Part shown: positions 1 to 64,000 of the stretch, one piece after another
How positions within the stretch are numbered: position 1 is the stretch's first letter
Layout: every line of letters begins with the position of its first letter
Program-made: the position numbers and the translations under genes
The notes under the pieces: generated by a model
What the model saw: only the letters and a program-made list of their open reading frames with translations
What the model was told of the DNA's origin: nothing
Database searches by the model: none
NCBI GenBank assembly: GCA_964597545.1
Contig: CAZQXN010000006.1
Span: 13,695 to 77,694, forward strand
DNA length: 64,000 bases
DNA from: an uncultured Planctomycetia bacterium
Lineage (GTDB): Bacteria > Omnitrophota > Gorgyraeia > 1-14-0-20-64-10
Direction of reading: 5' to 3'

Positions 1-369
1 GTAGGTGTTGCGATGGTGTTCTTCGGCGGAGCATGGGGCAGCATTCGAATGCTGCTTTCCCGCTTCATCTTCCTGACCAACGGTATTTTTATCCCCCTTG
101 AGGCGCTCCCGGAATACCTGAAGATGTCGGCCTATGCCTTTCCGTTGACGCATGCCTTGATCTTGGCGCGATCGGTTGTCTTTCCGGTGCCGGCAGGAGA
201 GATTGTTCGGGCCGGCGTTGTACTGTGTGTGATGACCCTCTGCCTTTTTGCTTCGGCCTGGGGGGGTCTTGTGGCGCTGCAGCTTAGGGTCCGCCGGGCC
301 GGGGGAGACTTGGGTGAAGACACAAAGGAAACGCTTTTAGCCAGTGAAACCTCCGCAGAAACAGGATAA
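1..369 (+). CDS. ABC-2 type transporter permease, C-terminal fragment (gene begins upstream of the window)
   Basis: Open frame from base 1. Hydrophobic TM-rich C-terminus (IFLTNGIFIPLEALPEYL...AFPLTHA) resembles ABC-2/Wzm-type permease ends. Confidence 0.4.
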   Translation, partial: VGVAMVFFGGAWGSIRMLLSRFIFLTNGIFIPLEALPEYLKMSAYAFPLTHALILARSVVFPVPAGEIVRAGVVLCVMTLCLFASAWGGLVALQLRVRRAGGDLGEDTKETLLASETSAETG

Positions 370-1933
370 AGAGCTTTTTGTTTGCGGCCCGGTCGGCCCG
401 CGGGGCCAGCGGGTCCAGGCGTGCCGGGCCTTTGGAACAAGCATGCTGCCCCTTTTCCGGTCCGGAGAAGAGCTTTGGGTTGAACCGGTAGATCCACCCA
501 CCGTCCGGATAGGGGAGATTGTCAATGCCGTGGTGCGTTTGGGTGGCGGGCAGGTGACCGATCCGGATCCCGAGCGCGTGGTGACACACCGCATCATCCG
601 GCGCCTTCACATCAACGGGCAGCTTGCGTTTTTGACCAAGGGGGACAACCGCCCCATGTTTGATCCCATGATCCTTCCGGGACAGATCACCGGCCGCGTG
701 ACTCAGGCCGGTTCGAAGGTGTTAACCCGCCCTCACTGGCGCTGGCTGGGTGTGGTTATTGCCTGGTTTTCTTACCACAAGGCCCTCATGCATTACGCCT
801 TTTGCCACATCACGTATTGCCGGCCCAACCAAATCCGGCACCACTGGACAGTCAAGGGCTGGATTCCGAAGGTGTCCATCCGAGGCGCTCTCCGGCGCTT
901 CAGGTTTTTTCTCCGGAGCGGGGGAACTGGGCGTCGAAACCGGTTGCCGAATCACAGGAAGGAAAATCTTCGAGGCGGCGGCATCCCGATGCGTGTCCGG
1001 CTGTGCTCCCCGAATGATTTGCAATCTCTGGTACGGGTTTGGAATGAGGCTTTCCCGGATTATCCCACTGATGCGGACCGCCTTCAGGCAAGGTTGTTGG
1101 CTTCCCTCTGGTTTGATCCTTTCGGGTCTTTTGTCGTGTGCCGGAATGGGGAGATATTGGGTTGGGCGGCAACCTCGATGCGCTTGGAGCGGCCGCGATT
1201 CTCCGGTGCGGGGAAGTTGGAGTTTGTGGCGCTGACGAAAAAAGGGTGTCAGATCGGCGCAGCGGAACTGCTCCTGGAGCGGGTATTATTGATGTTCGAA
1301 CGCCGGCGAGTGTCGTCCATTATTTTGGGTCCTATGCCAAATGGGTCCCAAAGGGCAGAGCCGGCGGAGCGCTTGGCTGCCTCGACCAGACGGGCCAACT
1401 TCACCGTGCGTAAGGCATGGGTGGAGATGGTCTGTTCCGGTCAGCAGCGCCGCCCTGACCGAGACGAGTATCTTTCCCCGGGACTCGTCGTCCGGCCCTG
1501 GCGGCCGAGCGATTGGAATGGGTTTGCGGCCAGTTTTGAAGATGACCCAGCTGACCTGGGCCGGATTCGGCGCCACCTCTTATTTAGGGGTCGGGCAGAG
1601 CAGCTGCTGGTTGCGCGGCGCAACCGAAAGCCGGCCGGCTTGTGTCAATGGTTGCCGGATACGGGAGTGGTGGACTATAGCCAGGCGGGGAATCCCTGGG
1701 TGGTGGCTCAGCCGGGTTCCGAACGGGCCTACATGTTTCACATCGATGCAAAGGGTGTTTTCCGGGATGAGGACGCCGCTCGAGCATTGGCGCACCAAGC
1801 TTGCTCAAACGCTTTTGCCTTAGGGTGCAAGGAGGCGGTTTGCTGGACCCCGACCCCCGCTCTCTTTGAGCCCATCGGTTTTACCCAACGAAATACCTTC
1901 GTAGAGATGGAACGTCTGGCCCAAACCCTTTAG
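344..1933 (+). CDS. S24/S26 (signal-peptidase/LexA-like) peptidase domain fused to tandem GNAT acetyltransferase-like domains
   Basis: N-terminus SMLPLFRSGEELWVEP...HRIIRR...TKGDNRPMFDP is S26-like (GDNR motif). C-terminal two-thirds are GNAT-like (VWNEAFPDYP...ILGWAA...) and paralogous to CDS 2969..3994. Confidence 0.5.
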   Translation: MKPPQKQDKELFVCGPVGPRGQRVQACRAFGTSMLPLFRSGEELWVEPVDPPTVRIGEIVNAVVRLGGGQVTDPDPERVVTHRIIRRLHINGQLAFLTKGDNRPMFDPMILPGQITGRVTQAGSKVLTRPHWRWLGVVIAWFSYHKALMHYAFCHITYCRPNQIRHHWTVKGWIPKVSIRGALRRFRFFLRSGGTGRRNRLPNHRKENLRGGGIPMRVRLCSPNDLQSLVRVWNEAFPDYPTDADRLQARLLASLWFDPFGSFVVCRNGEILGWAATSMRLERPRFSGAGKLEFVALTKKGCQIGAAELLLERVLLMFERRRVSSIILGPMPNGSQRAEPAERLAASTRRANFTVRKAWVEMVCSGQQRRPDRDEYLSPGLVVRPWRPSDWNGFAASFEDDPADLGRIRRHLLFRGRAEQLLVARRNRKPAGLCQWLPDTGVVDYSQAGNPWVVAQPGSERAYMFHIDAKGVFRDEDAARALAHQACSNAFALGCKEAVCWTPTPALFEPIGFTQRNTFVEMERLAQTL

Positions 1934-1948
1934 AGAGAGGAGCGCGCC

Positions 1949-2239
1949 ATGTCTCGGCAAGGCTTAAGCAAGGATCTTTGTCCGCGCAGGGCAGAGAACA
2001 TCATCTGGAGAGAGGTCTCCGGCAAGGGGATCTTGATCAACCTGGCCGACGGCGCTTGCTTTGAGGTCAGCCCCATGGGTCTTGCGATCTGGAAGCAGTG
2101 CGATGGCAAGGCTCCGGTGGGCGCAATAGCAGAGCGGATGGGACGTCGGTTTCACGTCAGTCCCAAGCGTGTTATCGAGGATGCTGGAAGTTTCTTAAAG
2201 CAGCTTAAGCGGCAGAAGATGGTTGCTTTCGGAGGGTAG
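1949..2239 (+). CDS. PqqD-family protein (RiPP recognition element-like peptide chaperone)
   Basis: 96 aa with WREVSGKGILINLADGACFEVSPMGLAIWKQCDG....IAERMGRRFHVSPKRVIEDAGSFLKQL, a typical PqqD/RRE pattern. Confidence 0.7.
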   Translation: MSRQGLSKDLCPRRAENIIWREVSGKGILINLADGACFEVSPMGLAIWKQCDGKAPVGAIAERMGRRFHVSPKRVIEDAGSFLKQLKRQKMVAFGG

Positions 2240-2241
2240 GG

Positions 2242-2964
2242 GTGCCGCTTCATTCCGGTTCTGTTCGCGTTTCAGTCATCATGCCGGTTTTTAACGCTAA
2301 GCGCACCATTGATGAAGCCATCCGGTCGGTCTTGGGGCAGGGCGGTGTTGCCTTCGAGCTGCTGGTGGGAGATGACGCCTCCAGAGACTCAAGCTGGAAG
2401 CAGATTCAGGCCTATCAGGGCGAGAAACGGCTGAGGGCCTGGCGGTTTCCTAAGAGACTGGGGGCTGCTCGGGCGAGGAATGCTCTGATTGCCAGAGCTC
2501 GGGGGTTGTACTTGGCGATCTGCGACGCCGACGATTGCATGTTGCCGAGTCATCTGCGCAGACTCTCCAGGGTTTTGGACTGCAGGCCCCAGGTAGGGGT
2601 CGTCCACGGGGATCAGGAGCTCATTGGCCCCGCTGGGCGCCGGCTCGAGCGCAAGCGGGTTGCCAAAGATCCACAAGAAACCTGGGACCTCCTGGAAGAC
2701 ATCGGCTGCCATGCCGGTTCCATGCTGCGCAGGTCGCTCGTCAGGAAGGTGGGGGGGTATCGTCCTTATCGTCTTGCTCACGACTACGACCTTTTTCTCC
2801 GCCTCGCCGAAGTGACCCAGTTTTATGTTACCAAGGGCCGGCCCACCTACTGCCGGCGCAAGCTCCCCGGTTCTTTGAGCGGCGCTCCAGAGGACAAATC
2901 TGCGCTTCTTCGCATCTGGCGGGATGCCATATTCAGGCGGTACGGTGTGCGCCTGAAGTGGTGA
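2242..2964 (+). CDS. Family 2 glycosyltransferase
   Basis: VSVIMPVFNA...ELLVGDDASRD...ICDADDCMLP (DxD) GT2 signature. GTG start with GGAGG 6 nt upstream. Paralogue of 4150..4872. Confidence 0.75.
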   Translation: MPLHSGSVRVSVIMPVFNAKRTIDEAIRSVLGQGGVAFELLVGDDASRDSSWKQIQAYQGEKRLRAWRFPKRLGAARARNALIARARGLYLAICDADDCMLPSHLRRLSRVLDCRPQVGVVHGDQELIGPAGRRLERKRVAKDPQETWDLLEDIGCHAGSMLRRSLVRKVGGYRPYRLAHDYDLFLRLAEVTQFYVTKGRPTYCRRKLPGSLSGAPEDKSALLRIWRDAIFRRYGVRLKW

Positions 2965-2968
2965 GTCT

Positions 2969-3994
2969 GTGCAGCCTGAAGAGAAATCCATGAGCGCAAG
3001 CGCTTTAAAGCGGAAAACCAACAGAGAGATCCAAATCCTCCCCTGGCGTCCCGAATTCGTCGAACCGATGGCTCTGCTCTGGAACCAGGCCTTCCCCCGG
3101 GATCAGGTTTCTCCGGATTATCTGGTACAGCGGTTGTTTGGGTCCAAGTGGTTTAACGCGTCAGGGTGTTGGGCGGCTTGGCGCTCCGAGGAGTGCCTCG
3201 GATGGATTCTTGCGACGCGGCGCAGCGGCAACCGGGCAGGGCATCGCACGAAGGGGTATCTTGAGGTTTTGGCGGTCAATGACGAAGGACTTCGGCAAGA
3301 CGTTGACGGCGCGCTCATCCGAAGTGCCTTTTCTTGGTTTCGCGCCCAAGGGGCATCGGTTGCTTGCCTGGATTCCCTTCCGGTTTCCGGGGAGCAGGCA
3401 GAGCAGTGCACCTCTGCTTTGATTCAGCGGCTGGAGGCGCGTGGATTTCAACGGGCCGGCCTGCTCTGGGATTTGGGACTGACCCCAGAGAGGCAGGCTG
3501 TACGCAAAAAGGAACTGGCCCAAGGCCTTACCCTTCGCCGGTGGCAGCCGGAAGACGACGGACCGCTCACAGAGATGTTTCGACGATCCGGATGGATGCG
3601 GTTCGCGAGGCGGTGGGCCGGCTGCCGGCGGGATCCCACTTACGCGAAGGACCCGCAGCAGATGTGCGTTGCTGCGATGGAGGGCCATCCCGTGGGATTT
3701 TGCCAGAATTTGCTGAGCGATCAAATCAAAGATTACAGCGTGCTGGGCAGATGGGTTGCATCCGCTACAGAGGGAGGCAGCGGTTTTCGCCCGGTTGGAT
3801 ATCTGCTGAATATGGTGGTGGATCCTGCTTTCCGCGGCCGCGGGATAGGGCGGGCGCTGTTTCTTGAACAGTGCAGCCGTTTGTTTGCGTTAGGCGCTAA
3901 GGAAATCCGAGGATGGGCTCCGCGCCCCGCTTTCTACCGGAAGTTCGGCGCCCGTCTGCGCGGTGCCTTTCTGAAGATGGAGGTCCCGCTGTAA
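2969..3994 (+). CDS. Tandem-GNAT N-acetyltransferase family protein
   Basis: Two GNAT-like halves (second ends ...VVDPAFRGRGIGRALF..). N-terminus is paralogous to the GNAT part of 344..1933. Confidence 0.6.
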   Translation: MQPEEKSMSASALKRKTNREIQILPWRPEFVEPMALLWNQAFPRDQVSPDYLVQRLFGSKWFNASGCWAAWRSEECLGWILATRRSGNRAGHRTKGYLEVLAVNDEGLRQDVDGALIRSAFSWFRAQGASVACLDSLPVSGEQAEQCTSALIQRLEARGFQRAGLLWDLGLTPERQAVRKKELAQGLTLRRWQPEDDGPLTEMFRRSGWMRFARRWAGCRRDPTYAKDPQQMCVAAMEGHPVGFCQNLLSDQIKDYSVLGRWVASATEGGSGFRPVGYLLNMVVDPAFRGRGIGRALFLEQCSRLFALGAKEIRGWAPRPAFYRKFGARLRGAFLKMEVPL

Positions 3995-4149
3995 ACGGGT
4001 TACAGCTACTCTGAGCCGAACGTTGTGACCTGGCGGAGATTTCCGAGACGTTTTAGGGTAGGTTTCTGGTAACGTTTTCGGGGTGTTGCGTTCTTTTCTT
4101 TGGTTGGCTTGACCTTTTTCTTCATATTGAGGATACAGTACAAGATCCC

Positions 4150-4872
4150 ATGAGTGGTGTCAAGATCTCTGTCCTGATGGCTGCCCGAAATGCTGAGGCG
4201 ACTCTTGAAAAGGCTGCTCAGTCGGTTCTGGCCCAGCGGGGGGCCTCCTTTGAGCTCTTGATCGGGGACGATGCTTCCACAGACGGCACCTGGGATTGCA
4301 TTCGGCGCATCAGGCGGGATCTCCGGGTGCGGGCGTGGCGTTTTCGGAGGCACCAGGGGGTGAGTGTCACCCGCAACCGGCTGATTGCACGTGCTGCCGG
4401 GCGGTATCTTTCAATCTGCGATGCCGATGATCGCATGCTGCCGGACAACCTCAGGCGGCTTTCGGCTGTTCTGGACCGACGGCCTCAAGTGGGTGTGGCG
4501 TACGGTCGGATCCTCCTTGTGGATGAGCGCAGGAAGGGTCCGCCAAAAACATCCATTTTGTCCACCGGATTTCTGGGTGATTGGGATCTGCTGGGTTTTT
4601 CGATCCCCAACGGCGCAGCAATGCTTCGCAAGAAACTGGTGCAACGGGTGGGCGGCTACAATCCCAAGATCTCATTTGGAGGGGATGGTGACCTGTTACT
4701 GCGGTTGGGGGAGGTGACGCAATTCCGGGACCTGGGGGGTAAGCCGGTTTATCTGTACCGCCGACGCCACGGATCTGTCACGGATCAATCCCGCCAAGCC
4801 CGCAAGCAGGTCGCCCAGGAGACCCTCCGTAGGACGATCCTCAGGCGCTATGGAGTGCGGGTGACCTGGTAG
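4150..4872 (+). CDS. Family 2 glycosyltransferase (paralogue of 2242..2964)
   Basis: ISVLMAARNA...ELLIGDDASTDGT...ICDADDRMLP. About 45% identical to the first GT2 by eye. Confidence 0.75.
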   Translation: MSGVKISVLMAARNAEATLEKAAQSVLAQRGASFELLIGDDASTDGTWDCIRRIRRDLRVRAWRFRRHQGVSVTRNRLIARAAGRYLSICDADDRMLPDNLRRLSAVLDRRPQVGVAYGRILLVDERRKGPPKTSILSTGFLGDWDLLGFSIPNGAAMLRKKLVQRVGGYNPKISFGGDGDLLLRLGEVTQFRDLGGKPVYLYRRRHGSVTDQSRQARKQVAQETLRRTILRRYGVRVTW

Positions 4873-4877
4873 GGAGG

Positions 4878-6626
4878 TTAGGCTCTCAGGCGCTGCTTGG
4901 CCCGCCTGAGGAGCCGGTCAGTATCTTGCCTGCGCCAGGGAGATAAATGTGAAGCGCTCTCCGGGTATCTGCGCCAGAGGTAATGCATCTCGCGCGGTAG
5001 CGCCATCATCCGAGCGTTGCGAGCGATCTTTAGGCCTAAGTCATAATCCTCAGAGGTCATCAGCGTTTCATCATATCCGCCGGCTTTGAGCATCGCCTCT
5101 GTTCGAATGAGCGCTCCTGCGTGCGCAATGACGTTGCGCTCCCACTCCTTGCTTCCATCTACTCGCTCCGCCCGCTCCACCCCCAGCGGAGTGCCGGTTT
5201 CATCCACCCTCAACCGGTTGGCATAGACCCACCCCACACGGCGGCGGGTCTCCAGGAACGCGACCATACGCTTAAGATGCGAGGGGAGCATGATGTCATC
5301 GGCATCGCACACGGCGATGTACTTGCCCCGGGCTTCCCCCAGGATCCGGTTGCGCGCCGCGGCAATCCCCATCTGTCTTGGGTTTTGAAGGAATCGGACG
5401 CGCGGGCTCCAGAGATAGCTGCTGGCGATTTGAGCGGTTCGGTCAGTGGAACCATCATCGACAATCACCAGCTCGAATTGCTTAAACCGCTGTGCCAGAA
5501 CCGACTCAATCGCTTCGGCAATCCAAGGCTGCATGTTGTGCGCGGTCATCATGACGGTCACCAGAGTTTGAGCGGGTGCTGTGGGATCCATTCGCTGGAT
5601 CAGTCCGCGCCGGCGCAGCAGCGCCAGCTGCTTGCCCGCACCATTGCGGAACGCAGCGCCATCGCTTAAACCCCTCCAGAGTTCCAAACCCCGGGGGTCC
5701 GGCCGGAAGATCTCAAGGTCGGACGATCGGACCAGAAGGGTTTCTTGGTCTGAGCGCATCGTAAAGCCCGATCGGATCCACCCGGGGGTTTCTCTTTTGC
5801 GCGGGGCGCTGACACCGATCTGGCGTGAGCGCGCTCTTCGCAGCGGAATCTTCCGGTTTAGCCAGGCCAGGAGTTTTTGATAGTCGGCGGGGGTGTTGTA
5901 AAGGGGTGTGCCCCATTTCTGCACAAAGAACTTCTCAGAGGTTTTGACCAGCCGGCGTCGATGTTCAGACGGTGCCGATCCGCTTCCCTTGTGATGCACA
6001 AACAGAGAATGCACCCGAACCAAGCGGTAGCCGGCAAGCCTGAGCTTGAGAGAATAATCAATGTCCTCTACGCCGAAGAAGTAACCTTCGTCGAAAAGCC
6101 CGACGCGGGCCATGACGACCTTTGGGATGAGCAGGCAGAAGCCGAACAGGTAGGGCATGGTTTCTAAGCGGTTTTTGCCCCACCGCTGAAAGAGCTGATC
6201 GGCCAGCGTTGTTGAGGCTTCATTGGCCGGAAGTCCCTTCGGAGGCCAGTCCCATTTGAAGCAGTGGATGTGTTGCGAGGTGGGTCCGGCCGCCCCCACG
6301 CCCGGCTGTTGAGTAGCCCCCACCAGGCGCTCAAGCCATCCGGGAGGGACCAGGACGTCGCTGTTAAGGAAGCAGACGTATCGCCCCCGGGCTGCAAGGG
6401 CCCCCTGGTTGGCGGCCTTAGCAAAGCCTGCGTTGCCCCTATTTTGAATGACCCGGATCTCAGGAAAGGCCCGCAGGGTTTTCTGAATACCTGGGCTGCG
6501 GCTGTTGTTGATGACGATCAGCTCATAGGGGACCGAGGTGTTGCGGATGACCGATCGCAGGCAGGCCCGGGTCAAGTTTGGGGTGTTGAGGGTAATGACG
6601 ACAATCGAAACCAGTGGAGGGGGCAT
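4878..6626 (-). CDS. Two-domain family 2 glycosyltransferase
   Basis: Two GT2-A modules: VSIVVITLNTPNL...ELIVINNS... and VTVMMTAHNM...ELVIVDDGSTDRT...CDADDIMLP. Confidence 0.7.
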   Translation of the reverse strand: MPPPLVSIVVITLNTPNLTRACLRSVIRNTSVPYELIVINNSRSPGIQKTLRAFPEIRVIQNRGNAGFAKAANQGALAARGRYVCFLNSDVLVPPGWLERLVGATQQPGVGAAGPTSQHIHCFKWDWPPKGLPANEASTTLADQLFQRWGKNRLETMPYLFGFCLLIPKVVMARVGLFDEGYFFGVEDIDYSLKLRLAGYRLVRVHSLFVHHKGSGSAPSEHRRRLVKTSEKFFVQKWGTPLYNTPADYQKLLAWLNRKIPLRRARSRQIGVSAPRKRETPGWIRSGFTMRSDQETLLVRSSDLEIFRPDPRGLELWRGLSDGAAFRNGAGKQLALLRRRGLIQRMDPTAPAQTLVTVMMTAHNMQPWIAEAIESVLAQRFKQFELVIVDDGSTDRTAQIASSYLWSPRVRFLQNPRQMGIAAARNRILGEARGKYIAVCDADDIMLPSHLKRMVAFLETRRRVGWVYANRLRVDETGTPLGVERAERVDGSKEWERNVIAHAGALIRTEAMLKAGGYDETLMTSEDYDLGLKIARNARMMALPREMHYLWRRYPESASHLSPWRRQDTDRLLRRAKQRLRA

Positions 6627-6632
6627 CGCTCG

Positions 6633-7607
6633 TTAAACCAGCCGCTTGAGCAGCGCAGGAATCTGCGCCAGATGTCGGTTGCTGTAGTGCAGATGATAGG
6701 CCCGAACCTGCTGAGCCAGTCGCTCAAAGACACCTAAGCGCTGACGGGCGATTTGGGTCCACGGATCGTTCTGGAACCAAGCAAAGTGGCTGTCCTCCAA
6801 AAGCCAGCGCATGGCAGAAGTCGAACGGACCGCTGACAGCCACAGCGGTCCTTGGGGACGGTATTTGGGGAAGAGCAGGATGCGTGGTTGGCAGGTTTGC
6901 GCGATGCGCTTGGGCCAGATCGATTGCGCCGAAAAGATCAGCCGCTTGGCCGAAGAGGTTTTCAGCAGCGATTGCAGTTCCGGAAACCGCTTGGCCACAG
7001 GCCGGTCCAGCCGGATGCGGCGGGGGAAGGCATGCGCGGCGATGCGGTTGCCCTTTTTGGAGAGAATCGGCATCTCATCCGTCAGGAATGAGAAACCGGC
7101 TTGCAGCCCACACAAGCTCAAAGCTGTCTTTCCGGAGCCGCTGTCCCCGACAATCAAGATGCCATCGTTGCCCTTGGCCACACAGGCGGCATGCAGGAAG
7201 TACATGCTCCGCTGCTTAAGCCACAGGCTTAAGGGTTGCGTGACCAGATAGTGGTATCCGGGATCCGGAAGCCAGGCTTCATCCGGAACGACGGCTGCTT
7301 GGATGCGCCGTTTCTTCAAGTCCTGGATCACGGTAAAGTTGCTGGAAAGCTGACGGGTGATAACGCGTCCGACTGCCGGCTCGCTCAAGATCAGCTCCCG
7401 GTAAGGGGCGAAGTCGGCCGGCACTCCGTCTTGGGCTGCGGAGGCGGGCAGGGCTGAGACGCTCAACCGCACGGCACTTCGACTGCCCCCGTTAGACCGC
7501 TTTCCGGCGCGAAACCACTCCAAGTCCGCCATCAATGTATTGAAAATCATCGGATGGTCGGAAGTGAATTCGATGGGTAAACCGTGTATGTTGAGATGAG
7601 TTTTCAT
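6633..7607 (-). CDS. HPr-kinase/phosphorylase-related kinase (HprK C-terminal-like P-loop protein)
   Basis: LHAACVAKGNDGILIVGDSGSGKTALSL P-loop in an HprK-C-like context. This protein family is often found next to PqqD-family genes. Confidence 0.6.
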   Translation of the reverse strand: MKTHLNIHGLPIEFTSDHPMIFNTLMADLEWFRAGKRSNGGSRSAVRLSVSALPASAAQDGVPADFAPYRELILSEPAVGRVITRQLSSNFTVIQDLKKRRIQAAVVPDEAWLPDPGYHYLVTQPLSLWLKQRSMYFLHAACVAKGNDGILIVGDSGSGKTALSLCGLQAGFSFLTDEMPILSKKGNRIAAHAFPRRIRLDRPVAKRFPELQSLLKTSSAKRLIFSAQSIWPKRIAQTCQPRILLFPKYRPQGPLWLSAVRSTSAMRWLLEDSHFAWFQNDPWTQIARQRLGVFERLAQQVRAYHLHYSNRHLAQIPALLKRLV

Positions 7608-7624
7608 GTTTGGTGGAATGTTAA

Positions 7625-7706
7625 TGCCGAGGCGGGGAGTCGAACCCCGACGGCTTGCGCCATACGCTCCTGAAGCGTACGCGTCTCCCTATTCCGCCAC
7701 CTCGGC
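7625..7706 (-). tRNA. tRNA-Leu (anticodon CAG)
   Basis: Reverse complement is GCCGAGGTGGCGGAATAGG...TACGC-TTCAGGA-GCGTA...GGGGTTCGACTCCCCGCCTCGGCA: cloverleaf with long variable arm, anticodon loop TTCAGGA. CCA is not encoded. Confidence 0.8.
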
Positions 7707-7712
7707 AAGAAT

Positions 7713-8318
7713 CTAGAGAAAAGATTCTGCGATTTTGTACTTCCTGTGAAGGCAGGGAAGGCCAGGTCGATAATATATCGCTTTAAGCAGTTGCTGTGAA
7801 GCCTTTTTCGCATACGTCAACTCCCAAACGCGTGAACCGTACCGGATGCAACCTATAATGCTAAGTTGGATTGCCACCATGTAGTTGATCCACTCAAGGT
7901 ATGATCGACTGCAAGAAGAGAACTTGACGTATAGTCGGATTGCATTTGGATAGATACAATCTTGGAACGTACTGATGTTCCCATCACCATCCAGACATCC
8001 TCGTAAAAAGTCGAAGAAGTAGACATTCGGAATCTTCAATGAACCAAGCTGCTTTGATTTGCAGGGCATTAAACCGATGTTTAGAAGCCAGCGATACAAC
8101 TTTACGTTACCAAATTGTACGTGTGGATATCGCCTCGAAGAAAAGCCGCTGCCCTTCCACCCGATTTTGTTTTCCAGGCCGAGGCAGCGCTTAAATGTTT
8201 CAAGTTGTTCCATGTCCTTAGAGGTCAATTCCAAATGCCGACCGTCATTAGAGAGACAGCCATCGGTGGCGATAAGGCCCACTGCATAGGCCAATTCATG
8301 GGACCACTGAATAGACAT
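7713..8318 (-). CDS. Free-standing LAGLIDADG-family homing endonuclease-like protein
   Basis: Two LAGLIDADG motifs (AYAVGLIATDGCLS and FLRGCLDGDGNIS). Sits in a locally AT-rich stretch next to tRNA-Leu. Start taken at internal ATG (MSIQW...); the upstream extension in the ORF track overlaps the neighbouring gene's promoter region. Confidence 0.65.
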   Translation of the reverse strand: MSIQWSHELAYAVGLIATDGCLSNDGRHLELTSKDMEQLETFKRCLGLENKIGWKGSGFSSRRYPHVQFGNVKLYRWLLNIGLMPCKSKQLGSLKIPNVYFFDFLRGCLDGDGNISTFQDCIYPNAIRLYVKFSSCSRSYLEWINYMVAIQLSIIGCIRYGSRVWELTYAKKASQQLLKAIYYRPGLPCLHRKYKIAESFL

Positions 8319-8381
8319 ATGTCTACTATAGTACGAAGGTGTGATTTTACAAAGGAAAAAAGGTGGTGATAAACTGTCTGC

Positions 8382-9239
8382 ATGCGGCTGACGAAGCTCA
8401 ACGACTTGATTCATGACGGCAGGAACATCAACGGCTCCTGGCGGCTTACCCGCAAGCATACGCTGGAGTACCGGCGGGCCGGCAGCGAGGAAGAGGCGGT
8501 CTTAAAGGGTCCACTACTGGAAACTTCGGCCAACCGCCTCACCTTTCGTGTTGCCGAGCAGCGCTTGGGCAATAACCTGGTTGGCCGCCGCTTAAGTTTG
8601 CGGGGTCGGTGGCAGGCTGATGCCGACAACCGTTTGGCCTTCTTGGTGGAACGGCAAGGGGGCCGACACAACTGGCTAACCCTGCAGGGGGCCTGGCAGG
8701 TTGACCCCGGCCATGAGATCGTTTACCGGTTTCACCGGGAAACTCTCAAGACCAAGCTGCGCCGAGAGGGACTGCTGCGGTTTCGGGGAATCTGGGAACT
8801 CTCCGAGCGCCGCCGCCTCACCTATGTCCTGGATGCCAAGACCGATTCCACCTTTCGCTTCCGGGGAACATTTCAATCCCCATCGGTTTTGGCCAAGCAG
8901 GGGAGGATCCGCTATCAGCTTGGGGTCGAAGTTAAAGGTAAAAGCTCCCGCAAGGCCGTCACCCTTTTCGGCAAATGGAAGCTCTCAAGAAGATTGGGGC
9001 TGACCTTTGAGATTCCGTATCGGGGCAGGCGGGCACGTGGAATTGATTTTGGTGCCACCTTCTCGTTGGGCCCTCAGGGGCGAGTGAAGGCCACACTCAC
9101 CACCCGGCGTGGAAAACCCTTGGGGTTAGAGCTGGTTGTTTCCCGGGAGTTTCTTAAAGGGCGGGGGGAGGCCTTTGCCCGGCTGAGACGTTCCCTTAAG
9201 GAGCTTGCCCTGGAGGGGGGTATCAGAATCCGCTGGTAA
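8382..9239 (+). CDS. Hypothetical protein (Arg-rich, beta-rich repeats)
   Basis: Long ORF with coding-like composition and no recognisable family. Confidence 0.3.
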   Translation: MRLTKLNDLIHDGRNINGSWRLTRKHTLEYRRAGSEEEAVLKGPLLETSANRLTFRVAEQRLGNNLVGRRLSLRGRWQADADNRLAFLVERQGGRHNWLTLQGAWQVDPGHEIVYRFHRETLKTKLRREGLLRFRGIWELSERRRLTYVLDAKTDSTFRFRGTFQSPSVLAKQGRIRYQLGVEVKGKSSRKAVTLFGKWKLSRRLGLTFEIPYRGRRARGIDFGATFSLGPQGRVKATLTTRRGKPLGLELVVSREFLKGRGEAFARLRRSLKELALEGGIRIRW

Positions 9240-9308
9240 CCCCTTGTACACCCCCGGGGTGTAAAAGCCGGTTAGTACCGACGGAGAGGATGTGGTATCT
9301 TAGATGGG

Positions 9309-9761
9309 GTGGAAAGCATTTTGATCGCCAAAAACCCATCTGCCGGAAGAGATTTCCACCTCCTGGAGAGCTGGGAGGCCGGCATTGAGCTGAAGGGCTC
9401 AGAGGTCAAATCGCTCAGGGCCCATCAGGTCAACTTAAGGGACAGCTTTGTCCGGATCGAGGGGGGTCAGGCCTGGCTGTATGGCATGGAGGTCTCTCCC
9501 TACCCGCAGTCCGGACGGTTTGCCCCGGAGCCCAAGCGGCAGCGCCGCCTCCTGCTTCACCGTGCACAGATTGAGCGCTTGGCAGGGCAGGTGGATCGTA
9601 AGGGTTTTGCCCTTATCCCGACCCAATTGTATTTTAAGGGCTCCTTGGCTAAGGTGGAGCTGGCCCTGGCCAAAGGCAAACGCTTCTTTGATAAGCGCGA
9701 AACCATCAAGAAGCGGGAGACCGACCGCGAGATTCAGCGCGCCTTAAAGCGGCGCATATAG
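9309..9761 (+). CDS. smpB: SsrA-binding protein SmpB
   Basis: ...GIELKGSEVKSLRAHQVNLRDSFVRIEGGQAWLYGMEVSPY...LLLHRAQI... is canonical SmpB. The tmRNA gene follows immediately. Confidence 0.85.
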   Translation: MESILIAKNPSAGRDFHLLESWEAGIELKGSEVKSLRAHQVNLRDSFVRIEGGQAWLYGMEVSPYPQSGRFAPEPKRQRRLLLHRAQIERLAGQVDRKGFALIPTQLYFKGSLAKVELALAKGKRFFDKRETIKKRETDREIQRALKRRI

Positions 9762-9767
9762 TTCTTT

Positions 9768-10171
9768 GGGGGCGACTGGTTTCGACTGAAGTGACTGGGT
9801 CGAACGTCGCGTGCCGAGGTGGTCCGGAGGCCTCGTAAAAAACCGGACAAAATGATACGTGCCAAAAATATGGTCAAGGGGATCGCCCCGGTTGTGCCGA
9901 TGAGGCCTGCCGTGGTCCCCATGGCACTGGCTGCGTAAAAAACGCAACCCGTCCTCCAGTCAACGCCTGCTAGATTGGATGGACGTCGCCAGCAGGCTGG
10001 CTTAAGTCCAGTACCTCTGGGGGCTTGGGCGAGGAAACCAACCAGGGGGTAGTCGATGCCTTGATCCTGTCCGTGGGAGCGGGCGTCGGCGAAAACCAAA
10101 TCACGGACTACGCACGTAGTGACTCGATTTTCAGCTGCTTCGGCACGAGAGTTCGAATCTCTCCGCCTCCA
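9768..10171 (+). ncRNA. ssrA: tmRNA (SsrA)
   Basis: 5' GGGGGCGACUGGUUUCGAC... and GCCUCGUAAAAAACCGGACAAAAU resemble the E. coli tmRNA 5' region. Internal tag ORF ends ...MALAA-TAA. 3' tRNA-like T-arm GAGAGTTCGAATCTCTC plus acceptor CGCCTCCA pairing with the 5' end. Confidence 0.8.
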
Positions 10172-10229
10172 TTTCTTTTCCAAGAGTTGTTTCCTGTTTG
10201 GTCATCGTGAATACAGCTGGAGGTCAACC

Positions 10230-10754
10230 ATGAAAATCGTTCCACAGCTTAGAATTTGCCTGGGGTTTGTTTCCTGTGCCGCCTTGATCTGCTTGTTTGT
10301 TCTGGTGTCAGGTTGCGCTCCCCGCTATCAGAAGGCGGGGAAGCTCGGCTATGGCTACCGGGACATCAAACTGCAGGAGGATATGTTCAAAATCTCCTAT
10401 GACGGCAACTCCTACATGAGCAAACGGCAGGCAGAGGATTTTGCCACACTCAGAGCCGCTGAGGTTGCTCTGGATAACGGCTATGCCTACTTCGTTATCC
10501 TGGAGTCGGACATCGAACTGAAGGAAGAGCTTAGGGCTACTGAGGCAGTCAGCCGCACCAAGATTGAGACGGACGATCCCGGAGACGTTGAGATTGAGAC
10601 AAGGGGTAGGCCCAGCGAACTGCAAACAAGGATGTATCCGCAGGTCACACTCTTTATCCAATGCTTTCACCAGAAGCCTCAAAGGGTTTCGGGGCGGACA
10701 TACGAAGCCAGATTCGTCAAGCAGAGCATTCGGTCCACCTACGAGCTTGAGTAG
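10230..10754 (+). CDS. Hypothetical lipoprotein
   Basis: Start moved to the MKIV... ATG, which has GGAGG 8 nt upstream; the longer ORF would overlap the tmRNA. Lipobox LVSGC. Confidence 0.4.
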   Translation: MKIVPQLRICLGFVSCAALICLFVLVSGCAPRYQKAGKLGYGYRDIKLQEDMFKISYDGNSYMSKRQAEDFATLRAAEVALDNGYAYFVILESDIELKEELRATEAVSRTKIETDDPGDVEIETRGRPSELQTRMYPQVTLFIQCFHQKPQRVSGRTYEARFVKQSIRSTYELE

Positions 10755-10803
10755 GGTAAACGTCCCCTATCTTTTCTAGCTTGTTACCTGTCAGGTCTAA
10801 AGC

Positions 10804-11910
10804 GTGAAGAAGATCGTTTCTTTCGCTGCATCGCTGTTTCTTCTTTCTGGGTGCGCTACGGCACGCCCAGTGACTTCTGCGGTGCAGCCCTTGGCACCCT
10901 CGCTTTCCAATTTTGCCTCTGCCCATCGTGTTTCTGTGGAGGGGCAGCGGTATCTTCCTTTGGAGGCGTTGGCCAAACAGCTCAAGGGACACCAGCTTTG
11001 GGATTCAGAAACGCAGATCTGGTCTCTGACCTCTGGTAACCGGGAGCTGCGGGCCGCTCCCAACCTGTCGGTGGTATTGGTGAATGGATCGGCCCATGCC
11101 CTTGAGCACCCTCCGCTGCTGCGTGAGGGGCGTTTCTTGCTTCCGGAGGAAGTATGGGCGCAGTGGTTAGCAGGATGGACCACTGCTCCTCCAGCCCCCA
11201 GGCGCGCACCGCTCAAGCGGCTTAGGACCATTGTTGTGGATGCCGGGCATGGCGGCAAAGATCCCGGGGCAGTCAGCCACGGGGGCTTGTATGAAAAGAC
11301 CGTCACCTTGGACATCGCCCGCCGCCTGCGCGATCTGCTGACTCGGGAGGGTTTTCGGGTGGTGATGACCCGTTACGATGACCGCTTTGTCTCCCTGCGC
11401 CGGCGCAGCGCCATCGCCAACCGGGAAGGGGGAGACCTCTTCATCTCCGTCCACGTCAACGCCTCCCGAAGCCGAAAGGTCTCTGGTTTTGAGGCCTATT
11501 ACCTCTCCGAGGCGACCGATGACAACGCTCGGGCTCTGGCTGCGGCTGAGAATGCTGCTCTGCCGGATGAGGTCGGAGAAGCCGTTCCTTCCGAGACCGA
11601 AGCGATCATCTGGGATCTGCTCTATACCGAGCACCGAGCTGCTTCCACCATACTGGCCGACCGTGTTTGCCAGGGGTTGGTTCGCAAGGGGCTTCCGGTC
11701 AGAAATCGAGGCGTTAAATCGGCTCGTTTTGCTGTGCTCAAGGGAGCGCGGATGCCGGCCGTTCTGGTGGAGGTCGGGTTCATTTCGCATCGAAACGAAG
11801 AGGCCAGACTGCGCAAGCCCGGCTACCGCCGGCAGTTGGCCGAAGGAATTCGTAACGGGATCATAAGATTCCGGGATGACTTGGAGCGGCAGTATGCTGC
11901 AGCGCCCTAA
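10804..11910 (+). CDS. N-acetylmuramoyl-L-alanine amidase (AmiC-like)
   Basis: Lipoprotein signal (LLSGC). IVVDAGHGGKDPGA...DLFISVHVNAS...ARMPAVLVEVGFISH is the Amidase_3 catalytic domain. Confidence 0.8.
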   Translation: MKKIVSFAASLFLLSGCATARPVTSAVQPLAPSLSNFASAHRVSVEGQRYLPLEALAKQLKGHQLWDSETQIWSLTSGNRELRAAPNLSVVLVNGSAHALEHPPLLREGRFLLPEEVWAQWLAGWTTAPPAPRRAPLKRLRTIVVDAGHGGKDPGAVSHGGLYEKTVTLDIARRLRDLLTREGFRVVMTRYDDRFVSLRRRSAIANREGGDLFISVHVNASRSRKVSGFEAYYLSEATDDNARALAAAENAALPDEVGEAVPSETEAIIWDLLYTEHRAASTILADRVCQGLVRKGLPVRNRGVKSARFAVLKGARMPAVLVEVGFISHRNEEARLRKPGYRRQLAEGIRNGIIRFRDDLERQYAAAP

Positions 11911-12697
11911 ATCCATCGGGATCTTCGACTCCGGGATCGGGGGACTCACTGTGGTCCGGGAGGTCATGAAGCTTTTACCCCACGAGTCGGTGGTCTATCT
12001 CGGAGACACCGCTCGTGTCCCTTACGGCAACAAATCCAAAAGGACAGTTCAAAAGTTCTCCACCGAGAACACCCTCTTTCTCCTGGAGCGTGACGTCAAG
12101 CTCATCATCGTTGCCTGCCACACCTCCTCCAGCTTTGCCTTAGATCAGCTTATCCGTAACTTCAAGCAGCCCTTTCTAGGGGTAACCGAGCCGGGTGTCG
12201 AGGCCGCCTTGGAGGCGACCCATTCGGGGCGAATCGGCGTCATCGGCACCAAGGCAACGGTGGGCTCCAGCGCTTACCCCAAGGCCATTGCCCGGCGCTG
12301 CCCAGAGGCCAAGGTCATCCAGCAGGCTTGTCCCCTCTTTGTTCCCTTGGCCGAGGAGGGTTGGCAAGCCGATCCGGTGGCCCTAGAGATCGCCCGGCGC
12401 TATCTCAAGCCCCTTAAATCTGCTCGGGTGGATACGTTGATCTTGGGCTGCACCCATTACCCGCTGCTTAAAGGAGTGATCGCCAAGGTCATGGGGCCCA
12501 AGGTTCGGCTGATTGATTCTGCCCAGCAGGTGGCACGCCGCGCCAAATCGATCTTGGAAGCCCCTGATGCCCAGCCCTCCGGGCGCCGAAGTGCCGGCCC
12601 GATTTATCAGTTCTTTGTGACAGATGAGCCGCGGCACTTCCAGACGCTCTCGCGCCGCTTTCTGGGCAAGCAGGTCGGTCGTGTCTCGAGGGTCTAG
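11894..12697 (+). CDS. murI: Glutamate racemase
   Basis: IGIFDSGIGGLTV...VVYLGDTARVPYG...IIVACHTSS...LGCTHYP. Start chosen at the second Met. Confidence 0.85.
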   Translation: MLQRPKSIGIFDSGIGGLTVVREVMKLLPHESVVYLGDTARVPYGNKSKRTVQKFSTENTLFLLERDVKLIIVACHTSSSFALDQLIRNFKQPFLGVTEPGVEAALEATHSGRIGVIGTKATVGSSAYPKAIARRCPEAKVIQQACPLFVPLAEEGWQADPVALEIARRYLKPLKSARVDTLILGCTHYPLLKGVIAKVMGPKVRLIDSAQQVARRAKSILEAPDAQPSGRRSAGPIYQFFVTDEPRHFQTLSRRFLGKQVGRVSRV

Positions 12698-13367
12698 AAG
12701 GGTTTCCGGGAAAGCGGTTGTGCTGCTTTCCGGGGGACTGGATTCCGCAACCACCCTTTATCTTGCTCGCTCCAAGGGATTTTATTGCACCTGCCTGATT
12801 GTGGATTACGCTCAGCGCCACCGCCGAGAGATTCGGGCAGCCCAGGCAGTGGCTCGAACGGCCGGATGCGCCTCAAAGACCGTCACCCTTAAGCTTCCTT
12901 GGGGCGGTTCTGCCTTGACCGACCGAAGCATGCCGGTGCCCAAAGGCCGGTCTATGGGCCGGATCGGGCAAGGGATACCCAGCACCTATGTTCCGGCCCG
13001 CAACACCATCTTTTTATCTTTGGCCCTTGGGTTTGCTGAGGCCATCGGAGCAGGGCGCATCTTTATCGGCGCCAACTCGGTCGATTTTTCCGGCTATCCA
13101 GATTGCAAACCGAGTTACTATCAAGCCCTTCAGCGGGCGGTTCGCCTGGGAACCCGGGCCGGGACAGTCGGCCAAAACATTCGAATTGAAACCCCCTTGA
13201 TCCGGAAAACCAAAGCTGAGATTATCCGCTTGGGTACCAAACTTAAAGTTCCTTATCGGTTGACCTGGTCCTGTTATTCGGGTGGGAGGCGTCCTTGCGG
13301 CCGATGCGACAGCTGTCTGCTGCGGGCCAGGGGATTCCGACAAGCTGGAATTTCGGATCCGGCATGA
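12624..13367 (+). CDS. queC: 7-cyano-7-deazaguanine synthase QueC
   Basis: KAVVLLSGGLDSAT (PP-loop) ... C-terminal CxxCxxC zinc motif RPCGRCDSCLLR. True start is probably a GTG near 12681; the ORF-track start overlaps murI. Confidence 0.75.
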   Translation: MSRGTSRRSRAAFWASRSVVSRGSRRVSGKAVVLLSGGLDSATTLYLARSKGFYCTCLIVDYAQRHRREIRAAQAVARTAGCASKTVTLKLPWGGSALTDRSMPVPKGRSMGRIGQGIPSTYVPARNTIFLSLALGFAEAIGAGRIFIGANSVDFSGYPDCKPSYYQALQRAVRLGTRAGTVGQNIRIETPLIRKTKAEIIRLGTKLKVPYRLTWSCYSGGRRPCGRCDSCLLRARGFRQAGISDPA

Positions 13368-13404
13368 GTCCTTCGACGTTGCTCAAGACAAGCGGAGTCG
13401 AACC

Positions 13405-14250
13405 ATGAGCGAAACTGCACGCGTGATCGAGGTCTTCCCCTCCATTCAAGGGGAGGGGATCTACGCGGGCAAGCGCCACCTCTTTGTCCGTTTTGGGGAT
13501 TGCAACCTCAATTGCTGTTACTGCGACACCGATTTCAAGGGTCCATCTGTCGCGGTTGATGCTGAAAAGCTTTTGGAGATGGTGCACCGCCACCTGCAAA
13601 GCAACGGTCCGTTCCACGCGGTCAGCCTCACCGGAGGGGAGCCGCTCATCTGGTGGAGATTCCTGCAGGGGTGGCTTCCGAAACTTAAAGCCATTCATCC
13701 CACAACGTATTTGGAAACCAACGGCACCCTGCCGGATGCATTTCAGGGGGTGCTCGCCTGGATAGATATCATTGCCATGGATCTGAAGCTCCCTTCCTCT
13801 ACGGGGGAGAGGCCTTTTTGGACAGAGCATGAGTGTTTCCTGCGAGCAGCCCACTCGGCAAGCAGGTGCCAGGTAGCTCGTAACTCCATAGGAGACAATA
13901 GGTTGCAAGCTGAATCGGTACCTGGTACCGTTTTTGTGAAGCTTACCGTGACTGCCGATACCCGCGATGAGGATCTGAGGCGTGCGTGCGATCTGGTGGC
14001 TGCGGTGGATGCGCGCATCCCGGTGGTGCTGCAGCCGGTCACCCCACCACCCGTCTTTGACCCGAAGGGTCGTTTCTCGAAGAGAAACCCGCCTTTGGCG
14101 GGCAAGCCGGGTGGTGGGGTCACCCCTTGGAGGGCGGTGAGCGGGGTTCCAAGCGATGATCAGATCAGCCGATGGCAGCATCAAGCTGAGGAAAGAGTTG
14201 CTGGGGTGCAGGTGATTCCTCAGCTTCAACGAGCACTGGGGGTGCCATGA
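13405..14250 (+). CDS. queE: 7-carboxy-7-deazaguanine synthase QueE (radical SAM), carrying an in-frame about 26-aa insertion
   Basis: [42 protein letters not shown] (Cx3Cx2C-type QueE) ... ends [11 protein letters not shown] as QueE proteins do. Start taken at the internal Met. Confidence 0.8.
13860..13938. repeat. Intragenic copy of the GGTACC-W-GGTACC palindromic element inside queE
   Basis: GGTGCCAGGTAGC (13865-13877) ... AATCGGTACCTGGTACC (13917-13929) then GTTTTTGTG. Same unit as the post-giant-gene repeats. Confidence 0.5.
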
Positions 14251-14975
14251 ACCGTTTGGATGGACGAAAGCCTAATGAACTGCGCCCGATCTCTGTGGGT
14301 CGGGGCTACCAGAAATTTGCCGAGGGATCCTGCCTGATCGAGCTGGGTCAGACCCGGGTGGTTTGCAGCGCCTCAGTGGAGGAGCGGGTCCCGCCCTTTC
14401 TTTTGGAGAGCGGTTCAGGCTGGGTGACGGCCGAATACGGCATGCTGCCCCGTTCCACTCAGGAGCGGTCCCAGCGGGAAGCGGCCCGGGGCCGCCAGGG
14501 GGGCAGGACCCAGGAGATTCAGCGTTTGATCGGCCGTTCCCTGCGCGCGGTGACCGATCTGGGCAAGCTGGGCCCCCGGACCATTGTGATCGACTGCGAT
14601 GTGATCCAGGCCGATGGCGGCACCCGGACCGCGGCCATCACCGGCGCCTTTGTGGCTCTGGTTGAAGCGCTGGGCTATTTGCGCAGCAAGGGTGTTTTCA
14701 AGAAGCTGCCGGTTCGGGATTTGGTCGCTGCCACCTCAATGGGTTTGCTGGAGAGTCAAGCGCTGTTGGATTTGACCTACGAGGAAGATGCCAAGGTGCG
14801 GGTGGACATGAACTTGATCATGACCGGCCGGGGGGAGTTGGTTGAGATTCAAGGGGCAGGGGAACGGAGCACCTTTACCGAAGACGAGCTTCAAACCCTG
14901 CTGGCGTTAGGCAAGGGGGGCATCGAAGAGCTGATTCAGGTTCAAAGATCCACCTTGAAGGATCTGCTGGGATGA
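14247..14975 (+). CDS. rph: Ribonuclease PH
   Basis: [15 protein letters not shown]...[22 protein letters not shown] is canonical RNase PH. Confidence 0.85.
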
Positions 14976-15054
14976 TTCCACTCGTCATTCCCGCGCATAC
15001 GGGAATCAGGATCCGTCCTCACGGAAGTGAGGATCAAGTCGGGGATGACAAATA

Positions 15055-15669
15055 GTGGTCACCTTTCTCTTAGCCACCGGCAACCGACACAAGGTTCGCG
15101 AGCTCAAGCGCCTCCTTAAAGGGGTGCCGGTTCGCTGGGTGGGGCTGGATCGCTTTCCCGGGATCCGGACAGCGCGCGAGGATGGAACCACCTTTCAGGC
15201 CAATGCCGTCAAGAAGGCGGTTGCCGTCTCCCGGCAGACGATCTTGCCTGTTTTGGCGGAAGACTCGGGATTGGTGGTCCCGGCCCTGAAGGGTCAGCCT
15301 GGGGTGCGCTCAGCTCGGTTTGCAGGCAAGGGAGCAACCGACCAGGCCAACGTAAAAAAGTTGCTCAACCAAATGCACCACCATCTCCCCTCCAGGCGTC
15401 ATGCCAAGTTTGTCTGCTGCATGGTCTTGGCGATGGGAGGCAGGCCGGTCAAAACCTTCCAGGCTTCCACGGCAGGATCCATTGCGCATGCTGCGCGCGG
15501 GGGAACCGGTTTTGGGTATGATCCGGTTTTTATTCCGCGGGGGTATCGAAAGACCTTTGCCGAGCTGGGGGCCGGGACCAAAGATCAGCACAGCCACCGG
15601 GCCAAGGCAGCTGCCCGCTTGAGGGAGTGGCTTAAAAGAGCTCTTCCAAAAGCTCCGGCAGGTTCTTAA
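15055..15669 (+). CDS. rdgB: Non-canonical purine NTP pyrophosphatase (RdgB/HAM1 family)
   Basis: LATGNRHKVRELKRLL...FGYDPVFIP is Ham1 family. Confidence 0.8.
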   Translation: MVTFLLATGNRHKVRELKRLLKGVPVRWVGLDRFPGIRTAREDGTTFQANAVKKAVAVSRQTILPVLAEDSGLVVPALKGQPGVRSARFAGKGATDQANVKKLLNQMHHHLPSRRHAKFVCCMVLAMGGRPVKTFQASTAGSIAHAARGGTGFGYDPVFIPRGYRKTFAELGAGTKDQHSHRAKAAARLREWLKRALPKAPAGS

Positions 15670-18208
15670 GCTGCTTGTTGATCACATCCTTGAGCTGCTG
15701 GGGCCGGTAGCTGCGCTTGGGGTTCTTCCACGTTCCGGTGACCTGAATCTCTCCTGCCAAGAGCTCCGTTCCACGGGCAATCACCTCGCCAAGCTTGCTC
15801 TGATTTTCCTCTAAGAGCTCCGGTTCCAGGGCGGGGATGATGGTCCAGTCAATGGGGCTGTTGGCGCCTTGCAGGAATCCGCCCGATCCGGAGATGGTTA
15901 GAGCCGCTTGCGGCGCTTTCAGCTCCAGGCCGTCGGTTCGAATCTGACCGCCTTGAAGGGCAAAACTTCCACCGGCCTGCTGAAACACCAGCGTACGCAG
16001 ATTGGGCACCTTCAGCAAAGAGGCAAGGGGCCCTAAAAACGGCAGCTCCAGGATCTGGGCTCCATGAATGGAGGTCATCCCTTTGCCGGTAATGCGGGTT
16101 AGGTCTGCCCCGGAACCTGTCCCTTCCCACTCCAGGGAGAGTTTTCCGGCCATCTGTGTCTCCCATTTGAACGTTTGGATGAGCTCGGCCAGTTCTACCT
16201 GGGCCGCGGCGAACTTCCCTTGCCAGGGGTTTTCAGGTTTCCGGGGATTGAGCACTCCGGAAGCTTCCACTGTGCCGCCGGCCAACAGACCCTTGGCCAG
16301 GGGAATGATCACTCGGCCCTCCTCTTGGCCGATTTGAAATGCCGCATCCTTGAATGTAATTCCCCACGCGGTTAGGGCAGGGGAGTTGACCTTGAGATCA
16401 CACTCCCACCTCTTAGGGTTGCGCAGATCCCCCTGCAAAAACCACCGGCCCGATGCTTCCCCCTGAAGCGCTGCCTTCTCGAGCCACCCCGGCGGTTTTG
16501 GCCAGAAGCTTATCAGCTCCTCAATGGGGCCCGCCCACTCTCCGTAGAGGTTGCCGACGGGAGCAGCTTCGGCTTCGGTGTCTGCGGGGCGCTTGATTTC
16601 TCCGAGGAGGCGAAAGAGGTTTTTCGCGGATTTTCCATTTAACCCGTGAATTTCCAGGCGATCCGGGTGAAGGGTCAGCTGTGTTTCCGCGGTGAGCTCA
16701 CCCCACCGGATTTGCGCATCCACCTGAGGCTTATCTGACTGCACCAGGGTCCCCTCCAGTTGGAGGGGGCGGCCGGAGAGCCGACCCTTGAGGTCTGAGA
16801 CCGTGACCAAATCCGGCTGCCACCGCGCTTGGCCGGCACCTGACTCAAATCTGTGATTCTCGGCAATCTGAAAAGCCAAATCTGTGAAGATGACAGTGGC
16901 GACAGAGTGCATGGAGGGTTTGGGTCTTAAGATACCCGAGCCGCTCCAATCGATCGCGGCCTGCCCGCCCGGCTTAGCCTTCTGGGCCCATTGCTCTGCT
17001 TGGGGGAAATAGCCCACAACGGTCCCGACCGGAAGGGCAGTCTTGGCCGAGAGGGAAAAGGTTCTCTGCCCGCTGTTATCCAGGGCCGCGGTAAGGGTGA
17101 CCGGCGCTCCGGAAGGAAGGCTCGCCGAAAGGGTTTGGGACTTGATCTCCTCGGCTGTCAGGCCAATCTTACCCGAGAGTTTCTCGAACCTCCCGATGCG
17201 GGGCAGCGGATCCAGCGTTGTCTCATCCAGGGTTATCAGGGTTGCCAGGCGCTTCCACACTTTGCGGAAAGAGATCGGGAAGGAAAGATCATCTGCTTTG
17301 GCGTCAATCCGGAGGCCTCCGCGAAGATGCAGGGTCTCAGGAGGATCTGCTTGCCATCCGGAGGCAATCGGGTGTTTTAATCCAAGGTCCAAGGTGTCGG
17401 TTGTGACGATGCCTTCGAAGGACAGCTTCTCTTTGGGTTTGCCGGCAACCTTCAGGGTCATCTGAGCGTGCCCCTGAAGAGAGTGGATCTTAGGCCGGAT
17501 CTTCTTGGGGAGGTAGCGCAGCACAAAGGAGAGGGGCACGTCAGATTTCCCCTCCAGCTTTAAGAGCTTTTCCTTCACGCTGTAGCTGCCCGTAAGAGCG
17601 AGGGGCAGCTGCGGCTCATGCTTCAACTGCGCCGAGAGGTCCCAACGGGCCTTTGCCGGAAGCGAGAGGGTAAGCTGGGCGTTCACCTCTTCAAACTGCA
17701 GCGGATCCGGGGCGTTGGCGCCACCAAAGACGAGATCAAAGGTCCCCTTGGAGATCACGATCTTTGGAATCAACAACTGGAATTTGCCGGGCTTATCTGC
17801 TTGGGATTTCTGCTTGCGCCGCAGGGTCTGGATGTTCCAGTTTCCCTTGGGTCCTTGGAGAAAACGCCCCTTGGGACGCACAATGTGGAGCGTTGGGATG
17901 ATGAGCTTGCGCTCCTTCAAGAGGGGCAGCAGGAGGATTCCGCCGGAGAGCCGCTCCACCTCTAAGAAGGAGATCTCCCCAAAGGCGGTCTCTTCGGCAA
18001 TGACCACCTGCTCCAAGAGAAAGCCGTGCCAAGGATGCAGGCGCACTCGCTCGACCGAGACCTTGCGCCCGAGCGCCTCGGAGGCAAGGGTCTGGGTCCA
18101 CTGCCGGGTCTTAACCGGTAGGACCTTGCGGTTGAGGTATTCCAACCCTGCTGCACCGACTGCTGCTGCCAACAGCAGGAAGATTGCGATCTTGACGGAT
18201 TTACGCAT
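15632..18208 (-). CDS. AsmA-family / TamB-like large membrane-anchored protein
   Basis: 858 aa with an N-terminal TM anchor (MRKSVKIAIFLLLAAAVGAAG) and a long beta-rich body typical of AsmA-like proteins. Confidence 0.5.
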   Translation of the reverse strand: MRKSVKIAIFLLLAAAVGAAGLEYLNRKVLPVKTRQWTQTLASEALGRKVSVERVRLHPWHGFLLEQVVIAEETAFGEISFLEVERLSGGILLLPLLKERKLIIPTLHIVRPKGRFLQGPKGNWNIQTLRRKQKSQADKPGKFQLLIPKIVISKGTFDLVFGGANAPDPLQFEEVNAQLTLSLPAKARWDLSAQLKHEPQLPLALTGSYSVKEKLLKLEGKSDVPLSFVLRYLPKKIRPKIHSLQGHAQMTLKVAGKPKEKLSFEGIVTTDTLDLGLKHPIASGWQADPPETLHLRGGLRIDAKADDLSFPISFRKVWKRLATLITLDETTLDPLPRIGRFEKLSGKIGLTAEEIKSQTLSASLPSGAPVTLTAALDNSGQRTFSLSAKTALPVGTVVGYFPQAEQWAQKAKPGGQAAIDWSGSGILRPKPSMHSVATVIFTDLAFQIAENHRFESGAGQARWQPDLVTVSDLKGRLSGRPLQLEGTLVQSDKPQVDAQIRWGELTAETQLTLHPDRLEIHGLNGKSAKNLFRLLGEIKRPADTEAEAAPVGNLYGEWAGPIEELISFWPKPPGWLEKAALQGEASGRWFLQGDLRNPKRWECDLKVNSPALTAWGITFKDAAFQIGQEEGRVIIPLAKGLLAGGTVEASGVLNPRKPENPWQGKFAAAQVELAELIQTFKWETQMAGKLSLEWEGTGSGADLTRITGKGMTSIHGAQILELPFLGPLASLLKVPNLRTLVFQQAGGSFALQGGQIRTDGLELKAPQAALTISGSGGFLQGANSPIDWTIIPALEPELLEENQSKLGEVIARGTELLAGEIQVTGTWKNPKRSYRPQQLKDVINKQLKNLPELLEELF

Positions 18209-18314
18209 GAAATGATTGTACCATTTGGATTGTTAGGTGCGGTACGGCGCTTCCCTTGCTAAAATAAACAGGTCGGTCCTTGCTCATTATCGACTTGATT
18301 TAAGAGCTTGTTTC

Positions 18315-18390
18315 CGGGGCGTAGCTCAGTTTGGTCTAGAGCGCTGCGTTTGGGACGCAGAAGTCGGCAGTTCGAATCTGCCCGCCCCGA
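18315..18390 (+). tRNA. tRNA-Pro (anticodon TGG)
   Basis: CGGGGCGTAGCTCAGTTTGG...CTGCG-TTTGGGA-CGCAG...GGCAGTTCGAATCTGCCCGCCCCGA cloverleaf. Confidence 0.8.
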
Positions 18391-18405
18391 GTATCCATGA
18401 TTTTA

Positions 18406-18478
18406 GCGCCTGTAGCTCAATGGATAGAGCAGAGGGTTTCTAACCCTTTGGCTGGGGGTTCGACTCCTCCCAGGCGCG
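18406..18478 (+). tRNA. tRNA-Arg (anticodon TCT)
   Basis: GCGCCTGTAGCTCAATGGATAGAGC...GAGGG-TTTCTAA-CCCTT...GGGGGTTCGACTCCTCCCAGGCGCG. Confidence 0.8.
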
Positions 18479-18506
18479 GATCATTAACTACGAGAGGAAT
18501 TCAAGC

Positions 18507-19571
18507 GTGCGCGGTAAATCGTTACTCATCATCCTTGTCATTGTGGGGTTGCTGGCCCTAGGTTACAAGGCCAGTATGGGTATACTCAAAGCCCGGTTGG
18601 AGGAGCGCCTGACCGATGCCTGTTCTCGAGCTGTCAAGGTGGAGTCGGTTCGCTTTACCTTTCCGCTCGGGATTCGCGTTGAGGGCTTGACGGTCCCGCG
18701 GATCCGAGGCGAACGAACTGCACCCCTTTCAGCCGACGCCATCCAGGTCAATCTCTTGACCGGCGCATTGCTGCAGGGCAGCCCGGGCGTTGCCTTAGAT
18801 ATTCAGGCACCCAAGCTGCGTATGGATTGGAATCAACAGGTGCGCAAACTGCTTGCGGCCGCAGGCCCCATTTCTTTGGGGCAGGGCACACAGGCCGGGG
18901 CAGTGGCGCTCAAGCGCGTGACAATTCGAGACGGGCAGCTGATCTTCTTAGACCAAACGGTGGTTCCCGAAGTTCCCTGGATCTTTCAGGGCATGGATCT
19001 GAGTGTCACCTCTGGAACCATCAAAGAGCAGCGCCTATTCAGTGCTGCAGGGGAATTAGGCGGTCCCTCAGCTGATATCCTGGGCCGAATCCAGCTTGAG
19101 GGCAGCACTCTACCCCAGGGGCCGGGTGAGATTAAACTTTCCTTGGGTCATCAGAAGATCCGGATTCTTGCCCCCTACATCCGTAAGGTGCTGGGGACAG
19201 CGCCCCATCGCGGTTCTGTGGAGCTGGAAAGCCGCATCACCTTTGACGCGACGAAGGGGCTGATTATCGCCGAAAATGAGTTGACCGCCAACGGTATCCA
19301 TTTTCCGGATGATCAGCCGACCCGCTTAGGTCCTGACGGCAACCGCCTGGCAGAGCTCTTAAGTGATCCGGAGGGGAATATCCACTTAGGCTTTGTTGTC
19401 ACCGGAAAGCGCGGAGAACCGCTCGATTGGTCCGACCTGGTCGCCGGCGCACTGCGCCAGGCCATGCGCCAGGCCTTGGCGCGCGGCATCCGGGATGCCT
19501 TGGTCGATTCTGAGCAGGTCAAGCCCCTGGAGGATTTGATTCAGAAGGGAATCGAATCCCTGGGCCGCTGA
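18507..19571 (+). CDS. Hypothetical membrane-anchored protein (DUF748/AsmA-N-like)
   Basis: N-terminal TM (LLIILVIVGLLALG) followed by a beta-rich periplasmic-type body. No motif recognised. Confidence 0.35.
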   Translation: MRGKSLLIILVIVGLLALGYKASMGILKARLEERLTDACSRAVKVESVRFTFPLGIRVEGLTVPRIRGERTAPLSADAIQVNLLTGALLQGSPGVALDIQAPKLRMDWNQQVRKLLAAAGPISLGQGTQAGAVALKRVTIRDGQLIFLDQTVVPEVPWIFQGMDLSVTSGTIKEQRLFSAAGELGGPSADILGRIQLEGSTLPQGPGEIKLSLGHQKIRILAPYIRKVLGTAPHRGSVELESRITFDATKGLIIAENELTANGIHFPDDQPTRLGPDGNRLAELLSDPEGNIHLGFVVTGKRGEPLDWSDLVAGALRQAMRQALARGIRDALVDSEQVKPLEDLIQKGIESLGR

Positions 19572-19602
19572 TTCGCCAGCCCTTCGCAACACCGATTTCC
19601 AT

Positions 19603-19677
19603 GGTGGCTATGGTGTAATGGCAGCACGAGAGATTGTGGTTCTCTTAGAGCGGGTTCGACTCCCGTTAGCCACCCCA
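19603..19677 (+). tRNA. tRNA-His (anticodon GTG), encoded G-1 and CCA
   Basis: G-GTGGCTA...AGAGA-TTGTGGT-TCTCT...GGGTTCGACTCCCGTTAGCCAC-C-CCA. The extra 5' G pairs with discriminator C, the His-specific feature. Confidence 0.8.
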
Positions 19678-19751
19678 CCTTTTCCTAATAAGAAATGCGT
19701 GATTTCTGCCCAGATAGGCCATAAATATGGTATATTTACATTGTAAATACC

Positions 19752-20039
19752 ATGCGTGAGATCAAGTTCATTTGGGATGAAAGCAAGAACCGACTCAACC
19801 AGAGAAAGCACAAAGTCTCTTTTGAAGAAGCGAAGACTGTCTTTTACGATGAGAGCGCGGTTGAGTTTCCCGACCCAGATCACTCGGAACGGGAAGATAG
19901 GTTTCTGATGCTTGGAATCAGCTATCGATTGCGGGTGTTGATCGTATGCCATTGCTTTAGAGAGCGAAATTCGACAATCAGGATTATTTCAGCCCGGAAA
20001 GCGACCAAGAAGGAAATCAAACGTTATGAAGAGAGGTGA
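19752..20039 (+). CDS. brnT: BrnT-family ribonuclease toxin (type II TA)
   Basis: IKFIWDESKNRLNQRKHKVSFEEAKTVFYDE...IRIISARKATKKEIKRYEE matches BrnT/DUF497. Confidence 0.75.
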   Translation: MREIKFIWDESKNRLNQRKHKVSFEEAKTVFYDESAVEFPDPDHSEREDRFLMLGISYRLRVLIVCHCFRERNSTIRIISARKATKKEIKRYEER

Positions 20040-20042
20040 ACC

Positions 20043-20255
20043 ATGAGAGCTGAATATGATTTGACTAAGCTGAAAGGTCGGCGCAACCCGTACGCCAAGG
20101 CATTGAAGAGGCAGGTGACGATCCGTCTCGGTACGGACGTGATTGCTTATTTCAAGACGTTGGCAAATCAGACCGGCATACCCTATCAGAGCTTGATTAA
20201 CCTCTATTTGCGGGACTGCGCGGAGCGTCATCGCAAATTAGCTTGGGCCGCCTAA
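20043..20255 (+). CDS. brnA: BrnA-family antitoxin
   Basis: YDLTKLKGRRNPYAKALKRQVTIRLGTDVIAYFKTLANQTGIPYQSLINLYLRDCA is typical BrnA, starting 4 nt after brnT. Confidence 0.7.
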   Translation: MRAEYDLTKLKGRRNPYAKALKRQVTIRLGTDVIAYFKTLANQTGIPYQSLINLYLRDCAERHRKLAWAA

Positions 20256-20270
20256 GCACAAAGGGATTCC

Positions 20271-20852
20271 ATGCCCAGCAATAAGGAAGAGGTAATTCGT
20301 GAAGTAATAAGCTTACGCAAAGAAGCTGTAGCTTTCTTCTCAAATGATTCCAAGAAGGAAAGAGAGAAATGGTGTGTCGGCACGTTTCTCAAGAATTTGC
20401 ACATTCTTTTCGATGAGAACGAGTTATTATCAGTACGCGATGAGCCGCCAGATGTTGCTTTCCGAGATGCATCATTTGAAGTGAAGGAGATAGACGAAGA
20501 AGGTCGTAAAAGGCATTCTGAGAAGAAGGAGAAATTGAAGAAAGCGAAAAGCGCTTTGAGTTTGAGGGATCTGATGGAGCCGTACAGATTCAAAGAGATT
20601 TCTCTTTCGAATGCTATCTGCAGAATGGAGGGGGTACTAGCAGAATCTGTTTATGATCCCGGTCTTTGCAGAAGGACGGACGCCTTGTTTTATCTAAACT
20701 TCGATCTTATAGACGAGCATGCCGGCCCAACCCCAGACCAAGATCTTTGGAGAAAATGGCGTTCTGTCTCTATCGTGACGAACAATAATATTTCTCGTGT
20801 TCTTTGGGCTACCGATACCGCCCCGCAGTTTATCAGGAGATCTTTCGTTTAG
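20271..20852 (+). CDS. Hypothetical protein (low-GC island cargo; possibly DUF1780-like)
   Basis: AT-rich codon usage unlike the host genes. Weak resemblance to DUF1780 N-terminus (..FFSN..KEREKW.V..FL.NL...F...E...). Confidence 0.35.
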   Translation: MPSNKEEVIREVISLRKEAVAFFSNDSKKEREKWCVGTFLKNLHILFDENELLSVRDEPPDVAFRDASFEVKEIDEEGRKRHSEKKEKLKKAKSALSLRDLMEPYRFKEISLSNAICRMEGVLAESVYDPGLCRRTDALFYLNFDLIDEHAGPTPDQDLWRKWRSVSIVTNNNISRVLWATDTAPQFIRRSFV

Positions 20853-20988
20853 AATGCTCGTGCCATGGTTTTGTTGCTCTCAAACAGGTTCTAATGTCAG
20901 CCAGCCACCCCACCTTTTTCTCCTAAGGTCCGATAGAGGGACACAAAACGCCGGGTCGTTTGTTGAACCGGGATTTTTAAATTAACGC

Positions 20989-21017
20989 TTGCACACTATA
21001 TGATAATAGCGTATACT
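20989..21017 (+). promoter_or_regulatory. sigma70-like promoter for higBA (TTGCAC-17-TATACT)
   Basis: TTGCAC at 20989-20994, 17-nt spacer, TATACT at 21012-21017. Lies 10 nt upstream of the higB ATG. Confidence 0.45.
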
Positions 21018-21027
21018 TGGGCTTATC

Positions 21028-21318
21028 ATGATAGCGAGTTTCGGGGATGAATCGACAGAAGATATTTTTAACGGCGCAAATACCAAAGCGGCCCGACGAT
21101 TCCCCATCCAGATTTGGAAAGCAGCATCACGGAAGCTGGATATGCTCAATGCCGCTCATGAGCTGCGGGATTTGAGGGTGTCGCCGGGTAACCGGCTGGA
21201 ATCTTTGCGCGGGACCTTAGCCGGAAAACACAGCATTCGGGTTAATGATCAGTTTCGAATAGTGTTTCGCTGGAAAGATGGAAACGCTCATGAAGTGCGA
21301 ATTATCGATTACCATTAG
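21028..21318 (+). CDS. higB: HigB toxin (RelE/ParE superfamily, 'killer protein')
   Basis: MIASFGDESTEDIF.....RLESLRG..AGKHSIRVNDQFRIVFRWKDGNAHEVRIIDYH matches the HigB pattern. Confidence 0.75.
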   Translation: MIASFGDESTEDIFNGANTKAARRFPIQIWKAASRKLDMLNAAHELRDLRVSPGNRLESLRGTLAGKHSIRVNDQFRIVFRWKDGNAHEVRIIDYH

Positions 21319-21332
21319 TTGAGAGGTGAAGC

Positions 21333-21605
21333 ATGATTCCAAAACATCGCAAACCAAGTCACCCCGGGGAAATTCTTCTTGAGGAATTTCTGGTGCCAAT
21401 GGGATTGAGCCAGGTGGAGCTGGCGCGCCGGATGAAAGTGCCAATACAGCGGGTCAACACCCTTGTCAACGGCAAGCGGGACATCTCGGCGGAGACCGCC
21501 ATTCTGTTGAGCCGGGTTCTGAACACCAGCCCCGAATTTTGGATGAATCTCCAAGATGCGCGTGATCTCTTTGAGGCCAGGGAACATCTGGCCCGCGCCG
21601 CTTAG
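21333..21605 (+). CDS. higA: HigA antitoxin (XRE-family HTH)
   Basis: HPGEILLEEFLVPMGLSQVELARRMKVPIQRVNTLVNGKRDISAETAILLSRVL is an HigA HTH. Confidence 0.75.
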   Translation: MIPKHRKPSHPGEILLEEFLVPMGLSQVELARRMKVPIQRVNTLVNGKRDISAETAILLSRVLNTSPEFWMNLQDARDLFEAREHLARAA

Positions 21606-21666
21606 GCAGCTCTCAGGCAGGCTCTAATGTTGTCCAGCCGGCCGCCCCAGCTTTGAATTCAGTATC

Positions 21667-22575
21667 ATGCCCATGAACAGAGAAGGCCACACACGCCGGA
21701 TCCAAAAAGTCCTCTGGAGAGTCCTGGCGCTCAACGCGCTGGTCGCGGCAGCCAAGATTTTCTACGGCCTCTTCAGCCGCTCGGCCAGCATGACGGCGGA
21801 CGGCTTCCATTCTTTATCCGACGGAGCCTCGAACATCATCGGCCTCGTCGGCATCCGTCTGAGCGCGCAGCCGCAGGATACGGATCATCCGTACGGCCAC
21901 AAGAAGTTCGAGACGCTCTTCGCCATGGGGATCGCCGCCATGCTCTTTTTGGTGGCGTTCGGCCTTGTCCAGAAAGGAATCAGCCGCATCATAGAGCCGG
22001 TCATCCCGCGGGTGGATTTTGTCAGCTTCGCGGTGATGCTGATCACCTTGGCGGTCAACGTCTCGGTGATGCTGTATGAGTACCGGCGCGGCAAAGCACT
22101 GCAGAGCGACATCCTGGTCGCCGATTCCCTGCATACGCGCGCCGACATCTTCACCTCCTGTTCGGTCATTGCCGCTCTGATCGGCGTCAAGGCCGGCGTG
22201 CCGGTGATTGACCCCATCATCACGCTGGTCATCGCCGCCTTCATTGTCCATTCCGCCGTCGGGATCGTCCGGCAGGAGGCCGGGATTCTGTGCGACGCGG
22301 TCGCCATAGGAGACACCGGAAAGGTCCGGGGTGCCGCGCTCCGGATCGAGGGGGTCAAGGGGTGCCACAAGATCCGCAGCCGGGGCCGGCCCGACGACGT
22401 GCATCTGGATCTGCATGTGCAGGTGGACGGGAAGATGACGATAGAGGAGTCACACCGGATCAGCCACCGCATCCAGGAGGCGATCGGCGAGGCATTTCCC
22501 CAGGTAACCGATGTGATTGTCCATATGGAGCCGGCCGGGCAATCCAGCGGTTTGAATCCACCCCGCTTGTGTTAG
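21667..22575 (+). CDS. Cation diffusion facilitator family metal efflux transporter
   Basis: HSLSDGASNIIGLVG...DHPYGHKKFE...C-terminal cytoplasmic domain. Six predicted TMs. Confidence 0.8.
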   Translation: MPMNREGHTRRIQKVLWRVLALNALVAAAKIFYGLFSRSASMTADGFHSLSDGASNIIGLVGIRLSAQPQDTDHPYGHKKFETLFAMGIAAMLFLVAFGLVQKGISRIIEPVIPRVDFVSFAVMLITLAVNVSVMLYEYRRGKALQSDILVADSLHTRADIFTSCSVIAALIGVKAGVPVIDPIITLVIAAFIVHSAVGIVRQEAGILCDAVAIGDTGKVRGAALRIEGVKGCHKIRSRGRPDDVHLDLHVQVDGKMTIEESHRISHRIQEAIGEAFPQVTDVIVHMEPAGQSSGLNPPRLC

Positions 22576-22601
22576 TAGGAATTAAAATCTAATAATCTAG
22601 C

Positions 22602-22630
22602 TTGACGCTTAGAGAATAGTTAAGTAAACT
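22602..22630 (+). promoter_or_regulatory. sigma70-like promoter of giant gene A (TTGACG-17-TAAACT)
   Basis: TTGACG 22602-22607, TAAACT 22625-22630. Lies in an AT-rich stretch. A homologous arrangement is found upstream of the other two giant genes. Confidence 0.4.
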
Positions 22631-22720
22631 TTAAATATAACCCAATATTTACGACCCCGCGAGATTTGACCTCGGAACCATGTTCGCCGCCATGCGGCAC
22701 TCCATAGGGGGGGAGTACCC

Positions 22721-25700
22721 ATGAAGAAAGTGAATGTCTCTTTTTTGAAACGAACCCAGCCTCTTTTTTTAACGATCCTCTTGGCCAGCTTTGTTCTGAC
22801 CCAGCCTGCTTTTGCCCTGCGCGCCAGTGGTGTAGATGCTAGGGGGCAAAAAACGGTACGCTCAGGCTTGGAAGAAACGCTTAAACGGGCCGGAGCGGCG
22901 GCCCGGGCCGGGAATCCGGATGCAGCGCTGGAAGCCGGCGCCTCTGCTGTTGGGCAATTGGCCAGCGCAGCCGGACTCCTTCCGGTAGCCCCGAAGCCCC
23001 CTGGTTTCGCCACCGGCCTGGAGGAAGACGCAGTGGCTGATTTGGACCAAGCCATCTCATATCTTCTGCGCGATCCCGAGGACCCGGACTTGGTGAATGT
23101 GAATGATTTGCTGGCCGAGAAAAATCCAACTGATCTGGCGAAAGGGTTCAGGCTGGCCGCGGCTATTCTTGGCAAAATGACGAGACTCCTCGATGAAGAA
23201 ACGATGGAAGTGCTGGAGGCTTTGATTGCCCGAGGCAAGGAGGAGACCGGCCCGGTATTGAGTGCTGCTTCTGTTGCGGGCGAGGCACTTGAGAGCTTGC
23301 CTGGCAGGGCCGAAGAAGCCAGCTTTGATGCACTCGCTGAGAGATATAAAGCCAGCGGTTTAGAGGAACGGCGGGGCATGACTCGCCGGGAAATGCTTAT
23401 TGGCCTGGCGGCAGCTGGAGCCGGGTTGGCGGTGGGTGTGCCCACGGGAATGTTTCTTCCGAGGTCAGACTCGCCATCGGCCGCTTCTTCGGCTGCACCG
23501 GACGCGGCACAGACAACCCCTGCCCTCACTTGGACCGGTGCGCACTACGAAAAGGGCAGATGGTCTTCTATCGCCTTAACCGGGTACCCTCAGGGTGCGG
23601 TTGCGAGTCTCTGGCGTGCGGAAACAGCACCGCAAGGTCAGCCTCGAAGTTGGGTATTGTTGGGCAGTTCTGATCCCGAGACACAACCCCGATTTGGAGA
23701 GAACGGAAGAGTGGAGCTGAGAGCGGTCCCAGAAGAAATCCCTCTGGAGCCGAACCAGACTCGGATCATAGTCGTCCACGATGTTCAAGCGTGGAACCGG
23801 TTGATGGAGGCATCTGGACCGGAGAACAGGTTAGACGAAACAAGGTTGAACCAGCTCTTGGGGGATCAGGAATTTGTTCAAACAACAGGGTTGAATGTGA
23901 CTGAAATTGCACCCCCAGACGTCAAGTATCTTTCCGCCTTCTCGGTGGAAGCCAAGGTAGACGAACTCCACTATGGACCTTTTGGGGTCGTCCTGCGGTT
24001 GGTCGAGATCCAAGGCGGCTCAGCGGTAGGCGTTTGGCGCAAGCAGAATCTTCCGCACGGACCGGAAGTGTGGAGTTACGACCCGTCGGAAGGATATGAG
24101 GTGGTGAAAGATGTTTGGGCTGGCCGGGGTTCGATACGGCTGGGTGCCAATTGGACAAAGCCCCCACTGCATGCTGGAGAATTTCGTATTGTCATTATGC
24201 CGAATCTCGCCACCTGGGACCACTGGGTGAGATCGGCAAACGAGATGGATGACTTTTCTAACAAGCTTTGGATGTCCACTGAAGAGATGGATCGGTTGGC
24301 TTCCGCTAAGCTTTTTGGGCCGACGACAGCGTTTTTCGTGGTTGAGGTGGGAGACCGGGTGCTTCAGGTTGTCTCGGCGCCACCCGCCGGCCTGGAGGAG
24401 CAGGGAGAAAGCCTGACCTGGAGGGCTTGGATGGCCACGGTGGGTGCTTGGGGGCCTACCAGGAGTTTCCTGAGTCGCGAGGTTATGCCGGCCGATCGAG
24501 CTGCCTTGCGTCGCCAAATCAACGGTCTGCTCAACCGCATGGTTCGGCAAGGGTACGTGGACAATATTCGTCCCATCCTTAAGCATGGGATTCCGGCAGC
24601 GGTCAAGAGCTTAATGCCGATGCAGTTCACTGGTGGGACAGGTTTTGGCGGCGAGCACTTTTACAGCAGGGAACTGGACTGGAACAAGCTGGATTTCGTC
24701 ATGGATTTCCTCTTTGAACTCGGGATTGAGTACCCGAATTGGAGCGAGCTGACGTCTGCGGAACTGGTACAACTTGTCGAGGAGGCCACTCACCTCTACG
24801 AACAGGCCATGGATTACCAAGTGGAAGTCGTCCTGCCGGCGGAAGGCGTTCGTTCTGATATTGAAGCTGCCGAGCGCGAAAGGATGCAGGCAAGAGCAGA
24901 AGCATTAAAGACAAGAGGGTCAGAGGTATTGGAGCACATGTTGTCGGCTGACGAAATTGATGAGGCGGCGACGATAGCCAATTATGAGGAAAAGGATCCC
25001 AATCTCGAAATAAAAAGGCTGCACCGCCACGAGGCTCCTCTTCGGGAAGATCTGGAGAGGCTAGAGGAGGAACTGCGCCAAATAAGCGAAGAGATGCAAC
25101 AGGGGTGGCGGATCCAGCATGTGCGGATTGTTCCCGCCGCCGGCCTGGAGGAAGTGGAAATAGTCTCCGAGCCGATAAGGCAATTCACAGGCCACGGCCA
25201 ATGGGTGTATGGCGTGGCCTTCTCCCCTGACAGCCGATATCTCGCTTCGGCAAGCGCGGACGAGACGGTTCGCCTTTGGGAGGTCAACAGCGGCAGCGAA
25301 GTCCGGCGATTCAAAGGCCATACCGACAGGGCGTGTCGCGTGGCCTTCTCCCCTGACAGCCGATACCTCGCCTCGGCAGGCGACGACAGGACGGTTCGCC
25401 TCTGGGATGTCGCCACCGGCAGCGAAGTCTGGCGATTCGAAAGCCAAGAACAAGGAATGCATATTCATAACATGGCCTTCTCCCCTGACAGCCGATACCT
25501 CACCTCGACAGGCAGCGGCAAGACGGTTCGCTTCTGGGATGTCGCCACCGGCAGCGAAATCCGGAAATTCGAGATCGGCTGGGTGTATACCATAGCCTTC
25601 TCCCCTGACAGCCGATACCTCGCCTCGGCAGGCGGCAAGACGATTCGCCTCTGGGATGTCGACGCCGGCAGTGAAGTCTGGCAATTCGAAGGCGACGACC

Positions 25701-28700
25701 TAATGATGGTGCGTGCCGTAGCCTTCTCCCCTGACAGCCGATACCTTGCCTCGGCAGGCGGCGACAGGACGGTTCGCCTCTGGGATGTCGCCACCGGCAG
25801 CGAAGTCCGGCAATTCAAAGGCCATACCAACTGGGTGTATACCGTGGCCTTCTCCCCTGACAGCCGATACCTTGCCTCGGCAGGGGAGGACAGGATGGTT
25901 CGCCTCTGGGATGTCGCCACCGGCAGCGAAATCCGGCGATTCGAAAGCCACGGCAAAGCGGTGCGTGACGTGGTCTTCTCCCCTGATAGCCGATACCTTA
26001 CCTCGACAGGTGATGGCAACACGATTCGCCTCTGGGAGAGCGGCCTCACCACTACCGGCCTGGAGGAAGGTAAGTCGCCTCGGCCCACCACAGCGCCCAG
26101 CTTCCTGGCGGCCACATTGGAGGCATCCATGGAGCTGGCAAGCGATGGGCCTGTGGCTGTAGCTGATTTGACTGCGGGAGTCAACCAAAGACAGGCTCGG
26201 CAGCTAAAAGAGTCGACTGTGGCAGACCACCTGCATCTGCTGTGGCTTGGCGGAGCCCTAGACAGAGGAGGAAGCACCAAGCGGGACGCAAGATATCAAT
26301 TGGCACGCCGTCCATCGTCAGCCCGCCTGCAAGCTGTTCAGCGCTATCTTAACGGGGCGGCAGGAAGTGCAGTGCGCTACAGCACGCCAAGCGAGCGCAA
26401 AGCGCTTGTTGCCCAACTGCGGAACATTGTCTATACGACGGACGTATCGCGGGCAGCCAAAGCGTACACAGCTGAAGGCGCTGGCGCTGTTCAGACTGCC
26501 GATGACCTGGAGCAGATTGCAGAGGCACTCGGCCTATCCCTTGTGATGCTCAAGCCCGACGCAATCAAGAGGCGACAGGATCGCGCCATCCTGGATTTGC
26601 TTTGGGATGCCAGCAGAGTGCAGATTGTATACATAGGCCAACAGGTTGCGTTGGACCAGGAGACCCAAATAGAGCCCTTTTATGAAGAGCACAGGGAGAA
26701 AGTCTTCTTTCAGGTCCTTCTCGACTACATCGGCGGCGGGGAGGTCGTTCCCATGCTGGTGAGGTCTACAGCCGCCGACGAATCTCCGATCGACCACATC
26801 GCCCGCATTATCGGGCCCACCAACGGCGGCTTTGACAGAGTGAACCCAGCGTCCAGCACCCCGCAAGGCATACGGGGCGCATTGATGAGCGCTCGGGACA
26901 TCAGCTCTGACCCCAGCAGATTCCCGACAACCAACAGAATTCATCGCTCATCCGGCACTTATGCAGATGTCGTCCAAGAAGCCGGTCTCGCCTTTGGCGG
27001 CACAGAGGCGCTGGCGCAGATCGTAGCTGCCCGTGTCTTAAAGATACAGCCCCCCGAACTCGCCTCCGGCCAGGAGGAGGGGGAGACGATGTTCGACCCT
27101 AGGTGGGCTGGGCTACTGGAGCAGTATCGCCTTGAGAGCGTTGAGGAGTTAAGGAGCAATTTGCTCCGGGCATTTACCGATCCGAGCTTTGCGTGGCTCA
27201 CCCCTAAGATGCTCTGGCAAGCGTGGCTCTATGATGAGGAGCGAGGCTTTGATGAAGCTGGCGAAGCGGTGCACATATGGTCTTATGAGGATATAGATGG
27301 TGCTCTCGAGGGATATGCACTTGGCCAGCGGGTTGAGGTGTATCCGGTCAGCACCAGCGAGGTGCGGATTGATATTTTATCCCCCTCCTCACATCCAGGT
27401 GCGCGACCAGTGGGCACCTCTAGCACTGCTACCGTGGGAGAGATAGGTCCCAAGCTGCATGCAGCATTCACCAACTCCCATCCGCGAAGTGATAGTCGGC
27501 TCACCCCAGGGTCGTTGCAGGGGATCGCATTTTACGATGACACACGCCCTATGCAGTATGGTACTCACTTTGTGGCGGATATAACCGACAGGACTAGCTT
27601 GAGAGATGTTCTTGAACAGTATCAGTCCGATCAGCCCGTTACACTCAGCGTGACGGGTAAGCATAAGCTGGCGCTTACAATCATATCCGCCTCCGGCCAG
27701 GAGGAGGGGAAGATAGAAAGGGAAATAGAGGAGGTGAGGGAAAGGCTTGCCGTTGTTAATCATCAACTTGCGCTGGCGAGATTTGTCAGGGCTGAGACGT
27801 TTATGGATCCAGAGCCTAGGTTGCCAGAAGAATCTGCAGAGTTGGACGAGCAATGGCACGTTTTGGTTGGCGACCTAAAACGTCTTCGGCAGGAGCAGCG
27901 AGCTCAGGAGATGGGACTCACCAGCCGGACCGGCCAGGAGGAGGGGGTTGCCAAACCTTTAAGCGAATTGCGGCCTTCACGCTACCTGAGGGACGATTGC
28001 CTTGTTGATTCGAATGCTGGAACAAAGGTGTTTCTGGTTTCCAAAAATCAGCGCGGGTCAGAAGACGTGAGTTTGATAAACATAGCTACACGGGACCCCC
28101 TGGCGTTGCCGGTCCTGATGCTGAAAAAATATCACGTCCTCCGCAGAAGGGCCTCCGGCCAGGAGGAGGCGGTGCGGCAAGCCGCACATGCGTACCTGGC
28201 TCAACCCGGGGTTTTGGAGCAGCTGGATGCTGCAGGTGGCAGCGTGCTGCTGAATTCAGCGGCTGCGCGGCGGTTGCATCCGGCAGCAATGGCGGCCACC
28301 TTGACGCGGGCAGGTGCACCTGCCGGCGTTGAAGAGCCCCCCGGCTTGGTCCTTTCAGACAGCAATCTCATCCCCCAGCGCAACCCTGCGTTACGGAATC
28401 TAGCTATGGTACCGCTGGGCTCCAGCTGGCAGGATGTCGAAAACGCCATCCAGCAGGCCAGCCCCTTTGACTTAATCTTGGTTGAAAAGGAAGCTGGACT
28501 ATCCCCGGAGGTGGTTGCCGCGGCTTTAAGCCAAGCCTTTGGGCAAGGGCCCTCGGCCCGAGCAGTGCTGGCAGATCCCCAGCAGATCGAACTCATTTCA
28601 GCCCAGGCCCTCTATGAGGTCTGGACCGACCAGAGCTTGCCCAAGGTGGTGGCCCTGGGGATCTTTCTCCAGATTCAGACTAAGGCCGGAGAGACCTTTA

Positions 28701-28720
28701 ATCTCGCCATCTGGATGTAA
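22721..28720 (+). CDS. Giant secreted modular protein A (1999 aa): Sec signal peptide, Ala-rich N-region, coiled coil, about 8 WD40 repeats, C-terminal modules separated by [AS]GQEEG motifs
   Basis: N-terminal signal peptide (LFLTILLASFVLTQPAFA). WD40 repeats (FSPDSRYLASAG.DRTVRLWDVATGSE). Recurrent GLEE/GQEE punctuation at module boundaries. Confidence 0.7.
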   Translation: MKKVNVSFLKRTQPLFLTILLASFVLTQPAFALRASGVDARGQKTVRSGLEETLKRAGAAARAGNPDAALEAGASAVGQLASAAGLLPVAPKPPGFATGLEEDAVADLDQAISYLLRDPEDPDLVNVNDLLAEKNPTDLAKGFRLAAAILGKMTRLLDEETMEVLEALIARGKEETGPVLSAASVAGEALESLPGRAEEASFDALAERYKASGLEERRGMTRREMLIGLAAAGAGLAVGVPTGMFLPRSDSPSAASSAAPDAAQTTPALTWTGAHYEKGRWSSIALTGYPQGAVASLWRAETAPQGQPRSWVLLGSSDPETQPRFGENGRVELRAVPEEIPLEPNQTRIIVVHDVQAWNRLMEASGPENRLDETRLNQLLGDQEFVQTTGLNVTEIAPPDVKYLSAFSVEAKVDELHYGPFGVVLRLVEIQGGSAVGVWRKQNLPHGPEVWSYDPSEGYEVVKDVWAGRGSIRLGANWTKPPLHAGEFRIVIMPNLATWDHWVRSANEMDDFSNKLWMSTEEMDRLASAKLFGPTTAFFVVEVGDRVLQVVSAPPAGLEEQGESLTWRAWMATVGAWGPTRSFLSREVMPADRAALRRQINGLLNRMVRQGYVDNIRPILKHGIPAAVKSLMPMQFTGGTGFGGEHFYSRELDWNKLDFVMDFLFELGIEYPNWSELTSAELVQLVEEATHLYEQAMDYQVEVVLPAEGVRSDIEAAERERMQARAEALKTRGSEVLEHMLSADEIDEAATIANYEEKDPNLEIKRLHRHEAPLREDLERLEEELRQISEEMQQGWRIQHVRIVPAAGLEEVEIVSEPIRQFTGHGQWVYGVAFSPDSRYLASASADETVRLWEVNSGSEVRRFKGHTDRACRVAFSPDSRYLASAGDDRTVRLWDVATGSEVWRFESQEQGMHIHNMAFSPDSRYLTSTGSGKTVRFWDVATGSEIRKFEIGWVYTIAFSPDSRYLASAGGKTIRLWDVDAGSEVWQFEGDDLMMVRAVAFSPDSRYLASAGGDRTVRLWDVATGSEVRQFKGHTNWVYTVAFSPDSRYLASAGEDRMVRLWDVATGSEIRRFESHGKAVRDVVFSPDSRYLTSTGDGNTIRLWESGLTTTGLEEGKSPRPTTAPSFLAATLEASMELASDGPVAVADLTAGVNQRQARQLKESTVADHLHLLWLGGALDRGGSTKRDARYQLARRPSSARLQAVQRYLNGAAGSAVRYSTPSERKALVAQLRNIVYTTDVSRAAKAYTAEGAGAVQTADDLEQIAEALGLSLVMLKPDAIKRRQDRAILDLLWDASRVQIVYIGQQVALDQETQIEPFYEEHREKVFFQVLLDYIGGGEVVPMLVRSTAADESPIDHIARIIGPTNGGFDRVNPASSTPQGIRGALMSARDISSDPSRFPTTNRIHRSSGTYADVVQEAGLAFGGTEALAQIVAARVLKIQPPELASGQEEGETMFDPRWAGLLEQYRLESVEELRSNLLRAFTDPSFAWLTPKMLWQAWLYDEERGFDEAGEAVHIWSYEDIDGALEGYALGQRVEVYPVSTSEVRIDILSPSSHPGARPVGTSSTATVGEIGPKLHAAFTNSHPRSDSRLTPGSLQGIAFYDDTRPMQYGTHFVADITDRTSLRDVLEQYQSDQPVTLSVTGKHKLALTIISASGQEEGKIEREIEEVRERLAVVNHQLALARFVRAETFMDPEPRLPEESAELDEQWHVLVGDLKRLRQEQRAQEMGLTSRTGQEEGVAKPLSELRPSRYLRDDCLVDSNAGTKVFLVSKNQRGSEDVSLINIATRDPLALPVLMLKKYHVLRRRASGQEEAVRQAAHAYLAQPGVLEQLDAAGGSVLLNSAAARRLHPAAMAATLTRAGAPAGVEEPPGLVLSDSNLIPQRNPALRNLAMVPLGSSWQDVENAIQQASPFDLILVEKEAGLSPEVVAAALSQAFGQGPSARAVLADPQQIELISAQALYEVWTDQSLPKVVALGIFLQIQTKAGETFNLAIWM
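25190..26040. repeat. Seven or more tandem near-identical about 126-bp DNA repeats encoding WD40 blades
   Basis: GCCTTCTCCCCTGACAGCCGATACCT(C/T)GCCTCGGCAGG recurs at 25217, 25343, 25474, 25595, 25721, 25847 and 25973 with over 90% identity. Confidence 0.8.
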
Positions 28721-28814
28721 AATCGGTACCAGGTACCAAACCTAACACCGGTACCGGGTACACTTTTCAACAGCGTACCCGGTACCTAGGTTGATCCCCG
28801 ATCAAGTCGGGGAT
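28721..28814. repeat. GGTACC-W-GGTACC palindromic repeat cluster / hairpins downstream of giant gene A
   Basis: GGTACCAGGTACC (28725-37). GGTACCGGGTAC (28750-61) and GTACCCGGTACC (28775-86) form a perfect 12-bp stem. Then the ATCCCCGA-n5-TCGGGGAT hairpin (28794-28814). Confidence 0.7.
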
Positions 28815-28937
28815 GACACCCCCCTAAAAAACGGTGGCGGGCACCGATTCCTGTGATACAATCATTCCTGAATCATCACCCAACAGGCTGGGTATGCGCA
28901 TTCCACACATCTGCACCTCGTACAAAAAGCATTCTGT

Positions 28938-28980
28938 AGCCCTTCGGCTTCCGTAACGAAGTCAAAGGGCTTTTTTTATT
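28938..28980 (+). terminator. Intrinsic-terminator-like hairpin plus T7 run in the leader of the hdrC-kor-hdrA operon (possible attenuator)
   Basis: AGCCCTT-CGG-CTTCG...CGAAG-TCA-AAGGGCT followed by TTTTTTT (28971-28977). Located 1-2 nt before the hdrC start region. Confidence 0.4.
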
Positions 28981-29401
28981 GGCAGACAGGAGGCACGTGG
29001 AGCCCGCAGCAGTAGGCATCCATAGCGAAACGGTAACAAAGGTCTCCCGGATCAGCGGCGAGAATCCCAGAGCCTGTTATCAATGCGGGAAATGCTCTGC
29101 CGGCTGCCCCTCTGCTGACAGTATGGATCATGTTCCGAGCCAGTTCATCAAGCTCATTCAGCTCGGTTTGGAGGATGATCTTAGAGAATCCAATACCCCA
29201 TGGGTGTGCCTGACCTGTTACATCTGCTCTGTGCGCTGCCCCAAGGGTGTTGACATTGCACGCATCATGGAAGCCGGTCGACTCCTTAAAGGCCGAGAGA
29301 ATGTGGATCATGTTGACATCAGGTCCTTGGGGAACACTCTGGAAGAGGATCTTCCACCCATTGCGGTGGTGAGCTGTTTTAGGAAGCATACGGCAAGCTA
29401 A
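28979..29401 (+). CDS. hdrC: Heterodisulfide reductase subunit C-like (two 4Fe-4S motifs)
   Basis: CYQCGKCSAGCP and CLTCYICSVRCP motifs. TTG start per ORF track; an alternative GTG at 28994 follows AGGAGG. Confidence 0.7.
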   Translation: MADRRHVEPAAVGIHSETVTKVSRISGENPRACYQCGKCSAGCPSADSMDHVPSQFIKLIQLGLEDDLRESNTPWVCLTCYICSVRCPKGVDIARIMEAGRLLKGRENVDHVDIRSLGNTLEEDLPPIAVVSCFRKHTAS

Positions 29402-29407
29402 GGGAGT

Positions 29408-30280
29408 GTGATGAAGGTACCTTACTATCCCGGATGCACCTTGAAATCCAATGCCAAGGCCTTTGAGGCCTCTGCGATCGCCTCCATGCGCAGGTTGGGC
29501 ATCGAGATGGAAGAGCTTCCCCGGTGGAACTGCTGCGGAACGGTCTTCTCTTTAGCCTCCGACGATCTCATGCACCATCTTGCCCCTGCCAGGATCCTGC
29601 TTCGCGTCCAGCAGCAGGGGAGCTCCGATGTCGTGACCCTCTGCTCGATGTGTTACAACACCCTCAAGATGACCAATGTTCGGCTGAAGCAGAATCCCGA
29701 AGAGCTTAAAACTCTCAATACCGTCATGTATAAGGAAGAGGGCACCTATGACGGCAAGGTCTCGGTGCATCACCTCTTGAGTTTCCTGAAAGAAAAGGTG
29801 GGCTTCAAGGGGATCAAGGAGCATCTCCAGGCAGACCTGGGGGGACTTAAAGTTGCTCCTTATTATGGGTGTCTTCTTCTGCGCCCCCGGGAGGCCAGCA
29901 TTGACCCCAACATGGAGAATCCGACCATCATGTCGGAATTTATCCAGGCGATCGGGGCAGTACCAGTGACCTTTCCACACCAAACAGAGTGCTGCGGTGC
30001 GTATTTGACTGTAAACGCCAAGGATCTTGTGGCAGAGCGCGCCCGCGGAATCTTAGAATCTGCCAAGCGCGCAGGTGCTGAGCTGGTGCTCACCTCCTGT
30101 CCGCTTTGTCAGTTCAATCTGGAGAAGAGGCAGGCGGAAATCAAGAAGCAGACCCCTGACTTTGTGGGGCTGCCGGTTCTGTATTTCACTCAACTTTTGG
30201 CAGCTGCGATGGGCTTGGATCAGGAAACGTGTGGTTTTGATGTGGACAGCGTAGTGCTGTCTGAGGCTTTGGTCAGGTAG
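29408..30280 (+). CDS. hdrB: Heterodisulfide reductase subunit B-like (two CCG domains)
   Basis: YYPGCTL...WNCCG...CSMCY and YYGCLLLRP...CCGAYL...SCPLCQFNL. Confidence 0.8.
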   Translation: MMKVPYYPGCTLKSNAKAFEASAIASMRRLGIEMEELPRWNCCGTVFSLASDDLMHHLAPARILLRVQQQGSSDVVTLCSMCYNTLKMTNVRLKQNPEELKTLNTVMYKEEGTYDGKVSVHHLLSFLKEKVGFKGIKEHLQADLGGLKVAPYYGCLLLRPREASIDPNMENPTIMSEFIQAIGAVPVTFPHQTECCGAYLTVNAKDLVAERARGILESAKRAGAELVLTSCPLCQFNLEKRQAEIKKQTPDFVGLPVLYFTQLLAAAMGLDQETCGFDVDSVVLSEALVR

Positions 30281-30290
30281 GGCTTTTCTT

Positions 30291-31460
30291 GTGAAGAAGC
30301 GTCAAAATAGCGACAACCAACCTGTCCTAGAGGGGGTTCATTTCTGGCAGGGGGACCTTGCCTGCGCAGAAGGGGCGATCGCTGCCGGCTGCCGTTTCTT
30401 TGCCGGCTACCCGATTACACCGGCCTCAGAGGTTGCCGAGCGGATGGCGCTGAGGCTGCCGCATCTCGGGGGAGTCTATATCCAGATGGAGGATGAGATC
30501 GCCTCCATGGCGGCCATCTTAGGGGGATCATGGAGCGGGGTCAAATCAATGACCGCCACCTCTGGCCCGGGGCTTTCACTCATGCTGGAAAACTTTGGGC
30601 TCGGGATCATGACAGAAACCCCCTGCGTCATTGTAAACGTCCAGCGGGGTTCCCCCTCCACGGGTTTGCCCACCTCTTTTGCGCAATCAGACATGATGCA
30701 GGCCAGGTGGGGTTCTCATGGCGATTACGAGGTGATTGCCTTGGCCCCGGATTCCGCGCAGGAATGTTTTGACCTGACCCTCCAAGCCTTTAATCTCTCC
30801 GAGAAGTATCGGCTGCCCGTCTTTCTGATGACCGACGGTTTGGTGGGTCACATGACTGAGAAGGTGACTGTGCCTGCCGAGGGGAAGCTCAAGGTGCTGC
30901 CCCGGCGAAAAACCAAAAAGCCTGTTGGCCAATACCGCCCCTTTGAGCCTGAGGCAGACCTGGTTCCCTCCATGGCCAATTTTGGTGAAGGACACCGGCT
31001 TCATGCCACAGGGCTCACGCACGACGAAAGGGGTTATCCGGACATGAGCACCGAGGCTCAGCAGGTGCTGGTGAGACGTTTAAGTGAGAAGATCCGGAAG
31101 AATGTCGATGACATCATCATGCTCGAAGAACAGGACATGAAAGAGGCCGAGGTTGTGGTCCTCTCTTACGGGTTAACCTCTCGGGTGGTTCCCCCTGCGG
31201 TGGAGAAGGCCCGGGCCGAGGGGATTCGTGTGGGGCAGATGAGGCTGCTCACTGTCTGGCCCTTCCCTGAGAAGAAGATTGCCGAGGTCTGCAAGCGGGT
31301 CAAGGCATGGGTGGTGCCGGAGATTAATCTCGGGCAGATGGTCAGAGAGGTGGAGCGGGTGGTGGGCCAGCGCTCCAAGGTGATTTCTCTCACCCACGCC
31401 GGCGGCGATGTCCATGATCCTGACGATATCTATAACGCTATCAAGGAAGGGCTGCAGTGA
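30291..31460 (+). CDS. korA: 2-oxoacid (2-oxoglutarate/pyruvate):ferredoxin oxidoreductase alpha subunit
   Basis: GDLACAEGAIAAGCRFFAGYPITPASEV...SMTATSGPGLSLMLENFGLG... is canonical KorA/PorA. Confidence 0.85.
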   Translation: MKKRQNSDNQPVLEGVHFWQGDLACAEGAIAAGCRFFAGYPITPASEVAERMALRLPHLGGVYIQMEDEIASMAAILGGSWSGVKSMTATSGPGLSLMLENFGLGIMTETPCVIVNVQRGSPSTGLPTSFAQSDMMQARWGSHGDYEVIALAPDSAQECFDLTLQAFNLSEKYRLPVFLMTDGLVGHMTEKVTVPAEGKLKVLPRRKTKKPVGQYRPFEPEADLVPSMANFGEGHRLHATGLTHDERGYPDMSTEAQQVLVRRLSEKIRKNVDDIIMLEEQDMKEAEVVVLSYGLTSRVVPPAVEKARAEGIRVGQMRLLTVWPFPEKKIAEVCKRVKAWVVPEINLGQMVREVERVVGQRSKVISLTHAGGDVHDPDDIYNAIKEGLQ

Positions 31461-32290
31461 ATCAGACACAGATGCCTCAGCACCCCTTAGAGCGCTACCT
31501 GCGGATGGACAGGGTACCGCACATCTGGTGTTCCGGCTGCGGCCTGGGAACCATTGCCACCTGCTTTATGAAGGCCCTGGATGAAACAGGGATAGATCCC
31601 GATAAGGTTGTGGTGGTCTCGGGGATTGGATGCACCGGCAGGATTGCAGGGTATGTGAGATTCGATTCCTTCCACACGACACACGGCAGGGCCATCCCCT
31701 TTGCCACTGGGGTTAAGCTCGCCAATCCGGATCTGCACGTGATTGTCTTCTCCGGCGATGGAGACCTATTTGCCATTGGGGGCAATCACCTGATTCATGC
31801 CGCAAGGCGCAACGTCGATATCACCGTATTCTGTGTGAACAACTTTATCTACGGCATGACAGGGGGCCAGGTGGGGCCCACCACGCCCCTTGGAGCGAAA
31901 AGCTCAACCACACCGTACGGCTGTTTTGAGCCGCCCTTTAATCTGCCCTATGTGGCAGAATCCTGCGGTGCGGTTTACGTGGCGAGGTGGACAGCCCTGC
32001 ATTTAAGGCGCATGACCCATTCCATGGGGGAGGCCATCCAGAAGCGCGGTTTCTCCTTTATTGAGGTTGTTTCACCGTGCCCCACCGTTTACTCCAGGTA
32101 CAACCGCTTGGGCGATGGGCTGAAGATGCTCAATTACTATCGCGACAACAGCCGCATCGACAACACAGCCAACACCAAAGACATTCCCCTGGGGGTGGAT
32201 CGCGAGATTGTGGTTGGCAAGTTTGTGGATATGGAGAAACCCACTTTCTTAGATTATCAGCGAGGACAGCTCACCCACCATGAAAGATAG
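31457..32290 (+). CDS. korB: 2-oxoacid:ferredoxin oxidoreductase beta subunit (TPP-binding)
   Basis: WCSGCGLG...SGIGCTGR...VFSGDGDLFAIGGNHLIHAARRNVDITV...GMTGGQ. Confidence 0.85.
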   Translation: MNQTQMPQHPLERYLRMDRVPHIWCSGCGLGTIATCFMKALDETGIDPDKVVVVSGIGCTGRIAGYVRFDSFHTTHGRAIPFATGVKLANPDLHVIVFSGDGDLFAIGGNHLIHAARRNVDITVFCVNNFIYGMTGGQVGPTTPLGAKSSTTPYGCFEPPFNLPYVAESCGAVYVARWTALHLRRMTHSMGEAIQKRGFSFIEVVSPCPTVYSRYNRLGDGLKMLNYYRDNSRIDNTANTKDIPLGVDREIVVGKFVDMEKPTFLDYQRGQLTHHER

Positions 32291-32858
32291 ATACACCGTC
32301 AGGATTGCCGGTTTCGGCGGACAGGGGGTCGTCTTAAGCGGCCTGATTGTCGGCAAGGCCGCCTCCCTCTACGACGGTAAGAGCGCCGCCTTTACCCAGA
32401 GCTACGGCCCTGAAGCCAGGGGTGGGGCCTGCCGGGCGAACGTGGTGATCGAGAAGGGCAAGGTGCGTTACCCTCTGGTCAAGCAGGCCGATGCCCTGAT
32501 CGCACTTTCCAAAGAGGGGTATGAGTGCTACGGCCATGAGGTCGGTCCTGACGCTCTTGTCTTTGTGGACAGCGATCTGGTGAAGGAAGCCCCCATCGAT
32601 AACAAGCGGGTTTTTGGGATTCCGGCCACCCGCCTTGCTGAATCCATGGGGCAAAAGATTGTCGCCAACATCATCATGCTGGGATTCTTCGCCGGAATCA
32701 CTCAGAGCATCTCCAAGGCCGCGATGCTCAAGAGCATCAAAACCTCCGTAAAGGAGGCCTTTGTGGAGATCAACGGTAAGGCTTTTGAGAAAGGCTACAC
32801 CTATCGTGACGCAACCCCAAGCAAACAAGCAGAACGCATACCAGCCCAAAATATTTAA
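32280..32858 (+). CDS. korC: 2-oxoacid:ferredoxin oxidoreductase gamma subunit
   Basis: RIAGFGGQGVVLSGLIVGKAA...QSYGPEARGGACRANVVI. Confidence 0.8.
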   Translation: MKDRYTVRIAGFGGQGVVLSGLIVGKAASLYDGKSAAFTQSYGPEARGGACRANVVIEKGKVRYPLVKQADALIALSKEGYECYGHEVGPDALVFVDSDLVKEAPIDNKRVFGIPATRLAESMGQKIVANIIMLGFFAGITQSISKAAMLKSIKTSVKEAFVEINGKAFEKGYTYRDATPSKQAERIPAQNI

Positions 32859-33090
32859 GGGCACGGTCTATATCCTCAAGGACCGCTGCAAGGGGTGTCA
32901 ATTCTGCATCGACTACTGCCCCAAGAAGATCCTTAAGGTCTCCGAAGATTTCAATGAAAAGGGTTACCACTATCCCATCGTGATCGACGAATCGGCCTGT
33001 GTCAACTGCAAGGTCTGCGAGGACATCTGTCCGGATTTTGCCATATTCTCTATCGCTCGGCAGGGCAGCGATAATGGGAGTCCCCCTTGA
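32806..33090 (+). CDS. korD: 2-oxoacid:ferredoxin oxidoreductase delta subunit (2x[4Fe-4S] ferredoxin)
   Basis: CKGCQFCIDYCP and CVNCKVCEDICP. Start is uncertain: GTG at 32806 chosen; the frame is open from 32761 and overlaps the korC end. Confidence 0.55.
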   Translation: MTQPQANKQNAYQPKIFKGTVYILKDRCKGCQFCIDYCPKKILKVSEDFNEKGYHYPIVIDESACVNCKVCEDICPDFAIFSIARQGSDNGSPP

Positions 33091-35048
33091 GAAGAATAGG
33101 CGTATTTGTCTGTCACTGCGGCGGCAACATCTCCAACGTCGTTGATGTCGAACGGGTTGCCCAGGAGATCGGTAAGCTCCCCGGGGTGGCGCTGTCGACC
33201 ACCAACCGCTACATGTGTTCGGCGCACGGACAGGATCTAATCCGTGCACAGGTCTCCCAGCACGGGTTAGACGGCTTTATCATTGCTGCCTGCTCGCACA
33301 CCCTTCATGAAGCCACCTTCCGCGGGCTGGCCAAGGAGATCGGTCTCAATCCCTACCAGGCAGAGATCTCCAACATCCGAGAGCAGGATTCCTGGGTTCA
33401 CGATGATGCGGAGTTTGCCACACAGAAGGCAGTTCGGATCATTCAGGGTGTCCTAGAGAAACTCAAGCTCAATGAGAGCCTTGACCCGGTCGAGGTTCCG
33501 GTGACCAAAAAGGTCTTGGTGATCGGTGCGGGGATTGCAGGCATGCAGTCGGCCTTGGACATTGCGCATGCAGGCTACGAGGTCACCTTGGTGGAGCGGC
33601 GCGCCACCATCGGCGGACACATGGCTCAGATCTCTAAGACCTTTCCGACGCTGGATTGCTCTCAATGCATCATGACGCCCCGGATGGTGGATGTTGCGCA
33701 CCATGAAAAGATCACACTCTTGACCAACAGTGAGGTTGAGGAGGTTTCCGGGTATGTAGGCAATTTCAAGGTCAAGATTAAGAAGAAGCCCATCTACGTG
33801 GATACCGAGAAGTGCACCCTGTGCAACGAATGCACAGAGGTTTGTCCGGTCGAGGTGGACAGTGAGCATGAGGCGGGCCTCACGAAGCGCAAGGCCATCT
33901 ACATTCCTTTTCCGCAGGCGGTGCCGGCCACCTATACCTTGGATGAGGACAGCTGTCTCGGGCTGCTTCCTTTGGCCTGCGGTGAATGCACCAAGGTGTG
34001 CGAGCCCGAGGCGATCAACTACGATCTGCATTCCGAATTCGTTGAGGATCAATTCGGCGCCATCATCGCGGCAACCGGCTATGAGCTCTACCCCATCTTG
34101 AATCTTAAAGAGTATGGAGCCGGCGAGATTCCCGATGTCATCGACGGCATGCAGTTTGAGCGGCTCCTCTATCAGGACAGCGCCACAAGCTGCGGGATCC
34201 GCAGGCCCTCCGACGGCAAGGTTGCCCGGGACATCGTCTTTGTCCAATGCGCCGGTTCCCGCGACCCCGAGCAGCACAATGCCTTCTGCTCCAAGGTTTG
34301 CTGCATGTACACCTCCAAACAGGCGCTGCTGTTCCAGAGCGCCGCCCCCGAGGGCAAGTCGTACATCTTCTACATCGACATCCGTTCCGGCGGCAAAGGG
34401 TATGAGGAGTTTGTCCAGCGGGTCACCGAGCAAAATGACGTGACCTATTTGCGGGGCAAGGTCTCCAAGATCTTTCGGGAAGAGGACAAGGTGGTGGTTT
34501 GGGGGGCCGATACCCTGACCGGCAAGAAGGTTCAGATCCGCGCGGATCTGGTGGTTCTGGCAACAACGATGATGCCCTCACCGGGGATCAGGGATCTGGC
34601 CGGAAAACTCAGGCTCAATCTCGATCAATATGGATTCACACAGGAGGCCCACCCGAAGCTAAGGCCTGTTGAGAGCCTCTCCGCTGGGATCTTTATGGCC
34701 GGATGCGCCCAAAGTCCCCGGGACATCCCGGATACGGTTTCCCACGCCTCGGGTGCGGCAAGCAAGGTGATGACGATGATCTCCCGCGATGTCTTAGAGC
34801 GGGAGCCGACCATCGCCACGGTGGATGAGACCCTCTGCAGTGGATGTAAGATCTGCATCTCAGTTTGCCCCTACGGGGCCAGGGTATTCCAGGAAGCAAA
34901 GAATGTTGTGGAGGTCAATGCCGCAACCTGTGAGGCGTGCGGCTCCTGCGTGGTGGCGTGCCCCAGCAGCGCCTCGCAGCAGATCAACTGCAACGATGAT
35001 CAGATAAAGGCGATGGTGCAGACAGCACTCTCGGAGCAAAAGTCATGA
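33087..35048 (+). CDS. hdrA: Heterodisulfide reductase subunit A-like flavoprotein
   Basis: IGVFVCHCGGNIS...VLVIGAGIAGMQSALD...FPTLDCSQCIMTP... plus multiple ferredoxin motifs. HdrA. Confidence 0.85.
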   Translation: MRRIGVFVCHCGGNISNVVDVERVAQEIGKLPGVALSTTNRYMCSAHGQDLIRAQVSQHGLDGFIIAACSHTLHEATFRGLAKEIGLNPYQAEISNIREQDSWVHDDAEFATQKAVRIIQGVLEKLKLNESLDPVEVPVTKKVLVIGAGIAGMQSALDIAHAGYEVTLVERRATIGGHMAQISKTFPTLDCSQCIMTPRMVDVAHHEKITLLTNSEVEEVSGYVGNFKVKIKKKPIYVDTEKCTLCNECTEVCPVEVDSEHEAGLTKRKAIYIPFPQAVPATYTLDEDSCLGLLPLACGECTKVCEPEAINYDLHSEFVEDQFGAIIAATGYELYPILNLKEYGAGEIPDVIDGMQFERLLYQDSATSCGIRRPSDGKVARDIVFVQCAGSRDPEQHNAFCSKVCCMYTSKQALLFQSAAPEGKSYIFYIDIRSGGKGYEEFVQRVTEQNDVTYLRGKVSKIFREEDKVVVWGADTLTGKKVQIRADLVVLATTMMPSPGIRDLAGKLRLNLDQYGFTQEAHPKLRPVESLSAGIFMAGCAQSPRDIPDTVSHASGAASKVMTMISRDVLEREPTIATVDETLCSGCKICISVCPYGARVFQEAKNVVEVNAATCEACGSCVVACPSSASQQINCNDDQIKAMVQTALSEQKS

Positions 35049-35470
35049 CTGCGCCCCAGGCGTTTGAGCCTAAGATCGTCGGTTTCTTGTGCAAATGGTG
35101 CACCTCGGCAGCGGCCGATTTGGCCGGGGTGAGCCGATTAAAGTATCAGCCCAATGCTGTTAACATCCGGGTGATGTGTTCCTCCCGGGTGGATCCGGTG
35201 CATATCATGGAGGCCTTCCGGAATGGGGCCGATGGGGTATTCATTGGGGGCTGCCACCCCGGGGACTGCCATTATGTGACCGGCAACACTCAGACCCAGA
35301 GGCGGATCGCCATCCTCCATAAGATACTTGAGCCCATGGGGATTGAGCCCGAGCGCTTGAGGCTTGAGTGGATTTCTGCTTCGGAGGGGACAAAATTTCA
35401 GAATGCCATGAATGAATTCATCGATACCGTAAGGGCCATGGGCCCGTATAAAGCGTATGCCCAAGTCTAA
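35045..35470 (+). CDS. mvhD: Methyl-viologen-reducing hydrogenase delta subunit MvhD
   Basis: KIVGFLCKWCTSAAADLAGVSR...IRVMCSSRVDP...GADGVFIGGCHPGDCHY. Confidence 0.85.
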   Translation: MTAPQAFEPKIVGFLCKWCTSAAADLAGVSRLKYQPNAVNIRVMCSSRVDPVHIMEAFRNGADGVFIGGCHPGDCHYVTGNTQTQRRIAILHKILEPMGIEPERLRLEWISASEGTKFQNAMNEFIDTVRAMGPYKAYAQV

Positions 35471-36176
35471 GTCTCAAGAGGCGGCTGTGCCTGCCGCGGG
35501 CGTCAGAGATGTGACGGTCTACATCATGGGCAAGCCGTACAGCGTGCCCTCGGACAAGACCATCATGGGCGCGATTCATCATGTGGGCTACCAGCTGATC
35601 CGCGGCGCAGGCTGCCGGGAAGGTTTCTGCGGGGCATGCTCCACCATCTATCGCATGCCCGGCGATTACAAGTTCCACACGGCCCAGGCCTGCACCAAAC
35701 TGGTCGAGGACAAAATGTACCTCGCCCAGATCCCCTTTGTCCCCGCGGATAGGCCCATCTACGATCTGGATGCGCTCAAGCCCGAGGCAGCTACCTTTGA
35801 GAAGATCTTTCCTGAAACCTTCCGGTGCTTGGCGTGCAACACCTGCACCAAGGCCTGCCCGCAGGACATTCAGGTCATGGATTATATTCAGGCGGTGATC
35901 CGCAATGACGTGGCCGCTTGCGCGGATCTCTCCTTTGACTGCATTGCCTGCGGGATGTGCGCGATTCGGTGCCCGGCAGAGATTACCCAGCACCAGGTGG
36001 GTCTTTTGGCCAGGCGGCTCACAGGGAAGTACTTGAGCCCCAAGGGAAAGCATCTCCCCGCTCGCATTGCCGAGGTTGAGCAGGGCCGCTATAAGAGCGA
36101 GATCAAGGAGATGATGGGTACGGAAAAGAGCCGCCTCAAGGAGCAGTACCACAGCCGGGACATCGAGCCCGAATGA
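35457..36176 (+). CDS. Fumarate reductase/succinate dehydrogenase iron-sulfur subunit-like (soluble; 2Fe-2S plus two 4Fe-4S-type motifs)
   Basis: CREGFCGACS...C (plant-type 2Fe-2S). CLACNTCTKACP and CIACGMCAIRCP. No membrane-anchor genes nearby. Confidence 0.7.
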   Translation: MPKSKSQEAAVPAAGVRDVTVYIMGKPYSVPSDKTIMGAIHHVGYQLIRGAGCREGFCGACSTIYRMPGDYKFHTAQACTKLVEDKMYLAQIPFVPADRPIYDLDALKPEAATFEKIFPETFRCLACNTCTKACPQDIQVMDYIQAVIRNDVAACADLSFDCIACGMCAIRCPAEITQHQVGLLARRLTGKYLSPKGKHLPARIAEVEQGRYKSEIKEMMGTEKSRLKEQYHSRDIEPE

Positions 36177-36200
36177 GATTTAAAGAGGAATCCTTCGCCC

Positions 36201-37868
36201 ATGTATCCTGAGTTCATGCAGCAGTCCCTCAAAAAGGTTGAAAAGAGTCGGCCCGAGAGGCTCAAGCTCGCCAAATCCGGCAAGCCGATATTCCCGATCA
36301 TGTCTGCCAAAGAGCGGGAGGCTGTCTTAAGCTCCTCTCACCCTGACTATAAGAAGGAAAGCCGAAGGGTTGTTCGGGTGGGGCCCAATGCAGGGGAGAT
36401 GCTGACCACACCGGTTGCAGACATCCTGGAGGCGCGCCCCAGGATAGATGTGAACGATATTGACTTAAAGAAGGCCGATGCAACAACGGATCTTTTAATC
36501 ATCGGCGGTGGCGGGGCAGGGTGTGCGGCGGCGATTACGGCCCGGCAAGAGGGGGTCAAATCCACGATTGTGACCAAGCTTCGGCTCGGCGATGCCAACT
36601 CGATGATGTCTCAGGGGGGCATTCAGGCAGCCGTCAATCCCAACGATTCCCCCACCCGGCATTATCTCGATGCCATCGGGGGAGGCCACTTTGACAACAA
36701 GCCGGAGTTGGTTGAGGCCCTGGTCAACGATGCCCCCGGAGTGATCCAGTGGCTTGAGGATTTGGGGGTTATGTTTGACAAGGATGAGGCAGGCGAGCTC
36801 AAGACCTTTCCCTTTGGAGGATATTCCCGAAAGCGGATGCTCTCCTGCCGCGACTATACCGGCATGGCGATCATGCGCTGCCTCATGGATGAAATCAAGA
36901 ATTACCCCGATGAGATTGCCATCCAGGAATTCTCCTCTGCTGTGGAGCTCCTATTGGATGAAAAGGGGCGCTGCGCCGGGGCGGTGCTCTACAACATGGA
37001 GACTGAGGAGTACACGACCATCCAGGCTCGAGCCACCCTCATTGCCACCGGCGGTTTCGGCAGGCTCCACATCTCCGGCTTTGACACCACCAATCATTAC
37101 GGGGCCACGTGCGACGGTGTGGTGATCGCCTATCGGGCCGGGGCGAAGCTGTTGTACATGGATTCGGTTCAGTATCACCCCACCGGGGCCGTCTACCCCG
37201 AGCAGATCGCAGGCTTCCTGGTCACCGAGAAGGTCAGGGGCGGCGGCGGGCAGCTCTTAAACCGCGAGGGAGAGATCTTTGTCTATCCCAAGGAGCCGCG
37301 GGATGTTGAAACCGCCGCGATCATCCGGGAGTGCCAAGCAAAGAAGAGGGGCATTCAGGATAACTACGGCCGACATGGAGTATGGCTGGACTCCCCGATC
37401 ATCGATGAGATCCACGGCGCCGGTTTCATTGCCGCAAATTATCCGGCCATGGTCAGGCAGTTTGGGAAGTTCAACATCGATATCGTCCGAGAGCCGATGC
37501 TGGTTTATCCGACCCTGCATTATCAAAACGGCGGCATTGAGATCAACGTCAAGTGCGAGACCAATATCCCAGGTCTTTTTGTCGCCGGCGAAGCCTCCGG
37601 CGGCCTCCATGGCAGGAACCGCCTGATGGGTAATTCCGTGTTGGATTACAACGTCTTCGGCAAGAGGGCAGGGGTCCAGGCCGCCGAGTGCGCCAAGAAG
37701 GCTAAGGTGGGCAAGCTCTCCCTGGAGCACGTCAAGAAATTTGAAGCCCAAATGAAGAAGGCGCGCATTGTGACCGACAGGATCTCCCCGGTGTTGCTTC
37801 CCAACTACACCCCTGAGGTTATCAAGGAGCGGCAGCTCACTTCGCATTACGTGGGAACACTCAGATGA
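36201..37868 (+). CDS. Fumarate reductase/succinate dehydrogenase flavoprotein subunit-like (FAD-binding)
   Basis: DLLIIGGGGAGCAAAI (FAD GxGxxG) ...QGGIQAA...H...R motifs of SdhA/FrdA/TfrA-type flavoproteins. Confidence 0.75.
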   Translation: MYPEFMQQSLKKVEKSRPERLKLAKSGKPIFPIMSAKEREAVLSSSHPDYKKESRRVVRVGPNAGEMLTTPVADILEARPRIDVNDIDLKKADATTDLLIIGGGGAGCAAAITARQEGVKSTIVTKLRLGDANSMMSQGGIQAAVNPNDSPTRHYLDAIGGGHFDNKPELVEALVNDAPGVIQWLEDLGVMFDKDEAGELKTFPFGGYSRKRMLSCRDYTGMAIMRCLMDEIKNYPDEIAIQEFSSAVELLLDEKGRCAGAVLYNMETEEYTTIQARATLIATGGFGRLHISGFDTTNHYGATCDGVVIAYRAGAKLLYMDSVQYHPTGAVYPEQIAGFLVTEKVRGGGGQLLNREGEIFVYPKEPRDVETAAIIRECQAKKRGIQDNYGRHGVWLDSPIIDEIHGAGFIAANYPAMVRQFGKFNIDIVREPMLVYPTLHYQNGGIEINVKCETNIPGLFVAGEASGGLHGRNRLMGNSVLDYNVFGKRAGVQAAECAKKAKVGKLSLEHVKKFEAQMKKARIVTDRISPVLLPNYTPEVIKERQLTSHYVGTLR

Positions 37869-38851
37869 GCAAACCTAAGGTTGCCCTCTATTGGTGTGCC
37901 AGCTGCGGCGGATGCGAGGAGTCTGTTGTCGACTTGGCTGAAGACATCCTGACAGTCACGGATGCCATCGACATCGTATTCTGGCCGGTGGCGATGGACT
38001 TCAAATATTCCGATGTCGAAGCCATGGCCGATGGCGAGCTCACCGCCACACTTGTCAACGGTGCCATCCGAACCGATGAGCAGGAGCGCATCGCCAAGCT
38101 CTTAAGACGCAAATCCCAGCTCATTATCGCCCACGGAAGCTGCGCCCATCTGGGGGGTGTCGTGGGGCTGGCCAACTTCTACAAGCGGGAAGATGTTCTT
38201 GGGCGCGCCTACACCGAGGTTCCAAGTGTCAACAACCCCAAGAAGACGCTGCCTCAGGTGCAAACCAAAGAGTCCGGCAATGAGCTGGAGCTGCCCGGTT
38301 TTCACGGCTCGGTCAAAGCCCTGGATCAAGTGATAGAGGTGGACTATTATCTGCCGGGCTGTCCCACGCCGCCTGCGCTCATCAAGACAGCGGTTATGGC
38401 GATCCTTGAGGGGAAGTTGCCTCCCAAGGGGACGGTCATAGCGGAGCAAAAGTCGCTGTGCGACACCTGCATTCTCAAGGAGAGCAAGCCCGATGAGATT
38501 GCGGTCAAGCGGTTCAAAAGGGTCTATGAGACTGAGTGGGACTCGACCAAGTGTTTTTTGGACCAGGGGATCATCTGCTTGGGGCCTGCAACGCGAGGGG
38601 GCTGCGACTCCAGGTGCATCAAGGCGAACATGCCCTGCCGGGGCTGCTTTGGACCCACCGAGGCGGTCACAGATCAGGGTGCCAAGTTCTTGTCGGCCTT
38701 GGCCTCTTGTATCAGTTCGGACAACGGCGAGGAGTTGAGCGCCATCGTCAATTCCATCCCTGACCCTGCGGGGCTCTTCTACCGCTACAGCTTAGCCTCA
38801 TCGACGCTGAAGGCCGGAGCAGGCAAAAAGAAAGTAGAGGTCAATGAGTAA
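37865..38851 (+). CDS. mvhG: [NiFe] hydrogenase small subunit (F420-non-reducing hydrogenase MvhG-like)
   Basis: KVALYWCASCGGCEES...HGSCAHLGG...PGCPTPP...CRGCFGP. Confidence 0.8.
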   Translation: MSKPKVALYWCASCGGCEESVVDLAEDILTVTDAIDIVFWPVAMDFKYSDVEAMADGELTATLVNGAIRTDEQERIAKLLRRKSQLIIAHGSCAHLGGVVGLANFYKREDVLGRAYTEVPSVNNPKKTLPQVQTKESGNELELPGFHGSVKALDQVIEVDYYLPGCPTPPALIKTAVMAILEGKLPPKGTVIAEQKSLCDTCILKESKPDEIAVKRFKRVYETEWDSTKCFLDQGIICLGPATRGGCDSRCIKANMPCRGCFGPTEAVTDQGAKFLSALASCISSDNGEELSAIVNSIPDPAGLFYRYSLASSTLKAGAGKKKVEVNE

Positions 38852-40307
38852 GCGCATCACGATCGATCCGATTACCCGCCTGGAAGGTCACGGCAAGATC
38901 GACATTCTGCTTAATTCCAAAGGGGATGTGGAGAGGGCTTATTTTCAGGTTCCGGAGTTCAGGGGTTTTGAGAAATTCTCAGAGGGTAGAGCCGCCGAAG
39001 AGATGCCGGCCTTGACTCAGAAGATATGCGGCGTATGTCCTACCGCGCACCACACAGCCTCCTCCAAGGCGCTGGACGATCTCTTCAAGGTGGAGCCCCC
39101 GCCGGCTGCCAAGAAGATCAGAGAGCTGGTCTATAACGCCTTCATGTTTGAGGACCACCTGCTTCATTTCTATGTCTTGGGCGGCCCCGACTTTGTGGTG
39201 GGCCCCGACGCCCCCAAGACTGAGCGCAATATCTTAGGGGTCATCGGCAAGGTGGGGGTGGATATCGGTAAACAGGTCATCGATATCCGCAAACGGGTGC
39301 GGGGCATCATGACCCTTATCAGTGGCAGCCCCCTCTATCCGGTCAACGGCCTTCCCGGCGGGGTCTCAAAATCCCTGACTGAGGAGGACCGCTCCGCGAT
39401 CAAGGAAGTCGTTGACGACACCGTAGATTTTGCCAAGTTCACCTTGAAGATCTTTGAGGACATTGTTCTTAAGAACAAAGAATACGTCAGCCTCGTCACC
39501 GGCGATATCTATAAACATAAGACCTACTACATGGGGCTGGTGGATGAGAAGAACCGCGTCAACTTTTATGACGGCAAGGTCCGGGTTGTAGACCCTGACG
39601 GTCGGGAGTACGTGAAGTTTGAAGGTAAGGATTACTTAAAGCACTTGGAAGAGCGCGTTGAACCCTGGAGCTACTTGAAGCTCCTCTATCTTAAGGGGGT
39701 GGGATGGAAGGGTTTTGCAGACGGCAAGGACAACGGCGTCTATCGTGTCGCCCCCTTGGCCCGCCTCAATGCCTCTGACGGCATGGCGACCCCCTCGGCC
39801 CAGGCAGAATATGAGCGCATGTATGACACCTTAGGGGGAAAGCCGGTTCACAATACCCTCGCCTATCACTGGGCCAGGCTTGTTGAGGTGATGTATGCCG
39901 CTGAAAGGATGGGTGAGCTGGTGAACGACCCTGAGCTGACTGACCCCAAGGTCAGAAATATCCCCACCCAGGCACCCAGTGAAGGGGTGGGGGTGTGTGA
40001 GGCCCCTCGGGGAACCCTCTTCCATCACTATCAGACCGATTCCAACGCCATCATCCAAAAGACCAACTTGCTGGTTGCTACACAGAACAATGCTGCGGCA
40101 ATGTGCCTCTCCATTGAGAAGGCCGCCAAGGGGCTCATCAAACGCGGCAAGGCGGATGACGGTCTTCTCAACATGGTTGAGATGGCCTTTAGGGCCTACG
40201 ATCCCTGCCTTGCCTGCGCCACACATGCCATTGACGGCGGCCCCGCCCTTGAGATTGTCCTTCACAGCGCAGACGGCAAAGCCCACCAATCCATCAAGAA
40301 TTTCTGA
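38844..40307 (+). CDS. mvhA: [NiFe] hydrogenase large subunit (MvhA-like)
   Basis: N-terminal RLEGHG...RICGVCPTAHH and C-terminal DPCLACATHAI nickel-binding motifs. Confidence 0.85.
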   Translation: MSKRITIDPITRLEGHGKIDILLNSKGDVERAYFQVPEFRGFEKFSEGRAAEEMPALTQKICGVCPTAHHTASSKALDDLFKVEPPPAAKKIRELVYNAFMFEDHLLHFYVLGGPDFVVGPDAPKTERNILGVIGKVGVDIGKQVIDIRKRVRGIMTLISGSPLYPVNGLPGGVSKSLTEEDRSAIKEVVDDTVDFAKFTLKIFEDIVLKNKEYVSLVTGDIYKHKTYYMGLVDEKNRVNFYDGKVRVVDPDGREYVKFEGKDYLKHLEERVEPWSYLKLLYLKGVGWKGFADGKDNGVYRVAPLARLNASDGMATPSAQAEYERMYDTLGGKPVHNTLAYHWARLVEVMYAAERMGELVNDPELTDPKVRNIPTQAPSEGVGVCEAPRGTLFHHYQTDSNAIIQKTNLLVATQNNAAAMCLSIEKAAKGLIKRGKADDGLLNMVEMAFRAYDPCLACATHAIDGGPALEIVLHSADGKAHQSIKNF

Positions 40308-40391
40308 GCCGCTAAGTCAGGCGTCATCCTAACCCTCTGGAGGAAAAGGCATTGCCAATTCGTTAGTAGTAATACTATTTAGTTTGACCGC

Positions 40392-40420
40392 TTGTAATTT
40401 TACAAAAAACAAGGTAAACT
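40392..40420 (+). promoter_or_regulatory. sigma70-like promoter of giant gene B (TTGTAA-17-TAAACT)
   Basis: AT-rich. TAAACT 40415-40420 is preceded by G as in gene A. The upstream TTAGTAGTAAT box is shared with A and C. Confidence 0.4.
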
Positions 40421-40448
40421 TATACCCACGACACGGAAAACTCCCCGA

Positions 40449-43400
40449 ATGAAGCACAACATACGCACCCTTCAACCGATAGCCGCACTTCTTGCCTTCA
40501 CGCTGGCCTGTCCGAACTCTGTCTATGCTATGCGACAGGAAGGGCCAGACTCCAAGACGGTTCGATCCGGCCTGGAAGAGGCTCTAAAAGCCGGTCCTGG
40601 CGCCACCCTGGAATACATAGAATACGGCGCCACACGCCTGACGCAAGCCCTCACCCCACCCAGCCCAGCCCCTCTATTCTCCGGCCAGGAGGAGGAGATG
40701 ACGAGCCGAACGGGCATCCACGCCGCTAAGTTCTATTTGTTGCCATTATTAGCGGAAGAGGGTTCAGTTAACACGCTAACCTATCCGGGTGGCACACCCC
40801 TTAATCTTAGACAGCTCCACAGTGATGCTGACACAGCGCTCACTATAGCCTTGATACGTGTCTTTGATGGACTAAGACTTCGTCAGGAAACAGGGGCGGT
40901 CGTAATAAGCATCGATAGAAAGACGAAGGTTGCCCACATAACGCAACTTTCCGCCGGCCAGGAGGAGGTGGAGACTATTTCCGAGCCGCTCAGACAATTC
41001 GCGAGCAACGATGAGGTGCTTGATATAGCCCTCTCCCCCGACGGCCAATTTATCGCTTCTGCAGGCTTGGATGGGACAGTTTGCCTCTGGAATGTCGGCA
41101 GTGGCGAGCCGGCTTGGAAGTACACAGGCCATACCAGCAAGGTGAATGCTGTGGACTTTTCCCCTGACGGTCGATATCTCGCTTCCGCAGGCCCAGACAG
41201 AGTTATCCGCATCCTGGATGCCGAGAATGGACGGGGGGTGCACTGGCTTAGGGGGCATTTCGATGAGGTGCTTGACGTGGACTTCTCCCCAAACAGCCGA
41301 ACCCTTGCCTCAACGAGCATGTTTGGGACGATTTACCTTTGGAGTGTTGAAAGCGGAAAGAAGTTCCGGGAGATTGGGCACCACAACGGTGTAGCGGTGA
41401 ATACCATCGATTTCTCCCCTGACGGGCGACACATTGTCTCAGGTAACATCCATGGAGATGTTGATCTCTGGAGTGTTGCCAGCGGCAGGATAGCTGGACA
41501 ATTCGAAGGGCACCACCTTGATGTACCTGTCGTGCTCTTTTCCTCTGACGGTCGATATCTTGCCACCGGAAGTAGTGACGACAGGACGGTTCGCCTCTGG
41601 GATGCTGAAAGCAGGCAAGAGCTTTGGCAGTCCAAAGCGGGAGAGCTCTTTAACGTAGCATTTTCCCCTGATAACCAACGTCTTGTCTCGACAAGCACCA
41701 ACGGGATGGTTCATCTTTGGGATGTTGCCAGCGGCAAGGAGCTGCGACGGTTTAAGGCGGGTACTCATAACATCTGGATGTTTGATGCGGTCTTCTCCCC
41801 TGACGGCCGGCAGATTATTACAGGGGATTCGGACAGCATGATTCGTGTCTGGCCGAGCGGCATGCACAGTGCCGGCCAGGAGGAATGGGTTGATATTACA
41901 GTTCCCATGTTGCAGCGCTTACATGCCAATAATCTGGTGCGGGTGGATGACCGGACTTTTCGCTTGGCCAGTAAAACTATGGATGGAACCTGGCAAGGCG
42001 CTGATGAAGAGAGCGGAGGCCCTCTGCAGCCCTTAAGCAAGGTAGATCTCCTCTCAGGGCAGGTGCTGCTTGAGGCCGGCCAAGAGGAGGGCAAGGTGGT
42101 TATGCGTACTCTCCGGCGACTTCAGGCTGCCTACGCGAGTCTTGGCAGCGCCACGGACAGCGGATCCCCTCTGCCGGCAGACGCGCAGGAAGCAACAAGG
42201 GCGGCGTACGAGCAGGTCCTGCAAGATGTCTACCGCTTAGCCAGGCCTGGCGTTGACGCGGGAACAATCGATCAGGCGTGGAATGGGTACAAAAGAGTGG
42301 CTGAGACAGTTCGGTCAGACACATTTTCCGGAACGTCTACCGAAGGCCTTGCTCTGTTGACCGGAGAGTTGAAAAACGTTGCCGCATTGCTGCAAGAGTC
42401 CGAAGATACCGCCGGCCAGGAGGAGGGGCAGGGGGATGTGGTGCAGAGTAACCTCTCTGCTCATGAGGCAGGCGAGCTTCTTGCCAAGGCGCTCAGCCCA
42501 ACCCTGTTCCATTTGCTTCGGTTGGGGCGTCAATACCGGGATGTGCAAATGCCTGATAATCAGCCGCTGACGTATACAACCCCAGCTCTCTTTGCGTCCG
42601 CGGTTTTCACAACGCTAGAGAGGATCAAAGCCAACGGCAGATGGACGGTTACCTTCCCAGCCCAAGGCGAGATCGCTGTGGTGACTGCGCATGAGGAGGC
42701 TGTTGGCCAGGAGGAGACGGTCGCGCCCCCTGAGGACTGGGACCGGATAGGAACTATCCGTACCGACTCAGATATTACCAACCTTCTGGCTCAGCGCGGA
42801 TATGGCCTTCTTTCCCCGGACGGAGACCCCTATCAGTATGTATCACATGATAAGCAACAGGTAGACATCGCCCCTTCGCTTTCCGATTCTTCATTAGGAG
42901 ATTCTTTCGGAAAACCCCGAGCTGAGTTTGAAGGGTGGCACGTTTATTCTTCGCTTCTATCAGCGCGGAAAGCTGCACAAAGAATTCGCCACGCCCGCCG
43001 GGAACAATCCTCCGGCCAAGAGGAGGGAACTGTAGCTGAGGCCTTGGTTTCCGAGAGCCGAGATCAGCCTCTTCCTCCGGAGAAAGTCATCGAGGCGATC
43101 TTGGGAGAATTGAATGAGTCGAGAGAAGTTGGGATTCGCTTCATTTGGGATAGCAACTTTGACTTTGGGATTGTTGATGAAACCCAGCCTCTTCATGATT
43201 TTGTGCATCTCAAATTTCTTCCTCGGATAGGACCTTCAGACCCAGTCCCATACGATGAGATCCGTCGGGTTGTTCCGGTCGGTCGATACATTGCGCTTCT
43301 TTCGAAAGCTGCTCAATCTGAGTTGAAAGCTACAGTTGAAGTCGCTAGGTACTCCCCCACAACCGGGCAGCTTGTTCGATTCAGCGGAGATCTTGACCAT

Positions 43401-45326
43401 TTTCACTTCGAGGGCGTCGGAGACACTCTCTTGAGAGTTCAACTTTCGGAGAGTGTCGCTGCAGCCGCAGAAGAAGCGCTTTCAGAGCGTTTTCCAGGAG
43501 ATGCCGTTTATGTTCGATTAAAGGAGGTTAGCCGCCTGGAAGTCCACGGTTTCCTGGAGGAGGACCCTCGCGGGGTGTTGGCACAGCAGTTTGGTCGACC
43601 TCAGTTAGATGCTGCCACTGACGAAGCATGGCGTTTCTTGAATCATCGAGATGATGCAAGCGATGCGCAGCTCAAGAGAGTTACCCTGGATTTTGTGCAC
43701 AGGCTTGAAACACCAGACAACATTGCGTTGTTCCAATTGCCGAGAGCAGATGAAGCAGCCATTCGATATCGTATCCGTAGATTCCAGATAAAATCTCCTT
43801 TTAGCGCAGTTAACCTCGATAAGGTTATCCTAGATGACAAAAGAGCAGTTGTCATTACGCCTGTGTTCAACCTGCCGTCTGCCTCCGGCCAGGAGGAGAG
43901 CCAGCCCGGCGTTGTCTCTGAGGAGTTGATGGGCACCCTCGCACGCGAGGGTTGGAACAAAGTTGCAAAACAGTGGGTAGCCCTCAATCGCGATGACGGC
44001 CTTACTCTCATGGATGCGCTCATTCGCGTTAACCCCGAAGGACAGGTTATCCTTTTAGGAAAGGAATTCTGGCAGCGTAACATCCCAGATACGATTGATG
44101 TCGAACGCGCTAGATCCATTGCGAGCGGATCGATCGGAAGGCAAGCAATCACAAGCGCAGTGGCAGTTGCTCCACAAGGGGTGGTTGTCCTTCAGGTCGA
44201 TCAGATGGGGGCATATGACGGTGTGACATACGAAGCGCTGGTCAGCGAGCGTACCGTCCCCATCACTGCTGAGGTCCGCCGCCTTGCCGGCCTTCCCCCA
44301 GCCGGCCAGGAGGAGGAGGATTTGATCGGGATTATCCGCGATGATCAAGATATCAATGACTTGCTCCAGCGCGGTTTTGGCCTGCTCTCTCCGGAGGGAG
44401 CCCCTTATGAATATTTATCACAGGATATTCGAAGAATAATAATCTTTCCTGTGGTTGGCGGGTCGATAGGAACTCCTTTCGGGAAACCCCGGTCTGAAGT
44501 TATAGGGTGGAGTGTTTATCCTTCGCTCAAAGCAGCGCTTGCAGCTAGTCAAAAAATAGCTCACGCTCGTTGGGGGCAATCTGCCGGCCAGGAGGAGAAT
44601 ATGACGACACGCACGGGCACTGTCGCCACTGTCTCCTATTTACTTGGCTTTGCGCACGATGGTTCTCTTGACACGCTGACTTATCCCGGCGGCAGATCCA
44701 TCAGGCTGGACAGTATCAGCGATGATCCTAATAGAGCGGTTCCCGTAGCTGTGACAAGAGTCTTTAGCGCGCTGGATCTTGATCCGCATAGGGCAATGGT
44801 CGCAATGAACATTGACGAAAGCGCGAAGACGGCTTACATAGTGCCAGAGGGCGGTCAGGAGGAAGCCTCTCTCGCAACTGCATTGGCTCCCTTTGCCAAC
44901 GCCCTAGCGCCAACTCACCCCGGGGTTTTAGTGCTTACTAATTCAGGCCTTGAGGAAAACCCAAGCCTCCTCGGCCTAGCCGCACACCCTGCTTTTGCTC
45001 AACGGATGGCGGTCTTTGCCACCCTCGCTGCCGTACAGCGCCAGCAGCTTCAAGCCGCAGGTGTTCAGGTTCTTGATGAGAACGATTTCTGGGGCCTGGT
45101 GGTAACGCTCCATGGCATGGACGAGGCCGAACGCGTGACTGTTCTTGAACAAGCCGGAACCCTTGCCAATGAACTTAGGAAAGAGCTGCCCCCTTCCGTT
45201 ACGGTTCATTTCCAGCCCATTGGCGCCACAGTCCGCGCCATTCTCTCAGCCTTCCTCCCTGAAGGAGAACTGGATCGGTTTGACGCTGAGGCATTCGGCG
45301 TCCTAGCACAACTGCTCGCTGCGTAA
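40449..45326 (+). CDS. Giant secreted modular protein B (1625 aa): signal peptide, WD40 propeller, duplicated internal modules separated by [AS]GQEE motifs
   Basis: Signal peptide (IAALLAFTLACPNSVYA). WD40 repeats (FSPDGRYLASAG...). Twelve GQEE/GLEE boundaries. Internal paralogous modules (MTSRTG.../MTTRTG...; IGTIRTDSDITNLL.../IGIIRDDQDINDLL...). Confidence 0.7.
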   Translation: MKHNIRTLQPIAALLAFTLACPNSVYAMRQEGPDSKTVRSGLEEALKAGPGATLEYIEYGATRLTQALTPPSPAPLFSGQEEEMTSRTGIHAAKFYLLPLLAEEGSVNTLTYPGGTPLNLRQLHSDADTALTIALIRVFDGLRLRQETGAVVISIDRKTKVAHITQLSAGQEEVETISEPLRQFASNDEVLDIALSPDGQFIASAGLDGTVCLWNVGSGEPAWKYTGHTSKVNAVDFSPDGRYLASAGPDRVIRILDAENGRGVHWLRGHFDEVLDVDFSPNSRTLASTSMFGTIYLWSVESGKKFREIGHHNGVAVNTIDFSPDGRHIVSGNIHGDVDLWSVASGRIAGQFEGHHLDVPVVLFSSDGRYLATGSSDDRTVRLWDAESRQELWQSKAGELFNVAFSPDNQRLVSTSTNGMVHLWDVASGKELRRFKAGTHNIWMFDAVFSPDGRQIITGDSDSMIRVWPSGMHSAGQEEWVDITVPMLQRLHANNLVRVDDRTFRLASKTMDGTWQGADEESGGPLQPLSKVDLLSGQVLLEAGQEEGKVVMRTLRRLQAAYASLGSATDSGSPLPADAQEATRAAYEQVLQDVYRLARPGVDAGTIDQAWNGYKRVAETVRSDTFSGTSTEGLALLTGELKNVAALLQESEDTAGQEEGQGDVVQSNLSAHEAGELLAKALSPTLFHLLRLGRQYRDVQMPDNQPLTYTTPALFASAVFTTLERIKANGRWTVTFPAQGEIAVVTAHEEAVGQEETVAPPEDWDRIGTIRTDSDITNLLAQRGYGLLSPDGDPYQYVSHDKQQVDIAPSLSDSSLGDSFGKPRAEFEGWHVYSSLLSARKAAQRIRHARREQSSGQEEGTVAEALVSESRDQPLPPEKVIEAILGELNESREVGIRFIWDSNFDFGIVDETQPLHDFVHLKFLPRIGPSDPVPYDEIRRVVPVGRYIALLSKAAQSELKATVEVARYSPTTGQLVRFSGDLDHFHFEGVGDTLLRVQLSESVAAAAEEALSERFPGDAVYVRLKEVSRLEVHGFLEEDPRGVLAQQFGRPQLDAATDEAWRFLNHRDDASDAQLKRVTLDFVHRLETPDNIALFQLPRADEAAIRYRIRRFQIKSPFSAVNLDKVILDDKRAVVITPVFNLPSASGQEESQPGVVSEELMGTLAREGWNKVAKQWVALNRDDGLTLMDALIRVNPEGQVILLGKEFWQRNIPDTIDVERARSIASGSIGRQAITSAVAVAPQGVVVLQVDQMGAYDGVTYEALVSERTVPITAEVRRLAGLPPAGQEEEDLIGIIRDDQDINDLLQRGFGLLSPEGAPYEYLSQDIRRIIIFPVVGGSIGTPFGKPRSEVIGWSVYPSLKAALAASQKIAHARWGQSAGQEENMTTRTGTVATVSYLLGFAHDGSLDTLTYPGGRSIRLDSISDDPNRAVPVAVTRVFSALDLDPHRAMVAMNIDESAKTAYIVPEGGQEEASLATALAPFANALAPTHPGVLVLTNSGLEENPSLLGLAAHPAFAQRMAVFATLAAVQRQQLQAAGVQVLDENDFWGLVVTLHGMDEAERVTVLEQAGTLANELRKELPPSVTVHFQPIGATVRAILSAFLPEGELDRFDAEAFGVLAQLLAA

Positions 45327-45343
45327 CCCCCGCTCAAAACCTA

Positions 45344-45423
45344 AAATCGGTACCAGGTACCAAAAGCGAAGATCGGTACCAGGTACCAAGAGCAAAAATC
45401 GGTACCTGGTACCGTTAGTTTTT
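45344..45423. repeat. Three tandem ATCGGTACC-W-GGTACCAA palindromic units (about 26-bp period) forming a perfect 13-bp hairpin plus T-run between convergent genes
   Basis: GGTACCAGGTACC at 45349-61 and 45375-87. GGTACCTGGTACC at 45401-13; the A and T versions are exact reverse complements. Then GTTAGTTTTT. Confidence 0.75.
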
Positions 45424-45933
45424 CCCTGCCTGGAATCCGATCTGTTTGCGAGCCGGCGGCTTATGGGTTTCTTCCATGAGTTTTCTGATGGCGTCAAATA
45501 CTACCTTGAATTGGGTGTCGTATTTTTTCTCCAAAGCGGCCAGACGGCGGGCCAGTTCTTTGTTGCTGGCCAGCATGGAACGGAGCTTCACAAACGTTCG
45601 CATGATGGCAATGTTGACCTGGACAGCTCGCTTGCTGCGGAGCACACTGGAGAGCATAGCTACTCCCTGCTCCGTGAAAGCATAGGGTTTTGCTCGTCGA
45701 ATGCCACCCCAGCTTGAAGTCACAAATTGTGACTTCAAGATTGAAAACTCCTTCTTGTTCAGTTGAAACATGAAATCCTTAGGGAATCGCTCCTTATTGC
45801 GCTTGACGGCCTGTATTAGGATTTTGGGTATCACACCGTACATATCAGCCAGGTCAGGGCTAAGCATTACTTTGTGGCCTCGCAGGAGGTAGATCTGTCT
45901 CTCGATTCGCTCTGATGGGATAAGCTGGCTCAT
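45415..45933 (-). CDS. ORF6N-domain protein (phage-associated DNA-binding family)
   Basis: [54 protein letters not shown]...[28 protein letters not shown] matches the ORF6N domain. A TATAAT -10 lies on the minus strand at 45987-45992. Confidence 0.7.
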
Positions 45934-46013
45934 GGGGTTGCCTCTTTCGTTATGTCCGATACTATTTGTATAAGGGATAATATAGCATTATATGCAAACA
46001 GACAACACCAAAC

Positions 46014-46135
46014 CTAACATCGGTATCGGGTACCAAACCTTATACCAAGGGGTCAGACCCTTTCGTACAGCGTGTACGGGGCAGCCGCGTACGAAAAGGT
46101 CAGACCCTAGAAAGCGGTACCTGGTACCAAGGTTT
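46014..46135. repeat. Degenerate and intact copies of the GGTACC-W-GGTACC element plus GGTCAGACCCT direct repeats upstream of the ORF6N gene
   Basis: AAACCTAACATCGGTATCGGGTACC (46011-34) is near-identical to 28739-28762. GGTCAGACCCT at 46051 and 46098 flanks the CTTTCGTAC/GTACGAAAAG inverted repeat. GGTACCTGGTACC at 46116-28. Confidence 0.6.
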
Positions 46136-46236
46136 TGTGAGATAATGCAGTCGGTTCGGAGAGCAGTATTCCCTGCACCACACCGCAAAAATCGTAACCA
46201 ATACAACGGGTATCGTCTACCTACTTAAGGGGCTGG

Positions 46237-46827
46237 ATGAAGGTCAAGGGGATCATCAAGTACGAGTCTGAGCGGGATCCGGAGTTTTCGCGCTGGATCA
46301 CCGGTGTCATGGGCGCTGAGAATATCCAGCACTGCATTCAGTGCGGCATGTGCAGCGCCGCCTGCCCCCTTGCTCCCTATATGCAGCACACCCCCCGCCA
46401 GTTGATTCAGCTCGCCCGCGAGGGTTTCAAGGAAGAGGTCCTCAAAAGCTCCACCTTCTGGTTCTGCTCAAGCTGCTATGCCTGTGCGGTGGAGTGCCCC
46501 AAAGAGATCAAGGTGACAGAGGTGATGTATGCCTTGAAGCGCCGGGCGATGGAGGAGAAGATCCACCCCAAGCGCGCTTCCATTCCGGTGATGGCAAAGG
46601 AATTTGCCCGGATGGTCTACAAGCGGGGTCGCGTCACCGAGACGGAGTTGATGACCCTGTTGATGCTCAAGACCAACCCCCTCAGGTTCTTTAAGATGTC
46701 TCGGCTCGGCCGCAAGCTCATGAGGACCGGTCGCTTCTCCTTAAAGCGTGAGAAGATCCAAGCCCGCGGGCAACTCAAGAAGATGCTCGATTCCGCCCCC
46801 TCCTGCCGGAAAGAGGAAAAGTCATGA
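46237..46827 (+). CDS. hdrC: Heterodisulfide reductase subunit C
   Basis: CIQCGMCSAACP and CSSCYACAVECP. Confidence 0.8.
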   Translation: MKVKGIIKYESERDPEFSRWITGVMGAENIQHCIQCGMCSAACPLAPYMQHTPRQLIQLAREGFKEEVLKSSTFWFCSSCYACAVECPKEIKVTEVMYALKRRAMEEKIHPKRASIPVMAKEFARMVYKRGRVTETELMTLLMLKTNPLRFFKMSRLGRKLMRTGRFSLKREKIQARGQLKKMLDSAPSCRKEEKS

Positions 46828-47702
46828 AGTACCTCTATTACCCCGGCTGCTCTCTTAAGGGGACCGGCATGGCCTATGAGGAGTCGATTCTGGAGGTCTT
46901 CAAAATCCTTGGGGTGGAGATCGAGGAGATTAAGGATTGGAACTGCTGCGGTGCGACCGCCTACATGTCGGTGGATGATTCCCAGGCATTGATCTTGGCC
47001 AGCCGCAACTTTGCCATGGCTGAGGGCAGGGGGGAGGATGTGGTGGCTCCCTGCAGCGCTTGCTATCTCACCTTAAGCAAGGCAAACCGGAGATTCCAGG
47101 AGTCACCTCAGTGCCGAGAGAAGGTTGAGCATGCGCTGGAGGAGGCAGGCTTAAAGTATCAGGGCAAGCTCAAGATCCGCCATCCGTTAGATATCCTCTT
47201 TCATGACATCACCCCGCAGGCCATCGCTAAGCACGTGAAGAAGCCGCTCAAAGGTTTTAAGGTGGCCCCTTACTACGGCTGCCAGGTGGTGCGTCCTTAT
47301 GCAACCTTTGATGACCAGTTCCATCCGATGACCATGGACAAGATCTTGTCCGCCCTCGGAGCCGAGGTGGTGCCGTACTCCTTAAAGACCAAATGCTGCA
47401 GCGGTTCTCAAGGCGGTGCGATGCCTGAGGTGACCTATGAGCTGGTCCATGCCCTGCTCAGGGAGGCCAGGCGGGTGGGCGCCAATGCCATGGCTACGGT
47501 CTGTCCGCTCTGCCAGTTTAATCTGGAAGGTTTTCAGGATGAGATCCGGGAGCGGATCGAGGATGTCCGGCTGCCGGTGCTGTACCTGCCGCAGTTGATG
47601 GGCTTGGCCTTTGGTCTGGATGAGAAGAAGCTTGGTATTCAGAGGAATTTTAGCTCGATCCAATCGATCCTGGCCGCCCAGAAGGCAGAGGCCAAGGCAT
47701 GA
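46824..47702 (+). CDS. hdrB: Heterodisulfide reductase subunit B
   Basis: YYPGCSLKGT...WNCCGATAYM...CSACY and YYGCQVVRP...CCSGSQG...VCPLCQFNLE. Confidence 0.85.
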   Translation: MKYLYYPGCSLKGTGMAYEESILEVFKILGVEIEEIKDWNCCGATAYMSVDDSQALILASRNFAMAEGRGEDVVAPCSACYLTLSKANRRFQESPQCREKVEHALEEAGLKYQGKLKIRHPLDILFHDITPQAIAKHVKKPLKGFKVAPYYGCQVVRPYATFDDQFHPMTMDKILSALGAEVVPYSLKTKCCSGSQGGAMPEVTYELVHALLREARRVGANAMATVCPLCQFNLEGFQDEIRERIEDVRLPVLYLPQLMGLAFGLDEKKLGIQRNFSSIQSILAAQKAEAKA

Positions 47703-49717
47703 GCGCTGAAGGGGCAGTGCAGGGAACCGGCCAAGAGGATCTTCGGGTCGGCTTCTACGTCTGCCATTGCGGCGTCAATATCGCCTCGATGATTGACGTC
47801 AAGGCCGTGGCCGAGTTTGCTTCCAAGCTGCCGGGTGTGGTCCTCTCGCGAGAGTACAAATACATGTGCTCTGATCCGGGCCAGGAGTTGATCTCCCAGG
47901 ACATCCGAGACAACCGCCTAAACCGCATTGTGGTGGCTGCCTGCTCGCCGCTTCTGCATGAAGAGACCTTCCGCAAGGCGACTGCCAGCGGGGGCTTAAA
48001 CCCCTTCTTTTTTCACATGGTCAACATCCGGGAGCACGACGCCTGGGTCCATGAGGATCGGGCCTCTGCCACCGAGAAGGCAATCGACTTGGTCCGCGCT
48101 GCGATTGCGCGTGTCGCAGCACACAAGGCCCTTGAGAAGAAACAGGTGCCTGTCCACCCGGATGTCTTGGTCTTGGGCGGCGGCATTGCCGGCATCCAGG
48201 CGGCCTTGACGCTGGCCAATGCCGGCAAGAAAGTGACCTTGGTTGAGCGGGAAGCGACGATCGGCGGCCACATGGCGCAGTTTGACAAGACCTTCCCGAC
48301 CCTTGATTGCTCCGCCTGCATCCTGACCCCTAAGATGTCTGCGGTCAGATCCCACCCCAACATCACCCTTTGGACCTATTCCGAGGTGACCCAGGTCGAC
48401 GGTTTTGTGGGCAACTTCACCGTGACCGTCAAGCGCAAGCCCCGCTACATCAAGGAGGATCTTTGCGTGGGCTGCCTGGAGTGTGTGGAGGCGTGCGTCT
48501 ACAAGGTAGGGCGAACCCCGGATGAGTTCAACATGGGGCTCTCCAAGCGCAAGCCGGTTTACATGCCCTTTCCGCAGGCCACCCCTCAGGTGGTGTTGAT
48601 CGATCCTGAGAGCTGCATTCAGCTTAAATCCGGCAAGTGCAAGCAGACCTGTGTCGAGGCTTGCGGGGACCGCAATGCAGTGGATCTCAAGCAGCTCGAG
48701 GAGATCAAGACCGTTGAAGTCGGCACCATCATTGTGGCGACCGGGTTTAAGACCTTTGACCCCAAGCACACCCCCTATTACGGCTATGGGATTTACCCGG
48801 ATGTCTACACCGCCTTGGAGGTGGAGCGGCTGATCAACGCCTCCGGACCCACCGCGGGCGAGGTCGTGCTTAAGGACGGGCGCAAGCCTAAATCCATCGC
48901 CATCATCCACTGCGTGGGCTCCAGAGACAATTTGACCAATAAGTGGTGTTCCCGGGTCTGTTGCATGTACTCGATGAAGCTGGCGCATCTCATCAAGGAG
49001 AGGACCCAGGCCGAGGTGTACAACTTCTACATCGACATCCGCGCACCCGGCAAGGGATATGAAGAGTTCTACGACCGCCTGCTGGGCGAGGGGGTCCACT
49101 TCATCCGAGGCCGAGTGGCTGAGGTGACCGATGCGGTGATGCCAGGAGAGGAGGCCGGTAAGTTGATCGTCCGCGCGGAGGATACCTTGAGCGGTTTTAT
49201 GCGGCGGGTGCCTGCAGACATGGTGGTCTTGGCTACGGGCCTCGAGCCCAGAGACGACGCCCAGGATGTGCGCAGGCTCTTCAACATGACCTGCTCCACT
49301 GAGGGGTGGTTCCTGGAGCGGCATCCCAAGCTTGCCCCTGTGGAGACATTCACTGACGGCATCTTTATTGCCGGCGGCTGCCAGGGCCCCAAGGACATCC
49401 CGGATACCGTGGCCCAGGCCGGCGCTGCCGCTGCTCAAGCTCTGGCTCTTATTGATACCGGGCACGTGGAGTTAGAGCCCAACACCGCCTACATTGCTGA
49501 AGAGGACTGCTCAGGCTGCAAGTCCTGTATACCGCTGTGCCCCTATACGGCGATCTCCTATGTGGAGGAGAAGAAAAAGGCCGAGATTAACGAGGCGCTG
49601 TGCAAGGGCTGCGGAACCTGCGTGGCCTCTTGCCCCTCCGGCTCCATCCGGCAGAACCTGTTTGAGGACGAAGAGATTTATAAAGAGATTGAGGGGGTGC
49701 AGTCCCATGACAAGTGA
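47699..49717 (+). CDS. hdrA: Heterodisulfide reductase subunit A
   Basis: VGFYVCHCGVNIAS...VLVLGGGIAGIQAAL...FPTLDCSACILTP. Collinear and about 60% identical by eye to 33087..35048. Confidence 0.85.
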   Translation: MSAEGAVQGTGQEDLRVGFYVCHCGVNIASMIDVKAVAEFASKLPGVVLSREYKYMCSDPGQELISQDIRDNRLNRIVVAACSPLLHEETFRKATASGGLNPFFFHMVNIREHDAWVHEDRASATEKAIDLVRAAIARVAAHKALEKKQVPVHPDVLVLGGGIAGIQAALTLANAGKKVTLVEREATIGGHMAQFDKTFPTLDCSACILTPKMSAVRSHPNITLWTYSEVTQVDGFVGNFTVTVKRKPRYIKEDLCVGCLECVEACVYKVGRTPDEFNMGLSKRKPVYMPFPQATPQVVLIDPESCIQLKSGKCKQTCVEACGDRNAVDLKQLEEIKTVEVGTIIVATGFKTFDPKHTPYYGYGIYPDVYTALEVERLINASGPTAGEVVLKDGRKPKSIAIIHCVGSRDNLTNKWCSRVCCMYSMKLAHLIKERTQAEVYNFYIDIRAPGKGYEEFYDRLLGEGVHFIRGRVAEVTDAVMPGEEAGKLIVRAEDTLSGFMRRVPADMVVLATGLEPRDDAQDVRRLFNMTCSTEGWFLERHPKLAPVETFTDGIFIAGGCQGPKDIPDTVAQAGAAAAQALALIDTGHVELEPNTAYIAEEDCSGCKSCIPLCPYTAISYVEEKKKAEINEALCKGCGTCVASCPSGSIRQNLFEDEEIYKEIEGVQSHDK

Positions 49718-50192
49718 TTGGGAGCCGCGGATTGTGGCCTTCTTCTGTAACTGGTGCACCTATACCGCTGCGGATTTGGCAGGTGTTTCCCGCATGAAAT
49801 ATGCCTCCAATGTGCGGATCATTCGACTGATGTGCTCAGGCCGGGTGGATCCGCAGTTTGTGCTGGAGGCCTTTGCCAAAGGGGCTGACGGGGTCTTGAT
49901 CGGCGGCTGCCACCCCGGCGACTGCCATTACATCGAGGGCAATCACAAGGCGATGCGGCGGGTGCGCCTGATGAAGCGGTTGCTCAAGGATATGGGAATT
50001 GAGGAGGAGCGTTTCCGCTTGGAGTGGATCTCTGCTTCGGAGGGGGATAAGGTCAAATCGGTTATTAACGAGATGGTCGAGCAGCTTAAAGCATTGGGTC
50101 CCCTGGCGCTGCCCAAGCGTTTTGTCGACTGGGACAAGGAATGCGCTGAGATGGCCGCCGGGTCCGGACAGGAGCAAGCCCACCATGGGTGA
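49707..50192 (+). CDS. mvhD: MvhD (hydrogenase delta subunit)
   Basis: Start moved to the internal Met (MTSDWEPRIVAFFCNWCTYTAADLAG...), which overlaps the hdrA stop (ATGA). The ORF-track N-extension lies in a different frame, inside hdrA. Confidence 0.85.
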   Translation: MTSDWEPRIVAFFCNWCTYTAADLAGVSRMKYASNVRIIRLMCSGRVDPQFVLEAFAKGADGVLIGGCHPGDCHYIEGNHKAMRRVRLMKRLLKDMGIEEERFRLEWISASEGDKVKSVINEMVEQLKALGPLALPKRFVDWDKECAEMAAGSGQEQAHHG

Positions 50193-51171
50193 GAAGCCGA
50201 AGGTTGCCTTTTACTGGTGCGCCTCCTGCGGGGGATGCGAGGAGTCGATCGTAGATCTCGCCGAGGATCTGCTCAGAGTCACAGAGGCGGTTGATATTGT
50301 CTTTTGGCCGGTGGGGCTGGATTTTAAGCGTAAGGATGTGGAGGCGCTGCCGGACGGGGCGATCTTGGCCTGTCTCCTCAATGGCGCCATTCGGACCTCT
50401 GAGCAGGAGGAGATGGCCCGGTTGCTGCGCAGAAAGAGCCAGGTGATGGTTGCCTATGGCGCCTGCGCTCACATGGGGGGTATTCCGGGCCTTGCCAACC
50501 AGTTCAGCCGCGAGCAGCTCTTGAAGTACGTTTACGAAGAGGCCCCTTCGGTTGATAACCCCGACAAGACCCGTCCGATGCCTAAGTTTGAAGAAGCCGG
50601 CCGCACTGCAACCCTGCCTGTTTTCCGAAACATGGTGCGCTCATTGGACCAAGTGGTGGATGTGGAGTATTACCTGCCGGGTTGCCCGCCCACCCCAGGG
50701 CTTCTCAAGGAGGCAGTCTTTACACTGCTCTCCGGCAAGCTCCCTCCAAAGGGAACAGTCCTGGCCCCGGATATTGCCCTGTGTGATACCTGTCCTCGCA
50801 AGGAGTCCAAGCCCACAGATGTTAGCTTCACTGAGCTTAAGCGCCCGCACGTCTCTGAGATCGATCCGGAGGCTTGTTTGCTGGCCCAGGGGTTTGTCTG
50901 CATGGGTCCTGCCACTCGCGGTGGGTGTGAGGCCCTGTGCGTGAACGGCAACATGCCCTGCACCGGTTGTTTCGGCCCGACCTCCCGCGTGCGGGACCAG
51001 GGGGCCAAGATCCTCTCCTCCATCTCCGCCAATATCTCGGCGACCGAAGAAGAAGGGGCAGACAAGATTCTGTCGGGATTGCCGGATCCGGTGGGCACCT
51101 TTTACCGCTATGGGCTGGCCAAGTCTCTAATGAGGCGCAACCTGGCTGCCGGCCAGGAGAAGAAGGGATAA
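50185..51171 (+). CDS. mvhG: [NiFe] hydrogenase small subunit MvhG
   Basis: Start at MGEKPKVAFYWCASCGGCEES (internal Met). Collinear with 37865..38851. Confidence 0.8.
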   Translation: MGEKPKVAFYWCASCGGCEESIVDLAEDLLRVTEAVDIVFWPVGLDFKRKDVEALPDGAILACLLNGAIRTSEQEEMARLLRRKSQVMVAYGACAHMGGIPGLANQFSREQLLKYVYEEAPSVDNPDKTRPMPKFEEAGRTATLPVFRNMVRSLDQVVDVEYYLPGCPPTPGLLKEAVFTLLSGKLPPKGTVLAPDIALCDTCPRKESKPTDVSFTELKRPHVSEIDPEACLLAQGFVCMGPATRGGCEALCVNGNMPCTGCFGPTSRVRDQGAKILSSISANISATEEEGADKILSGLPDPVGTFYRYGLAKSLMRRNLAAGQEKKG

Positions 51172-51179
51172 CCTTAAAG

Positions 51180-52727
51180 ATGGACAAAGAAATCCAGAAG
51201 AACTGGGAGAGGGGCCGGGCCGGCGCAGATGAGAGTTATCTCAAGAAGCGGCGCGTAGTGATTGACCCGATCACCCGCCTGGAGGGGCACGGCAAGGTCG
51301 ACATTCATCTTAACGAGGAAGGGGATGTGGACCGGGCCTATTTCCAGATACCGGAGCTCAGAGGTTTTGAGGTCTTTAGTCTCGGCCGCCCGGCTGAGGA
51401 CATGCCGCAGATTACCAGCCGCATCTGCGGGGTCTGCCCCACCGCCCATCACATGGCTGCCACCAAGGCGCTGGATGATCTGTATCAGGTGGAGCCCACC
51501 CCGGCGGCCAAGAAGATCCGGGAACTTGTCTACAACACCTTCATGCTTGAGGATCACGCCCTCCATGTCTATATCCTGGGTGGGCCGGACTTCATTGTGG
51601 GACCCGATGCGCCGGCCGAGACCCGCAATGTCCTCGGCGTCATTGAGAAGGTGGGTGTGGAGGTGGGCAAGAGGGTCATCGCCACTCGGCGCCGCCTGCG
51701 GGAATTGATCACCCATTTGGGTGGCAAGGTGATCCACCCGGTTCTGGGGCTTCCAGGCGGAGTGGCCAAGGGGTTGACCCAAGAGGAGCTGCCGCACTTT
51801 CAGCAATTGGCCAAGGACGCGGTGGAATTTGCAGAGTTTACCCTGCAGGTTTTCCGGGACCTGGTCTTAAAGAACGACGCCTACGTCAAGCTCATCACCT
51901 CAGATCACTACACGCATAAGACTTACTACATGGGTTTGGTGGATGAGGCAAACAAGGTCAACTTCTATGACGGCAAGATTCGCGTGGTTGATCCGGAGGG
52001 GAAGGTCTTAACCGATTTTGCCCCGCAGCAGTACCTTGACCACGTCGCCGAGCATGTGGAGCCTTGGAGCTATGTCAAATTCTGCTACTTAAAATCCGTC
52101 GGCTGGCAGGGTTTTGCTGAAGGGCCGGAGAGCGGCATCTATGCGGTGGCCCCTCTGGCTCGGCTCAATGCCTCTGACGGTATGGCCACCCCTAAGGCCC
52201 AGAAGGCGTACGAGGAGTTTTATGCGATCTTGGGGGGCAAGCCGGTCCACCACACCCTGGCCAACCATTGGGCCCGGGTGGTGGAGATGGTCTATGCGGC
52301 CGAGCGGATCGAAGAGCTGCTCGACGACCCGGAGATTACCAGCACCGATCTTCGCGTCATCCCCACCAAGACCCCCAAGGTTGGCATGGGGGTGGTGGAG
52401 GCGCCCCGAGGCACCCTGTTCCATCACTTTGAAACCGATGAAAAGGGTTTGCTTACCAAGGTGAACCTCATTGTTGCCACCCAGAACAACGCAGGCCGCA
52501 TCGCCATGAGCGTGGAGAAGGCCGCCAAGGGCTTGATCCGCAAGGGTAAGGTTTCTGACGGCTTGCTGAACATGGTGGAGATGGCATTCCGCGCTTACGA
52601 CCCCTGTCACGCTTGCGCCACCCACTCGCTTCCCGGCCAGATGCCCCTGATTTTGCAGGTGCGTGATGCGTCGGGCCGCGTTGTTGAGGAGGTCAGCCGA
52701 TGCGTGACCCCAAACCCCGCACCTTAA
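51180..52727 (+). CDS. mvhA: [NiFe] hydrogenase large subunit MvhA
   Basis: Start at MDKEIQ... (internal Met). RLEGHG...RICGVCPTAHH ... DPCHACATHS. Confidence 0.85.
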   Translation: MDKEIQKNWERGRAGADESYLKKRRVVIDPITRLEGHGKVDIHLNEEGDVDRAYFQIPELRGFEVFSLGRPAEDMPQITSRICGVCPTAHHMAATKALDDLYQVEPTPAAKKIRELVYNTFMLEDHALHVYILGGPDFIVGPDAPAETRNVLGVIEKVGVEVGKRVIATRRRLRELITHLGGKVIHPVLGLPGGVAKGLTQEELPHFQQLAKDAVEFAEFTLQVFRDLVLKNDAYVKLITSDHYTHKTYYMGLVDEANKVNFYDGKIRVVDPEGKVLTDFAPQQYLDHVAEHVEPWSYVKFCYLKSVGWQGFAEGPESGIYAVAPLARLNASDGMATPKAQKAYEEFYAILGGKPVHHTLANHWARVVEMVYAAERIEELLDDPEITSTDLRVIPTKTPKVGMGVVEAPRGTLFHHFETDEKGLLTKVNLIVATQNNAGRIAMSVEKAAKGLIRKGKVSDGLLNMVEMAFRAYDPCHACATHSLPGQMPLILQVRDASGRVVEEVSRCVTPNPAP

Positions 52728-53194
52728 TCCTCGCTTTCGGCAACGACATTCAGGGTGACGATGCGGTGGGGCTCGTTGCCGCACGGATGTTGAAGCAGGA
52801 GCTTCCCGAGGTGGAGGTGATGGAGGTTCCGGGAGCCGGCATGGATCTCTTAGAGCTGTGCGAGGGTCACACGCACGCCCTTTTGCTGGATGCGGTGGTG
52901 ACCGCACAGCACCCCCCAGGCACTGTTTTGCACTTCAGCCGCGAGGATTTCCAGAAGGTGGTGGCCCCCTCCCTGCATTACGCGGGGCTCCCTGAGATCT
53001 TCGGTATCTCTGAGAAGCTCAAGCTGCCTTTCCCCAAGACCTTTCGCATCTTGGCCATTGAGATTGAAAAGTCCGATGATTTCCGAGAGGGCTTAGGTCC
53101 AGAGATTCAAGCGGCTTTGCCCCGCTATGTGGATGAGGCTCGAGCGATCTTGAAGAGTTGGAACACAGAGGCAGCATGCACGAATACTCATTGA
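52700..53194 (+). CDS. Hydrogenase maturation endopeptidase (HycI/HybD family)
   Basis: LILAFGNDIQGDDAVGLVAARMLKQ...GMDLLEL...LLDAV is the typical large-subunit C-terminal processing protease. Confidence 0.75.
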   Translation: MRDPKPRTLILAFGNDIQGDDAVGLVAARMLKQELPEVEVMEVPGAGMDLLELCEGHTHALLLDAVVTAQHPPGTVLHFSREDFQKVVAPSLHYAGLPEIFGISEKLKLPFPKTFRILAIEIEKSDDFREGLGPEIQAALPRYVDEARAILKSWNTEAACTNTH

Positions 53195-55926
53195 TGCAGG
53201 GGGTGATTGAGGCGATCCTGGCCGACCTCAAGCGGCAGGGGATTGCTGAGGCTGCGCGGATTGAGGAGGTGGCGCTGAGCATCGGGGCTTTAAGCATTCA
53301 CTCCGCAGAATCCTGCGAACAGGCCTTTGAGATTGAAACCCAAGGAACACCGTTGGAAGGGGCGCGCCTGAACCTGACGGTGGTCCCCATCACCCTTCGC
53401 TGTCCCGCCTGTGGGTTTAAGGGCAGCTGCCCCTCAGGCAAATGCGATCCGCACCAATCGGTGCCTTACTTGGAGTGCCCCTCCTGTTCCGGAATGGCTC
53501 ATGTGGAAGGGGGCAGGGGGGTGGAATCGATCCATCTGGTGACCGACGGCGAGACCCCCGAGATCCTCTCCGGCGCGGCCCCCTCTCTTCGTCTGCGCGT
53601 AACGGTGCGCGGTGCGGTACAGGGTGTGGGATTTCGTCCCTTTATCTATCGCCTTGCCACTGAATTGGGTTTAGCCGGTGAGGTGACCAATACCCCCCAG
53701 GGTGTTTTGATCGAGGTCGAAGGTCCTCCGGAGCCGCTCAAGGCCTTTTTGTTAAGGATTGAGCGGGAGAAGCCCCCTCACGCATCGATCCAAAGCCTGG
53801 AATCGACCTATCTGGATCCCGCGGGATTTGCCTCCTTTGAGATTCGACCCAGCAAAACTCAAGGCTTAAAACGCGCGCTGGTGATGCCAGACATCGCCAC
53901 CTGCCCGGAGTGCTTAAAGGAACTCAATGATCCCAAGGACCGGCGCTACCAATACCCCTTTATCAACTGTACCCACTGCGGGCCCCGCTTTTCTCTGATT
54001 ACAAATCTTCCGTACGACCGGCCCAATACCACCATGGCACGCTTTACCTTGTGTGATGCTTGCCAGGTTGAGTACGACGATCCCCAAAGCCGCCGTTTCC
54101 ATGCCCAGCCCAATGCGTGTCCGGAGTGCGGCCCGAGCCTGGCTCTTTGGGACCCCCAGGGAAAAGCGTTGGCCGAGCGCGATGAAGCGCTGCGCTTAAG
54201 CGTCCAGGCCATTCGAGAGGGGAAGATCGTCGCAGTCAAGGGCCTTGGGGGGTTTCATCTGGTTGTGGATGCGGCCAACCAGCAGGCGGTCTTGCGTCTG
54301 CGCGAACGCAAGCACCGGGAAGAAAAACCCTTTGCCTTGATGGTTCCGACCTTGGAGAGCATCCGGGAGCACTGCGATTGCTCAGCCCTCGAGGAGCGCC
54401 TCTTGCGCTCACCCGAGGCACCCATTGTTTTGCTGCGGCGCAAGAATGAAGTTCGTCAAGGGGTGATTGCGGGGTCAGTCGCTCCTGACAACCCTAACCT
54501 CGGGGTGATGCTCCCCTATACGCCGCTGCATCATCTCTTGCTGGCTGAGTTGGGTGCACCCATTGTGGCAACCAGCGGCAACTTGTCAGATGAACCGATC
54601 TGCACCGATGAACAGGAGGCGCTGGAACGCCTGAGCGGCATCGCAGATCTCTTCCTGGTCCACGATCGTCCGATTGCCCGCCATGTTGATGATTCGATTG
54701 TCCGTGTGGTGATGAACCGGGAGCTGGTGCTGCGCCGCGCCCGCGGTTTTGCCCCCCTTCCGGTGACCTTGAAGACTCCTGTTGAGAATTGCATGGCCGT
54801 GGGGGGGCATCTCAAGAACACTGTGGCCGTTGCCTTTGAGAATCAAACGGTGCTCAGTCAGCACATCGGCGATTTGGAGACTGCCGAGGCCTCCAAGGTT
54901 TTTCAGGAGACCTTCGGAGATTTTCAGAAATTTTACGAGGTGGATCCTCGGACAGTTGCTTGCGATGCGCACCCTGACTACCGCTCCACGTGCTTTGCCA
55001 AGGGCTTGGGGCTGCCGACGGTGCAGGTGCAGCACCATGAGGCGCATGTGCGAGCCTGCATGGCTGAGAATGAGTTGGACGGCACAGTGCTCGGCGCTGC
55101 CTGGGATGGAACCGGTTATGGATCAGACAGCACCATCTGGGGCGGCGAGTTCCTGCTGGTGGATGGGTCCTCGTGCCGGCGCGTTGCCCACCTGCGCCCC
55201 TTTGACTTGCCCGGCGGCGAACAGGCGGTTAAGGAGCCCGGGCGCATTGCGCTGGGTTTGCTGGAGGCGTTGGGGGGCGAGAAGCTTGCCGGGTATGATG
55301 CCTTAGCGCCGGTGAAATCCTTTAACGCGCGTGAACGCGAGATTATTTTGCGCATGCTTAAGCAGAAGATCAACACCCCAGTTACCTCAAGCGCCGGTCG
55401 GCTCTTTGATGCGGTTGCTTCCCTGGTGGGCTTGCGTCAGATCTGTCGGTTTGAGGCGCAGGCTGCGATGGAGCTTGAATATGCGGCTGAGGGGGTCCGG
55501 ACCGATCAAGCCTATTTTATGGCAGCGGCGCCCTGTGCGTTGGCGCATGCTAAGTCAGAGCCGCACCTCATGATAGATTGGGAGCCGATGATCTTGGAAC
55601 TCCTCAAGGATCTGTGCGCCGGCACACCGGTCAGCGAAATCTCAGCAAAATTCCACAATGGATTGGCCCAAACCATTGCGGCTGTCGCAGGGCAGGTGGG
55701 TGCAGCGCGGGTGGTCCTTGCCGGCGGCTGTTTTCAGAATCGCATTCTAACCGAACAGGCAGTCAACCGCTTGCAGGCGGCGGGATTTAAACCTTATTGG
55801 CACCAGAGGGTGCCGCCCAATGACGGCGGCATCGCCCTTGGGCAGATTGCTGCGGCAGCCCGCATATTTGAACATGCGCCCAAGAAGGAGGAGGCATGTG
55901 CCTCGGTATCCCCGGTAAAATCCTAG
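53176..55926 (+). CDS. hypF: HypA-HypF fusion: N-terminal HypA (Ni-metallochaperone) domain fused to HypF carbamoyltransferase
   Basis: N-terminus MHEYSLMQGVIEAIL...CPACG...CPSC is HypA (MHE Ni site plus Zn CxxC pairs). This is continuous in frame with the HypF acylphosphatase (VQGVGFRPF), two Zn fingers (CPECL...CTHCGPRF; CDACQ...CPECGP), YrdC and Kae1-like domains. Confidence 0.7.
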   Translation: MHEYSLMQGVIEAILADLKRQGIAEAARIEEVALSIGALSIHSAESCEQAFEIETQGTPLEGARLNLTVVPITLRCPACGFKGSCPSGKCDPHQSVPYLECPSCSGMAHVEGGRGVESIHLVTDGETPEILSGAAPSLRLRVTVRGAVQGVGFRPFIYRLATELGLAGEVTNTPQGVLIEVEGPPEPLKAFLLRIEREKPPHASIQSLESTYLDPAGFASFEIRPSKTQGLKRALVMPDIATCPECLKELNDPKDRRYQYPFINCTHCGPRFSLITNLPYDRPNTTMARFTLCDACQVEYDDPQSRRFHAQPNACPECGPSLALWDPQGKALAERDEALRLSVQAIREGKIVAVKGLGGFHLVVDAANQQAVLRLRERKHREEKPFALMVPTLESIREHCDCSALEERLLRSPEAPIVLLRRKNEVRQGVIAGSVAPDNPNLGVMLPYTPLHHLLLAELGAPIVATSGNLSDEPICTDEQEALERLSGIADLFLVHDRPIARHVDDSIVRVVMNRELVLRRARGFAPLPVTLKTPVENCMAVGGHLKNTVAVAFENQTVLSQHIGDLETAEASKVFQETFGDFQKFYEVDPRTVACDAHPDYRSTCFAKGLGLPTVQVQHHEAHVRACMAENELDGTVLGAAWDGTGYGSDSTIWGGEFLLVDGSSCRRVAHLRPFDLPGGEQAVKEPGRIALGLLEALGGEKLAGYDALAPVKSFNAREREIILRMLKQKINTPVTSSAGRLFDAVASLVGLRQICRFEAQAAMELEYAAEGVRTDQAYFMAAAPCALAHAKSEPHLMIDWEPMILELLKDLCAGTPVSEISAKFHNGLAQTIAAVAGQVGAARVVLAGGCFQNRILTEQAVNRLQAAGFKPYWHQRVPPNDGGIALGQIAAAARIFEHAPKKEEACASVSPVKS

Positions 55927-56150
55927 AGATTGATACCCAAGGCCCCTTGAAACGCCAGGGCAAGGCCAGCTTCGGCGGCATTGTTAAAGAGGTCAATCTC
56001 TCCTATGTTCCCGAGGCCGAGGTGGGCCAATACGTCATCGTGCACGTTGGCTTTGCCATCAGCGTCATCAATGAGGCCGAGGCCCAGGAGACCCTCTCTT
56101 ATCTTAAAGAGATGGGGGAACTGGCTGAGCTCGAGGGCACGTCGGAATGA
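55896..56150 (+). CDS. hypC: Hydrogenase maturation factor HypC
   Basis: [12 protein letters not shown]... canonical N-terminus. Confidence 0.85.
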
Positions 56151-57256
56151 AATTCATCGACGAGTATCGCGATGTTGAATTGGCCCAACAGTATGCCCGG
56201 GCCATTACGCGCCTGACCACAAAGCCCTGGACCCTCATGGAGGTCTGCGGAGGGCAGACGCACGCGATCGTGAAATTCGGAATTGACGAGCTGCTGCCTC
56301 GGCAGATCACCTTGGTCCATGGGCCGGGGTGCCCGGTTTGTGTGACCCCATTGGAGTTGATCGACAAGGGCATTGCCATTGCATCCACTCCTAAGACAAT
56401 CTTCTGCTCCTTCGGGGACATGCTCCGTGTGCCCGGAAGCAAGCAGGACCTCTTTGCGGTTAAGGCTGCCGGGGGTGACATCCGCGTGGTCTACTCTCCC
56501 CTGGATGCGGTGAAAATCGCTCAGCAGAACCCAGAGCGTGAGGTGGTCTTCTTTGCCGTGGGCTTTGAGACCACGGCACCTGCCAACGCCATGGCGGTTT
56601 ACCAAGCCCGTCAGCTTAAACTTGCGAACTTTTCGATCTTAGTCTCCCACGCCTTGGTTCCTCCGGCCATGGAGGCGGTCCTCTCCTCCAAGCAGGCGCG
56701 CGTGCAAGGTTTCTTGGCGGCCGGCCATGTCTGCACCGTGATGGGGTATACCGAGTACGAGCCGATTGCGGAAAAACACCAGGTACCCATTGTGGTTACC
56801 GGTTTTGAGCCGGTCGATATCCTCCAGGGGGTCTTGATGTGCGTTAAGCAGTTGGAGGGGGGCAGAGCAGAGGTTGAGAACCAGTATGCTCGCTCAGTCA
56901 AGCGACAAGGAAACGCACCGGCGCTAAAACTCATCCGAGAGGTTTTCAAAGTTGTGCCCCGCAAGTGGCGCGGAATCGGAGAAATCCCTCAAAGCGGCCT
57001 GGGGCTGACCTCAAGCTACAGCGCTTTTGATGCTGAGCAGCGTTTTGGTGTAGCCGCCGAAAGCGTTGAGGAATCCAGTGAGTGTGTGAGCGGCCTTATC
57101 CTTCAGGGGCTGAGGAAACCTGACTCCTGCCCTGCTTTTGGAACGCGATGCACCCCGGAGCATCCCCTGGGGGCAACGATGGTATCTTCCGAAGGGGCCT
57201 GTGCGGCCTACTACCGATTCCGGTGGGTAAAGCCGCAAGAGGCCCACCGTGCCTGA
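56147..57256 (+). CDS. hypD: Hydrogenase maturation factor HypD
   Basis: ...[11 protein letters not shown]...[10 protein letters not shown]...FETT...GFEP.. motifs. Confidence 0.85.
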
Positions 57257-58304
57257 GACCCATCCCCCCACATTCTCCTGCCCAGCGCCTAAGACCGATC
57301 GCTCCACAGTTCAATTGGCGCACGGCGGCGGCGGTACTTTGATGCGCTCCTTGATCGAAACACTCTTTAAGCCGGCTTTCAGTAACCCAGAGCTAGATCG
57401 TTTGCATGACGGAGCAGTCCTTGAGCTGGGCGGGACCCGTTTTGCTTTTACAACCGATTCCTATGTGGTGCACCCCCTCTTCTTTTCTGGCGGCGATATC
57501 GGCAAGCTGGCGGTCTGCGGCACCCTCAATGACTTGGCGATGTGCGGCGCACGCCCAATAGCTTTGAGTGTAGGCTTCATTTTAGAAGAGGGGCTTCCCA
57601 TGGAGACCCTCAAGCGTGTCGTGGAATCCATGCGGCTCTCAGCAGAGGCGGCCGGGGTCAAGCTGGTCACCGGGGACACCAAGGTGGTGGACAAGGGCAA
57701 GGGGGACGGCCTCTTTATCAACACCGCAGGGATTGGCACCTTGGAGTACAAGGGCACCATCGCACCCGAGAAGATCCAAACCGGCGATGCCATTCTCTTA
57801 AGCGGCGACATCGGCCGCCATGGCATGGCGATCATGGCTGCTCGTGAGGGTTTAAGCTTTGAGGGGGCGATTGAGAGCGACTGTGCGGACCTATCAAGCT
57901 TAATCCAGGAGCTGATCCGCTCTGAAATTGGGATCCACTGTCTGCGGGACCTGACCCGCGGGGGTCTTGCGAGTGCCCTGGTTGAGATTGCCGAGGCTGC
58001 CAAGCGGGATTTGGCCGTTGAAGAACGAGCCATTTCAGTGCGCCAAGAGGTGCAGGGGGCTTGTGAGATCTTGGGACTCGACCCCCTCTATGCTGCCAAT
58101 GAAGGCAGATTCATTGCTTTTGTACCTGAGTCTTGCGCCAAGCAAGCGCTCGCTGTGCTTACGGCACACCCCCTGGGTCAGGGGGCGTCGCAGATTGGCG
58201 CAGTACAAAAGAGCAATCAGGGCCTCGTCACCCTAAAAACCGCCATAGGCGCCAGTCGGCTTGTTGATATGTTAAGCGGCGAGCAGCTCCCGCGAATCTG
58301 CTAA
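57249..58304 (+). CDS. hypE: Hydrogenase maturation factor HypE (carbamoyl dehydratase)
   Basis: AIR-synthase-like fold. LAHGGGG...TDSYVV...GDTKVV...C-terminal PRIC. Confidence 0.85.
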
Positions 58305-58398
58305 CCCGTTATGAACAAAAGAGTTACGGGCCGATCATCCGACCAACAGGATAGGCGATCTCTCCAGATGTTAGTAATAACAGAATCTAGCATACATC

Positions 58399-58428
58399 TT
58401 GATCTTCCAGTTTCCCACCGGGTATACT
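58399..58428 (+). promoter_or_regulatory. sigma70-like promoter of giant gene C (TTGATC-18-TATACT), nearly leaderless
   Basis: -10 TATACT 58423-58428. First in-frame ATG at 58439, so the leader is about 5-10 nt. The upstream TTAGTAATAAC...AATCTAGC box is shared with A and B. Confidence 0.4.
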
Positions 58429-58438
58429 TTACTTATCA

Positions 58439-61400
58439 GTGATGCATATGGTTAAGAGGGGGTTTCTACCCACAACGTTAGCCCTTTTCTTAAGCCTCTC
58501 CCTTGGCTTGTTTGTTGTGAGCGCGACCTTCGGGGAGGCCAAAGAGGAAAGCTGCGCCTTTACGCTGCGCACCCTAGAGACCGCTGAGTTCGCATCCGGC
58601 TTAGAGGAACTGGAGATGCGCCTAACCGAAGATTGGTCTGCAGCCGGTCTGGGGGAGGGCGCAGAGACCGTCCTAGGCATTACCGATACCGTAGCAACTG
58701 TCCAGACACTCCTTCGTGGTGGTACCGTTTTTCTTGGCAGCGTAGGTTTTGAAACAAAAGCAGGCCTGGAGGAATGGACCACCTTGGACTGGAAGAACCC
58801 TGGCTCGATTCGCCATTTTGTTTTAGCAGTTGCAGGCAACAGCCCGAGAACCCCACTGGTCATTCAGGCGATACCTCGCCAATCCGAAAACAAATTTGAT
58901 GTCTTGGTGCATCCAGCGCAGAGCCCTCCACCTGGGTTGCCTGTGCCAGATGCAGCTCAGACGCTCAACCTGGTCTCCCGCCATGATCAGGTCCGTACGG
59001 TTGAGATTCACGGACAGACTCGGCAGGAATTTCCAGCGAATGATTTTTCTCTACTCGAACCTGCTGAGCGCATTGAAATCGCCCGACGACTGAACCGGCT
59101 CTCAGGTGACAGAGGGGTTTGGGTTCGTTTTGTGCTGATTGCGGTTGAGATGGGCAGGCCCGCCCTTAAGGTGATCGCCATGCCTGTTCTGGCCGTTGAC
59201 CCTTCGACCCCTGATGTCGCGCAGGTTGAGTCTGGCCTCGAGGAAACACCCGCTATTCTCAGAAAGGCTCGTGAGGTCATTCAGAAACAAGGGGTACTGT
59301 GGCTTTTTGGCCGTTTCTTAGAGACGAGCGTGGATGACGGAACCCGTGCCCGTTGGGCGCAGCAAGGCATTCACTTCGGGGATAATCGTGCAGGGTACAG
59401 GCAGCTTTTGGGCGTTAACATGCCGGTTGCCGGCCTTGGAACTCCCCATGAGCGCCCCGGACATTTCATTAGGATTGAGAGGTTGGGATATGTACCCGAG
59501 GCAATCGCGGACAGGCAAGACCAGACAGGCGAACGCGATAAGCTCCTCATCACCTATGCCCCTGGCACAAAGGTGGTCCACCGCGCGGAGAAGAGAACAC
59601 GAGAGGTTCCCTCTAAGGCCTTTTGGGGGTTGGCAGGGCGGCTCGGGCGCAAGCAGCAGGAACCCTATGAGACGCAGGTTCAGGAACGGGTAGTTGACAC
59701 GAGCCGGCTTGCCTCCATGGGGGATGTTGCTCGGCCATACGAGGCGCTTACAGGGAGGCTCGATTCCAGTATCGCCTCGCAGAACGCCGTGAGCATCCAA
59801 TACATAGGTTGGACTGCCGGCCCGAGAGGCCAGTATTATTTCATGGTTGTTCTTCCAGAAGAAGACATGGGCGCTGAGCTGGCGGAATGGCTGCGCACCC
59901 ACCCTGAACAGGCACCTGTTCTCATTGAGCAGTTCTATCCTGATTTCTCCGACCTCCGCATTGCTCCTCCGCAGAATGTTGTGGATGTGTATCGGCATAC
60001 TTCTGATGAAGCGCTGAGGTGGTACCAACAGCACCATACCTGGGACGATCCCTTTAATGTATTCCTTGAGACAGTAAGCAGCAACGATGGAGACTTTCGC
60101 GATGAGCGTGGCGTGATAGCCCGGCAGGCCATGGAGCAGTTGTTCCACAAGGAGAGCGTCCCCATTGCTTCGGAGCCAACAGGCACGGGCCTGGAGGAGA
60201 GCGCGTTGCAAGGATTCCTGGTTCCTGCGGCTGTCGGGCCGATGGTGTCGAAGATTATTCCGGTTCCCCAAAGAGGCATCTTGTACGGCATTGAACTGGG
60301 CCATGAAATCCGAGAGGCCGCTTTATTCCCGACCGCCGCACCGGACGAGGCAATCTATAGCCCCACCCGAGGAACGTTGATCTCTCTGGACGCCCATACC
60401 CTGAAGCGCAATAGGGAAGGCCCCAAGGTGGCCCAGGCGCTTGTTTCTGCAGATGGAGAGAATCTCTATGCTGTGGAGGGGTCCACCGGAGTGATGTTGC
60501 GCTTAGATCCGAATACCCTGCAGATGGCGGCCAGAGGCGAACATCCTGCCGAGATGGCTGCCCTTTCTCCGGACGGCAACTCCCTGATCATTGTTGATAA
60601 GCAGACAGGGCAACTGGTTCGATTGGATCTAGAAGATCATCTAAGAGAGGTTGCCCGGAGCGAGGCGGCTGTCGTGCTCGACCCAGATGCTTTTCTGGTG
60701 ACCGATGAGGGGGTATATGCCTTTGATCGGCAGAGGGGCCGGCTTCTTCGTTTTGACCTGAATAACCTCAGTGTTGCGGCGCGGTTTGGTGGGAACTTGA
60801 TTGAGTTTGCAGTGGATCAGGAGTGCAACGCCCTTTTCGCTATTGAAGCGAATGGGTGGGAGCGGCAGATTGTCCGTTTCGACACCGAGGGCGGCGCAGA
60901 GACAGCGCGCACCCCAGAGGGCACTCGGTACGGCACTCCGGTGCTGGGGGCGGACCCCGATGCGCTCTACGCGACCGACATAGACAGAAACGTTGTTGTC
61001 CGGTTTGACGCTGTTGCGTTGACCCGGGAGGCGGCCGGCTTGCCGGAGGAGCTGATGGATGAATATTATCCCTCAACGGTGCCCGGCGTCCTCTTCGGGA
61101 TAAAGCATTCCGCCGCGGAAGGGGAGGGCGTTCCCCTGCTTGCCGATTCGCAGGGGCTTCGGGTGCAGGGGTGGGGACCCACCATCAGCTTGCAATGGCT
61201 GAGAAAGCCCGTTGCGTACGACAACTATTTTTATGCGGCCAATCCAAATTGGGATTTGATGCGCCTGAAGCTCCTCCCTTTTGAAGAGGTTCTGGATTTC
61301 TTTGTTGAGCGGTCCGATTCACTCGGCCTCAATTTTCTTGCTCCTCTCTTGGAACGCGATTTGCGGCAGGCAGCTTCCGATGAGGCGTCATTTCAGGGCC

Positions 61401-63715
61401 GCTACGGAGTTTCGTCCGAAACTGCACTCGGGGAACTTCAGAGGCTGGTTTCGGCACAATTCGAGGAGGGCGACTTTCTGGAGATTGAGCGGCAGGCGGC
61501 AGCGCGGGATATCCTGCTGCGCCTCTCCGATACCGCCGGTTTGGAGGAGGATTGGTTTGAGGTTCATCAATACAGAGACGGCGACAAGACGGCGCTTCTG
61601 GAGGCGTTTGAGAAGCTGAAGGACGCCGCCGTTACATTGGATCAAGAGGAGATAGGACTTATCAAGAGACTCCGCGAAGTCGCCGGTGAGGCTGCAAAAC
61701 GGGTGAAGCGGAAGCAGGACCAAGAATGGCCGGTGGGTTATGTGCCCTCTCCCCTGCAGGATACGGCGCGAGTGTTCAGATTTGCCGAGCTTCAGCCAGG
61801 AGATGAGGTTTTGGATCTGGGCGGTGCAGACGGAAGAGTCGCCTTTCTTGCCGCCTCAGATCTTTTCAGGGCTCACGCTGTCAGTCCTGAGATAAACGAA
61901 TATTTGCTCGATAAAGCCAGAGCCGGCGAGAAGGCTCTGGTGGATGCGCGGTTGATTCCTCAAGGCAGCGTGAAGCTGATGAGAAAGAATTTCATGTTCC
62001 CCAGGTGGAGTGGTTTTAAGCTCATCCACTACTTTTCATTTGGATCCGATATACCTGCCGCAGAGATCTCCGGGAAAGTGCTTGAAGAGCTGGTTGTGGG
62101 CGGGAAGTTTGTTGTGAGGGGCTCCAGGGCAGAGGACCTGCATGCGGGAAAAACCCTTTATGAGGATTTCAGGAGGTTGATGCGCTCAGAGGATTTTGAG
62201 TTTGCGCGGTTGCCGCAATACAGGTCCTGGGTCTTTACCCGCGTTTCAGACAGCGAAAAGCGCGCCGCCGGCCAGGAGGAGGGGGTGGAGCAGCTGGTGG
62301 TGATTGTCCACGCAAGTAAAGCGGCAGGTTTTGATCGCATTGCCAAGATTACCCGCCAAGTCAGGCCGGATATCGAAGTGACACTTCTCGAGGTGCTCAA
62401 CGATGGTAGTTATCGTTTCGATGACCAACCCATGGATTACGATACCTTGGTTGACGAGGTCGACATGCGGCCGAAAACAGCAGGTGTCATGCTGGGTTGG
62501 GACAGCCTTGCCAGCGATTTTGCTCTGCAGCCCGATACCGGGGTAGCGAACCTTCAAATTATCTTCGCAATTGGCCCCAACGCAGATCTTCACCGCAGCC
62601 GGAAGGTCGAGTTGTATCCGGTGATCCACGCCTCACTTGCTACCAAAGACCATACGATTCGGAAGAAGCTCGAGAGGTTTTTGGGCGTTGGCTTGGAGGA
62701 GGAGCAGGCCGATCCGAACCGAGTTCGAGAGGTGATCCGGCGATTAGGGGAGATGTCCGGGAAGATTTCTGTTGCCAAGATTTGGGAACAAACAGAACCG
62801 GAGGAGTTTAAGCTAACGCAGGTTCGTTTTGCTGGTTTTTTCAAGCTTTGGACCATTCATGTGACTGAGGGTCTCGCTGTGTCGAGGAAACCCTCTGGTA
62901 GTTACTCTATGGACCCATCCGGCCAGCGATTTGTCACGGTCGAGGAGGTGCCGGCTGATACTCTGCAAACGTTTGTTGGTGATGAGACGTTGGTTTACCG
63001 TGAAAGCGCTTCCAGTTTGGATGAACCATCAGAGGAAAGCTCTCTGCCTCTTTTGAAGCAGGCTGAAATGGCCTTCTTCAGACGGCTGCTTCAGCGGCAG
63101 TTGTTAGATGCGGTTACTCGCCCCGGAAGAGACCGCCAAGCCCGTCAGACTCTAGAAGCTCTCACCGGCCTGAAGATGGAGGCAGTTGGGAAGTTGCTCA
63201 TAGCTGAAGAAGGAGTGTTCCCTTCAGAATCGACAGATTCTGGCCTGGAGGAAACCACTGTGCGTGAGGTCACCCCGATGGAATTCACCCGCCTCAGCGG
63301 CCAACCCACTCCCCCAGACACCCGCGCGGTCTTGGTGTTCTCCGGCCTGGAGGAGCAGACCCGCGTCCAACTCTTTGCCCAGGCCCCCCTCTTTGCCCCA
63401 TTCGCCCAATGGGCCCAAGACCACTTAGCAGAGCTCCCAGAGGGCCTCTCCCTCTTTGTCCTGCCCCTCCCCGACAACCCATCCCAGCTCCAAGCCCCGG
63501 GCCTGGTCCTTAAAGATGCCCTGCTGAATCTGCCCTTTCCTGCAGACCGCTCCACCCTGCCCATCCTTGAGCGGTACCGCTCCGATCCCCTCCCTGCATT
63601 AGCCCCTGTACTCTACTATGCCTTCACCGGCAAGACCGGCCAGATCAAGGCCTTGATCGGCATGACCTCCTGGATCGACGCCAACGGCAAGCGCATCTTC
63701 GCCTTCTTCGTGTAA
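58439..63715 (+). CDS. Giant secreted modular protein C (1758 aa): signal peptide, YVTN-type beta-propeller repeats, class-I SAM-methyltransferase-like module, GLEE/GQEE-punctuated
   Basis: Signal peptide (LALFLSLSLGLFVVSATFGEA). YVTN-like repeats (LYAVEGSTGVMLRLDPNTL..., LIIVDKQTGQLVRLD...). VLDLGGADGRVAFLAA (MTase motif I-like). Nine GLEE/GQEE boundaries. C-terminus ...IFAFFV. Confidence 0.65.
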   Translation: MMHMVKRGFLPTTLALFLSLSLGLFVVSATFGEAKEESCAFTLRTLETAEFASGLEELEMRLTEDWSAAGLGEGAETVLGITDTVATVQTLLRGGTVFLGSVGFETKAGLEEWTTLDWKNPGSIRHFVLAVAGNSPRTPLVIQAIPRQSENKFDVLVHPAQSPPPGLPVPDAAQTLNLVSRHDQVRTVEIHGQTRQEFPANDFSLLEPAERIEIARRLNRLSGDRGVWVRFVLIAVEMGRPALKVIAMPVLAVDPSTPDVAQVESGLEETPAILRKAREVIQKQGVLWLFGRFLETSVDDGTRARWAQQGIHFGDNRAGYRQLLGVNMPVAGLGTPHERPGHFIRIERLGYVPEAIADRQDQTGERDKLLITYAPGTKVVHRAEKRTREVPSKAFWGLAGRLGRKQQEPYETQVQERVVDTSRLASMGDVARPYEALTGRLDSSIASQNAVSIQYIGWTAGPRGQYYFMVVLPEEDMGAELAEWLRTHPEQAPVLIEQFYPDFSDLRIAPPQNVVDVYRHTSDEALRWYQQHHTWDDPFNVFLETVSSNDGDFRDERGVIARQAMEQLFHKESVPIASEPTGTGLEESALQGFLVPAAVGPMVSKIIPVPQRGILYGIELGHEIREAALFPTAAPDEAIYSPTRGTLISLDAHTLKRNREGPKVAQALVSADGENLYAVEGSTGVMLRLDPNTLQMAARGEHPAEMAALSPDGNSLIIVDKQTGQLVRLDLEDHLREVARSEAAVVLDPDAFLVTDEGVYAFDRQRGRLLRFDLNNLSVAARFGGNLIEFAVDQECNALFAIEANGWERQIVRFDTEGGAETARTPEGTRYGTPVLGADPDALYATDIDRNVVVRFDAVALTREAAGLPEELMDEYYPSTVPGVLFGIKHSAAEGEGVPLLADSQGLRVQGWGPTISLQWLRKPVAYDNYFYAANPNWDLMRLKLLPFEEVLDFFVERSDSLGLNFLAPLLERDLRQAASDEASFQGRYGVSSETALGELQRLVSAQFEEGDFLEIERQAAARDILLRLSDTAGLEEDWFEVHQYRDGDKTALLEAFEKLKDAAVTLDQEEIGLIKRLREVAGEAAKRVKRKQDQEWPVGYVPSPLQDTARVFRFAELQPGDEVLDLGGADGRVAFLAASDLFRAHAVSPEINEYLLDKARAGEKALVDARLIPQGSVKLMRKNFMFPRWSGFKLIHYFSFGSDIPAAEISGKVLEELVVGGKFVVRGSRAEDLHAGKTLYEDFRRLMRSEDFEFARLPQYRSWVFTRVSDSEKRAAGQEEGVEQLVVIVHASKAAGFDRIAKITRQVRPDIEVTLLEVLNDGSYRFDDQPMDYDTLVDEVDMRPKTAGVMLGWDSLASDFALQPDTGVANLQIIFAIGPNADLHRSRKVELYPVIHASLATKDHTIRKKLERFLGVGLEEEQADPNRVREVIRRLGEMSGKISVAKIWEQTEPEEFKLTQVRFAGFFKLWTIHVTEGLAVSRKPSGSYSMDPSGQRFVTVEEVPADTLQTFVGDETLVYRESASSLDEPSEESSLPLLKQAEMAFFRRLLQRQLLDAVTRPGRDRQARQTLEALTGLKMEAVGKLLIAEEGVFPSESTDSGLEETTVREVTPMEFTRLSGQPTPPDTRAVLVFSGLEEQTRVQLFAQAPLFAPFAQWAQDHLAELPEGLSLFVLPLPDNPSQLQAPGLVLKDALLNLPFPADRSTLPILERYRSDPLPALAPVLYYAFTGKTGQIKALIGMTSWIDANGKRIFAFFV

Positions 63716-63775
63716 GATCGGTACTCCAATCGGTACCAGGTACCAAAATCAGAAATCGGTACCTGGTACCAAGCG
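63716..63775. repeat. GGTACC-W-GGTACC palindromic hairpin repeats downstream of giant gene C
   Basis: GATCGGTACTCC partial. AATCGGTACCAGGTACCAA (63732-44) and AATCGGTACCTGGTACCAA (63758-70) are exact reverse complements giving a 13-bp stem. Confidence 0.7.
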
Positions 63776-63798
63776 CTATACGTTATGATGGTGTTGCG

Positions 63799-64000
63799 AT
63801 GAGGATCAAAGAGAGCTTTCTGGCATGGGTTGTGCGGCGTAAGCGCTTTGTGCGTATGGTCACCGTGCTTTTCCTGGTGATTTACTGCATCCCCATGCTT
63901 GCCGGCACGTTGGCGATCGGGCGGATGAAGCGGGAGATGAAGGAGAAGCTTTCCATGACCGCCGAGTCCATCTCCTGGCGCTGGCCCATGGAGTTTGTGG
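63799..64000 (+). CDS. Hypothetical membrane protein, N-terminal fragment (runs off window end)
   Basis: ATG at 63799 opens MRIKESFLAWVVRRKRFVRMVTVLFLVIYCIPMLAGTLAIG... with one TM helix. No stop before the window end. Confidence 0.3.
   Translation, partial: MRIKESFLAWVVRRKRFVRMVTVLFLVIYCIPMLAGTLAIGRMKREMKEKLSMTAESISWRWPMEFV

Follow-up and report, generated by a model that had tools for sequence, protein, structure and literature searches.

Introduction

The cyanobactin precursor PatE carries a G(L/V)E(A/P)S recognition sequence before each of its cores, and a protease cuts at each copy. In the gingipain and HagA polyproteins of Porphyromonas, a Sec-dependent multi-domain precursor bearing a T9SS C-terminal domain is cut between its domains, after Arg or Lys, by the gingipains themselves. 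Shine-Dalgarno-like (SD-like) elements within coding sequence are known as stimulators of frameshifting in dnaX and prfB. In the MARTX toxins, the linkers between modules hold a conserved Leu, and the chain is cut there and its modules are freed (PMC5218395).

The DNA considered here, a window of 64 kb (the whole stretch that was analysed) on contig CAZQXN010000006.1 of assembly GCA_964597545.1, comes from an uncultured Planctomycetia bacterium, and three of its genes, A, B and C, encode giant modular proteins of a hypervariable family that is lineage-restricted and has not been described before. An earlier sequence-only reading of the window had not recognised their architecture, and Pfam, NCBIfam, the PDB and the literature likewise yielded no match to it or to the family. 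No public model exists for the leader, joint or C-terminal domain described below, and such genes are therefore now annotated as hypothetical or WD40 proteins.

Three Giant Genes and a Recurrent Joint

The open reading frames of A (22721..28720, 1999 aa), B (40449..45326, 1625 aa) and C (58439..63715, 1758 aa) are present as that reading gave them, all, like every feature located below, on the forward (+) strand; the NCBI start for C is at 58448, for a product of 1755 aa. The three are punctuated by the motif G[QL]EE, called a joint where it links modules, and the earlier counts of about 10, 12 and 9 became 10, 13 and 9 when in-frame copies were recounted. These 32 copies compare with 0.40 predicted from amino-acid composition, just four more turn up outside A, B and C when the whole 64 kb is read in six frames, and an ORF with at least three copies was found in none of 80 unrelated bacterial control loci. 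The 15-mer GCCGGCCAGGAGGAG has five exact copies in the window and 19 matches with up to two mismatches (0.54 expected), 18 of which are in frame inside the three genes, the remaining one being the partial copy at 51148 that the sequence-only reading had noted. Its description as near-invariant therefore holds for the 16 GQEE copies; the 16 GLEE copies use several Leu codons.

Here GGC, CAG and GAG are each the most frequent codon of their amino acid, and the motif could on that account be taken for a chance or codon-usage artefact, a low-complexity product of preferred codons in a GC-rich genome. This explanation is already refuted and retains practically no probability: besides the excess of 32 copies over 0.4, the motif is missing from the other window genes and from the 80 control loci, it is retained at both ends of diverged paralogous modules, and homologues from other lineages, on which the sequence-only reading had proposed to judge the matter, carry it in different codons, so that it is not a product of codon usage. 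The description of A, B and C as paralogues did not survive over their full length, the common parts being only the leader and the WD40 module, both confined to A and B, and the joint.

The promoter and 5' region of A (22571..22720) has a GTTAGTAGGAATTAAAATCTA box (22571-22591), a TTGACG -35 and a TAAACT -10, all three of which have aligned counterparts 5' of B, of C and of the relatives' genes in loci L084 and L087, and its ribosome-binding site (RBS) contains a G7 tract (22707). The putative leader (22721..22876), as read from the sequence, comprises a Sec-type signal (..PAFA|LR..) and the KTVRSGLEE box, whose longer form, KTVRSGLEE(T/A)LK, was confirmed after the signal peptide of both A and B. 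Ten joints and 11 modules make up the chain. Joint A1 (SGLEE, TCA GGC TTG GAA GAA, 22862..22876) is followed by A2 (TGLEE, 23012..23026) and A3 (SGLEE, 23354..23368), and module A3 opens with a Tat-like signal (MTRREMLIGLAAAGAGLAVGV.., 23378..23455) that has its own ATG 9 nt past GAGGAA. TIGR01409 scores 13.9 bits on aa 217-245 of A, below its cut-off of 16.7; the matching stretch of homologue P0020 passes that cut-off with 17.2 bits and reaches 19.5 with Pfam TAT_signal, against a cut-off of 22.7. Beyond joint A4 (AGLEE, 24386..24400), joints A5 (AGLEE, 25139..25153) and A6 (TGLEE, 26054..26068) lie immediately 5' and 3' of a seven-blade WD40 module (25154..26068, aa 812-1116), in which PF00400 finds seven repeats over aa 819-1107 with 241.9 bits. 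Module A6 holds a nucleoside-diphosphate-kinase (NDK) domain (26537..26995) that scores 47 bits with PF00334 against a cut-off of 27; judged by its sequence it is a divergent member of PF00334, so rated because the score falls far under the NCBIfam equivalog cut-offs. Joints A7 (SGQEE, 27065..27079), A8 (SGQEE, 27692..27706), A9 (TGQEE, 27929..27943) and A10 (SGQEE, 28154..28168) complete the series, and tandem 26-nt units with the palindrome GGTACCWGGTACC begin at the stop codon (28718..28786).

B has a promoter and 5' region (40362..40448) with the box GTTAGTAGTAATACTATTTAG, TTGACC and TAAACT, its 5'UTR terminating in ACTCCCCGA, and its 13 motif copies comprise 12 joints and one copy within the C-terminal domain. 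Joint B1 (SGLEE, 40566..40580) lies within the KTVRSGLEE box, and B2 (SGQEE, 40680..40694) precedes module B2 (40695..40967), which is duplicated as B11 (42% identity). Joints B3 (AGQEE, 40953..40967) and B4 (AGQEE, 41871..41885) stand 5' and 3' of the WD40 module (40968..41885, aa 174-479; PF00400, 172.3 bits, seven repeats over aa 183-468), which is 43% identical to that of A (B3 against A5); the propellers earlier assigned to A and B are both above the Pfam gathering score. After B5 (AGQEE, 42075..42089), B6 (AGQEE, 42411..42425) and B7 (VGQEE, 42702..42716) comes module B7 (42717..43025), duplicated as B10 (56% identity), and after B8 (SGQEE, 43011..43025) and B9 (SGQEE, 43884..43898) comes module B9 (43899..44315), a type also present in P0011 and P0012. 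Joint B10 (AGQEE, 44301..44315) leads into the B7 copy (module B10, 44316..44597), B11 (AGQEE, 44583..44597) into the B2 copy (module B11, 44598..44864), and B12 (GGQEE, 44850..44864) into the conserved C-terminal domain (44853..45323), modelled as a Rossmann-like three-layer alpha/beta fold (pLDDT 89). Motif copy B13 (SGLEE, TCA GGC CTT GAG GAA, 44943..44957) lacks GGAGG and lies in the beta1-alpha1 loop of this domain. Three tandem 26-nt GGTACCWGGTACC units follow the stop codon (45342..45425), with two more copies of that type at 46015..46131.

The promoter region of C (58370..58438) has the box GTTAGTAATAACAGAATCTAG, TTGATC and TATACT. Its nine joints are C1 (SGLEE, 58595..58609), C2 (AGLEE, 58760..58774), C3 (SGLEE, 59231..59245), C4 (TGLEE, 60185..60199), C5 (AGLEE, 61535..61549), C6 (AGQEE, 62267..62281), C7 (VGLEE, 62687..62701), C8 (SGLEE, 63239..63253) and C9 (SGLEE, 63341..63355), and two tandem 26-nt GGTACCWGGTACC units lie past the stop codon (63725..63782). 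Of the propeller and methyltransferase that had been proposed for C, the former is weakly suggested by module C4 (60200..61549; PQQ_2, E 5e-4, below cut-off) and the latter by a class-I SAM-methyltransferase (MTase)-like stretch in module C5 (61733..61951; match to class-I MTases in the PDB, E 2e-4).

A Wider Family with Conserved Ends

The suggestion to look for further proteins with the periodic motif was fruitful, since an exhaustive search found the same layout in 17 others, all from uncultured bacteria. A Sec-type signal ending A-x-A|LR is followed a few residues on by the first GLEE, heterogeneous modules are split by [AST]-G-[L>Q]-E-E, and the chain often ends in a common 135-residue Rossmann-like C-terminal domain. 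A, B and 11 homologues have A-x-A|(L/M)R and a first joint within about 20 residues; C has the signal and an early joint, and no LR. The C-terminal domain of B, common to at least 15 other proteins, ends in ..LLAA or ..RAA, and the C-termini of A and C bear no detectable relation to it. In models the motif sits at coil-to-helix transitions, as at B12, where a disordered linker passes into the first helix of the C-terminal domain at the joint (pLDDT 89). P0016 and P0019 have three more motif copies inside that fold, and in several members the motif is followed by Pro. The hosts are free-living bacteria of groundwater-type metagenomes, the loci often adjoin toxin-antitoxin or mobile genes, and in one (L089) two family members are adjacent. 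The family, its C-terminal domain, its hypervariability and the common promoter and 3' palindromes are all absent from the sequence-only reading.

Exchange of Modules at the Joints

That reading had placed the motif at module boundaries, which holds wherever recognisable domains exist and fails for the one conserved copy within the folded C-terminal domain. Both WD40 propellers have joints within 6-12 residues on each side, and the NDK domain, the MTase-like region and the rSAM+WbqC of P0022 are each contained in one module. The joints thus delimit protein-sized units, not each single domain, and the modules of A, B and C range from 31 to 450 residues. The duplicate pairs B2/B11 and B7/B10 span joint to joint, end to end, and the B9-type module occupies differing positions in B, P0011 and P0012.

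A further comparison is with L087, the locus orthologous to B, where the flanking proteins are 87-94% identical, the leader 57% and the C-terminal domain 60%, and the interiors (1313 aa versus 660 aa) are unrelated. Nucleotide homology between the two ends at 40673, 7 nt before joint 2, and restarts at 44853, at joint 12. Where modules have been duplicated, moved or replaced, the change falls on a joint or no more than about 10 codons from one, and between close relatives the gene interior has been fully replaced as the leader and C-terminal domain persisted. GQEE, the derived form of the motif, in which GGC and NCC codons are linked, occurs at 16 joints in the three window genes and also in the relatives' genes (L084, L087), and its spread across genes implies joint-to-joint recombination. 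Longer lineage-specific nucleotide identity surrounds joints, as CCGGCCAGGAGGAG in this window and L084 and GCCGCCGGGCTGGAGGAG in L081, and otherwise unrelated joints have a common sequence that reaches a few codons downstream (family D6).

Constraint on Peptide and Nucleotides

At the codon level, the comparison covered 85 sites. The Gly never changes, yet each of its four codons is found; a small residue occupies position -1; and 82 of the 85 sites keep the second Glu, whose wobble base is free. The wobble bases inside GGAGG are G at 72 and 77 of the 85 sites, an effect with p about 1e-6 outside the window, and the next wobble base, one position beyond GGAGG, shows only the background frequency. 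Even radical residue changes retain GGAGG, GAEE being encoded with GCG, GKEE with AAG and GLEG with GAG GGG, and GGAGG is present at 64 of 77 joints versus one of eight motif copies within the C-terminal domain (Fisher p = 1e-4). Both the peptide and the nucleotides of the joint are under constraint.

The part of the earlier "Shine-Dalgarno-like" proposal that stood is this synonymous-site constraint on GGAGG, exerted at joints only; internal initiation, its other part, is confined to this window. Here ATG does follow the motif by 3-9 nt at 40698, 44601 and 27089, as had been noticed, and an in-frame start codon comes after 15 of the 32 joints (p about 0.002). The remaining members of the family have start codons after 9 of 53 joints versus 11.4 expected, with no enrichment. 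Across the family, internal initiation and frameshifting are not supported. Programmed frameshifting, driven by the SD-like element and giving nested truncated products through an early stop, would have precedents in the stimulators of dnaX and prfB and would accord with the conservation of GGAGG at joints, but no conserved slippery sequence was found 3' of the motif, and out-of-frame stops there are not enriched (median 19-20 codons versus 15-18 at random positions); it was already disfavoured, and we regard it as highly improbable. In ordinary genes of the organism GGAGG occurs 1.9 times per kb and is not avoided, and most real starts have weak Shine-Dalgarno sequences, so a strong anti-Shine-Dalgarno effect is not evident.

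Proposed Function

The reading that we favour, tentatively and at somewhat less than an even chance, is that each protein is a modular, hypervariable polyprotein in which modules are exchanged in frame at the joints and the joints probably also serve for processing. Each gene is its own transcription unit with the common promoter box, and its product opens on the Sec-type signal (A-x-A|LR) and, within a few residues, the first joint. Modules of unrelated origin (WD40 propellers, NDK, the MTase-like domain, the unit with its own Tat-like signal and many orphans) are linked throughout by [AST]-G-[L/Q]-E-E, its DNA nearly always with GGAGG, and in B and many relatives the chain ends in the conserved Rossmann-like C-terminal domain. 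At the joint, the short common DNA may hold the frame as modules are swapped or captured, and the peptide may be the recognition site of a protease, encoded elsewhere, that would cut the chain into separate proteins, the polyprotein then being an operon at the protein level. Neither the window nor nine related loci yielded a candidate protease other than HycI, which is specific to hydrogenase, and an M48 module carried by one of the homologues. The motif copies inside the folded C-terminal domain mean that the peptide alone is not a sufficient cut signal, the Pro past the motif in several members argues against a cut right after Glu-Glu, and the synonymous-site constraint on GGAGG speaks for a role at the RNA or DNA level, of which a protease site has no need. 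The modules look like complete proteins, being mostly cytoplasm-type enzymes (rSAM+WbqC, CsrA, GHKL ATPase, ABC1 kinase, NDK), with a Tat-like signal directly past a joint in A and a Tat signal in the same place in P0020; the Sec-type signal on each full-length member fits poorly with such modules and with internal Tat signals. It is conceivable, if rather improbable, that the system is a device for gene capture and expression, in which genes would be strung in frame by recombination between the joint and the GGAGG of an incoming RBS, some with the start codon, and even the Tat signal, that they arrived with; the dual-coded joint would then be where the chain is resolved into separate proteins, through a protease dedicated to it, an event on the ribosome, or the two together. 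Such an "operon without stop codons" would turn over its content between close strains.

Two other explanations deserve weight. The joint could be an exchange point and structural linker only, within giant multidomain exported or surface proteins that stay intact, G-L-E-E being a convenient linker end or helix N-cap and GGAGG either the core of the recombining short DNA or the RBS at which genes were captured. Exchange at joints is the only function with direct support, the motif lies at coil-to-helix transitions in models and is an ordinary structural element within the C-terminal domain, and both the extended identity at joints (CCGGCCAGGAGGAG, GCCGCCGGGCTGGAGGAG) and the few common codons 3' of otherwise unrelated ones agree with it, as do the start codons and the one Tat-like signal past joints of this window, which fit whole-gene capture at an RBS. 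However, there is no reason why unrelated folds should all require one four-residue cap, the conservation of the peptide between lineages with differing codons is not explained by microhomology alone, and cytoplasm-type enzymes and Tat signals would be odd as permanent parts of one exported chain. We consider this possible, though on the unlikely side.

A little less likely still is that the joint acts mainly as RNA, GGAGG pairing with the anti-Shine-Dalgarno end of the 16S rRNA so that ribosomes pause between modules, or are loaded and held on a very long mRNA, in the service of co-translational folding or the pacing of Sec export and sometimes as an internal start; Glu-Glu would on this view arise in part simply from the frame NNG-GAG-GAR. 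The fixed wobble bases within GGAGG (72/85 and 77/85, with background just outside), its retention in GAEE, GKEE and GLEG, its restriction to joints (64/77 versus 1/8) and the start codons after 15 of 32 joints here (p about 0.002) are what this would lead one to expect, but GGAGG alone does not demand the degree of conservation seen at the Gly, the small -1 residue and the second Glu, start codons are not enriched in the other members (9/53 against 11.4), and ordinary genes of the organism show no avoidance of GGAGG (1.9 per kb), most real starts here having weak Shine-Dalgarno sequences. Furthermore, a ribosome holds the last 30-40 residues of the nascent chain, and a pause exactly at a boundary would leave the end of the upstream module inside it, and whether SD-like sequences cause pausing in vivo is itself disputed.

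Significance and Comparison with Known Systems

If the joints are cut, as the polyprotein reading predicts, they would form a bacterial polyprotein system with a universal linker and a natural plug-in site, at which any gene could be added in frame and expressed, and a rare case in which selection acts on one short element for its peptide and also for an RNA or DNA signal. Joint copies and the same peptide in a folded domain also make a clean natural control for SD-like effects within an ORF. Even without cleavage, evolution here resembles exon shuffling in bacteria, with protein-sized modules swapped at fixed in-frame joints so fast that the whole interior of a gene is replaced while the genes beside it remain about 90% identical.

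Each described system shares a part of this. As in dnaX and prfB, a GGAGG within the ORF is selected at synonymous sites (64/77 joints), but there is no slippery site or nearby out-of-frame stop, and each gene has 9-13 copies of the element, placed at module boundaries and accompanied by a conserved peptide. As in multi-core RiPP precursors of the PatE type, a repeated G-L-E-x-like motif punctuates freely varying cassettes; these are folded modules of about 30-450 residues in place of cores of 6-20, a signal peptide replaces the RiPP leader, and no PatA/PatG-type protease is encoded nearby, HycI being the only peptidase in the window. The gingipain and HagA polyproteins are likewise bacterial Sec-dependent multi-domain precursors, cutting being here a prediction only, but their cuts fall after Arg or Lys and are made by gingipains, and their T9SS C-terminal domain is absent from A, B and C. 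With the polymorphic toxins (CdiA, Rhs) the family has in common a short conserved motif, such as VENN, that marks the point of exchange between strains, and fast-evolving loci often next to toxin-antitoxin or mobile genes, although here the variable part is central and multi-module, the C-terminus is conserved, and there are many joints per protein versus one demarcating motif. Pfam and NCBIfam gave no toxin domain, immunity gene or trafficking domain (TPS, PAAR, LXG, RHS), and downstream of A, B and C lie an ORF6N gene or operons unrelated to immunity.

From the MARTX toxins (Vibrio rtxA1 and relatives) the family differs in lacking RTX repeats at either end of A, B and C (Pfam search), in its Sec-type signal in place of type I secretion, in its fixed five-residue joint with a nucleotide-level GGAGG constraint, in its Rossmann-like C-terminal domain, and in free-living hosts of groundwater-type metagenomes as opposed to pathogens, with cutting only predicted; Peptidase C80, the inositol-hexakisphosphate-activated cysteine protease domain of MARTX, was not matched, even at an E-value limit of 0.5, in A, B and C outside the WD40 modules. 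What it shares with them is a giant secreted protein conserved at both the N- and the C-terminal end, with unrelated modules in a central array that recombination makes differ from strain to strain, and short linkers with a conserved Leu between the modules, and B and its L087 counterpart have the same combination of conserved ends and variable interior (flanks 87-94% identical, ends 57-60%, interior unrelated).

Modules and Joints

The joint, [AST]-G-[L/Q]-E-E, marks the boundaries of protein-sized units. The three giant ORFs of the sequence-only reading, A (22721-28720), B (40449-45326) and C (58439-63715), were found as claimed, and so was their punctuation, with G[QL]EE in frame 10 times in A, 13 in B and 9 in C, against 0.40 copies expected from amino-acid composition in the three combined. 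The motif proved near-absent elsewhere, as had been noted for its 15-mer (4 further copies in six frames across the rest of the 64 kb), and an ORF with at least three copies turned up in none of 80 unrelated bacterial loci. The 15-mer GCCGGCCAGGAGGAG has 5 exact copies in the window and, at up to two mismatches, 19 matches (0.54 expected), all on the plus strand, 18 of them in frame within A, B or C and the other a chance partial copy at 51148. The logo of the joints is [S14/A11/T4]-G-[L16/Q16]-E-E, and beyond the motif no conservation was seen within 10 residues on either side. An HMM of the 32 joint contexts, a candidate query for the one exhaustive search, was set aside because, with each protein left out in turn, it scored no more than 26-29 bits and did not recover C.

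Paralogy of A, B and C, as they had been called, did not extend along their length: among the 35 inter-joint modules compared (each named by its ORF and preceding joint), the only related ones were the WD40 modules A5 and B3 (43%), B7 and B10 (56%), B2 and B11 (42%), and the leaders of A and B. The WD40 propellers, at aa 819-1107 of A and 183-468 of B, were confirmed, each flanked by joints at 6-12 residues. In C, where a propeller and an MTase-like domain had been reported, there is a stretch like a class-I methyltransferase, and one module weakly resembles a propeller. Module A6 contains a divergent NDK domain (47 bits, cut-off 27), and no other module of the three ORFs matched Pfam or NCBIfam. 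Module A3 begins, directly after the third joint of A, with a Tat-like signal, RRGMTRREMLIGLAAAGAGLAVGV (23369-23455; 13.9 bits, cut-off 16.7), whose own ATG lies 9 nt 3' of the GAGGAA of the joint; the unit looks like a captured complete gene. In the homologue P0020 the corresponding place, directly after a joint, carries a clearer internal Tat signal, which passes the TIGR01409 cut-off. No silent module cassettes were found elsewhere in the window.

In the predicted structure of the C-terminal domain of B, a disordered linker gives way to the first helix at joint 12. The thirteenth motif copy of B (..VLVLTNSGLEENP..) lies in the C-terminal domain, in the beta1-alpha1 loop inside the predicted fold, and this stretch is the best-conserved part of the domain. 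The possibility that A and C end in diverged versions of it was rejected, both ending in other, unrelated modules. Single-sequence AlphaFold2 prediction of B 1-1200 (pLDDT 36) gave a weak hint of secondary structure only.

Homologues of B

Exact look-ups of B returned no record, and word-indexed searches with B 480-1625, C or a profile of the C-terminal domain returned the query itself or one protein only. An exhaustive phmmer search with B 480-1625 against 1.84 billion representative proteins found 17 others, most of them aligning only to the last ~160 residues of B. Their layout is a signal peptide ending A-x-A|LR(P), a first GLEE 3-20 residues on, heterogeneous modules split by [AST]-G-L-E-E (sometimes with Q, A, M or K in place of L) and, in most, a common C-terminal domain ending ..LLAA or ..RAA. 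The recognisable modules are mostly of cytoplasmic type: radical SAM with WbqC, CsrA-like, GHKL ATPase, ABC1 kinase and M48 peptidase. Seventy of the 127 modules from 20 proteins were singletons, and module type B9 occupies different positions in B and in two homologues, P0011 and P0012. Two family members are adjacent to each other at one locus (L089), and one groundwater sample contained at least two. Close relatives are present in JGI samples 3300009373 and 3300009105, and members of the family in ENA ERZ978390, SRR22387835 and SRR22387938. Scans of metagenomes yielded no matches to the leader box and, for an alignment of the C-terminal domain, one locus that was already among those compared; a scan of a genome collection for HypE synteny gave a best match of 69% identity, with no joint-rich ORF in any of the 80 loci.

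The CsrA-like RNA-binding module is at aa 185-238 of P0012, from the L085 relative (PF02599, 33.7 bits). GGA motifs, the targets of CsrA proteins, also occur in the joints as GGAGGA, possibly a coincidence. Members from other lineages (L081, L082 and L090) often adjoin toxin-antitoxin genes (PhdYeFM, Zeta toxin, BrnT/CopG pairs on both sides), and their settings are variable genome islets.

Exchange at the Joints

Units have been copied, relocated and substituted at the joints or close to them. The loci L087 and L088 are orthologous to that of B, in the order mvhG-mvhA-[gene]-ORF6N-hdr-mvh-hycI-hypF, with flanks 84-87% identical to the window in DNA. The gene in the place of B there encodes 974 aa (true start restored) and resembles B in its leader (57%) and C-terminal domain (60%) only, the interiors (B 91-1403, relative 100-760) being unrelated. 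DNA homology ends at 40673, 7 nt 5' of joint 2, with protein similarity continuing for ~10 residues more, and restarts at 44853, which is joint 12 of B. The duplicated modules within B extend from joint to joint, and a short identity common to otherwise unrelated joints (e.g., A7 and B3; family D6) runs a few codons downstream.

Neighbouring genes change far more slowly than the family. Of six flanking proteins that were compared at the B locus, five are 87-94% identical. The sixth, the KilA-N-like ORF6N protein (45415-45933, minus strand), which adjoins B, is 69% identical to its L087 orthologue, so the patch of rapid evolution is not confined to B.

Constraint on Nucleotides and Peptide

In the window, codon choice at the joints is far more uniform than it is for these residues in the remainder of the three genes. 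Glycine is GGC at 29 of 32 joints (background 41%, p = 6e-9) and the first glutamate GAG at 30 (background 60%, p = 2e-5); the -1 codon is NCC at 22, and the second glutamate is GAG at 20, which is the background level. Eighty-five sites, drawn from 11 genes of several lineages, were compared. Glycine is encoded by all four codons, and its constraint is thus at the protein level. The codon before the first glutamate ends in G at 72 of the 85 sites and that glutamate is GAG at 77; outside the window, the corresponding biases are 47/53 for GAG (p = 8e-7) and 35/41 for CTG or TTG at leucine (p = 4e-7). The second glutamate has its wobble base one position outside GGAGG, and this base shows no departure from background. 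GGAGG is retained despite radical residue changes (GAEE with GCG, GKEE with AAG, GLEG with GAG GGG), and whereas 64 of 77 joints contain it, only one of the eight occurrences of the peptide inside the C-terminal domain does (Fisher p = 1e-4). The joint is under constraint both as peptide and as nucleotides.

Gene Surroundings

Each giant gene forms a transcription unit by itself and is inserted behind an operon to which it is unrelated, the upstream neighbours being a cation-efflux gene (A), mvhA (B) and hypE (C). Upstream of each lies a box, GTTAGTAGnAAT..ATCTA (also written GTTAGTAG..ATCTA), with sigma-70-like -35 and -10 elements. The layout of box, TTGaCn at -35 and TAtACT at -10 is common to A, B, C (22571-22720, 40362-40448 and 58370-58438) and the genes of two relatives (L084 9640-9748; L087 3985-4071), and the 5'UTRs of B and of the L084 and L087 genes finish with ACTCCCCGA directly before the start codon, which suggests a common regulon. 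Tandem 26-nt units start at the stop codons of A, B and C or immediately beyond them, and carry a 13-nt palindrome, GGTACCWGGTACC, which has 12 matches in the window (0.75 expected; 28718-28786, 45342-45425, 46015-46131, 63725-63782 and 13917-13929). It also occurs 3' of the gene in L084 (12711-12822) and in 0 of 89 other loci. An operator, a REP-like element and the end of a cassette are all possible identities for it.

In L084, a C9 homopolymer (about 9927-9935) lies immediately 5' of the first GQEE and the signal-peptide ORF (ATG 9749) is one frame off the rest of the gene, reflecting either slipped-strand phase variation or a sequencing error. Codon usage in the giant genes differs from that of their neighbours (GAG 59% vs 73%, ACC 38% vs 61%, TCC 21% vs 35%) and G+C is slightly lower, which fits low expression or recent acquisition. 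B and the ORF6N gene are inserted between two hydrogenase/heterodisulfide-reductase gene sets, whose block with MvhG/MvhA-like small and large subunits is present in two diverged copies (35066-40307 and 49722-52727; 70-79% DNA identity). One ORF (53158-55926) fuses a HypA domain (aa 7-122) to a full HypF (acylphosphatase, zinc fingers, YrdC, Kae1-like), a fusion also called in L087, and an ORF at 7713-8459 (minus strand), among glycosyltransferase genes, has a weak LAGLIDADG_3 homing-endonuclease-like match.

A Possible Processing Site, Linker or RNA Signal

Our leading, still tentative, reading of these sequences is that joints are in-frame exchange points and that the peptide would be a processing site resolving a polyprotein. 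The modules resemble complete proteins, some with their own export signal. Several observations speak against cleavage: a search of the window for a dedicated protease found none, adjoining or elsewhere; motif copies lie inside a folded domain; proline follows the motif in some members; and the universal Sec-type signal sits awkwardly with cytoplasm-type modules. That the joint is an exchange point and structural linker only seems rather unlikely.

A role of the joint in the RNA, as an anti-SD pause or ribosome-loading site, we regard as slightly less likely than the linker. GGAGG is not avoided in the organism's ordinary genes (1.9 per kb), and Shine-Dalgarno sequences at most real starts here are weak. 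In the window, an in-frame ATG, GTG or TTG follows within four codons of 15 of 32 joints (p about 0.002), whereas other members show no such enrichment (9/53 vs 11.4 expected), and internal initiation was on this count rejected as the family-wide role of GGAGG. Frameshifting at the joint is very improbable, and frameshifting followed by termination was rejected, as was a genome-wide Chi-like or uptake-type motif, CWGGAGGA being near expectation outside A, B and C. An artefact, which the sequence-only reading had allowed for, is scarcely credible.

Comparison with Known Systems

A new mechanism of gene capture and polyprotein formation is improbable. No public model exists for the leader, joint or C-terminal domain, the library searched contained no literature on GLEE/GQEE joints or bacterial polyproteins of this kind, and membership tests failed for MARTX toxins, polymorphic toxins, cyanobactin precursors and frameshift sites. 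Modular secreted proteins that differ between strains and keep conserved ends are a known kind in general, unlike the universal joint with its dual coding. MARTX toxins have conserved ends and a variable central array that is cut after Leu between modules (PMC5218395). They offer a precedent for the polyprotein that we infer, with conserved ends and a variable centre as here, the cuts being a feature of MARTX.

Follow-up and report, generated by a model that had tools for sequence, protein, structure and literature searches.

A twelve-gene operon joining hydrogenase, heterodisulfide reductase-type, 2-oxoacid oxidoreductase and fumarate reductase-like genes: a candidate H2-driven bifurcating module

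The question raised by this locus is why genes for an [NiFe]-hydrogenase, a heterodisulfide reductase (Hdr)-type core, a 2-oxoacid:ferredoxin oxidoreductase (Kor) and a fumarate reductase-like pair should be interleaved in a single operon. The locus lies in a 64,000-nucleotide stretch of contig CAZQXN010000006.1 from an uncultured Planctomycetia bacterium (hereafter the window). The initial annotation of this DNA had proposed that electrons from H2 are bifurcated here to fumarate reduction and to ferredoxin reduction for 2-oxoglutarate synthesis. That mechanism is the best supported among those we weighed, and we consider it on balance probable that the operon encodes an H2-driven, HdrA-based flavin bifurcating system serving two reductive TCA steps.

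Gene content and layout

Twelve tightly packed, co-directional ORFs occupy positions 28979-40307 of the window (+ strand; Table 1). Their reading frames overlap or nearly abut at most of the 11 junctions, which measure, in operon order, +6, +10, -4, -11, -98, -4, -4, -14, +24, -4, and -8 nt; the korC-korD overlap is at least 53 nt because the latest in-frame korD start is GTG 32806. In consensus scans, promoter-like and terminator-like sites inside the operon were no more frequent than in shuffled sequences, which is weak evidence either way, and profile searches found no match to membrane-anchor families in any of the twelve genes. This is a real operon, presumably read as a single transcript, and the ORFs, junctions and domain assignments bear out the twelve-gene unit described earlier, including the placement of a four-subunit Kor (korABCD, 30291-33090) between HdrB and HdrA.

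Table 1. Features of the operon in window numbering, listed 5' to 3', with domain evidence and matches to curated profiles.
Gene	Coordinates	Strand	Length	Assignment and domains	Curated profile match
hdrC-like	28979..29401	+	140 aa	two [4Fe-4S]; Fer4_17/Fer4_8	TIGR03290 HdrC, 68 bits, under cut-off
hdrB-like	29408..30280	+		two CCG domains; CCG 70.6 bits, two stretches	CoB_CoM_SS_B 178 bits, SdhE-type anchor 145 bits, both under cut-off
korA	30291..31460	+		alpha subunit, 2-oxoacid:ferredoxin oxidoreductase; POR_N + PFOR_II	NF006412, 570 bits, cut-off 411 passed
korB	31457..32290	+		TPP-binding beta subunit; TPP_enzyme_C 121 bits	best NCBIfam match OGOR beta, 256 bits, under cut-off
korC	32280..32858	+		gamma subunit; POR 116 bits	NF006323, 187 bits, under cut-off
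korD	32806..33090 (ORF opens at 32761)	+		delta subunit, ferredoxin-like, two [4Fe-4S]; two Fer4	best match OGOR_delta, 71 bits, under cut-off
hdrA	33087..35048	+	653 aa	full length; presumed bifurcating FAD/Fe-S subunit	HdrA2 model, 740 bits, residues 3-651
mvhD (FlpD)	35045..35470	+		FlpD 179.8 bits, full profile	
FrdB-like	35457..36176	+	239 aa	putative Fe-S protein; cysteine motifs and gene position	
FrdA-like	36201..37868	+	555 aa	putative flavoprotein; FAD_binding_2 269 bits	best NCBIfam match TfrA (NF004900), 363.7 bits, cut-off 718
mvhG	37865..38851	+		[NiFe]-hydrogenase small subunit; Oxidored_q6	best NCBIfam match VhuG, 201 bits
mvhA	38844..40307	+		[NiFe]-hydrogenase large subunit; NiFeSe_Hases	best NCBIfam match VhuA, 375 bits

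In curated profile searches none of the operon's Hdr and Mvh proteins reached the methanogen equivalog cut-offs. HdrA nevertheless aligns end to end with the bifurcating HdrA structure 8rvu_a (627 bits; query 3-651 on chain 13-656), and its FAD domain and its N-terminal, inserted and C-terminal Fe-S domains are all present in that alignment. Both CX31CCX35CXXC motifs of the HdrB-like protein are complete (10/10 cysteines, read from the sequence and from the family conservation line); since it retains every cysteine of the disulfide-reducing site, its substrate may still be a thiol or disulfide. The HdrC-like protein, for which GTG 28997, downstream of an AGGAGG, is another possible start, is shorter than its 196-aa paralog HdrC2 encoded at 46237, lacks the C-terminal extension of the latter and is 43% identical to it over 75 aligned residues. 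MvhD is assigned by sequence as the probable [2Fe-2S] adaptor between the donor module and HdrA. MvhA has both Ni-Fe ligand motifs, KICGVCPTAHH (N-terminal) and DPCLACATH (C-terminal), and its C-terminal tail would be removed by a maturation protease, as in other [NiFe] large subunits.

All four Kor subunits, alpha, beta (TPP), gamma and delta (two 4Fe-4S), are encoded together. The PDB matches of KorA include 1yd7 (E 8e-116) and the 2-oxoglutarate synthase 8ys5 (E 4e-79). The substrate pair is presumed to be 2-oxoglutarate/succinyl-CoA, based on 2-oxoglutarate synthases among the PDB relatives and on the context of sucCD directly upstream in related loci.

The FrdB-like and FrdA-like pair

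An anchor-less FrdB/FrdA pair had been placed between MvhD and MvhG. The position and the lack of any anchor match held, but in sequence profile searches the FrdB-like protein had no match to SdhB, FrdB or Fer2_3 profiles, and the FrdA-like protein fell under every NCBIfam Frd, Tfr and NadB cut-off; the FrdB-like protein likewise stayed under the curated Frd and Tfr cut-offs. The name FrdB-like is thus a putative one that reflects cysteine motifs and gene position rather than profile matches. These motifs are CREGFCGAC...C (2Fe-2S-type) and two of 4Fe-4S type, CLACNTCTKACP and CIACGMCAIRCP, and all their cysteines are invariant across the family alignments. With a low-confidence structure model, the N-terminal ~78 residues resemble NuoG-type 2Fe-2S domains (best E about 0.01).

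The FrdA-like protein carries a 96-aa N-terminal extension and has no match to Succ_DH_flav_C (PF02910) at E<=1e-3, and its alignment to the TfrA profile ends at position 427 of 546. Its best sequence matches are SdhA/FrdA, as are its best fold matches, the latter obtained with a low-confidence model. The catalytic and dicarboxylate-binding residues H326, T342, E343, R367, H440, and R472 fall in invariant columns, the R367 call depending on a PRDV motif that we re-registered against SdhA GRDV. Asn133, near-invariant across the family, aligns with SdhA His45, the histidine that binds FAD covalently. Without the covalent bond, E. coli FrdA His44 variants and soluble fumarate reductases can still reduce fumarate but cannot oxidize succinate, and the missing histidine therefore favors fumarate reduction here.

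The missed Frd, Tfr and NadB cut-offs, the unusual extension, the lack of a recognizable Succ_DH_flav_C domain and an FrdB-like sequence that is not SdhB-like would all suit a pair acting on some substrate other than fumarate (for example aspartate, or a different enoate or dicarboxylate), in which case the cluster would not be a reductive TCA (rTCA) module. We regard this as highly improbable because all six SdhA/FrdA catalytic and binding residues are invariant, SdhA/FrdA proteins come out on top in both sequence and fold comparisons, and sucCD and mdh adjoin the cluster in relatives; as for aspartate, we know of no NadB enzyme with an Fe-S partner.

Compared with complex II (SdhAB/FrdAB), the flavoprotein shares FAD_binding_2 and the catalytic His/Thr/Glu/Arg/His/Arg set, but the pair lacks the covalent 8-alpha-histidyl FAD site, Succ_DH_flav_C, an SdhB-type subunit and a membrane anchor. 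The SdhB clusters are 2Fe-2S, 4Fe-4S and 3Fe-4S, whereas the third FrdB-like motif, with its four cysteines, predicts a 4Fe-4S cluster. Methanothermobacter TfrAB (Heim et al., 1998) is likewise a soluble, anchor-less fumarate reductase, although TfrA lacks the N-terminal extension. TfrB reportedly has predicted 2Fe-2S and two 4Fe-4S clusters and two CCG motifs, a set that equals those of the FrdB-like and HdrB-like proteins combined. In Methanothermobacter the CCG part is fused to the FrdB part, while in the operon it resides on the separate HdrB; consistent with this, the TfrB profile is matched piecewise by three genes, the FrdB-like, HdrC-like and HdrB-like ones. The domain search found no CCG domain in the FrdB-like sequence, and the pair is therefore not a true thiol:fumarate reductase.

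Related loci and the direction of electron flow

The initial annotation called for a search for the same synteny, and the interleaved core proved to recur. The comparison covered 55 informative related loci, redundant ones removed, whose records are labeled as several phyla. Each of the 55 places the same FrdBA pair next to HdrCB, the four Kor subunits, HdrA and MvhD; one apparent exception to the Kor-HdrA-FrdBA synteny sits at a 100-N scaffold gap. The interleaving is thus not due to chance. The donor module, by comparison, varies: 41 loci have FlxCBA, four (and the window besides) have MvhGA, eight have no donor module in cis, and two gave no call. A fixed core with a varying donor is what one would expect if a single machine accepted different inputs. 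The carriers are labeled Aminicenantes/Acidobacteriota (many of them Aminicenantes), Omnitrophota, Planctomycetia, Bacteroidales, Anaerolineae, Pseudomonadota classes, and Ca. Desulfaltia. In one related locus, L002, a TusA gene and a DsrE-like gene adjoin FrdA.

Close relatives carry, on the same strand, mdh-sucC-sucD upstream of the cluster and hycI and citrate synthase downstream. Taken together with the 55/55 synteny and an FrdA that lacks the covalent-FAD histidine, these neighbors support the earlier proposal of a functional link between the Hdr, Kor, Frd-like and hydrogenase genes operating in the reductive direction, although citrate synthase would also fit an oxidative cycle. In the scanned subset of window ORFs, sucCD, mdh, fumarase, ACL (aclAB), acn, idh, and citrate synthase were all absent. 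The initial annotation would have counted a genome lacking other rTCA enzymes against its reading, which is too strict, because a reductive branch to 2-oxoglutarate, such as that of methanogens, needs exactly these two enzymes.

The same neighbors raise the opposite direction of flow, in which low-potential electrons from 2-oxoglutarate (Kor) and high-potential electrons from succinate (FrdAB) would merge at HdrA and leave as H2 through Mvh or as NADH through Flx, so that an anaerobic oxidative TCA cycle could run at low H2 pressure. Besides the adjoining citrate synthase, mdh and sucCD, this is consistent with the many carriers labeled Aminicenantes, a group usually regarded as fermenters, and with established thermodynamics, by which the two donors, averaging about -240 mV, could reduce protons at an H2 pressure near 1 Pa. 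We consider such confurcation improbable: succinate oxidation in known family members depends on the covalent-FAD histidine, which is missing throughout this FrdA family; under standard conditions the reaction is endergonic, by about +30 kJ if NAD+ is the acceptor; the known role of group 3c Mvh hydrogenases is H2 uptake; and in the Endoriftia symbiont the cluster is expressed together with rTCA genes (Mitchell et al., 2024; PMC11636981).

Proposed mechanism and known systems

For the preferred reductive reading we infer bifurcation, a route through HdrB, the direction of flow and a physical complex, as follows. MvhAG would oxidize H2 and pass the electrons via MvhD to the HdrA flavin. The high-potential electron would travel from HdrC through HdrB and the FrdB-like protein to the non-covalent FAD of the FrdA-like protein, where fumarate is reduced to succinate. 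The low-potential electron would exit HdrA by its ferredoxin domains and reach KorD/KorABC either directly or carried by a ferredoxin, there driving succinyl-CoA + CO2 to 2-oxoglutarate. Succinyl-CoA synthetase would bridge the two steps, and two H2 would pay for a single turnover of each, fumarate reduction and carboxylation, matching the 1:1 ratio that the pathway calls for. The energy released from H2 (-414 mV) to fumarate (+33 mV, beside which -320 mV is quoted as a further established potential) is far above that needed to reach about -500 mV at Kor.

Alternatively, the genes may encode separate, co-regulated enzymes, with Mvh-Hdr reducing a disulfide carrier and free ferredoxin, Kor taking the ferredoxin, and the thiol being oxidized by HdrB and FrdBA as a split thiol:fumarate reductase. 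The complete CCG motifs of HdrB, the spread of the TfrB profile over three genes and the TusA and DsrE-like neighbors in L002 are consistent with this route, which published models permit (Williams et al., 2021, PMC8542988; PMC11636981). We nevertheless think it rather unlikely. The FrdB-like protein has no CCG and the cluster has only one HdrB, which would then be both the source and the consumer of the thiol, a situation equivalent to direct electron transfer; the loci compared share no carrier gene within the cluster, and the interleaved order held in 55/55 loci despite the donor swaps.

A more specific form of the bifurcation reading, which we put forward tentatively and at somewhat less than an even chance, is that all twelve proteins would form one megacomplex resembling Fmd-Hdr-Mvh, with the HdrB clusters serving as a thiol-free relay into FrdB/FrdA and KorD docked on HdrA without free ferredoxin. 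It would then be an Hdr-based bifurcating enzyme that works without a thiol and takes H2 or NADH as interchangeable donors, and in which exergonic fumarate reduction directly pays for the reductive carboxylation of succinyl-CoA. Methanogen MvhADG-HdrABC and its Fmd-containing supercomplex (structures 5odc, 7bkb, and 8rvu) are the relevant comparison: all six subunit types are in the operon and HdrA is homologous throughout, but the operon HdrC is shortened and the methanogen cut-offs are missed. The supercomplex sets the precedent, since its low-potential branch runs directly into an enzyme that reduces CO2; its acceptor is CoM-S-S-CoB and its client Fmd, for which the proposed counterparts are fumarate via FrdBA and Kor.

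The initial annotation knew of no characterized operon of this kind, which overstated its novelty, since both the cluster and the mechanistic idea have appeared in print for other bacteria (PMC6315080; PMC11636981; PMC8542988) and the operon finding itself is not new. Interspersed korABCD, tfrAB and flxABCD-hdrABC were proposed to form a complex that passes electrons directly to 2-oxoglutarate:ferredoxin oxidoreductase (OGOR) and fumarate reductase (Rubin-Blum et al., 2019; PMC6315080). Tubeworm symbionts (Ca. Endoriftia and the Escarpia symbiont) and Thioflavicoccus mobilis have the same interleaved core, hdrCB-kor-hdrA-mvhD/flxD-FrdBA ("tfrAB"), and for the tubeworm-symbiont cluster the same bifurcation to fumarate reductase and OGOR is proposed. 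In these the donor is NADH via FlxABC, whereas in the window it is H2 via MvhGA, and the scanned window ORFs include no counterpart of the aclAB, acn, idh, pntAB, and rnf genes that their clusters add. Expression patterns and transcribed intergenic regions suggest that the cluster is an operon, although tfrAB fell outside its differential-expression pattern (PMC11636981); together with the published hypothesis, this lends independent support to the Flx version. Two related loci from MAGs labeled Rhodospirillales and Gammaproteobacteria (L080 and L081) have the tubeworm-like arrangement, with FrdA 63-67% identical to that of the window.

An Mvh-hydrogenase version occurs in Ca. Celaenobacter (Cloacimonadota), where, as compared by description, the same group 3c Mvh, Hdr, OGOR and fumarate reductase are clustered and were read by the authors as H2-driven rTCA (PMC8542988). 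It differs in phylum, in including fumarase and succinyl-CoA synthetase, and in that a CoM/CoB-type heterodisulfide shuttle is drawn instead of direct wiring. In the "succinate operon" of Pseudoclostridium thermosuccinogenes, also compared by description, Flx-Hdr genes adjoin a two-gene fumarate reductase, and their proposed role is to reduce ferredoxin at the expense of fumarate reduction with NADH, but no Kor genes are described and the context is fermentative succinate production (Koendjbiharie and van Kranenburg, 2019 preprint; PMC7282089). We found no biochemistry on the Hdr-Kor-Frd cluster in the literature.

If the mechanism is true, it would answer the hardest energetic step of the rTCA cycle, the supply of electrons at about -500 mV to 2-oxoglutarate synthase, by coupling carboxylation 1:1 to fumarate reduction, which releases more energy than any other step of that cycle, at a smaller ATP and ion-gradient cost for CO2 fixation or 2-oxoglutarate biosynthesis in anaerobes. 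HdrA-type bifurcation, with its few terminal acceptors, would gain fumarate as another, and Kor would follow Fmd-Hdr as the second case in which a CO2-fixing enzyme plugs directly into a bifurcase. The cluster was rated a "rare variant" in 2019; in our survey the core, followed through its FrdA-like family, is present in at least 509 species genomes, far beyond that status. Such a widespread module with interchangeable H2 and NADH inputs is a good target for biochemistry, and one of its carriers, Thioflavicoccus mobilis, is cultivable.

Gene content, conserved order and electron-donor variants

The initial annotation described twelve co-directional genes running hdrC, hdrB, korABCD, hdrA, mvhD, an frdB/frdA-like pair and mvhGA, and the ORF listing bears out both the content and the order, with 12 ORFs on the + strand at window positions 28979-40307. 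Their junctions span -98 to +24 nt and include seven overlaps, four of which are of the ATGA/-4 type. Genes were assigned using Pfam and NCBIfam profiles (see table). The window HdrA can be aligned along its full length with the bifurcating HdrA of methanogens, whose structure has been solved (627 bits), and the CCG clusters of the HdrB-like protein are intact in its sequence. Based on the gene assignments, the HdrA alignment and the Ni-Fe motifs of MvhA, the description is therefore correct. Rfam identified no RNA elements within 28000-41000, and a promoter/terminator consensus scan returned site counts no higher than the shuffle expectation.

Features of the operon, its FrdA-like protein and the surrounding window
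Feature	Position	Strand	Description
HdrC-like	operon gene 1	+	2x[4Fe-4S]
HdrB-like	operon gene 2	+	two CCG domains
KorA	operon gene 3	+	exceeds curated NF006412 cut-off
KorB	operon gene 4	+	TPP-binding
KorC	operon gene 5	+	Pfam/NCBIfam assignment
KorD	operon gene 6	+	2x[4Fe-4S]
HdrA	operon gene 7	+	Pfam/NCBIfam assignment
MvhD	operon gene 8	+	FlpD domain
FrdB-like	operon gene 9 (35457-36176)	+	239-aa Fe-S protein
FrdA-like	operon gene 10 (36201-37868)	+	555-aa FAD_binding_2 flavoprotein
MvhG	operon gene 11	+	Pfam/NCBIfam assignment
MvhA	operon gene 12	+	both Ni-Fe ligand motifs
H326	FrdA-like		within QYHPTG
T342/E343	FrdA-like		fumarate-binding/protonating set
R367	FrdA-like		within PRDV
H440	FrdA-like		within HYQNGG
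R472	FrdA-like		within GRNRL
Giant ORF 1	22721-28720	+	1999 aa, WD40 beta-propeller, directly flanks operon
Giant ORF 2	40449-45326	+	1625 aa, WD40 beta-propeller, directly flanks operon
Giant ORF 3	58439-63715	+	1758 aa
Hairpin	28938-28978	+	AGCCCTT...AAGGGCT, then seven T
AATCGGTACCWGGTACCAAA repeat	28722-28790, 45345-45415, 63728-63772; also 46113-46130, 13914-13931		
ORF6N-domain protein	45415-45933	-	between giant ORF 2 and second hdr cluster
Second hdr-mvh cluster	46237-58304	+	hdrC-hdrB-hdrA-mvhD-mvhG-mvhA
Likely hydrogenase maturation protease	52700-53194	+	GNDIQGDDAVG motif only
HypA-HypF fusion	53158-55926	+	

When a single genome per species was scanned, the FrdA-like protein was present in 509 species genomes, a breadth that this analysis adds to the 2019 description of the cluster as a "rare variant". 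The closest labelled relatives of the window FrdA (76% identity) are Planctomycetia and Omnitrophota MAGs, and these are also the nearest labelled relatives of the window lineage. To compare gene order, the 12 window proteins were mapped onto the 80 best loci and further contigs. The same synteny, which the initial annotation had suggested seeking in other genomes, was found in every informative locus: HdrCB, the four-subunit Kor, HdrA and MvhD adjoin FrdBA in all 55 non-redundant loci whose sequence extends far enough upstream. The single apparent exception to this core sits at a 100-N scaffold gap.

Among the 55 loci the sole variable part is the donor module, the source of electron input, and the comparison of its three variants (Mvh, Flx and none in cis) is an addition of this analysis. 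MvhGA, for H2, follows FrdA in the window and in four further loci from an Omnitrophota genome and metagenome contigs; locus L003 (a Planctomycetia MAG) and L005 end at or just after FrdA and are only partly informative as to the donor. FlxCBA, for NADH, lies between MvhD and FrdB in 41 loci, with labels including Aminicenantes, "Eubacteriales", Bacteroidales, Anaerolineae, Ca. Desulfaltia, Acidobacteriota, Rhodospirillales and Gammaproteobacteria. Eight loci have no donor in cis, their neighbours being a spermidine-synthase-like gene upstream and PilZ/glyQS/gcv downstream, and two further loci, which end without downstream sequence, were given no donor class. In one Flx-variant locus, a "Clostridiales" MAG (L002), genes for TusA and a DsrE-like (DrsE_2) protein adjoin FrdA on the opposite strand (11786-12518, -); both could take part in sulfur relay or act as thiol carriers.

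The operon of the closest relatives forms part of a longer run on one strand, mdh - sucC - sucD - [12 genes] - hycI - DRTGG/AAA_26 protein - citrate synthase. The continuation from hycI to a conserved CbiA/AAA_26/DRTGG protein of ~365 aa was seen in the Mvh-type loci L083, L085, L087 (~14600-17500) and L001 (14966-16057), with citrate synthase next in L085 and L087 and malate dehydrogenase upstream in both. The ~365-aa protein resembles the N-terminal domain of phosphotransacetylase. These neighbours hint at a reversed oxidative TCA context in the Mvh-type relatives. Taken together, the constant interleaved core, the interchangeable inputs and the TCA-gene setting argue strongly, on comparative grounds, for Hdr, Kor and FrdBA working together.

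The FrdA-like and FrdB-like proteins

Residues 97-500 of the FrdA-like protein align with SdhA, FrdA and NadB. The fumarate-binding and protonating residues are present and invariant across 32 relatives, with the R367 assignment depending on a re-registering of the PRDV segment against the GRDV of SdhA, as HMMER had placed a 7-residue length difference there. That invariance, together with the neighbouring sucCD and mdh genes, disfavours a substrate other than fumarate for FrdBA. In the window protein and family-wide, Asn133 replaces the covalent-FAD histidine of SdhA/FrdA, a family-wide loss that is an addition of this analysis. Covalent-FAD loss has been linked to the reductive direction based on E. 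coli FrdA His44 variants and soluble fumarate reductases and, because of this precedent, the missing histidine argues for a reductive role by analogy.

The protein has a conserved N-terminal extension of 96 residues and no detectable Succ_DH_flav_C domain, and it falls under every curated cut-off, its best match being TfrA. An AlphaFold2 model of low confidence (mean pLDDT 65) supports the SdhA/FrdA fold alone. Length is almost always 555 aa, with 65-77% identity across records bearing very different taxon labels, which points to tight constraint on the structure, to the module having spread horizontally as a whole, or to both.

The motifs of the FrdB-like protein (CX4CX2C...C and two CX2CX2CX3CP) are all conserved and predict two 4Fe-4S clusters in addition to a single 2Fe-2S cluster. 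At the profile level the protein shows no similarity to SdhB, and searches of its family profile against the PDB gave generic 2x[4Fe-4S] matches only. Its AlphaFold2 model is of low confidence (mean pLDDT 54) and gives a hint that the N-terminal domain is of the NuoG 2Fe-2S type (best E ~0.01); the conclusions lean on neither of the two models. The TfrB profile is covered piecewise by the FrdB-like, HdrC-like and HdrB-like proteins.

On these features the pair does not qualify as respiratory complex II or as a genuine thiol:fumarate reductase. The former was ruled out by the lack of a membrane anchor, of the covalent-FAD histidine and of a 3Fe-4S motif, and the latter because FrdB lacks a CCG domain and FrdA scores 364 bits against a TfrA cut-off of 718. 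The last two observations are also evidence, added by this analysis, that "TfrAB", the name in use for the cluster pair, is a misnomer. By its sequence, FrdBA is a soluble fumarate-reductase-like module. Along with the single HdrB and the finding that no carrier gene is conserved, the missing CCG domain weakens the rival explanation of separate enzymes that exchange electrons via free ferredoxin and via a thiol carrier.

Proposed electron flow and published precedents

The best-supported reading of the operon is flavin-based electron bifurcation at HdrA. Electrons from H2 would enter through MvhAG and then MvhD. The high-potential branch would run from HdrC/HdrB through FrdB to FrdA, where fumarate is reduced (+33 mV), and the low-potential branch would pass from the ferredoxin domains of HdrA to KorD/KorABC, where succinyl-CoA is reductively carboxylated (~-500 mV). 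Two H2 would thereby yield one succinate and one 2-oxoglutarate, fitting the pathway's 1:1 demand, with succinyl-CoA synthetase bridging the two steps. A full autotrophic rTCA cycle need not be present. The same steps would serve a reductive branch to 2-oxoglutarate of the kind that methanogens use, or an oxidative cycle run in reverse, which we consider because citrate synthase adjoins the cluster in relatives. Confurcation, in which electrons from 2-oxoglutarate and succinate pass to H2 or NADH in an anaerobic oxidative cycle, is disfavoured as it is thermodynamically marginal and the flavin is predicted to be non-covalent.

The initial annotation had interpreted the gene order as an uncharacterised H2-driven supercomplex; comparative genomics gives good support to the functional coupling and leaves the supercomplex and the bifurcation putative, and both cluster and idea are already in the literature. 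Rubin-Blum, Dubilier and Kleiner (2019; PMC6315080) reported that tubeworm symbionts and Thioflavicoccus mobilis have korABCD and "tfrAB" lying among flxABCD-hdrABC, and proposed a complex passing electrons directly to OGOR (the Kor enzyme) and fumarate reductase, a model repeated in a 2026 survey (PMC13147460). In Endoriftia, expression patterns and transcribed intergenic regions suggest that the cluster is an operon, although tfrAB departs from the common differential-expression pattern (Mitchell et al., 2024; PMC11636981). The cluster has also been reported from Bipolaricaulia (a 2023 preprint), and Williams et al. (2021; PMC8542988) described an Mvh hydrogenase version in Ca. Celaenobacter that is accompanied by fumarase and succinyl-CoA synthetase. 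For Pseudoclostridium thermosuccinogenes, discussion has centred on a related "succinate operon" that combines Flx, Hdr and Frd but lacks Kor (PMC7282089). The window thus adds another example of a gene cluster already described elsewhere. Our literature searches found no purification, assay or structure of such a cluster, and nothing relevant on a "bifurcating fumarate reductase" or on Hdr with Frd in Aminicenantes.

Surroundings of the operon in the window

The neighbours of the window operon are giant WD40-repeat genes, not the TCA genes of its relatives: giant ORFs 1 and 2 occupy the places of mdh-sucCD and hycI/citrate synthase, respectively. No rTCA genes were found elsewhere among the window ORFs scanned. 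A hairpin with its T run, for which Rfam has no match, stops a single base short of the annotated start of hdrC and may act as a terminator or attenuator separating the operon from the giant gene upstream of it. The short repeat AATCGGTACCWGGTACCAAA occurs in two to three tandem copies, ~26 nt apart, directly after the stop codon of each giant ORF, and GGTACC, for which 6.9 occurrences would be expected in the window, is found 28 times, a count that no shuffle reached. The ORF6N domain is common in mobile elements, and the gene encoding it here would hint at local rearrangement.

Downstream lies a second, canonical hdr-mvh cluster without kor or frd, in which HypD and HypE come after the HypA-HypF fusion. 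Its subunits are 37-63% identical to their counterparts in the first cluster, so that the organism possesses a conventional Mvh-Hdr in addition to the one containing Kor and Frd.

Follow-up and report, generated by a model that had tools for sequence, protein, structure and literature searches.

Genes and repeats of the locus

The window, i.e., the whole 64-kb stretch of DNA analysed here, contains three giant genes, A, B and C, a small ORF6N/KilA-N-type gene and a queE gene. A short palindromic repeat is present in five clusters. Three of these are located 3' of the giant genes, one lies upstream of the ORF6N gene and one is read in frame within queE. The features are as follows.

13865-13931, forward strand: decayed doublet in queE (13405-14250), GGTGCCAGGTAGC ... 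ATCGGTACCTGGTACCGT
22721-28720, forward strand: giant gene A, 1999 aa, WD40
28721-28739, forward strand: single A-centred putative REP unit after A, AATCGGTACCAGGTACCAA, beginning one base past the TAA of A
28740-28792, forward strand: G/C-centred variant doublet (putative REPIN) after A, arms GGTACCGGGTACA (28750-28762) and CGTACCCGGTACC (28774-28786)
40449-45326, forward strand: giant gene B, 1625 aa, WD40
45344-45416, forward strand: three-unit array after B, units 45346-45363, 45372-45389 and 45398-45415, centre bases A, A and T, 26-bp period
45415-45933, reverse strand: ORF6N/KilA-N-type gene, Pfam PF10543, E 6e-32
46010-46135, forward strand: composite element, outer arms formed by a degenerate unit at 46019-46036, GGTATCGGGTACC, and by AGCGGTACCTGGTACCAA at 46113-46130
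58439-63715, forward strand: giant gene C, 1758 aa, no Pfam match
63716-63772, forward strand: cluster after C, consisting of a degenerate partial unit GATCGGTACTCC, an A-centred unit (63729-63746) and a T-centred unit (63755-63772), 26-bp period

Giant gene A has internal tandem repeats of about 126 bp which are 79-83% identical and lie in the WD40 region (25179-26037). The order giant gene, Fer4/HdrB-like gene, HdrA, and large subunit of an Mvh/Vhu-type hydrogenase occurs twice within 22721-63715. The two Hdr/hydrogenase blocks (28979-40307 and 46237-52727) share 64-70% DNA identity in parts, and each has a giant ORF before and after it.

The repeat unit

The unit, GGTACC-N-GGTACC, is nearly palindromic over its 13 bp and has a conserved AATC as its 5' foot. 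A doublet consists of two such units at a distance of about 25-26 bp, and their centre bases are complementary, A then T. The exact unit GGTACCWGGTACC occurs eight times in the window (13917, 28725, 45349, 45375, 45401, 46116, 63732 and 63758) compared to 0.00 expected from shuffles. Allowing up to two mismatches in GGTACCWGGTACC/GGTACCNGGTACC, 12 units are found versus 1.2 expected, all confined to the five clusters (13865-13931, 28721-28792, 45344-45416, 46010-46135 and 63716-63772). The exact 18-mer ATCGGTACCWGGTACCAA is present five times. The hexamer GGTACC as such occurs 28 times in the window versus 6.9 expected. Nine of these sites are outside the clusters, approximately a chance number. 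Thus, the palindromes noticed in a sequence-only reading of this DNA are confirmed, including the copies upstream of the ORF6N gene and inside queE and the statement that GGTACC elsewhere is found only as isolated sites. The tandem period of 26 bp claimed there applies exactly to the three units after B and the two after C. After A, a single A-centred unit is followed by the G/C-centred hairpin.

The individual clusters differ in detail. The TAA stop of A (28718-28720) immediately adjoins AATCGGTACC and fills the conserved TAA position at the left end of the element; the arms of the G/C-centred doublet which follows are extended by AACCTA/TAGGTT and fold with -34.6 kcal/mol. Giant gene B and the ORF6N gene are convergent, and the array after B occupies the space between their stops. 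The stop of B (45324-45326) is 19 nt upstream of the first unit, and the T-centred unit can pair with either of the A-centred ones. After C the degenerate unit adjoins the TAA stop (63713-63715) and the cluster forms a perfect 13-bp hairpin. The composite at 46010-46135 encloses an unrelated inner palindrome, GGGTCAGACCCTTTCGTAC / GTACGAAAAGGTCAGACCC (46050-46107), with 19-nt arms that are 89% complementary, nested in the loop of the GGTACC doublet, and has the appearance of another repeat family that inserted into a REPIN.

Hairpin formation

Adjacent copies had been proposed to form hairpins and this is borne out: the stems comprise 13-16 bp with fold z-scores around -5, and a doublet as a single strand folds into a stem of 13-17 bp. 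RNA folds of the clusters after A, B and C have -29.5 to -44.6 kcal/mol (z -4.7 to -5.0), and the composite (46005-46140) folds with -59.5 kcal/mol (z -6.4). The centre bases are complementary in 53 of 60 adjacent unit pairs, one of them a G/C pair, when about half would be expected. This indicates that the pairing itself is conserved; as judged from these comparisons, the hairpin is under selection. The modal spacing of the units is 25 bp among the copies of relatives versus 26 bp in the window. An Rfam scan of the window at gathering thresholds returned only the tmRNA and tRNAs, and no known RNA family at the repeats.

After B the stem is followed by GTTAGTTTTTCC, an interrupted T-run, and a consensus terminator scan flags both strands. 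The copies after A and C have no T-run and the element consensus ends G-A/T-T, i.e., without a T-tract. A T6-T7 run is present in some copies of relatives, e.g., after a tmRNA. REPs are known to terminate transcription and to stabilise mRNA (PMC6006769). A role as terminator or transcript 3' hairpin is plausible as a secondary one, and for some copies only.

The element in related bacteria

An element of about 50 bp, (T)TAAAATC-GGTACCAGGTACC-AAAnnGGCAATC-GGTACCTGGTACC-G, is present on dozens of contigs from related PVC-type bacteria which are labelled Planctomycetia or Omnitrophica. Alignment of the copies yields the consensus ttaAaATC-GGTACCAGGTACC-aAanggGcaaTc-GGTACCTGGTACC-G(a/t)t. The foot A-A-T-C is conserved in 36/40, 36/40, 40/40 and 40/40 copies, values partly fixed by the search pattern. 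A scan with the 18-mer using one genome per species yielded 41 loci compared to about 35 estimated from database size. About half of the 41 loci have a second doublet 16-52 bp away, which is unlike chance, and two uncultured Planctomycetia-labelled MAGs supply 10 contigs with the 18-mer. A scan of metagenomes yielded 89 further loci, of which about 60 have a high G+C content (0.60-0.67) and stem from few samples. The 18-mer was absent from 2.9 million viral contigs, and a phage origin of the repeats was rejected on these grounds. A literature search with the strings GGTACCAGGTACC and GGTACCTGGTACC found no paper.

How close are the carriers to the bacterium of the window? Its tmRNA shares 75-82% identity with those of three carrier loci and its QueE is about 52% identical to that of one Planctomycetia-labelled carrier MAG. 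QueE homologues of the window are labelled Candidatus Omnitrophica. On these identities we take the bacterium to be PVC-type and only a distant relative of the carriers.

In the relatives about 20 copies adjoin the stop of an ORF that lies upstream or runs convergently, the first GGTACC beginning after a gap of 3-5 nt. In these copies the TAA of the stop fills the conserved left end of the element, as it does after A. The respective ORFs mostly code for 100-700 aa; one has 1079 aa and one, a WD40 ORF (L058), at least 2857 aa. Many other copies are positioned directly upstream of a Shine-Dalgarno sequence on the opposite strand, or within long ORFs. Yet others are found behind a tmRNA, where a T7 run is present (L113 and L116), or behind a tRNA-like 3' end (L040, L124).

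When the recruiting copy of each locus is left out, one additional cluster is found per approximately 28 kb in the relatives, compared to five clusters in the 64 kb of the window. The density in the relatives translates into a few hundred clusters per genome. The sequence-only reading had stated that hundreds of random intergenic sites genome-wide would denote an ordinary REP family with no specific link to the giant genes. An abundance of this order is indicated by the density in relatives, as opposed to a count in the source genome.

Loci of low G+C content labelled Herbinix, Clostridiales, Anaerolineaceae, Metabacillus and Patescibacteria have local arrays of the same core with other spacings. 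No RAYT gene was found within the fetched flanks of the low-G+C (Clostridia) arrays. The unit GGTACC-N-GGTACC-AAAGGGACAGGT recurs at L012, L026, L046, L106 and L139, which are Patescibacteria-labelled and unlabelled metagenome loci.

Repeat-encoded protein inserts

The copy in queE is translated in frame as ...ESVPGT... and constitutes a loop insert of about 22 aa in a 281-aa QueE. The insert is missing from 234-aa homologues. At the same QueE loop the protein P0163 has a different, independent repeat-encoded insert (RYQVP, LVPGT, GTWYR). Similar situations prevail in other proteins of the relatives. In GatA (L032) the peptide TVPGTGTVPGT lies within a 9-residue gap in 3H0L, and for LeuRS (L100), 1H3N has a 9-residue gap across which the repeat-encoded SVPGTKTEIGTRYP extends. 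As judged by eye, similar repeat-encoded inserts are present in an Era-like GTPase, in GcvT and in an RlmN-like protein. The frame in which such copies are read is almost always that of (S/V)VPGT.

The queE gene contains a second, unrelated palindrome of about 88 bp (14037-14124; outer arms GGTCACCCCACCACCCG / CGGGTGGTGGGGTCACC) that is also read in frame. Inserts of this kind are found at the same position in P0125, P0144 and, twice, in P0127. They are not present in the 234-aa QueE proteins.

A transposase bracketed by the repeat

A Y1_Tnp gene is located on a carrier locus of a relative:

L097 6323-6904, reverse strand: Y1_Tnp protein, 193 aa, Pfam PF01797, E 1e-12, above cut-off

This gene is bracketed by units, a cluster at 6276-6340 and a doublet at 6953-7001. 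The sole NCBIfam match of the protein is REP_Tyr_transpos with 59.9 bits, versus a curated cut-off of 80. It has an HVH motif and YVERNP, which corresponds to the Y---NP signature of class 2 (TnpA-REP) proteins (Quentin et al., PMC6006769). A profile of 25 members of the clade has its best PDB match with 4ER8, the E. coli TnpA-REP (E 7.8e-7); the ISDra2 TnpA is matched with E 1.7e-4.

The RAYT homologues and the repeats beside them are listed here, with identities measured against the L097 protein.

L132/L133, 63%: same GGTACCWGGTACC units, on both sides in L132, at the 3' end in L133 (contig short upstream)
L141, 59%: same GGTACCWGGTACC units, seen at the 3' end (58 bp upstream on the contig)
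L137, 57%: same GGTACCWGGTACC units, on both sides
L134-L136, 58%: GGTACGWCGTACC
L138, 49%: GGTACCGGGTTCCACGGGGACAC (altered unit)
L139, 47%: GGTACCGGGTACC and AAAGGGACA (altered unit)
L140, 40%: unrelated repeat

On this comparison of sequences the repeat co-varies with the RAYT. REP/REPIN-RAYT systems are defined by just this arrangement, a transposase gene with the dispersed repeat on both sides and a repeat that co-varies with the enzyme (PMC3116915, PMC6006769). L134-L136 and L137 have gene neighbours in common, as is expected of a vertically inherited single-copy RAYT. The RAYT of L139 is bracketed by its repeat, too; the genome has 45% G+C and the unit is that of the Patescibacteria-labelled loci. 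Given this GGTACCGGGTACC-type repeat in a 45% G+C genome, one widely spread RAYT lineage with a conserved core is possible.

The 64-kb window itself contains no Y1 transposase or RAYT gene. That its organism possesses one is inferred from the relatives, whose QueE is about 52% identical; a RAYT would then reside elsewhere in the genome.

Two further observations concern the RAYT genes. They end within a REP unit (L097 6326-6340; L132 approximately 1373-1389; L141 638-682), with a C-terminus ...SVPGT followed by the stop. Thus, both the stop and the final codons of the transposase gene come from its own repeat. At L068 (6-196) part of a second RAYT is present, with P0016 as its best match, and the repeat behind it, GTGTCCCC-T/C-GGTACCCGGTACC, is of a different kind, which suggests that the clade harbours two REPIN-RAYT systems.

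Giant-gene ends and alternative readings

All three giant genes, and no other forward-strand gene of the window, have a cluster within 0-19 nt of the stop. By simple, post hoc counting, three out of three among about 16 gene ends with a spacer amounts to roughly 1 in 560. Two explanations were tried and rejected. Usage of TAA as a stop is by itself insufficient as a cause, as 18 of 48 genes end in TAA. Segmental duplication does not account for it either: A and B share only the WD40 region, C matches neither, and there are no shared 3' ends. The latter indicates that the copies are separate insertions and not descendants of one ancestral copy. The C-terminal 499 aa of giant gene B have no homologue at E<=1e-10.

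The claim that the palindromes mark the 3' end of every giant gene stands for the window, three out of three, and fails as a statement of specificity because copies in relatives adjoin ORFs mostly of 100-700 aa, tmRNA or tRNA genes and ribosome-binding sites, or are located in the interior of ORFs. One may nonetheless ask whether the hairpins are dedicated 3'-end signals of giant genes, acting as intrinsic terminators or stabilising very long mRNAs by blocking exonucleases, which evolved or were recruited for this role and did not accumulate passively as mobile repeats. In addition to the coincidence in the window, the giant WD40 ORF of L058, a fourth case, has its end 4 nt ahead of an element. 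Stem stability is very high, the T-rich tail after B is flagged on both strands, some copies of relatives have T6-T7, and termination and mRNA stabilisation are known REP functions. Set against this are the copies after A and C and the element consensus, all without a T-run, and the many elements inside ORFs, ahead of ribosome-binding sites and beside ordinary genes. A secondary use of some copies does not define the identity of the family, and we consider a dedicated signal improbable. In our reading the ends of the giant genes are the clearest ends of transcription units amid tightly packed operons, and the repeats are found there because such repeats collect at gene ends. This does not fully account for the preference seen in the window, which may be real.

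The adjacent ORF6N gene invites a different reading, namely that the units are an operator array of a dimeric DNA-binding protein, specifically of the ORF6N/KilA-N-type protein itself. Each unit is a two-fold symmetric double hexamer, and the gene has the 45344-45416 array on one side and the 46010-46135 composite on the other, with the bracketing units in inverted orientation (arms 45394-45414 and 46115-46135, 81% complementary). Yet for a 54%-identical ORF6N copy, which the relatives L044/L077 have in an AT-rich patch, a GGTACC doublet is lacking over several hundred bases around it, and conversely tblastn detected an ORF6N gene within about 4 kb in 0 of 41 motif-bearing genome loci. Units are also found in frame inside housekeeping genes, and it is the RAYT gene that they bracket repeatedly. 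The G+C content of the ORF6N gene is 49.5% versus 57% for the window; the gene interrupts the spacer between giant gene B and the hdr-like operon, and looks like a foreign insertion beside the repeats; it is probably a small foreign or mobile gene that came to lie next to existing ones. The notion of a binding-site array is therefore abandoned as highly unlikely. A comparably low likelihood is assigned to MITEs, i.e., internally deleted derivatives of a DDE-transposase IS that move by cut-and-paste via terminal inverted repeats, a label which the sequence-only reading had also used. Short, palindromic, multi-copy elements devoid of coding capacity, in arrays of both orientations, would fit such a description. 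A target-site duplication of at least 3 nt was, however, found in none of 61 copies, and even 2-nt matches of the flanks, seen in only 9-12 of 61, stay near the background of 3-6 given by permuted controls. The lack of target-site duplication agrees with single-strand transposition by a Y1 enzyme of the IS200/IS605 type and argues against a DDE-type MITE. Further, no IS with matching ends was present in about 0.6 Mb of carrier loci, and the sole transposase bracketed by units is a Y1 HUH enzyme.

A probable REPIN-RAYT system

Thus, with a probability of roughly 85% we are dealing with a REPIN-RAYT system whose REP units are mostly paired into hairpin-forming doublets (REPINs). Many dispersed copies of a short palindromic unit exist, 12 units in five clusters here and dozens of contigs per metagenome, and the designation as a REP-like palindrome family holds: in relatives the element is found at numerous unrelated positions, and it flanks a RAYT gene. 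The canonical head GT[AG]G or CGTC is not present in the consensus and the foot AATC is found instead. The REP family is non-canonical, with AATC where GTAG would be the usual head. In a doublet, AATC is located on the same strand in both units. The units are thus direct repeats with respect to their flanks, and inverted, i.e., capable of pairing, only through the palindromic core.

Differences in presence and absence across relatives, as looked for under mobility, do exist. The 3' flank of the tmRNA gene has the element in L113/L116, and it is absent in the window. The flanks at this locus are too diverged to fix the exact insertion boundaries or an empty site. The loop of queE is filled in the window and in P0163, and is empty in the 234-aa homologues. 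The tmRNA of the window (9768-10174; Rfam 153.7 bits) encodes the tag peptide AKNMVKGIAPVVPMRPAVVPMALAA.

In a REPIN-RAYT system copies would be propagated as follows, by analogy to E. coli TnpA-REP and IS200/IS605. A single-copy Y1 HUH RAYT encoded elsewhere in the genome would bind the folded single strand, cut beside the foot tetranucleotide and re-insert copies without target duplication. The site preference apparently is for T/A-rich, TTAA- or TAA-like sequences, which would explain why copies adjoin TAA stops or are found just upstream of ribosome-binding sites. Copies would persist where they do little harm, i.e., behind the final gene of a transcription unit, in the gap of a convergent gene pair, or as in-frame inserts in surface loops (VPGT peptides). 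The copies after A, B and C, beside ORF6N and inside queE would be five such insertions, and some may secondarily act as transcript 3' hairpins. In this scheme the RAYT of the source genome, its cleavage chemistry and its target preference are all inferred.

Comparison with known systems

The closest likeness is with REP/REPIN-RAYT systems such as the E. coli BIMEs with TnpA-REP (4ER8) and the REPINs of Pseudomonas fluorescens (PMC3116915, PMC6006769). Common features are short palindromic units, mostly as hairpin doublets, tens to hundreds of copies near gene 3' ends, no target duplication, and a Y1 HUH gene which, in the relatives, is bracketed by units and with which the repeat co-varies. 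Different are the foot, AATC and not GT[AG]G, the core, which is a doubled KpnI site, the shared flank orientation of units that pair only via this core, and the large number of intragenic copies. Further, the core is kept across RAYT homologues down to about 47-57% identity and in genomes from 45 to 65% G+C.

Surveys of REPs have reported copies up to 20 bp from ORF 3' ends, termini that supply stop codons, in-frame intragenic dimers, and occurrence in Planctomycetes and Verrucomicrobia (PMC3733652). The GTAG/CGTC REPs, e.g., of Opitutus terrae, and the Rickettsia RPE (Di Nocera et al., PMC3733652) resemble the present family in that they lie within 20 bp of upstream ORF ends with termini providing the stop, that in-frame dimers add about 10-30 residues to housekeeping proteins, and in their occurrence in the PVC superphylum. 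According to their descriptions they are set apart by tag and sequence, which differ, and by the reading frame, here (S/V)VPGT.

The subterminal hairpins of IS200/IS605 elements (IS608, ISDra2) offer a mechanistic parallel that may apply: a hairpin with a 5' guide tetranucleotide, a Y1 transposase, single-stranded DNA, and a short specific target without duplication. There, hairpins flank an autonomous IS with tnpA (and tnpB), whereas the hairpins described here are dispersed on their own; and the profile of the clade transposase is nearer to TnpA-REP than to the ISDra2 TnpA.

Implications

The repeats are neither a signal specific for giant genes nor ORF6N operators and are unfit for annotating those genes. 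The family accounts for odd extra loops in proteins, in QueE here and in GatA, LeuRS and others in relatives, and for stop codons supplied by a repeat. For the biology of REPINs it provides a well-defined non-GTAG family, from PVC-type lineages that have been little studied. As the core is conserved over an unusually large divergence of RAYTs and hosts, the family is a good case for studying the constraint between RAYT and repeat and the crossing of phyla.

Tentatively, one may go further, although we regard the following as rather doubtful. A single old REPIN-RAYT lineage with an unusually constrained doubled-KpnI/AATC repeat may have persisted in deeply diverged PVC-type bacteria (QueE about 52% identical), and may have spread to Clostridia (Herbinix-like MAGs), Anaerolineae and Patescibacteria, or have arisen there by convergence; local arrays of the 18-mer are present in these groups. 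Such a lineage would routinely decorate essential proteins with in-frame VPGT loops, and in the bacterium of the window it may have been preferentially kept as a 3' hairpin of giant-gene transcripts. If true, this would mean an inter-phylum spread of a transposase system supposed to be vertically inherited and domesticated.
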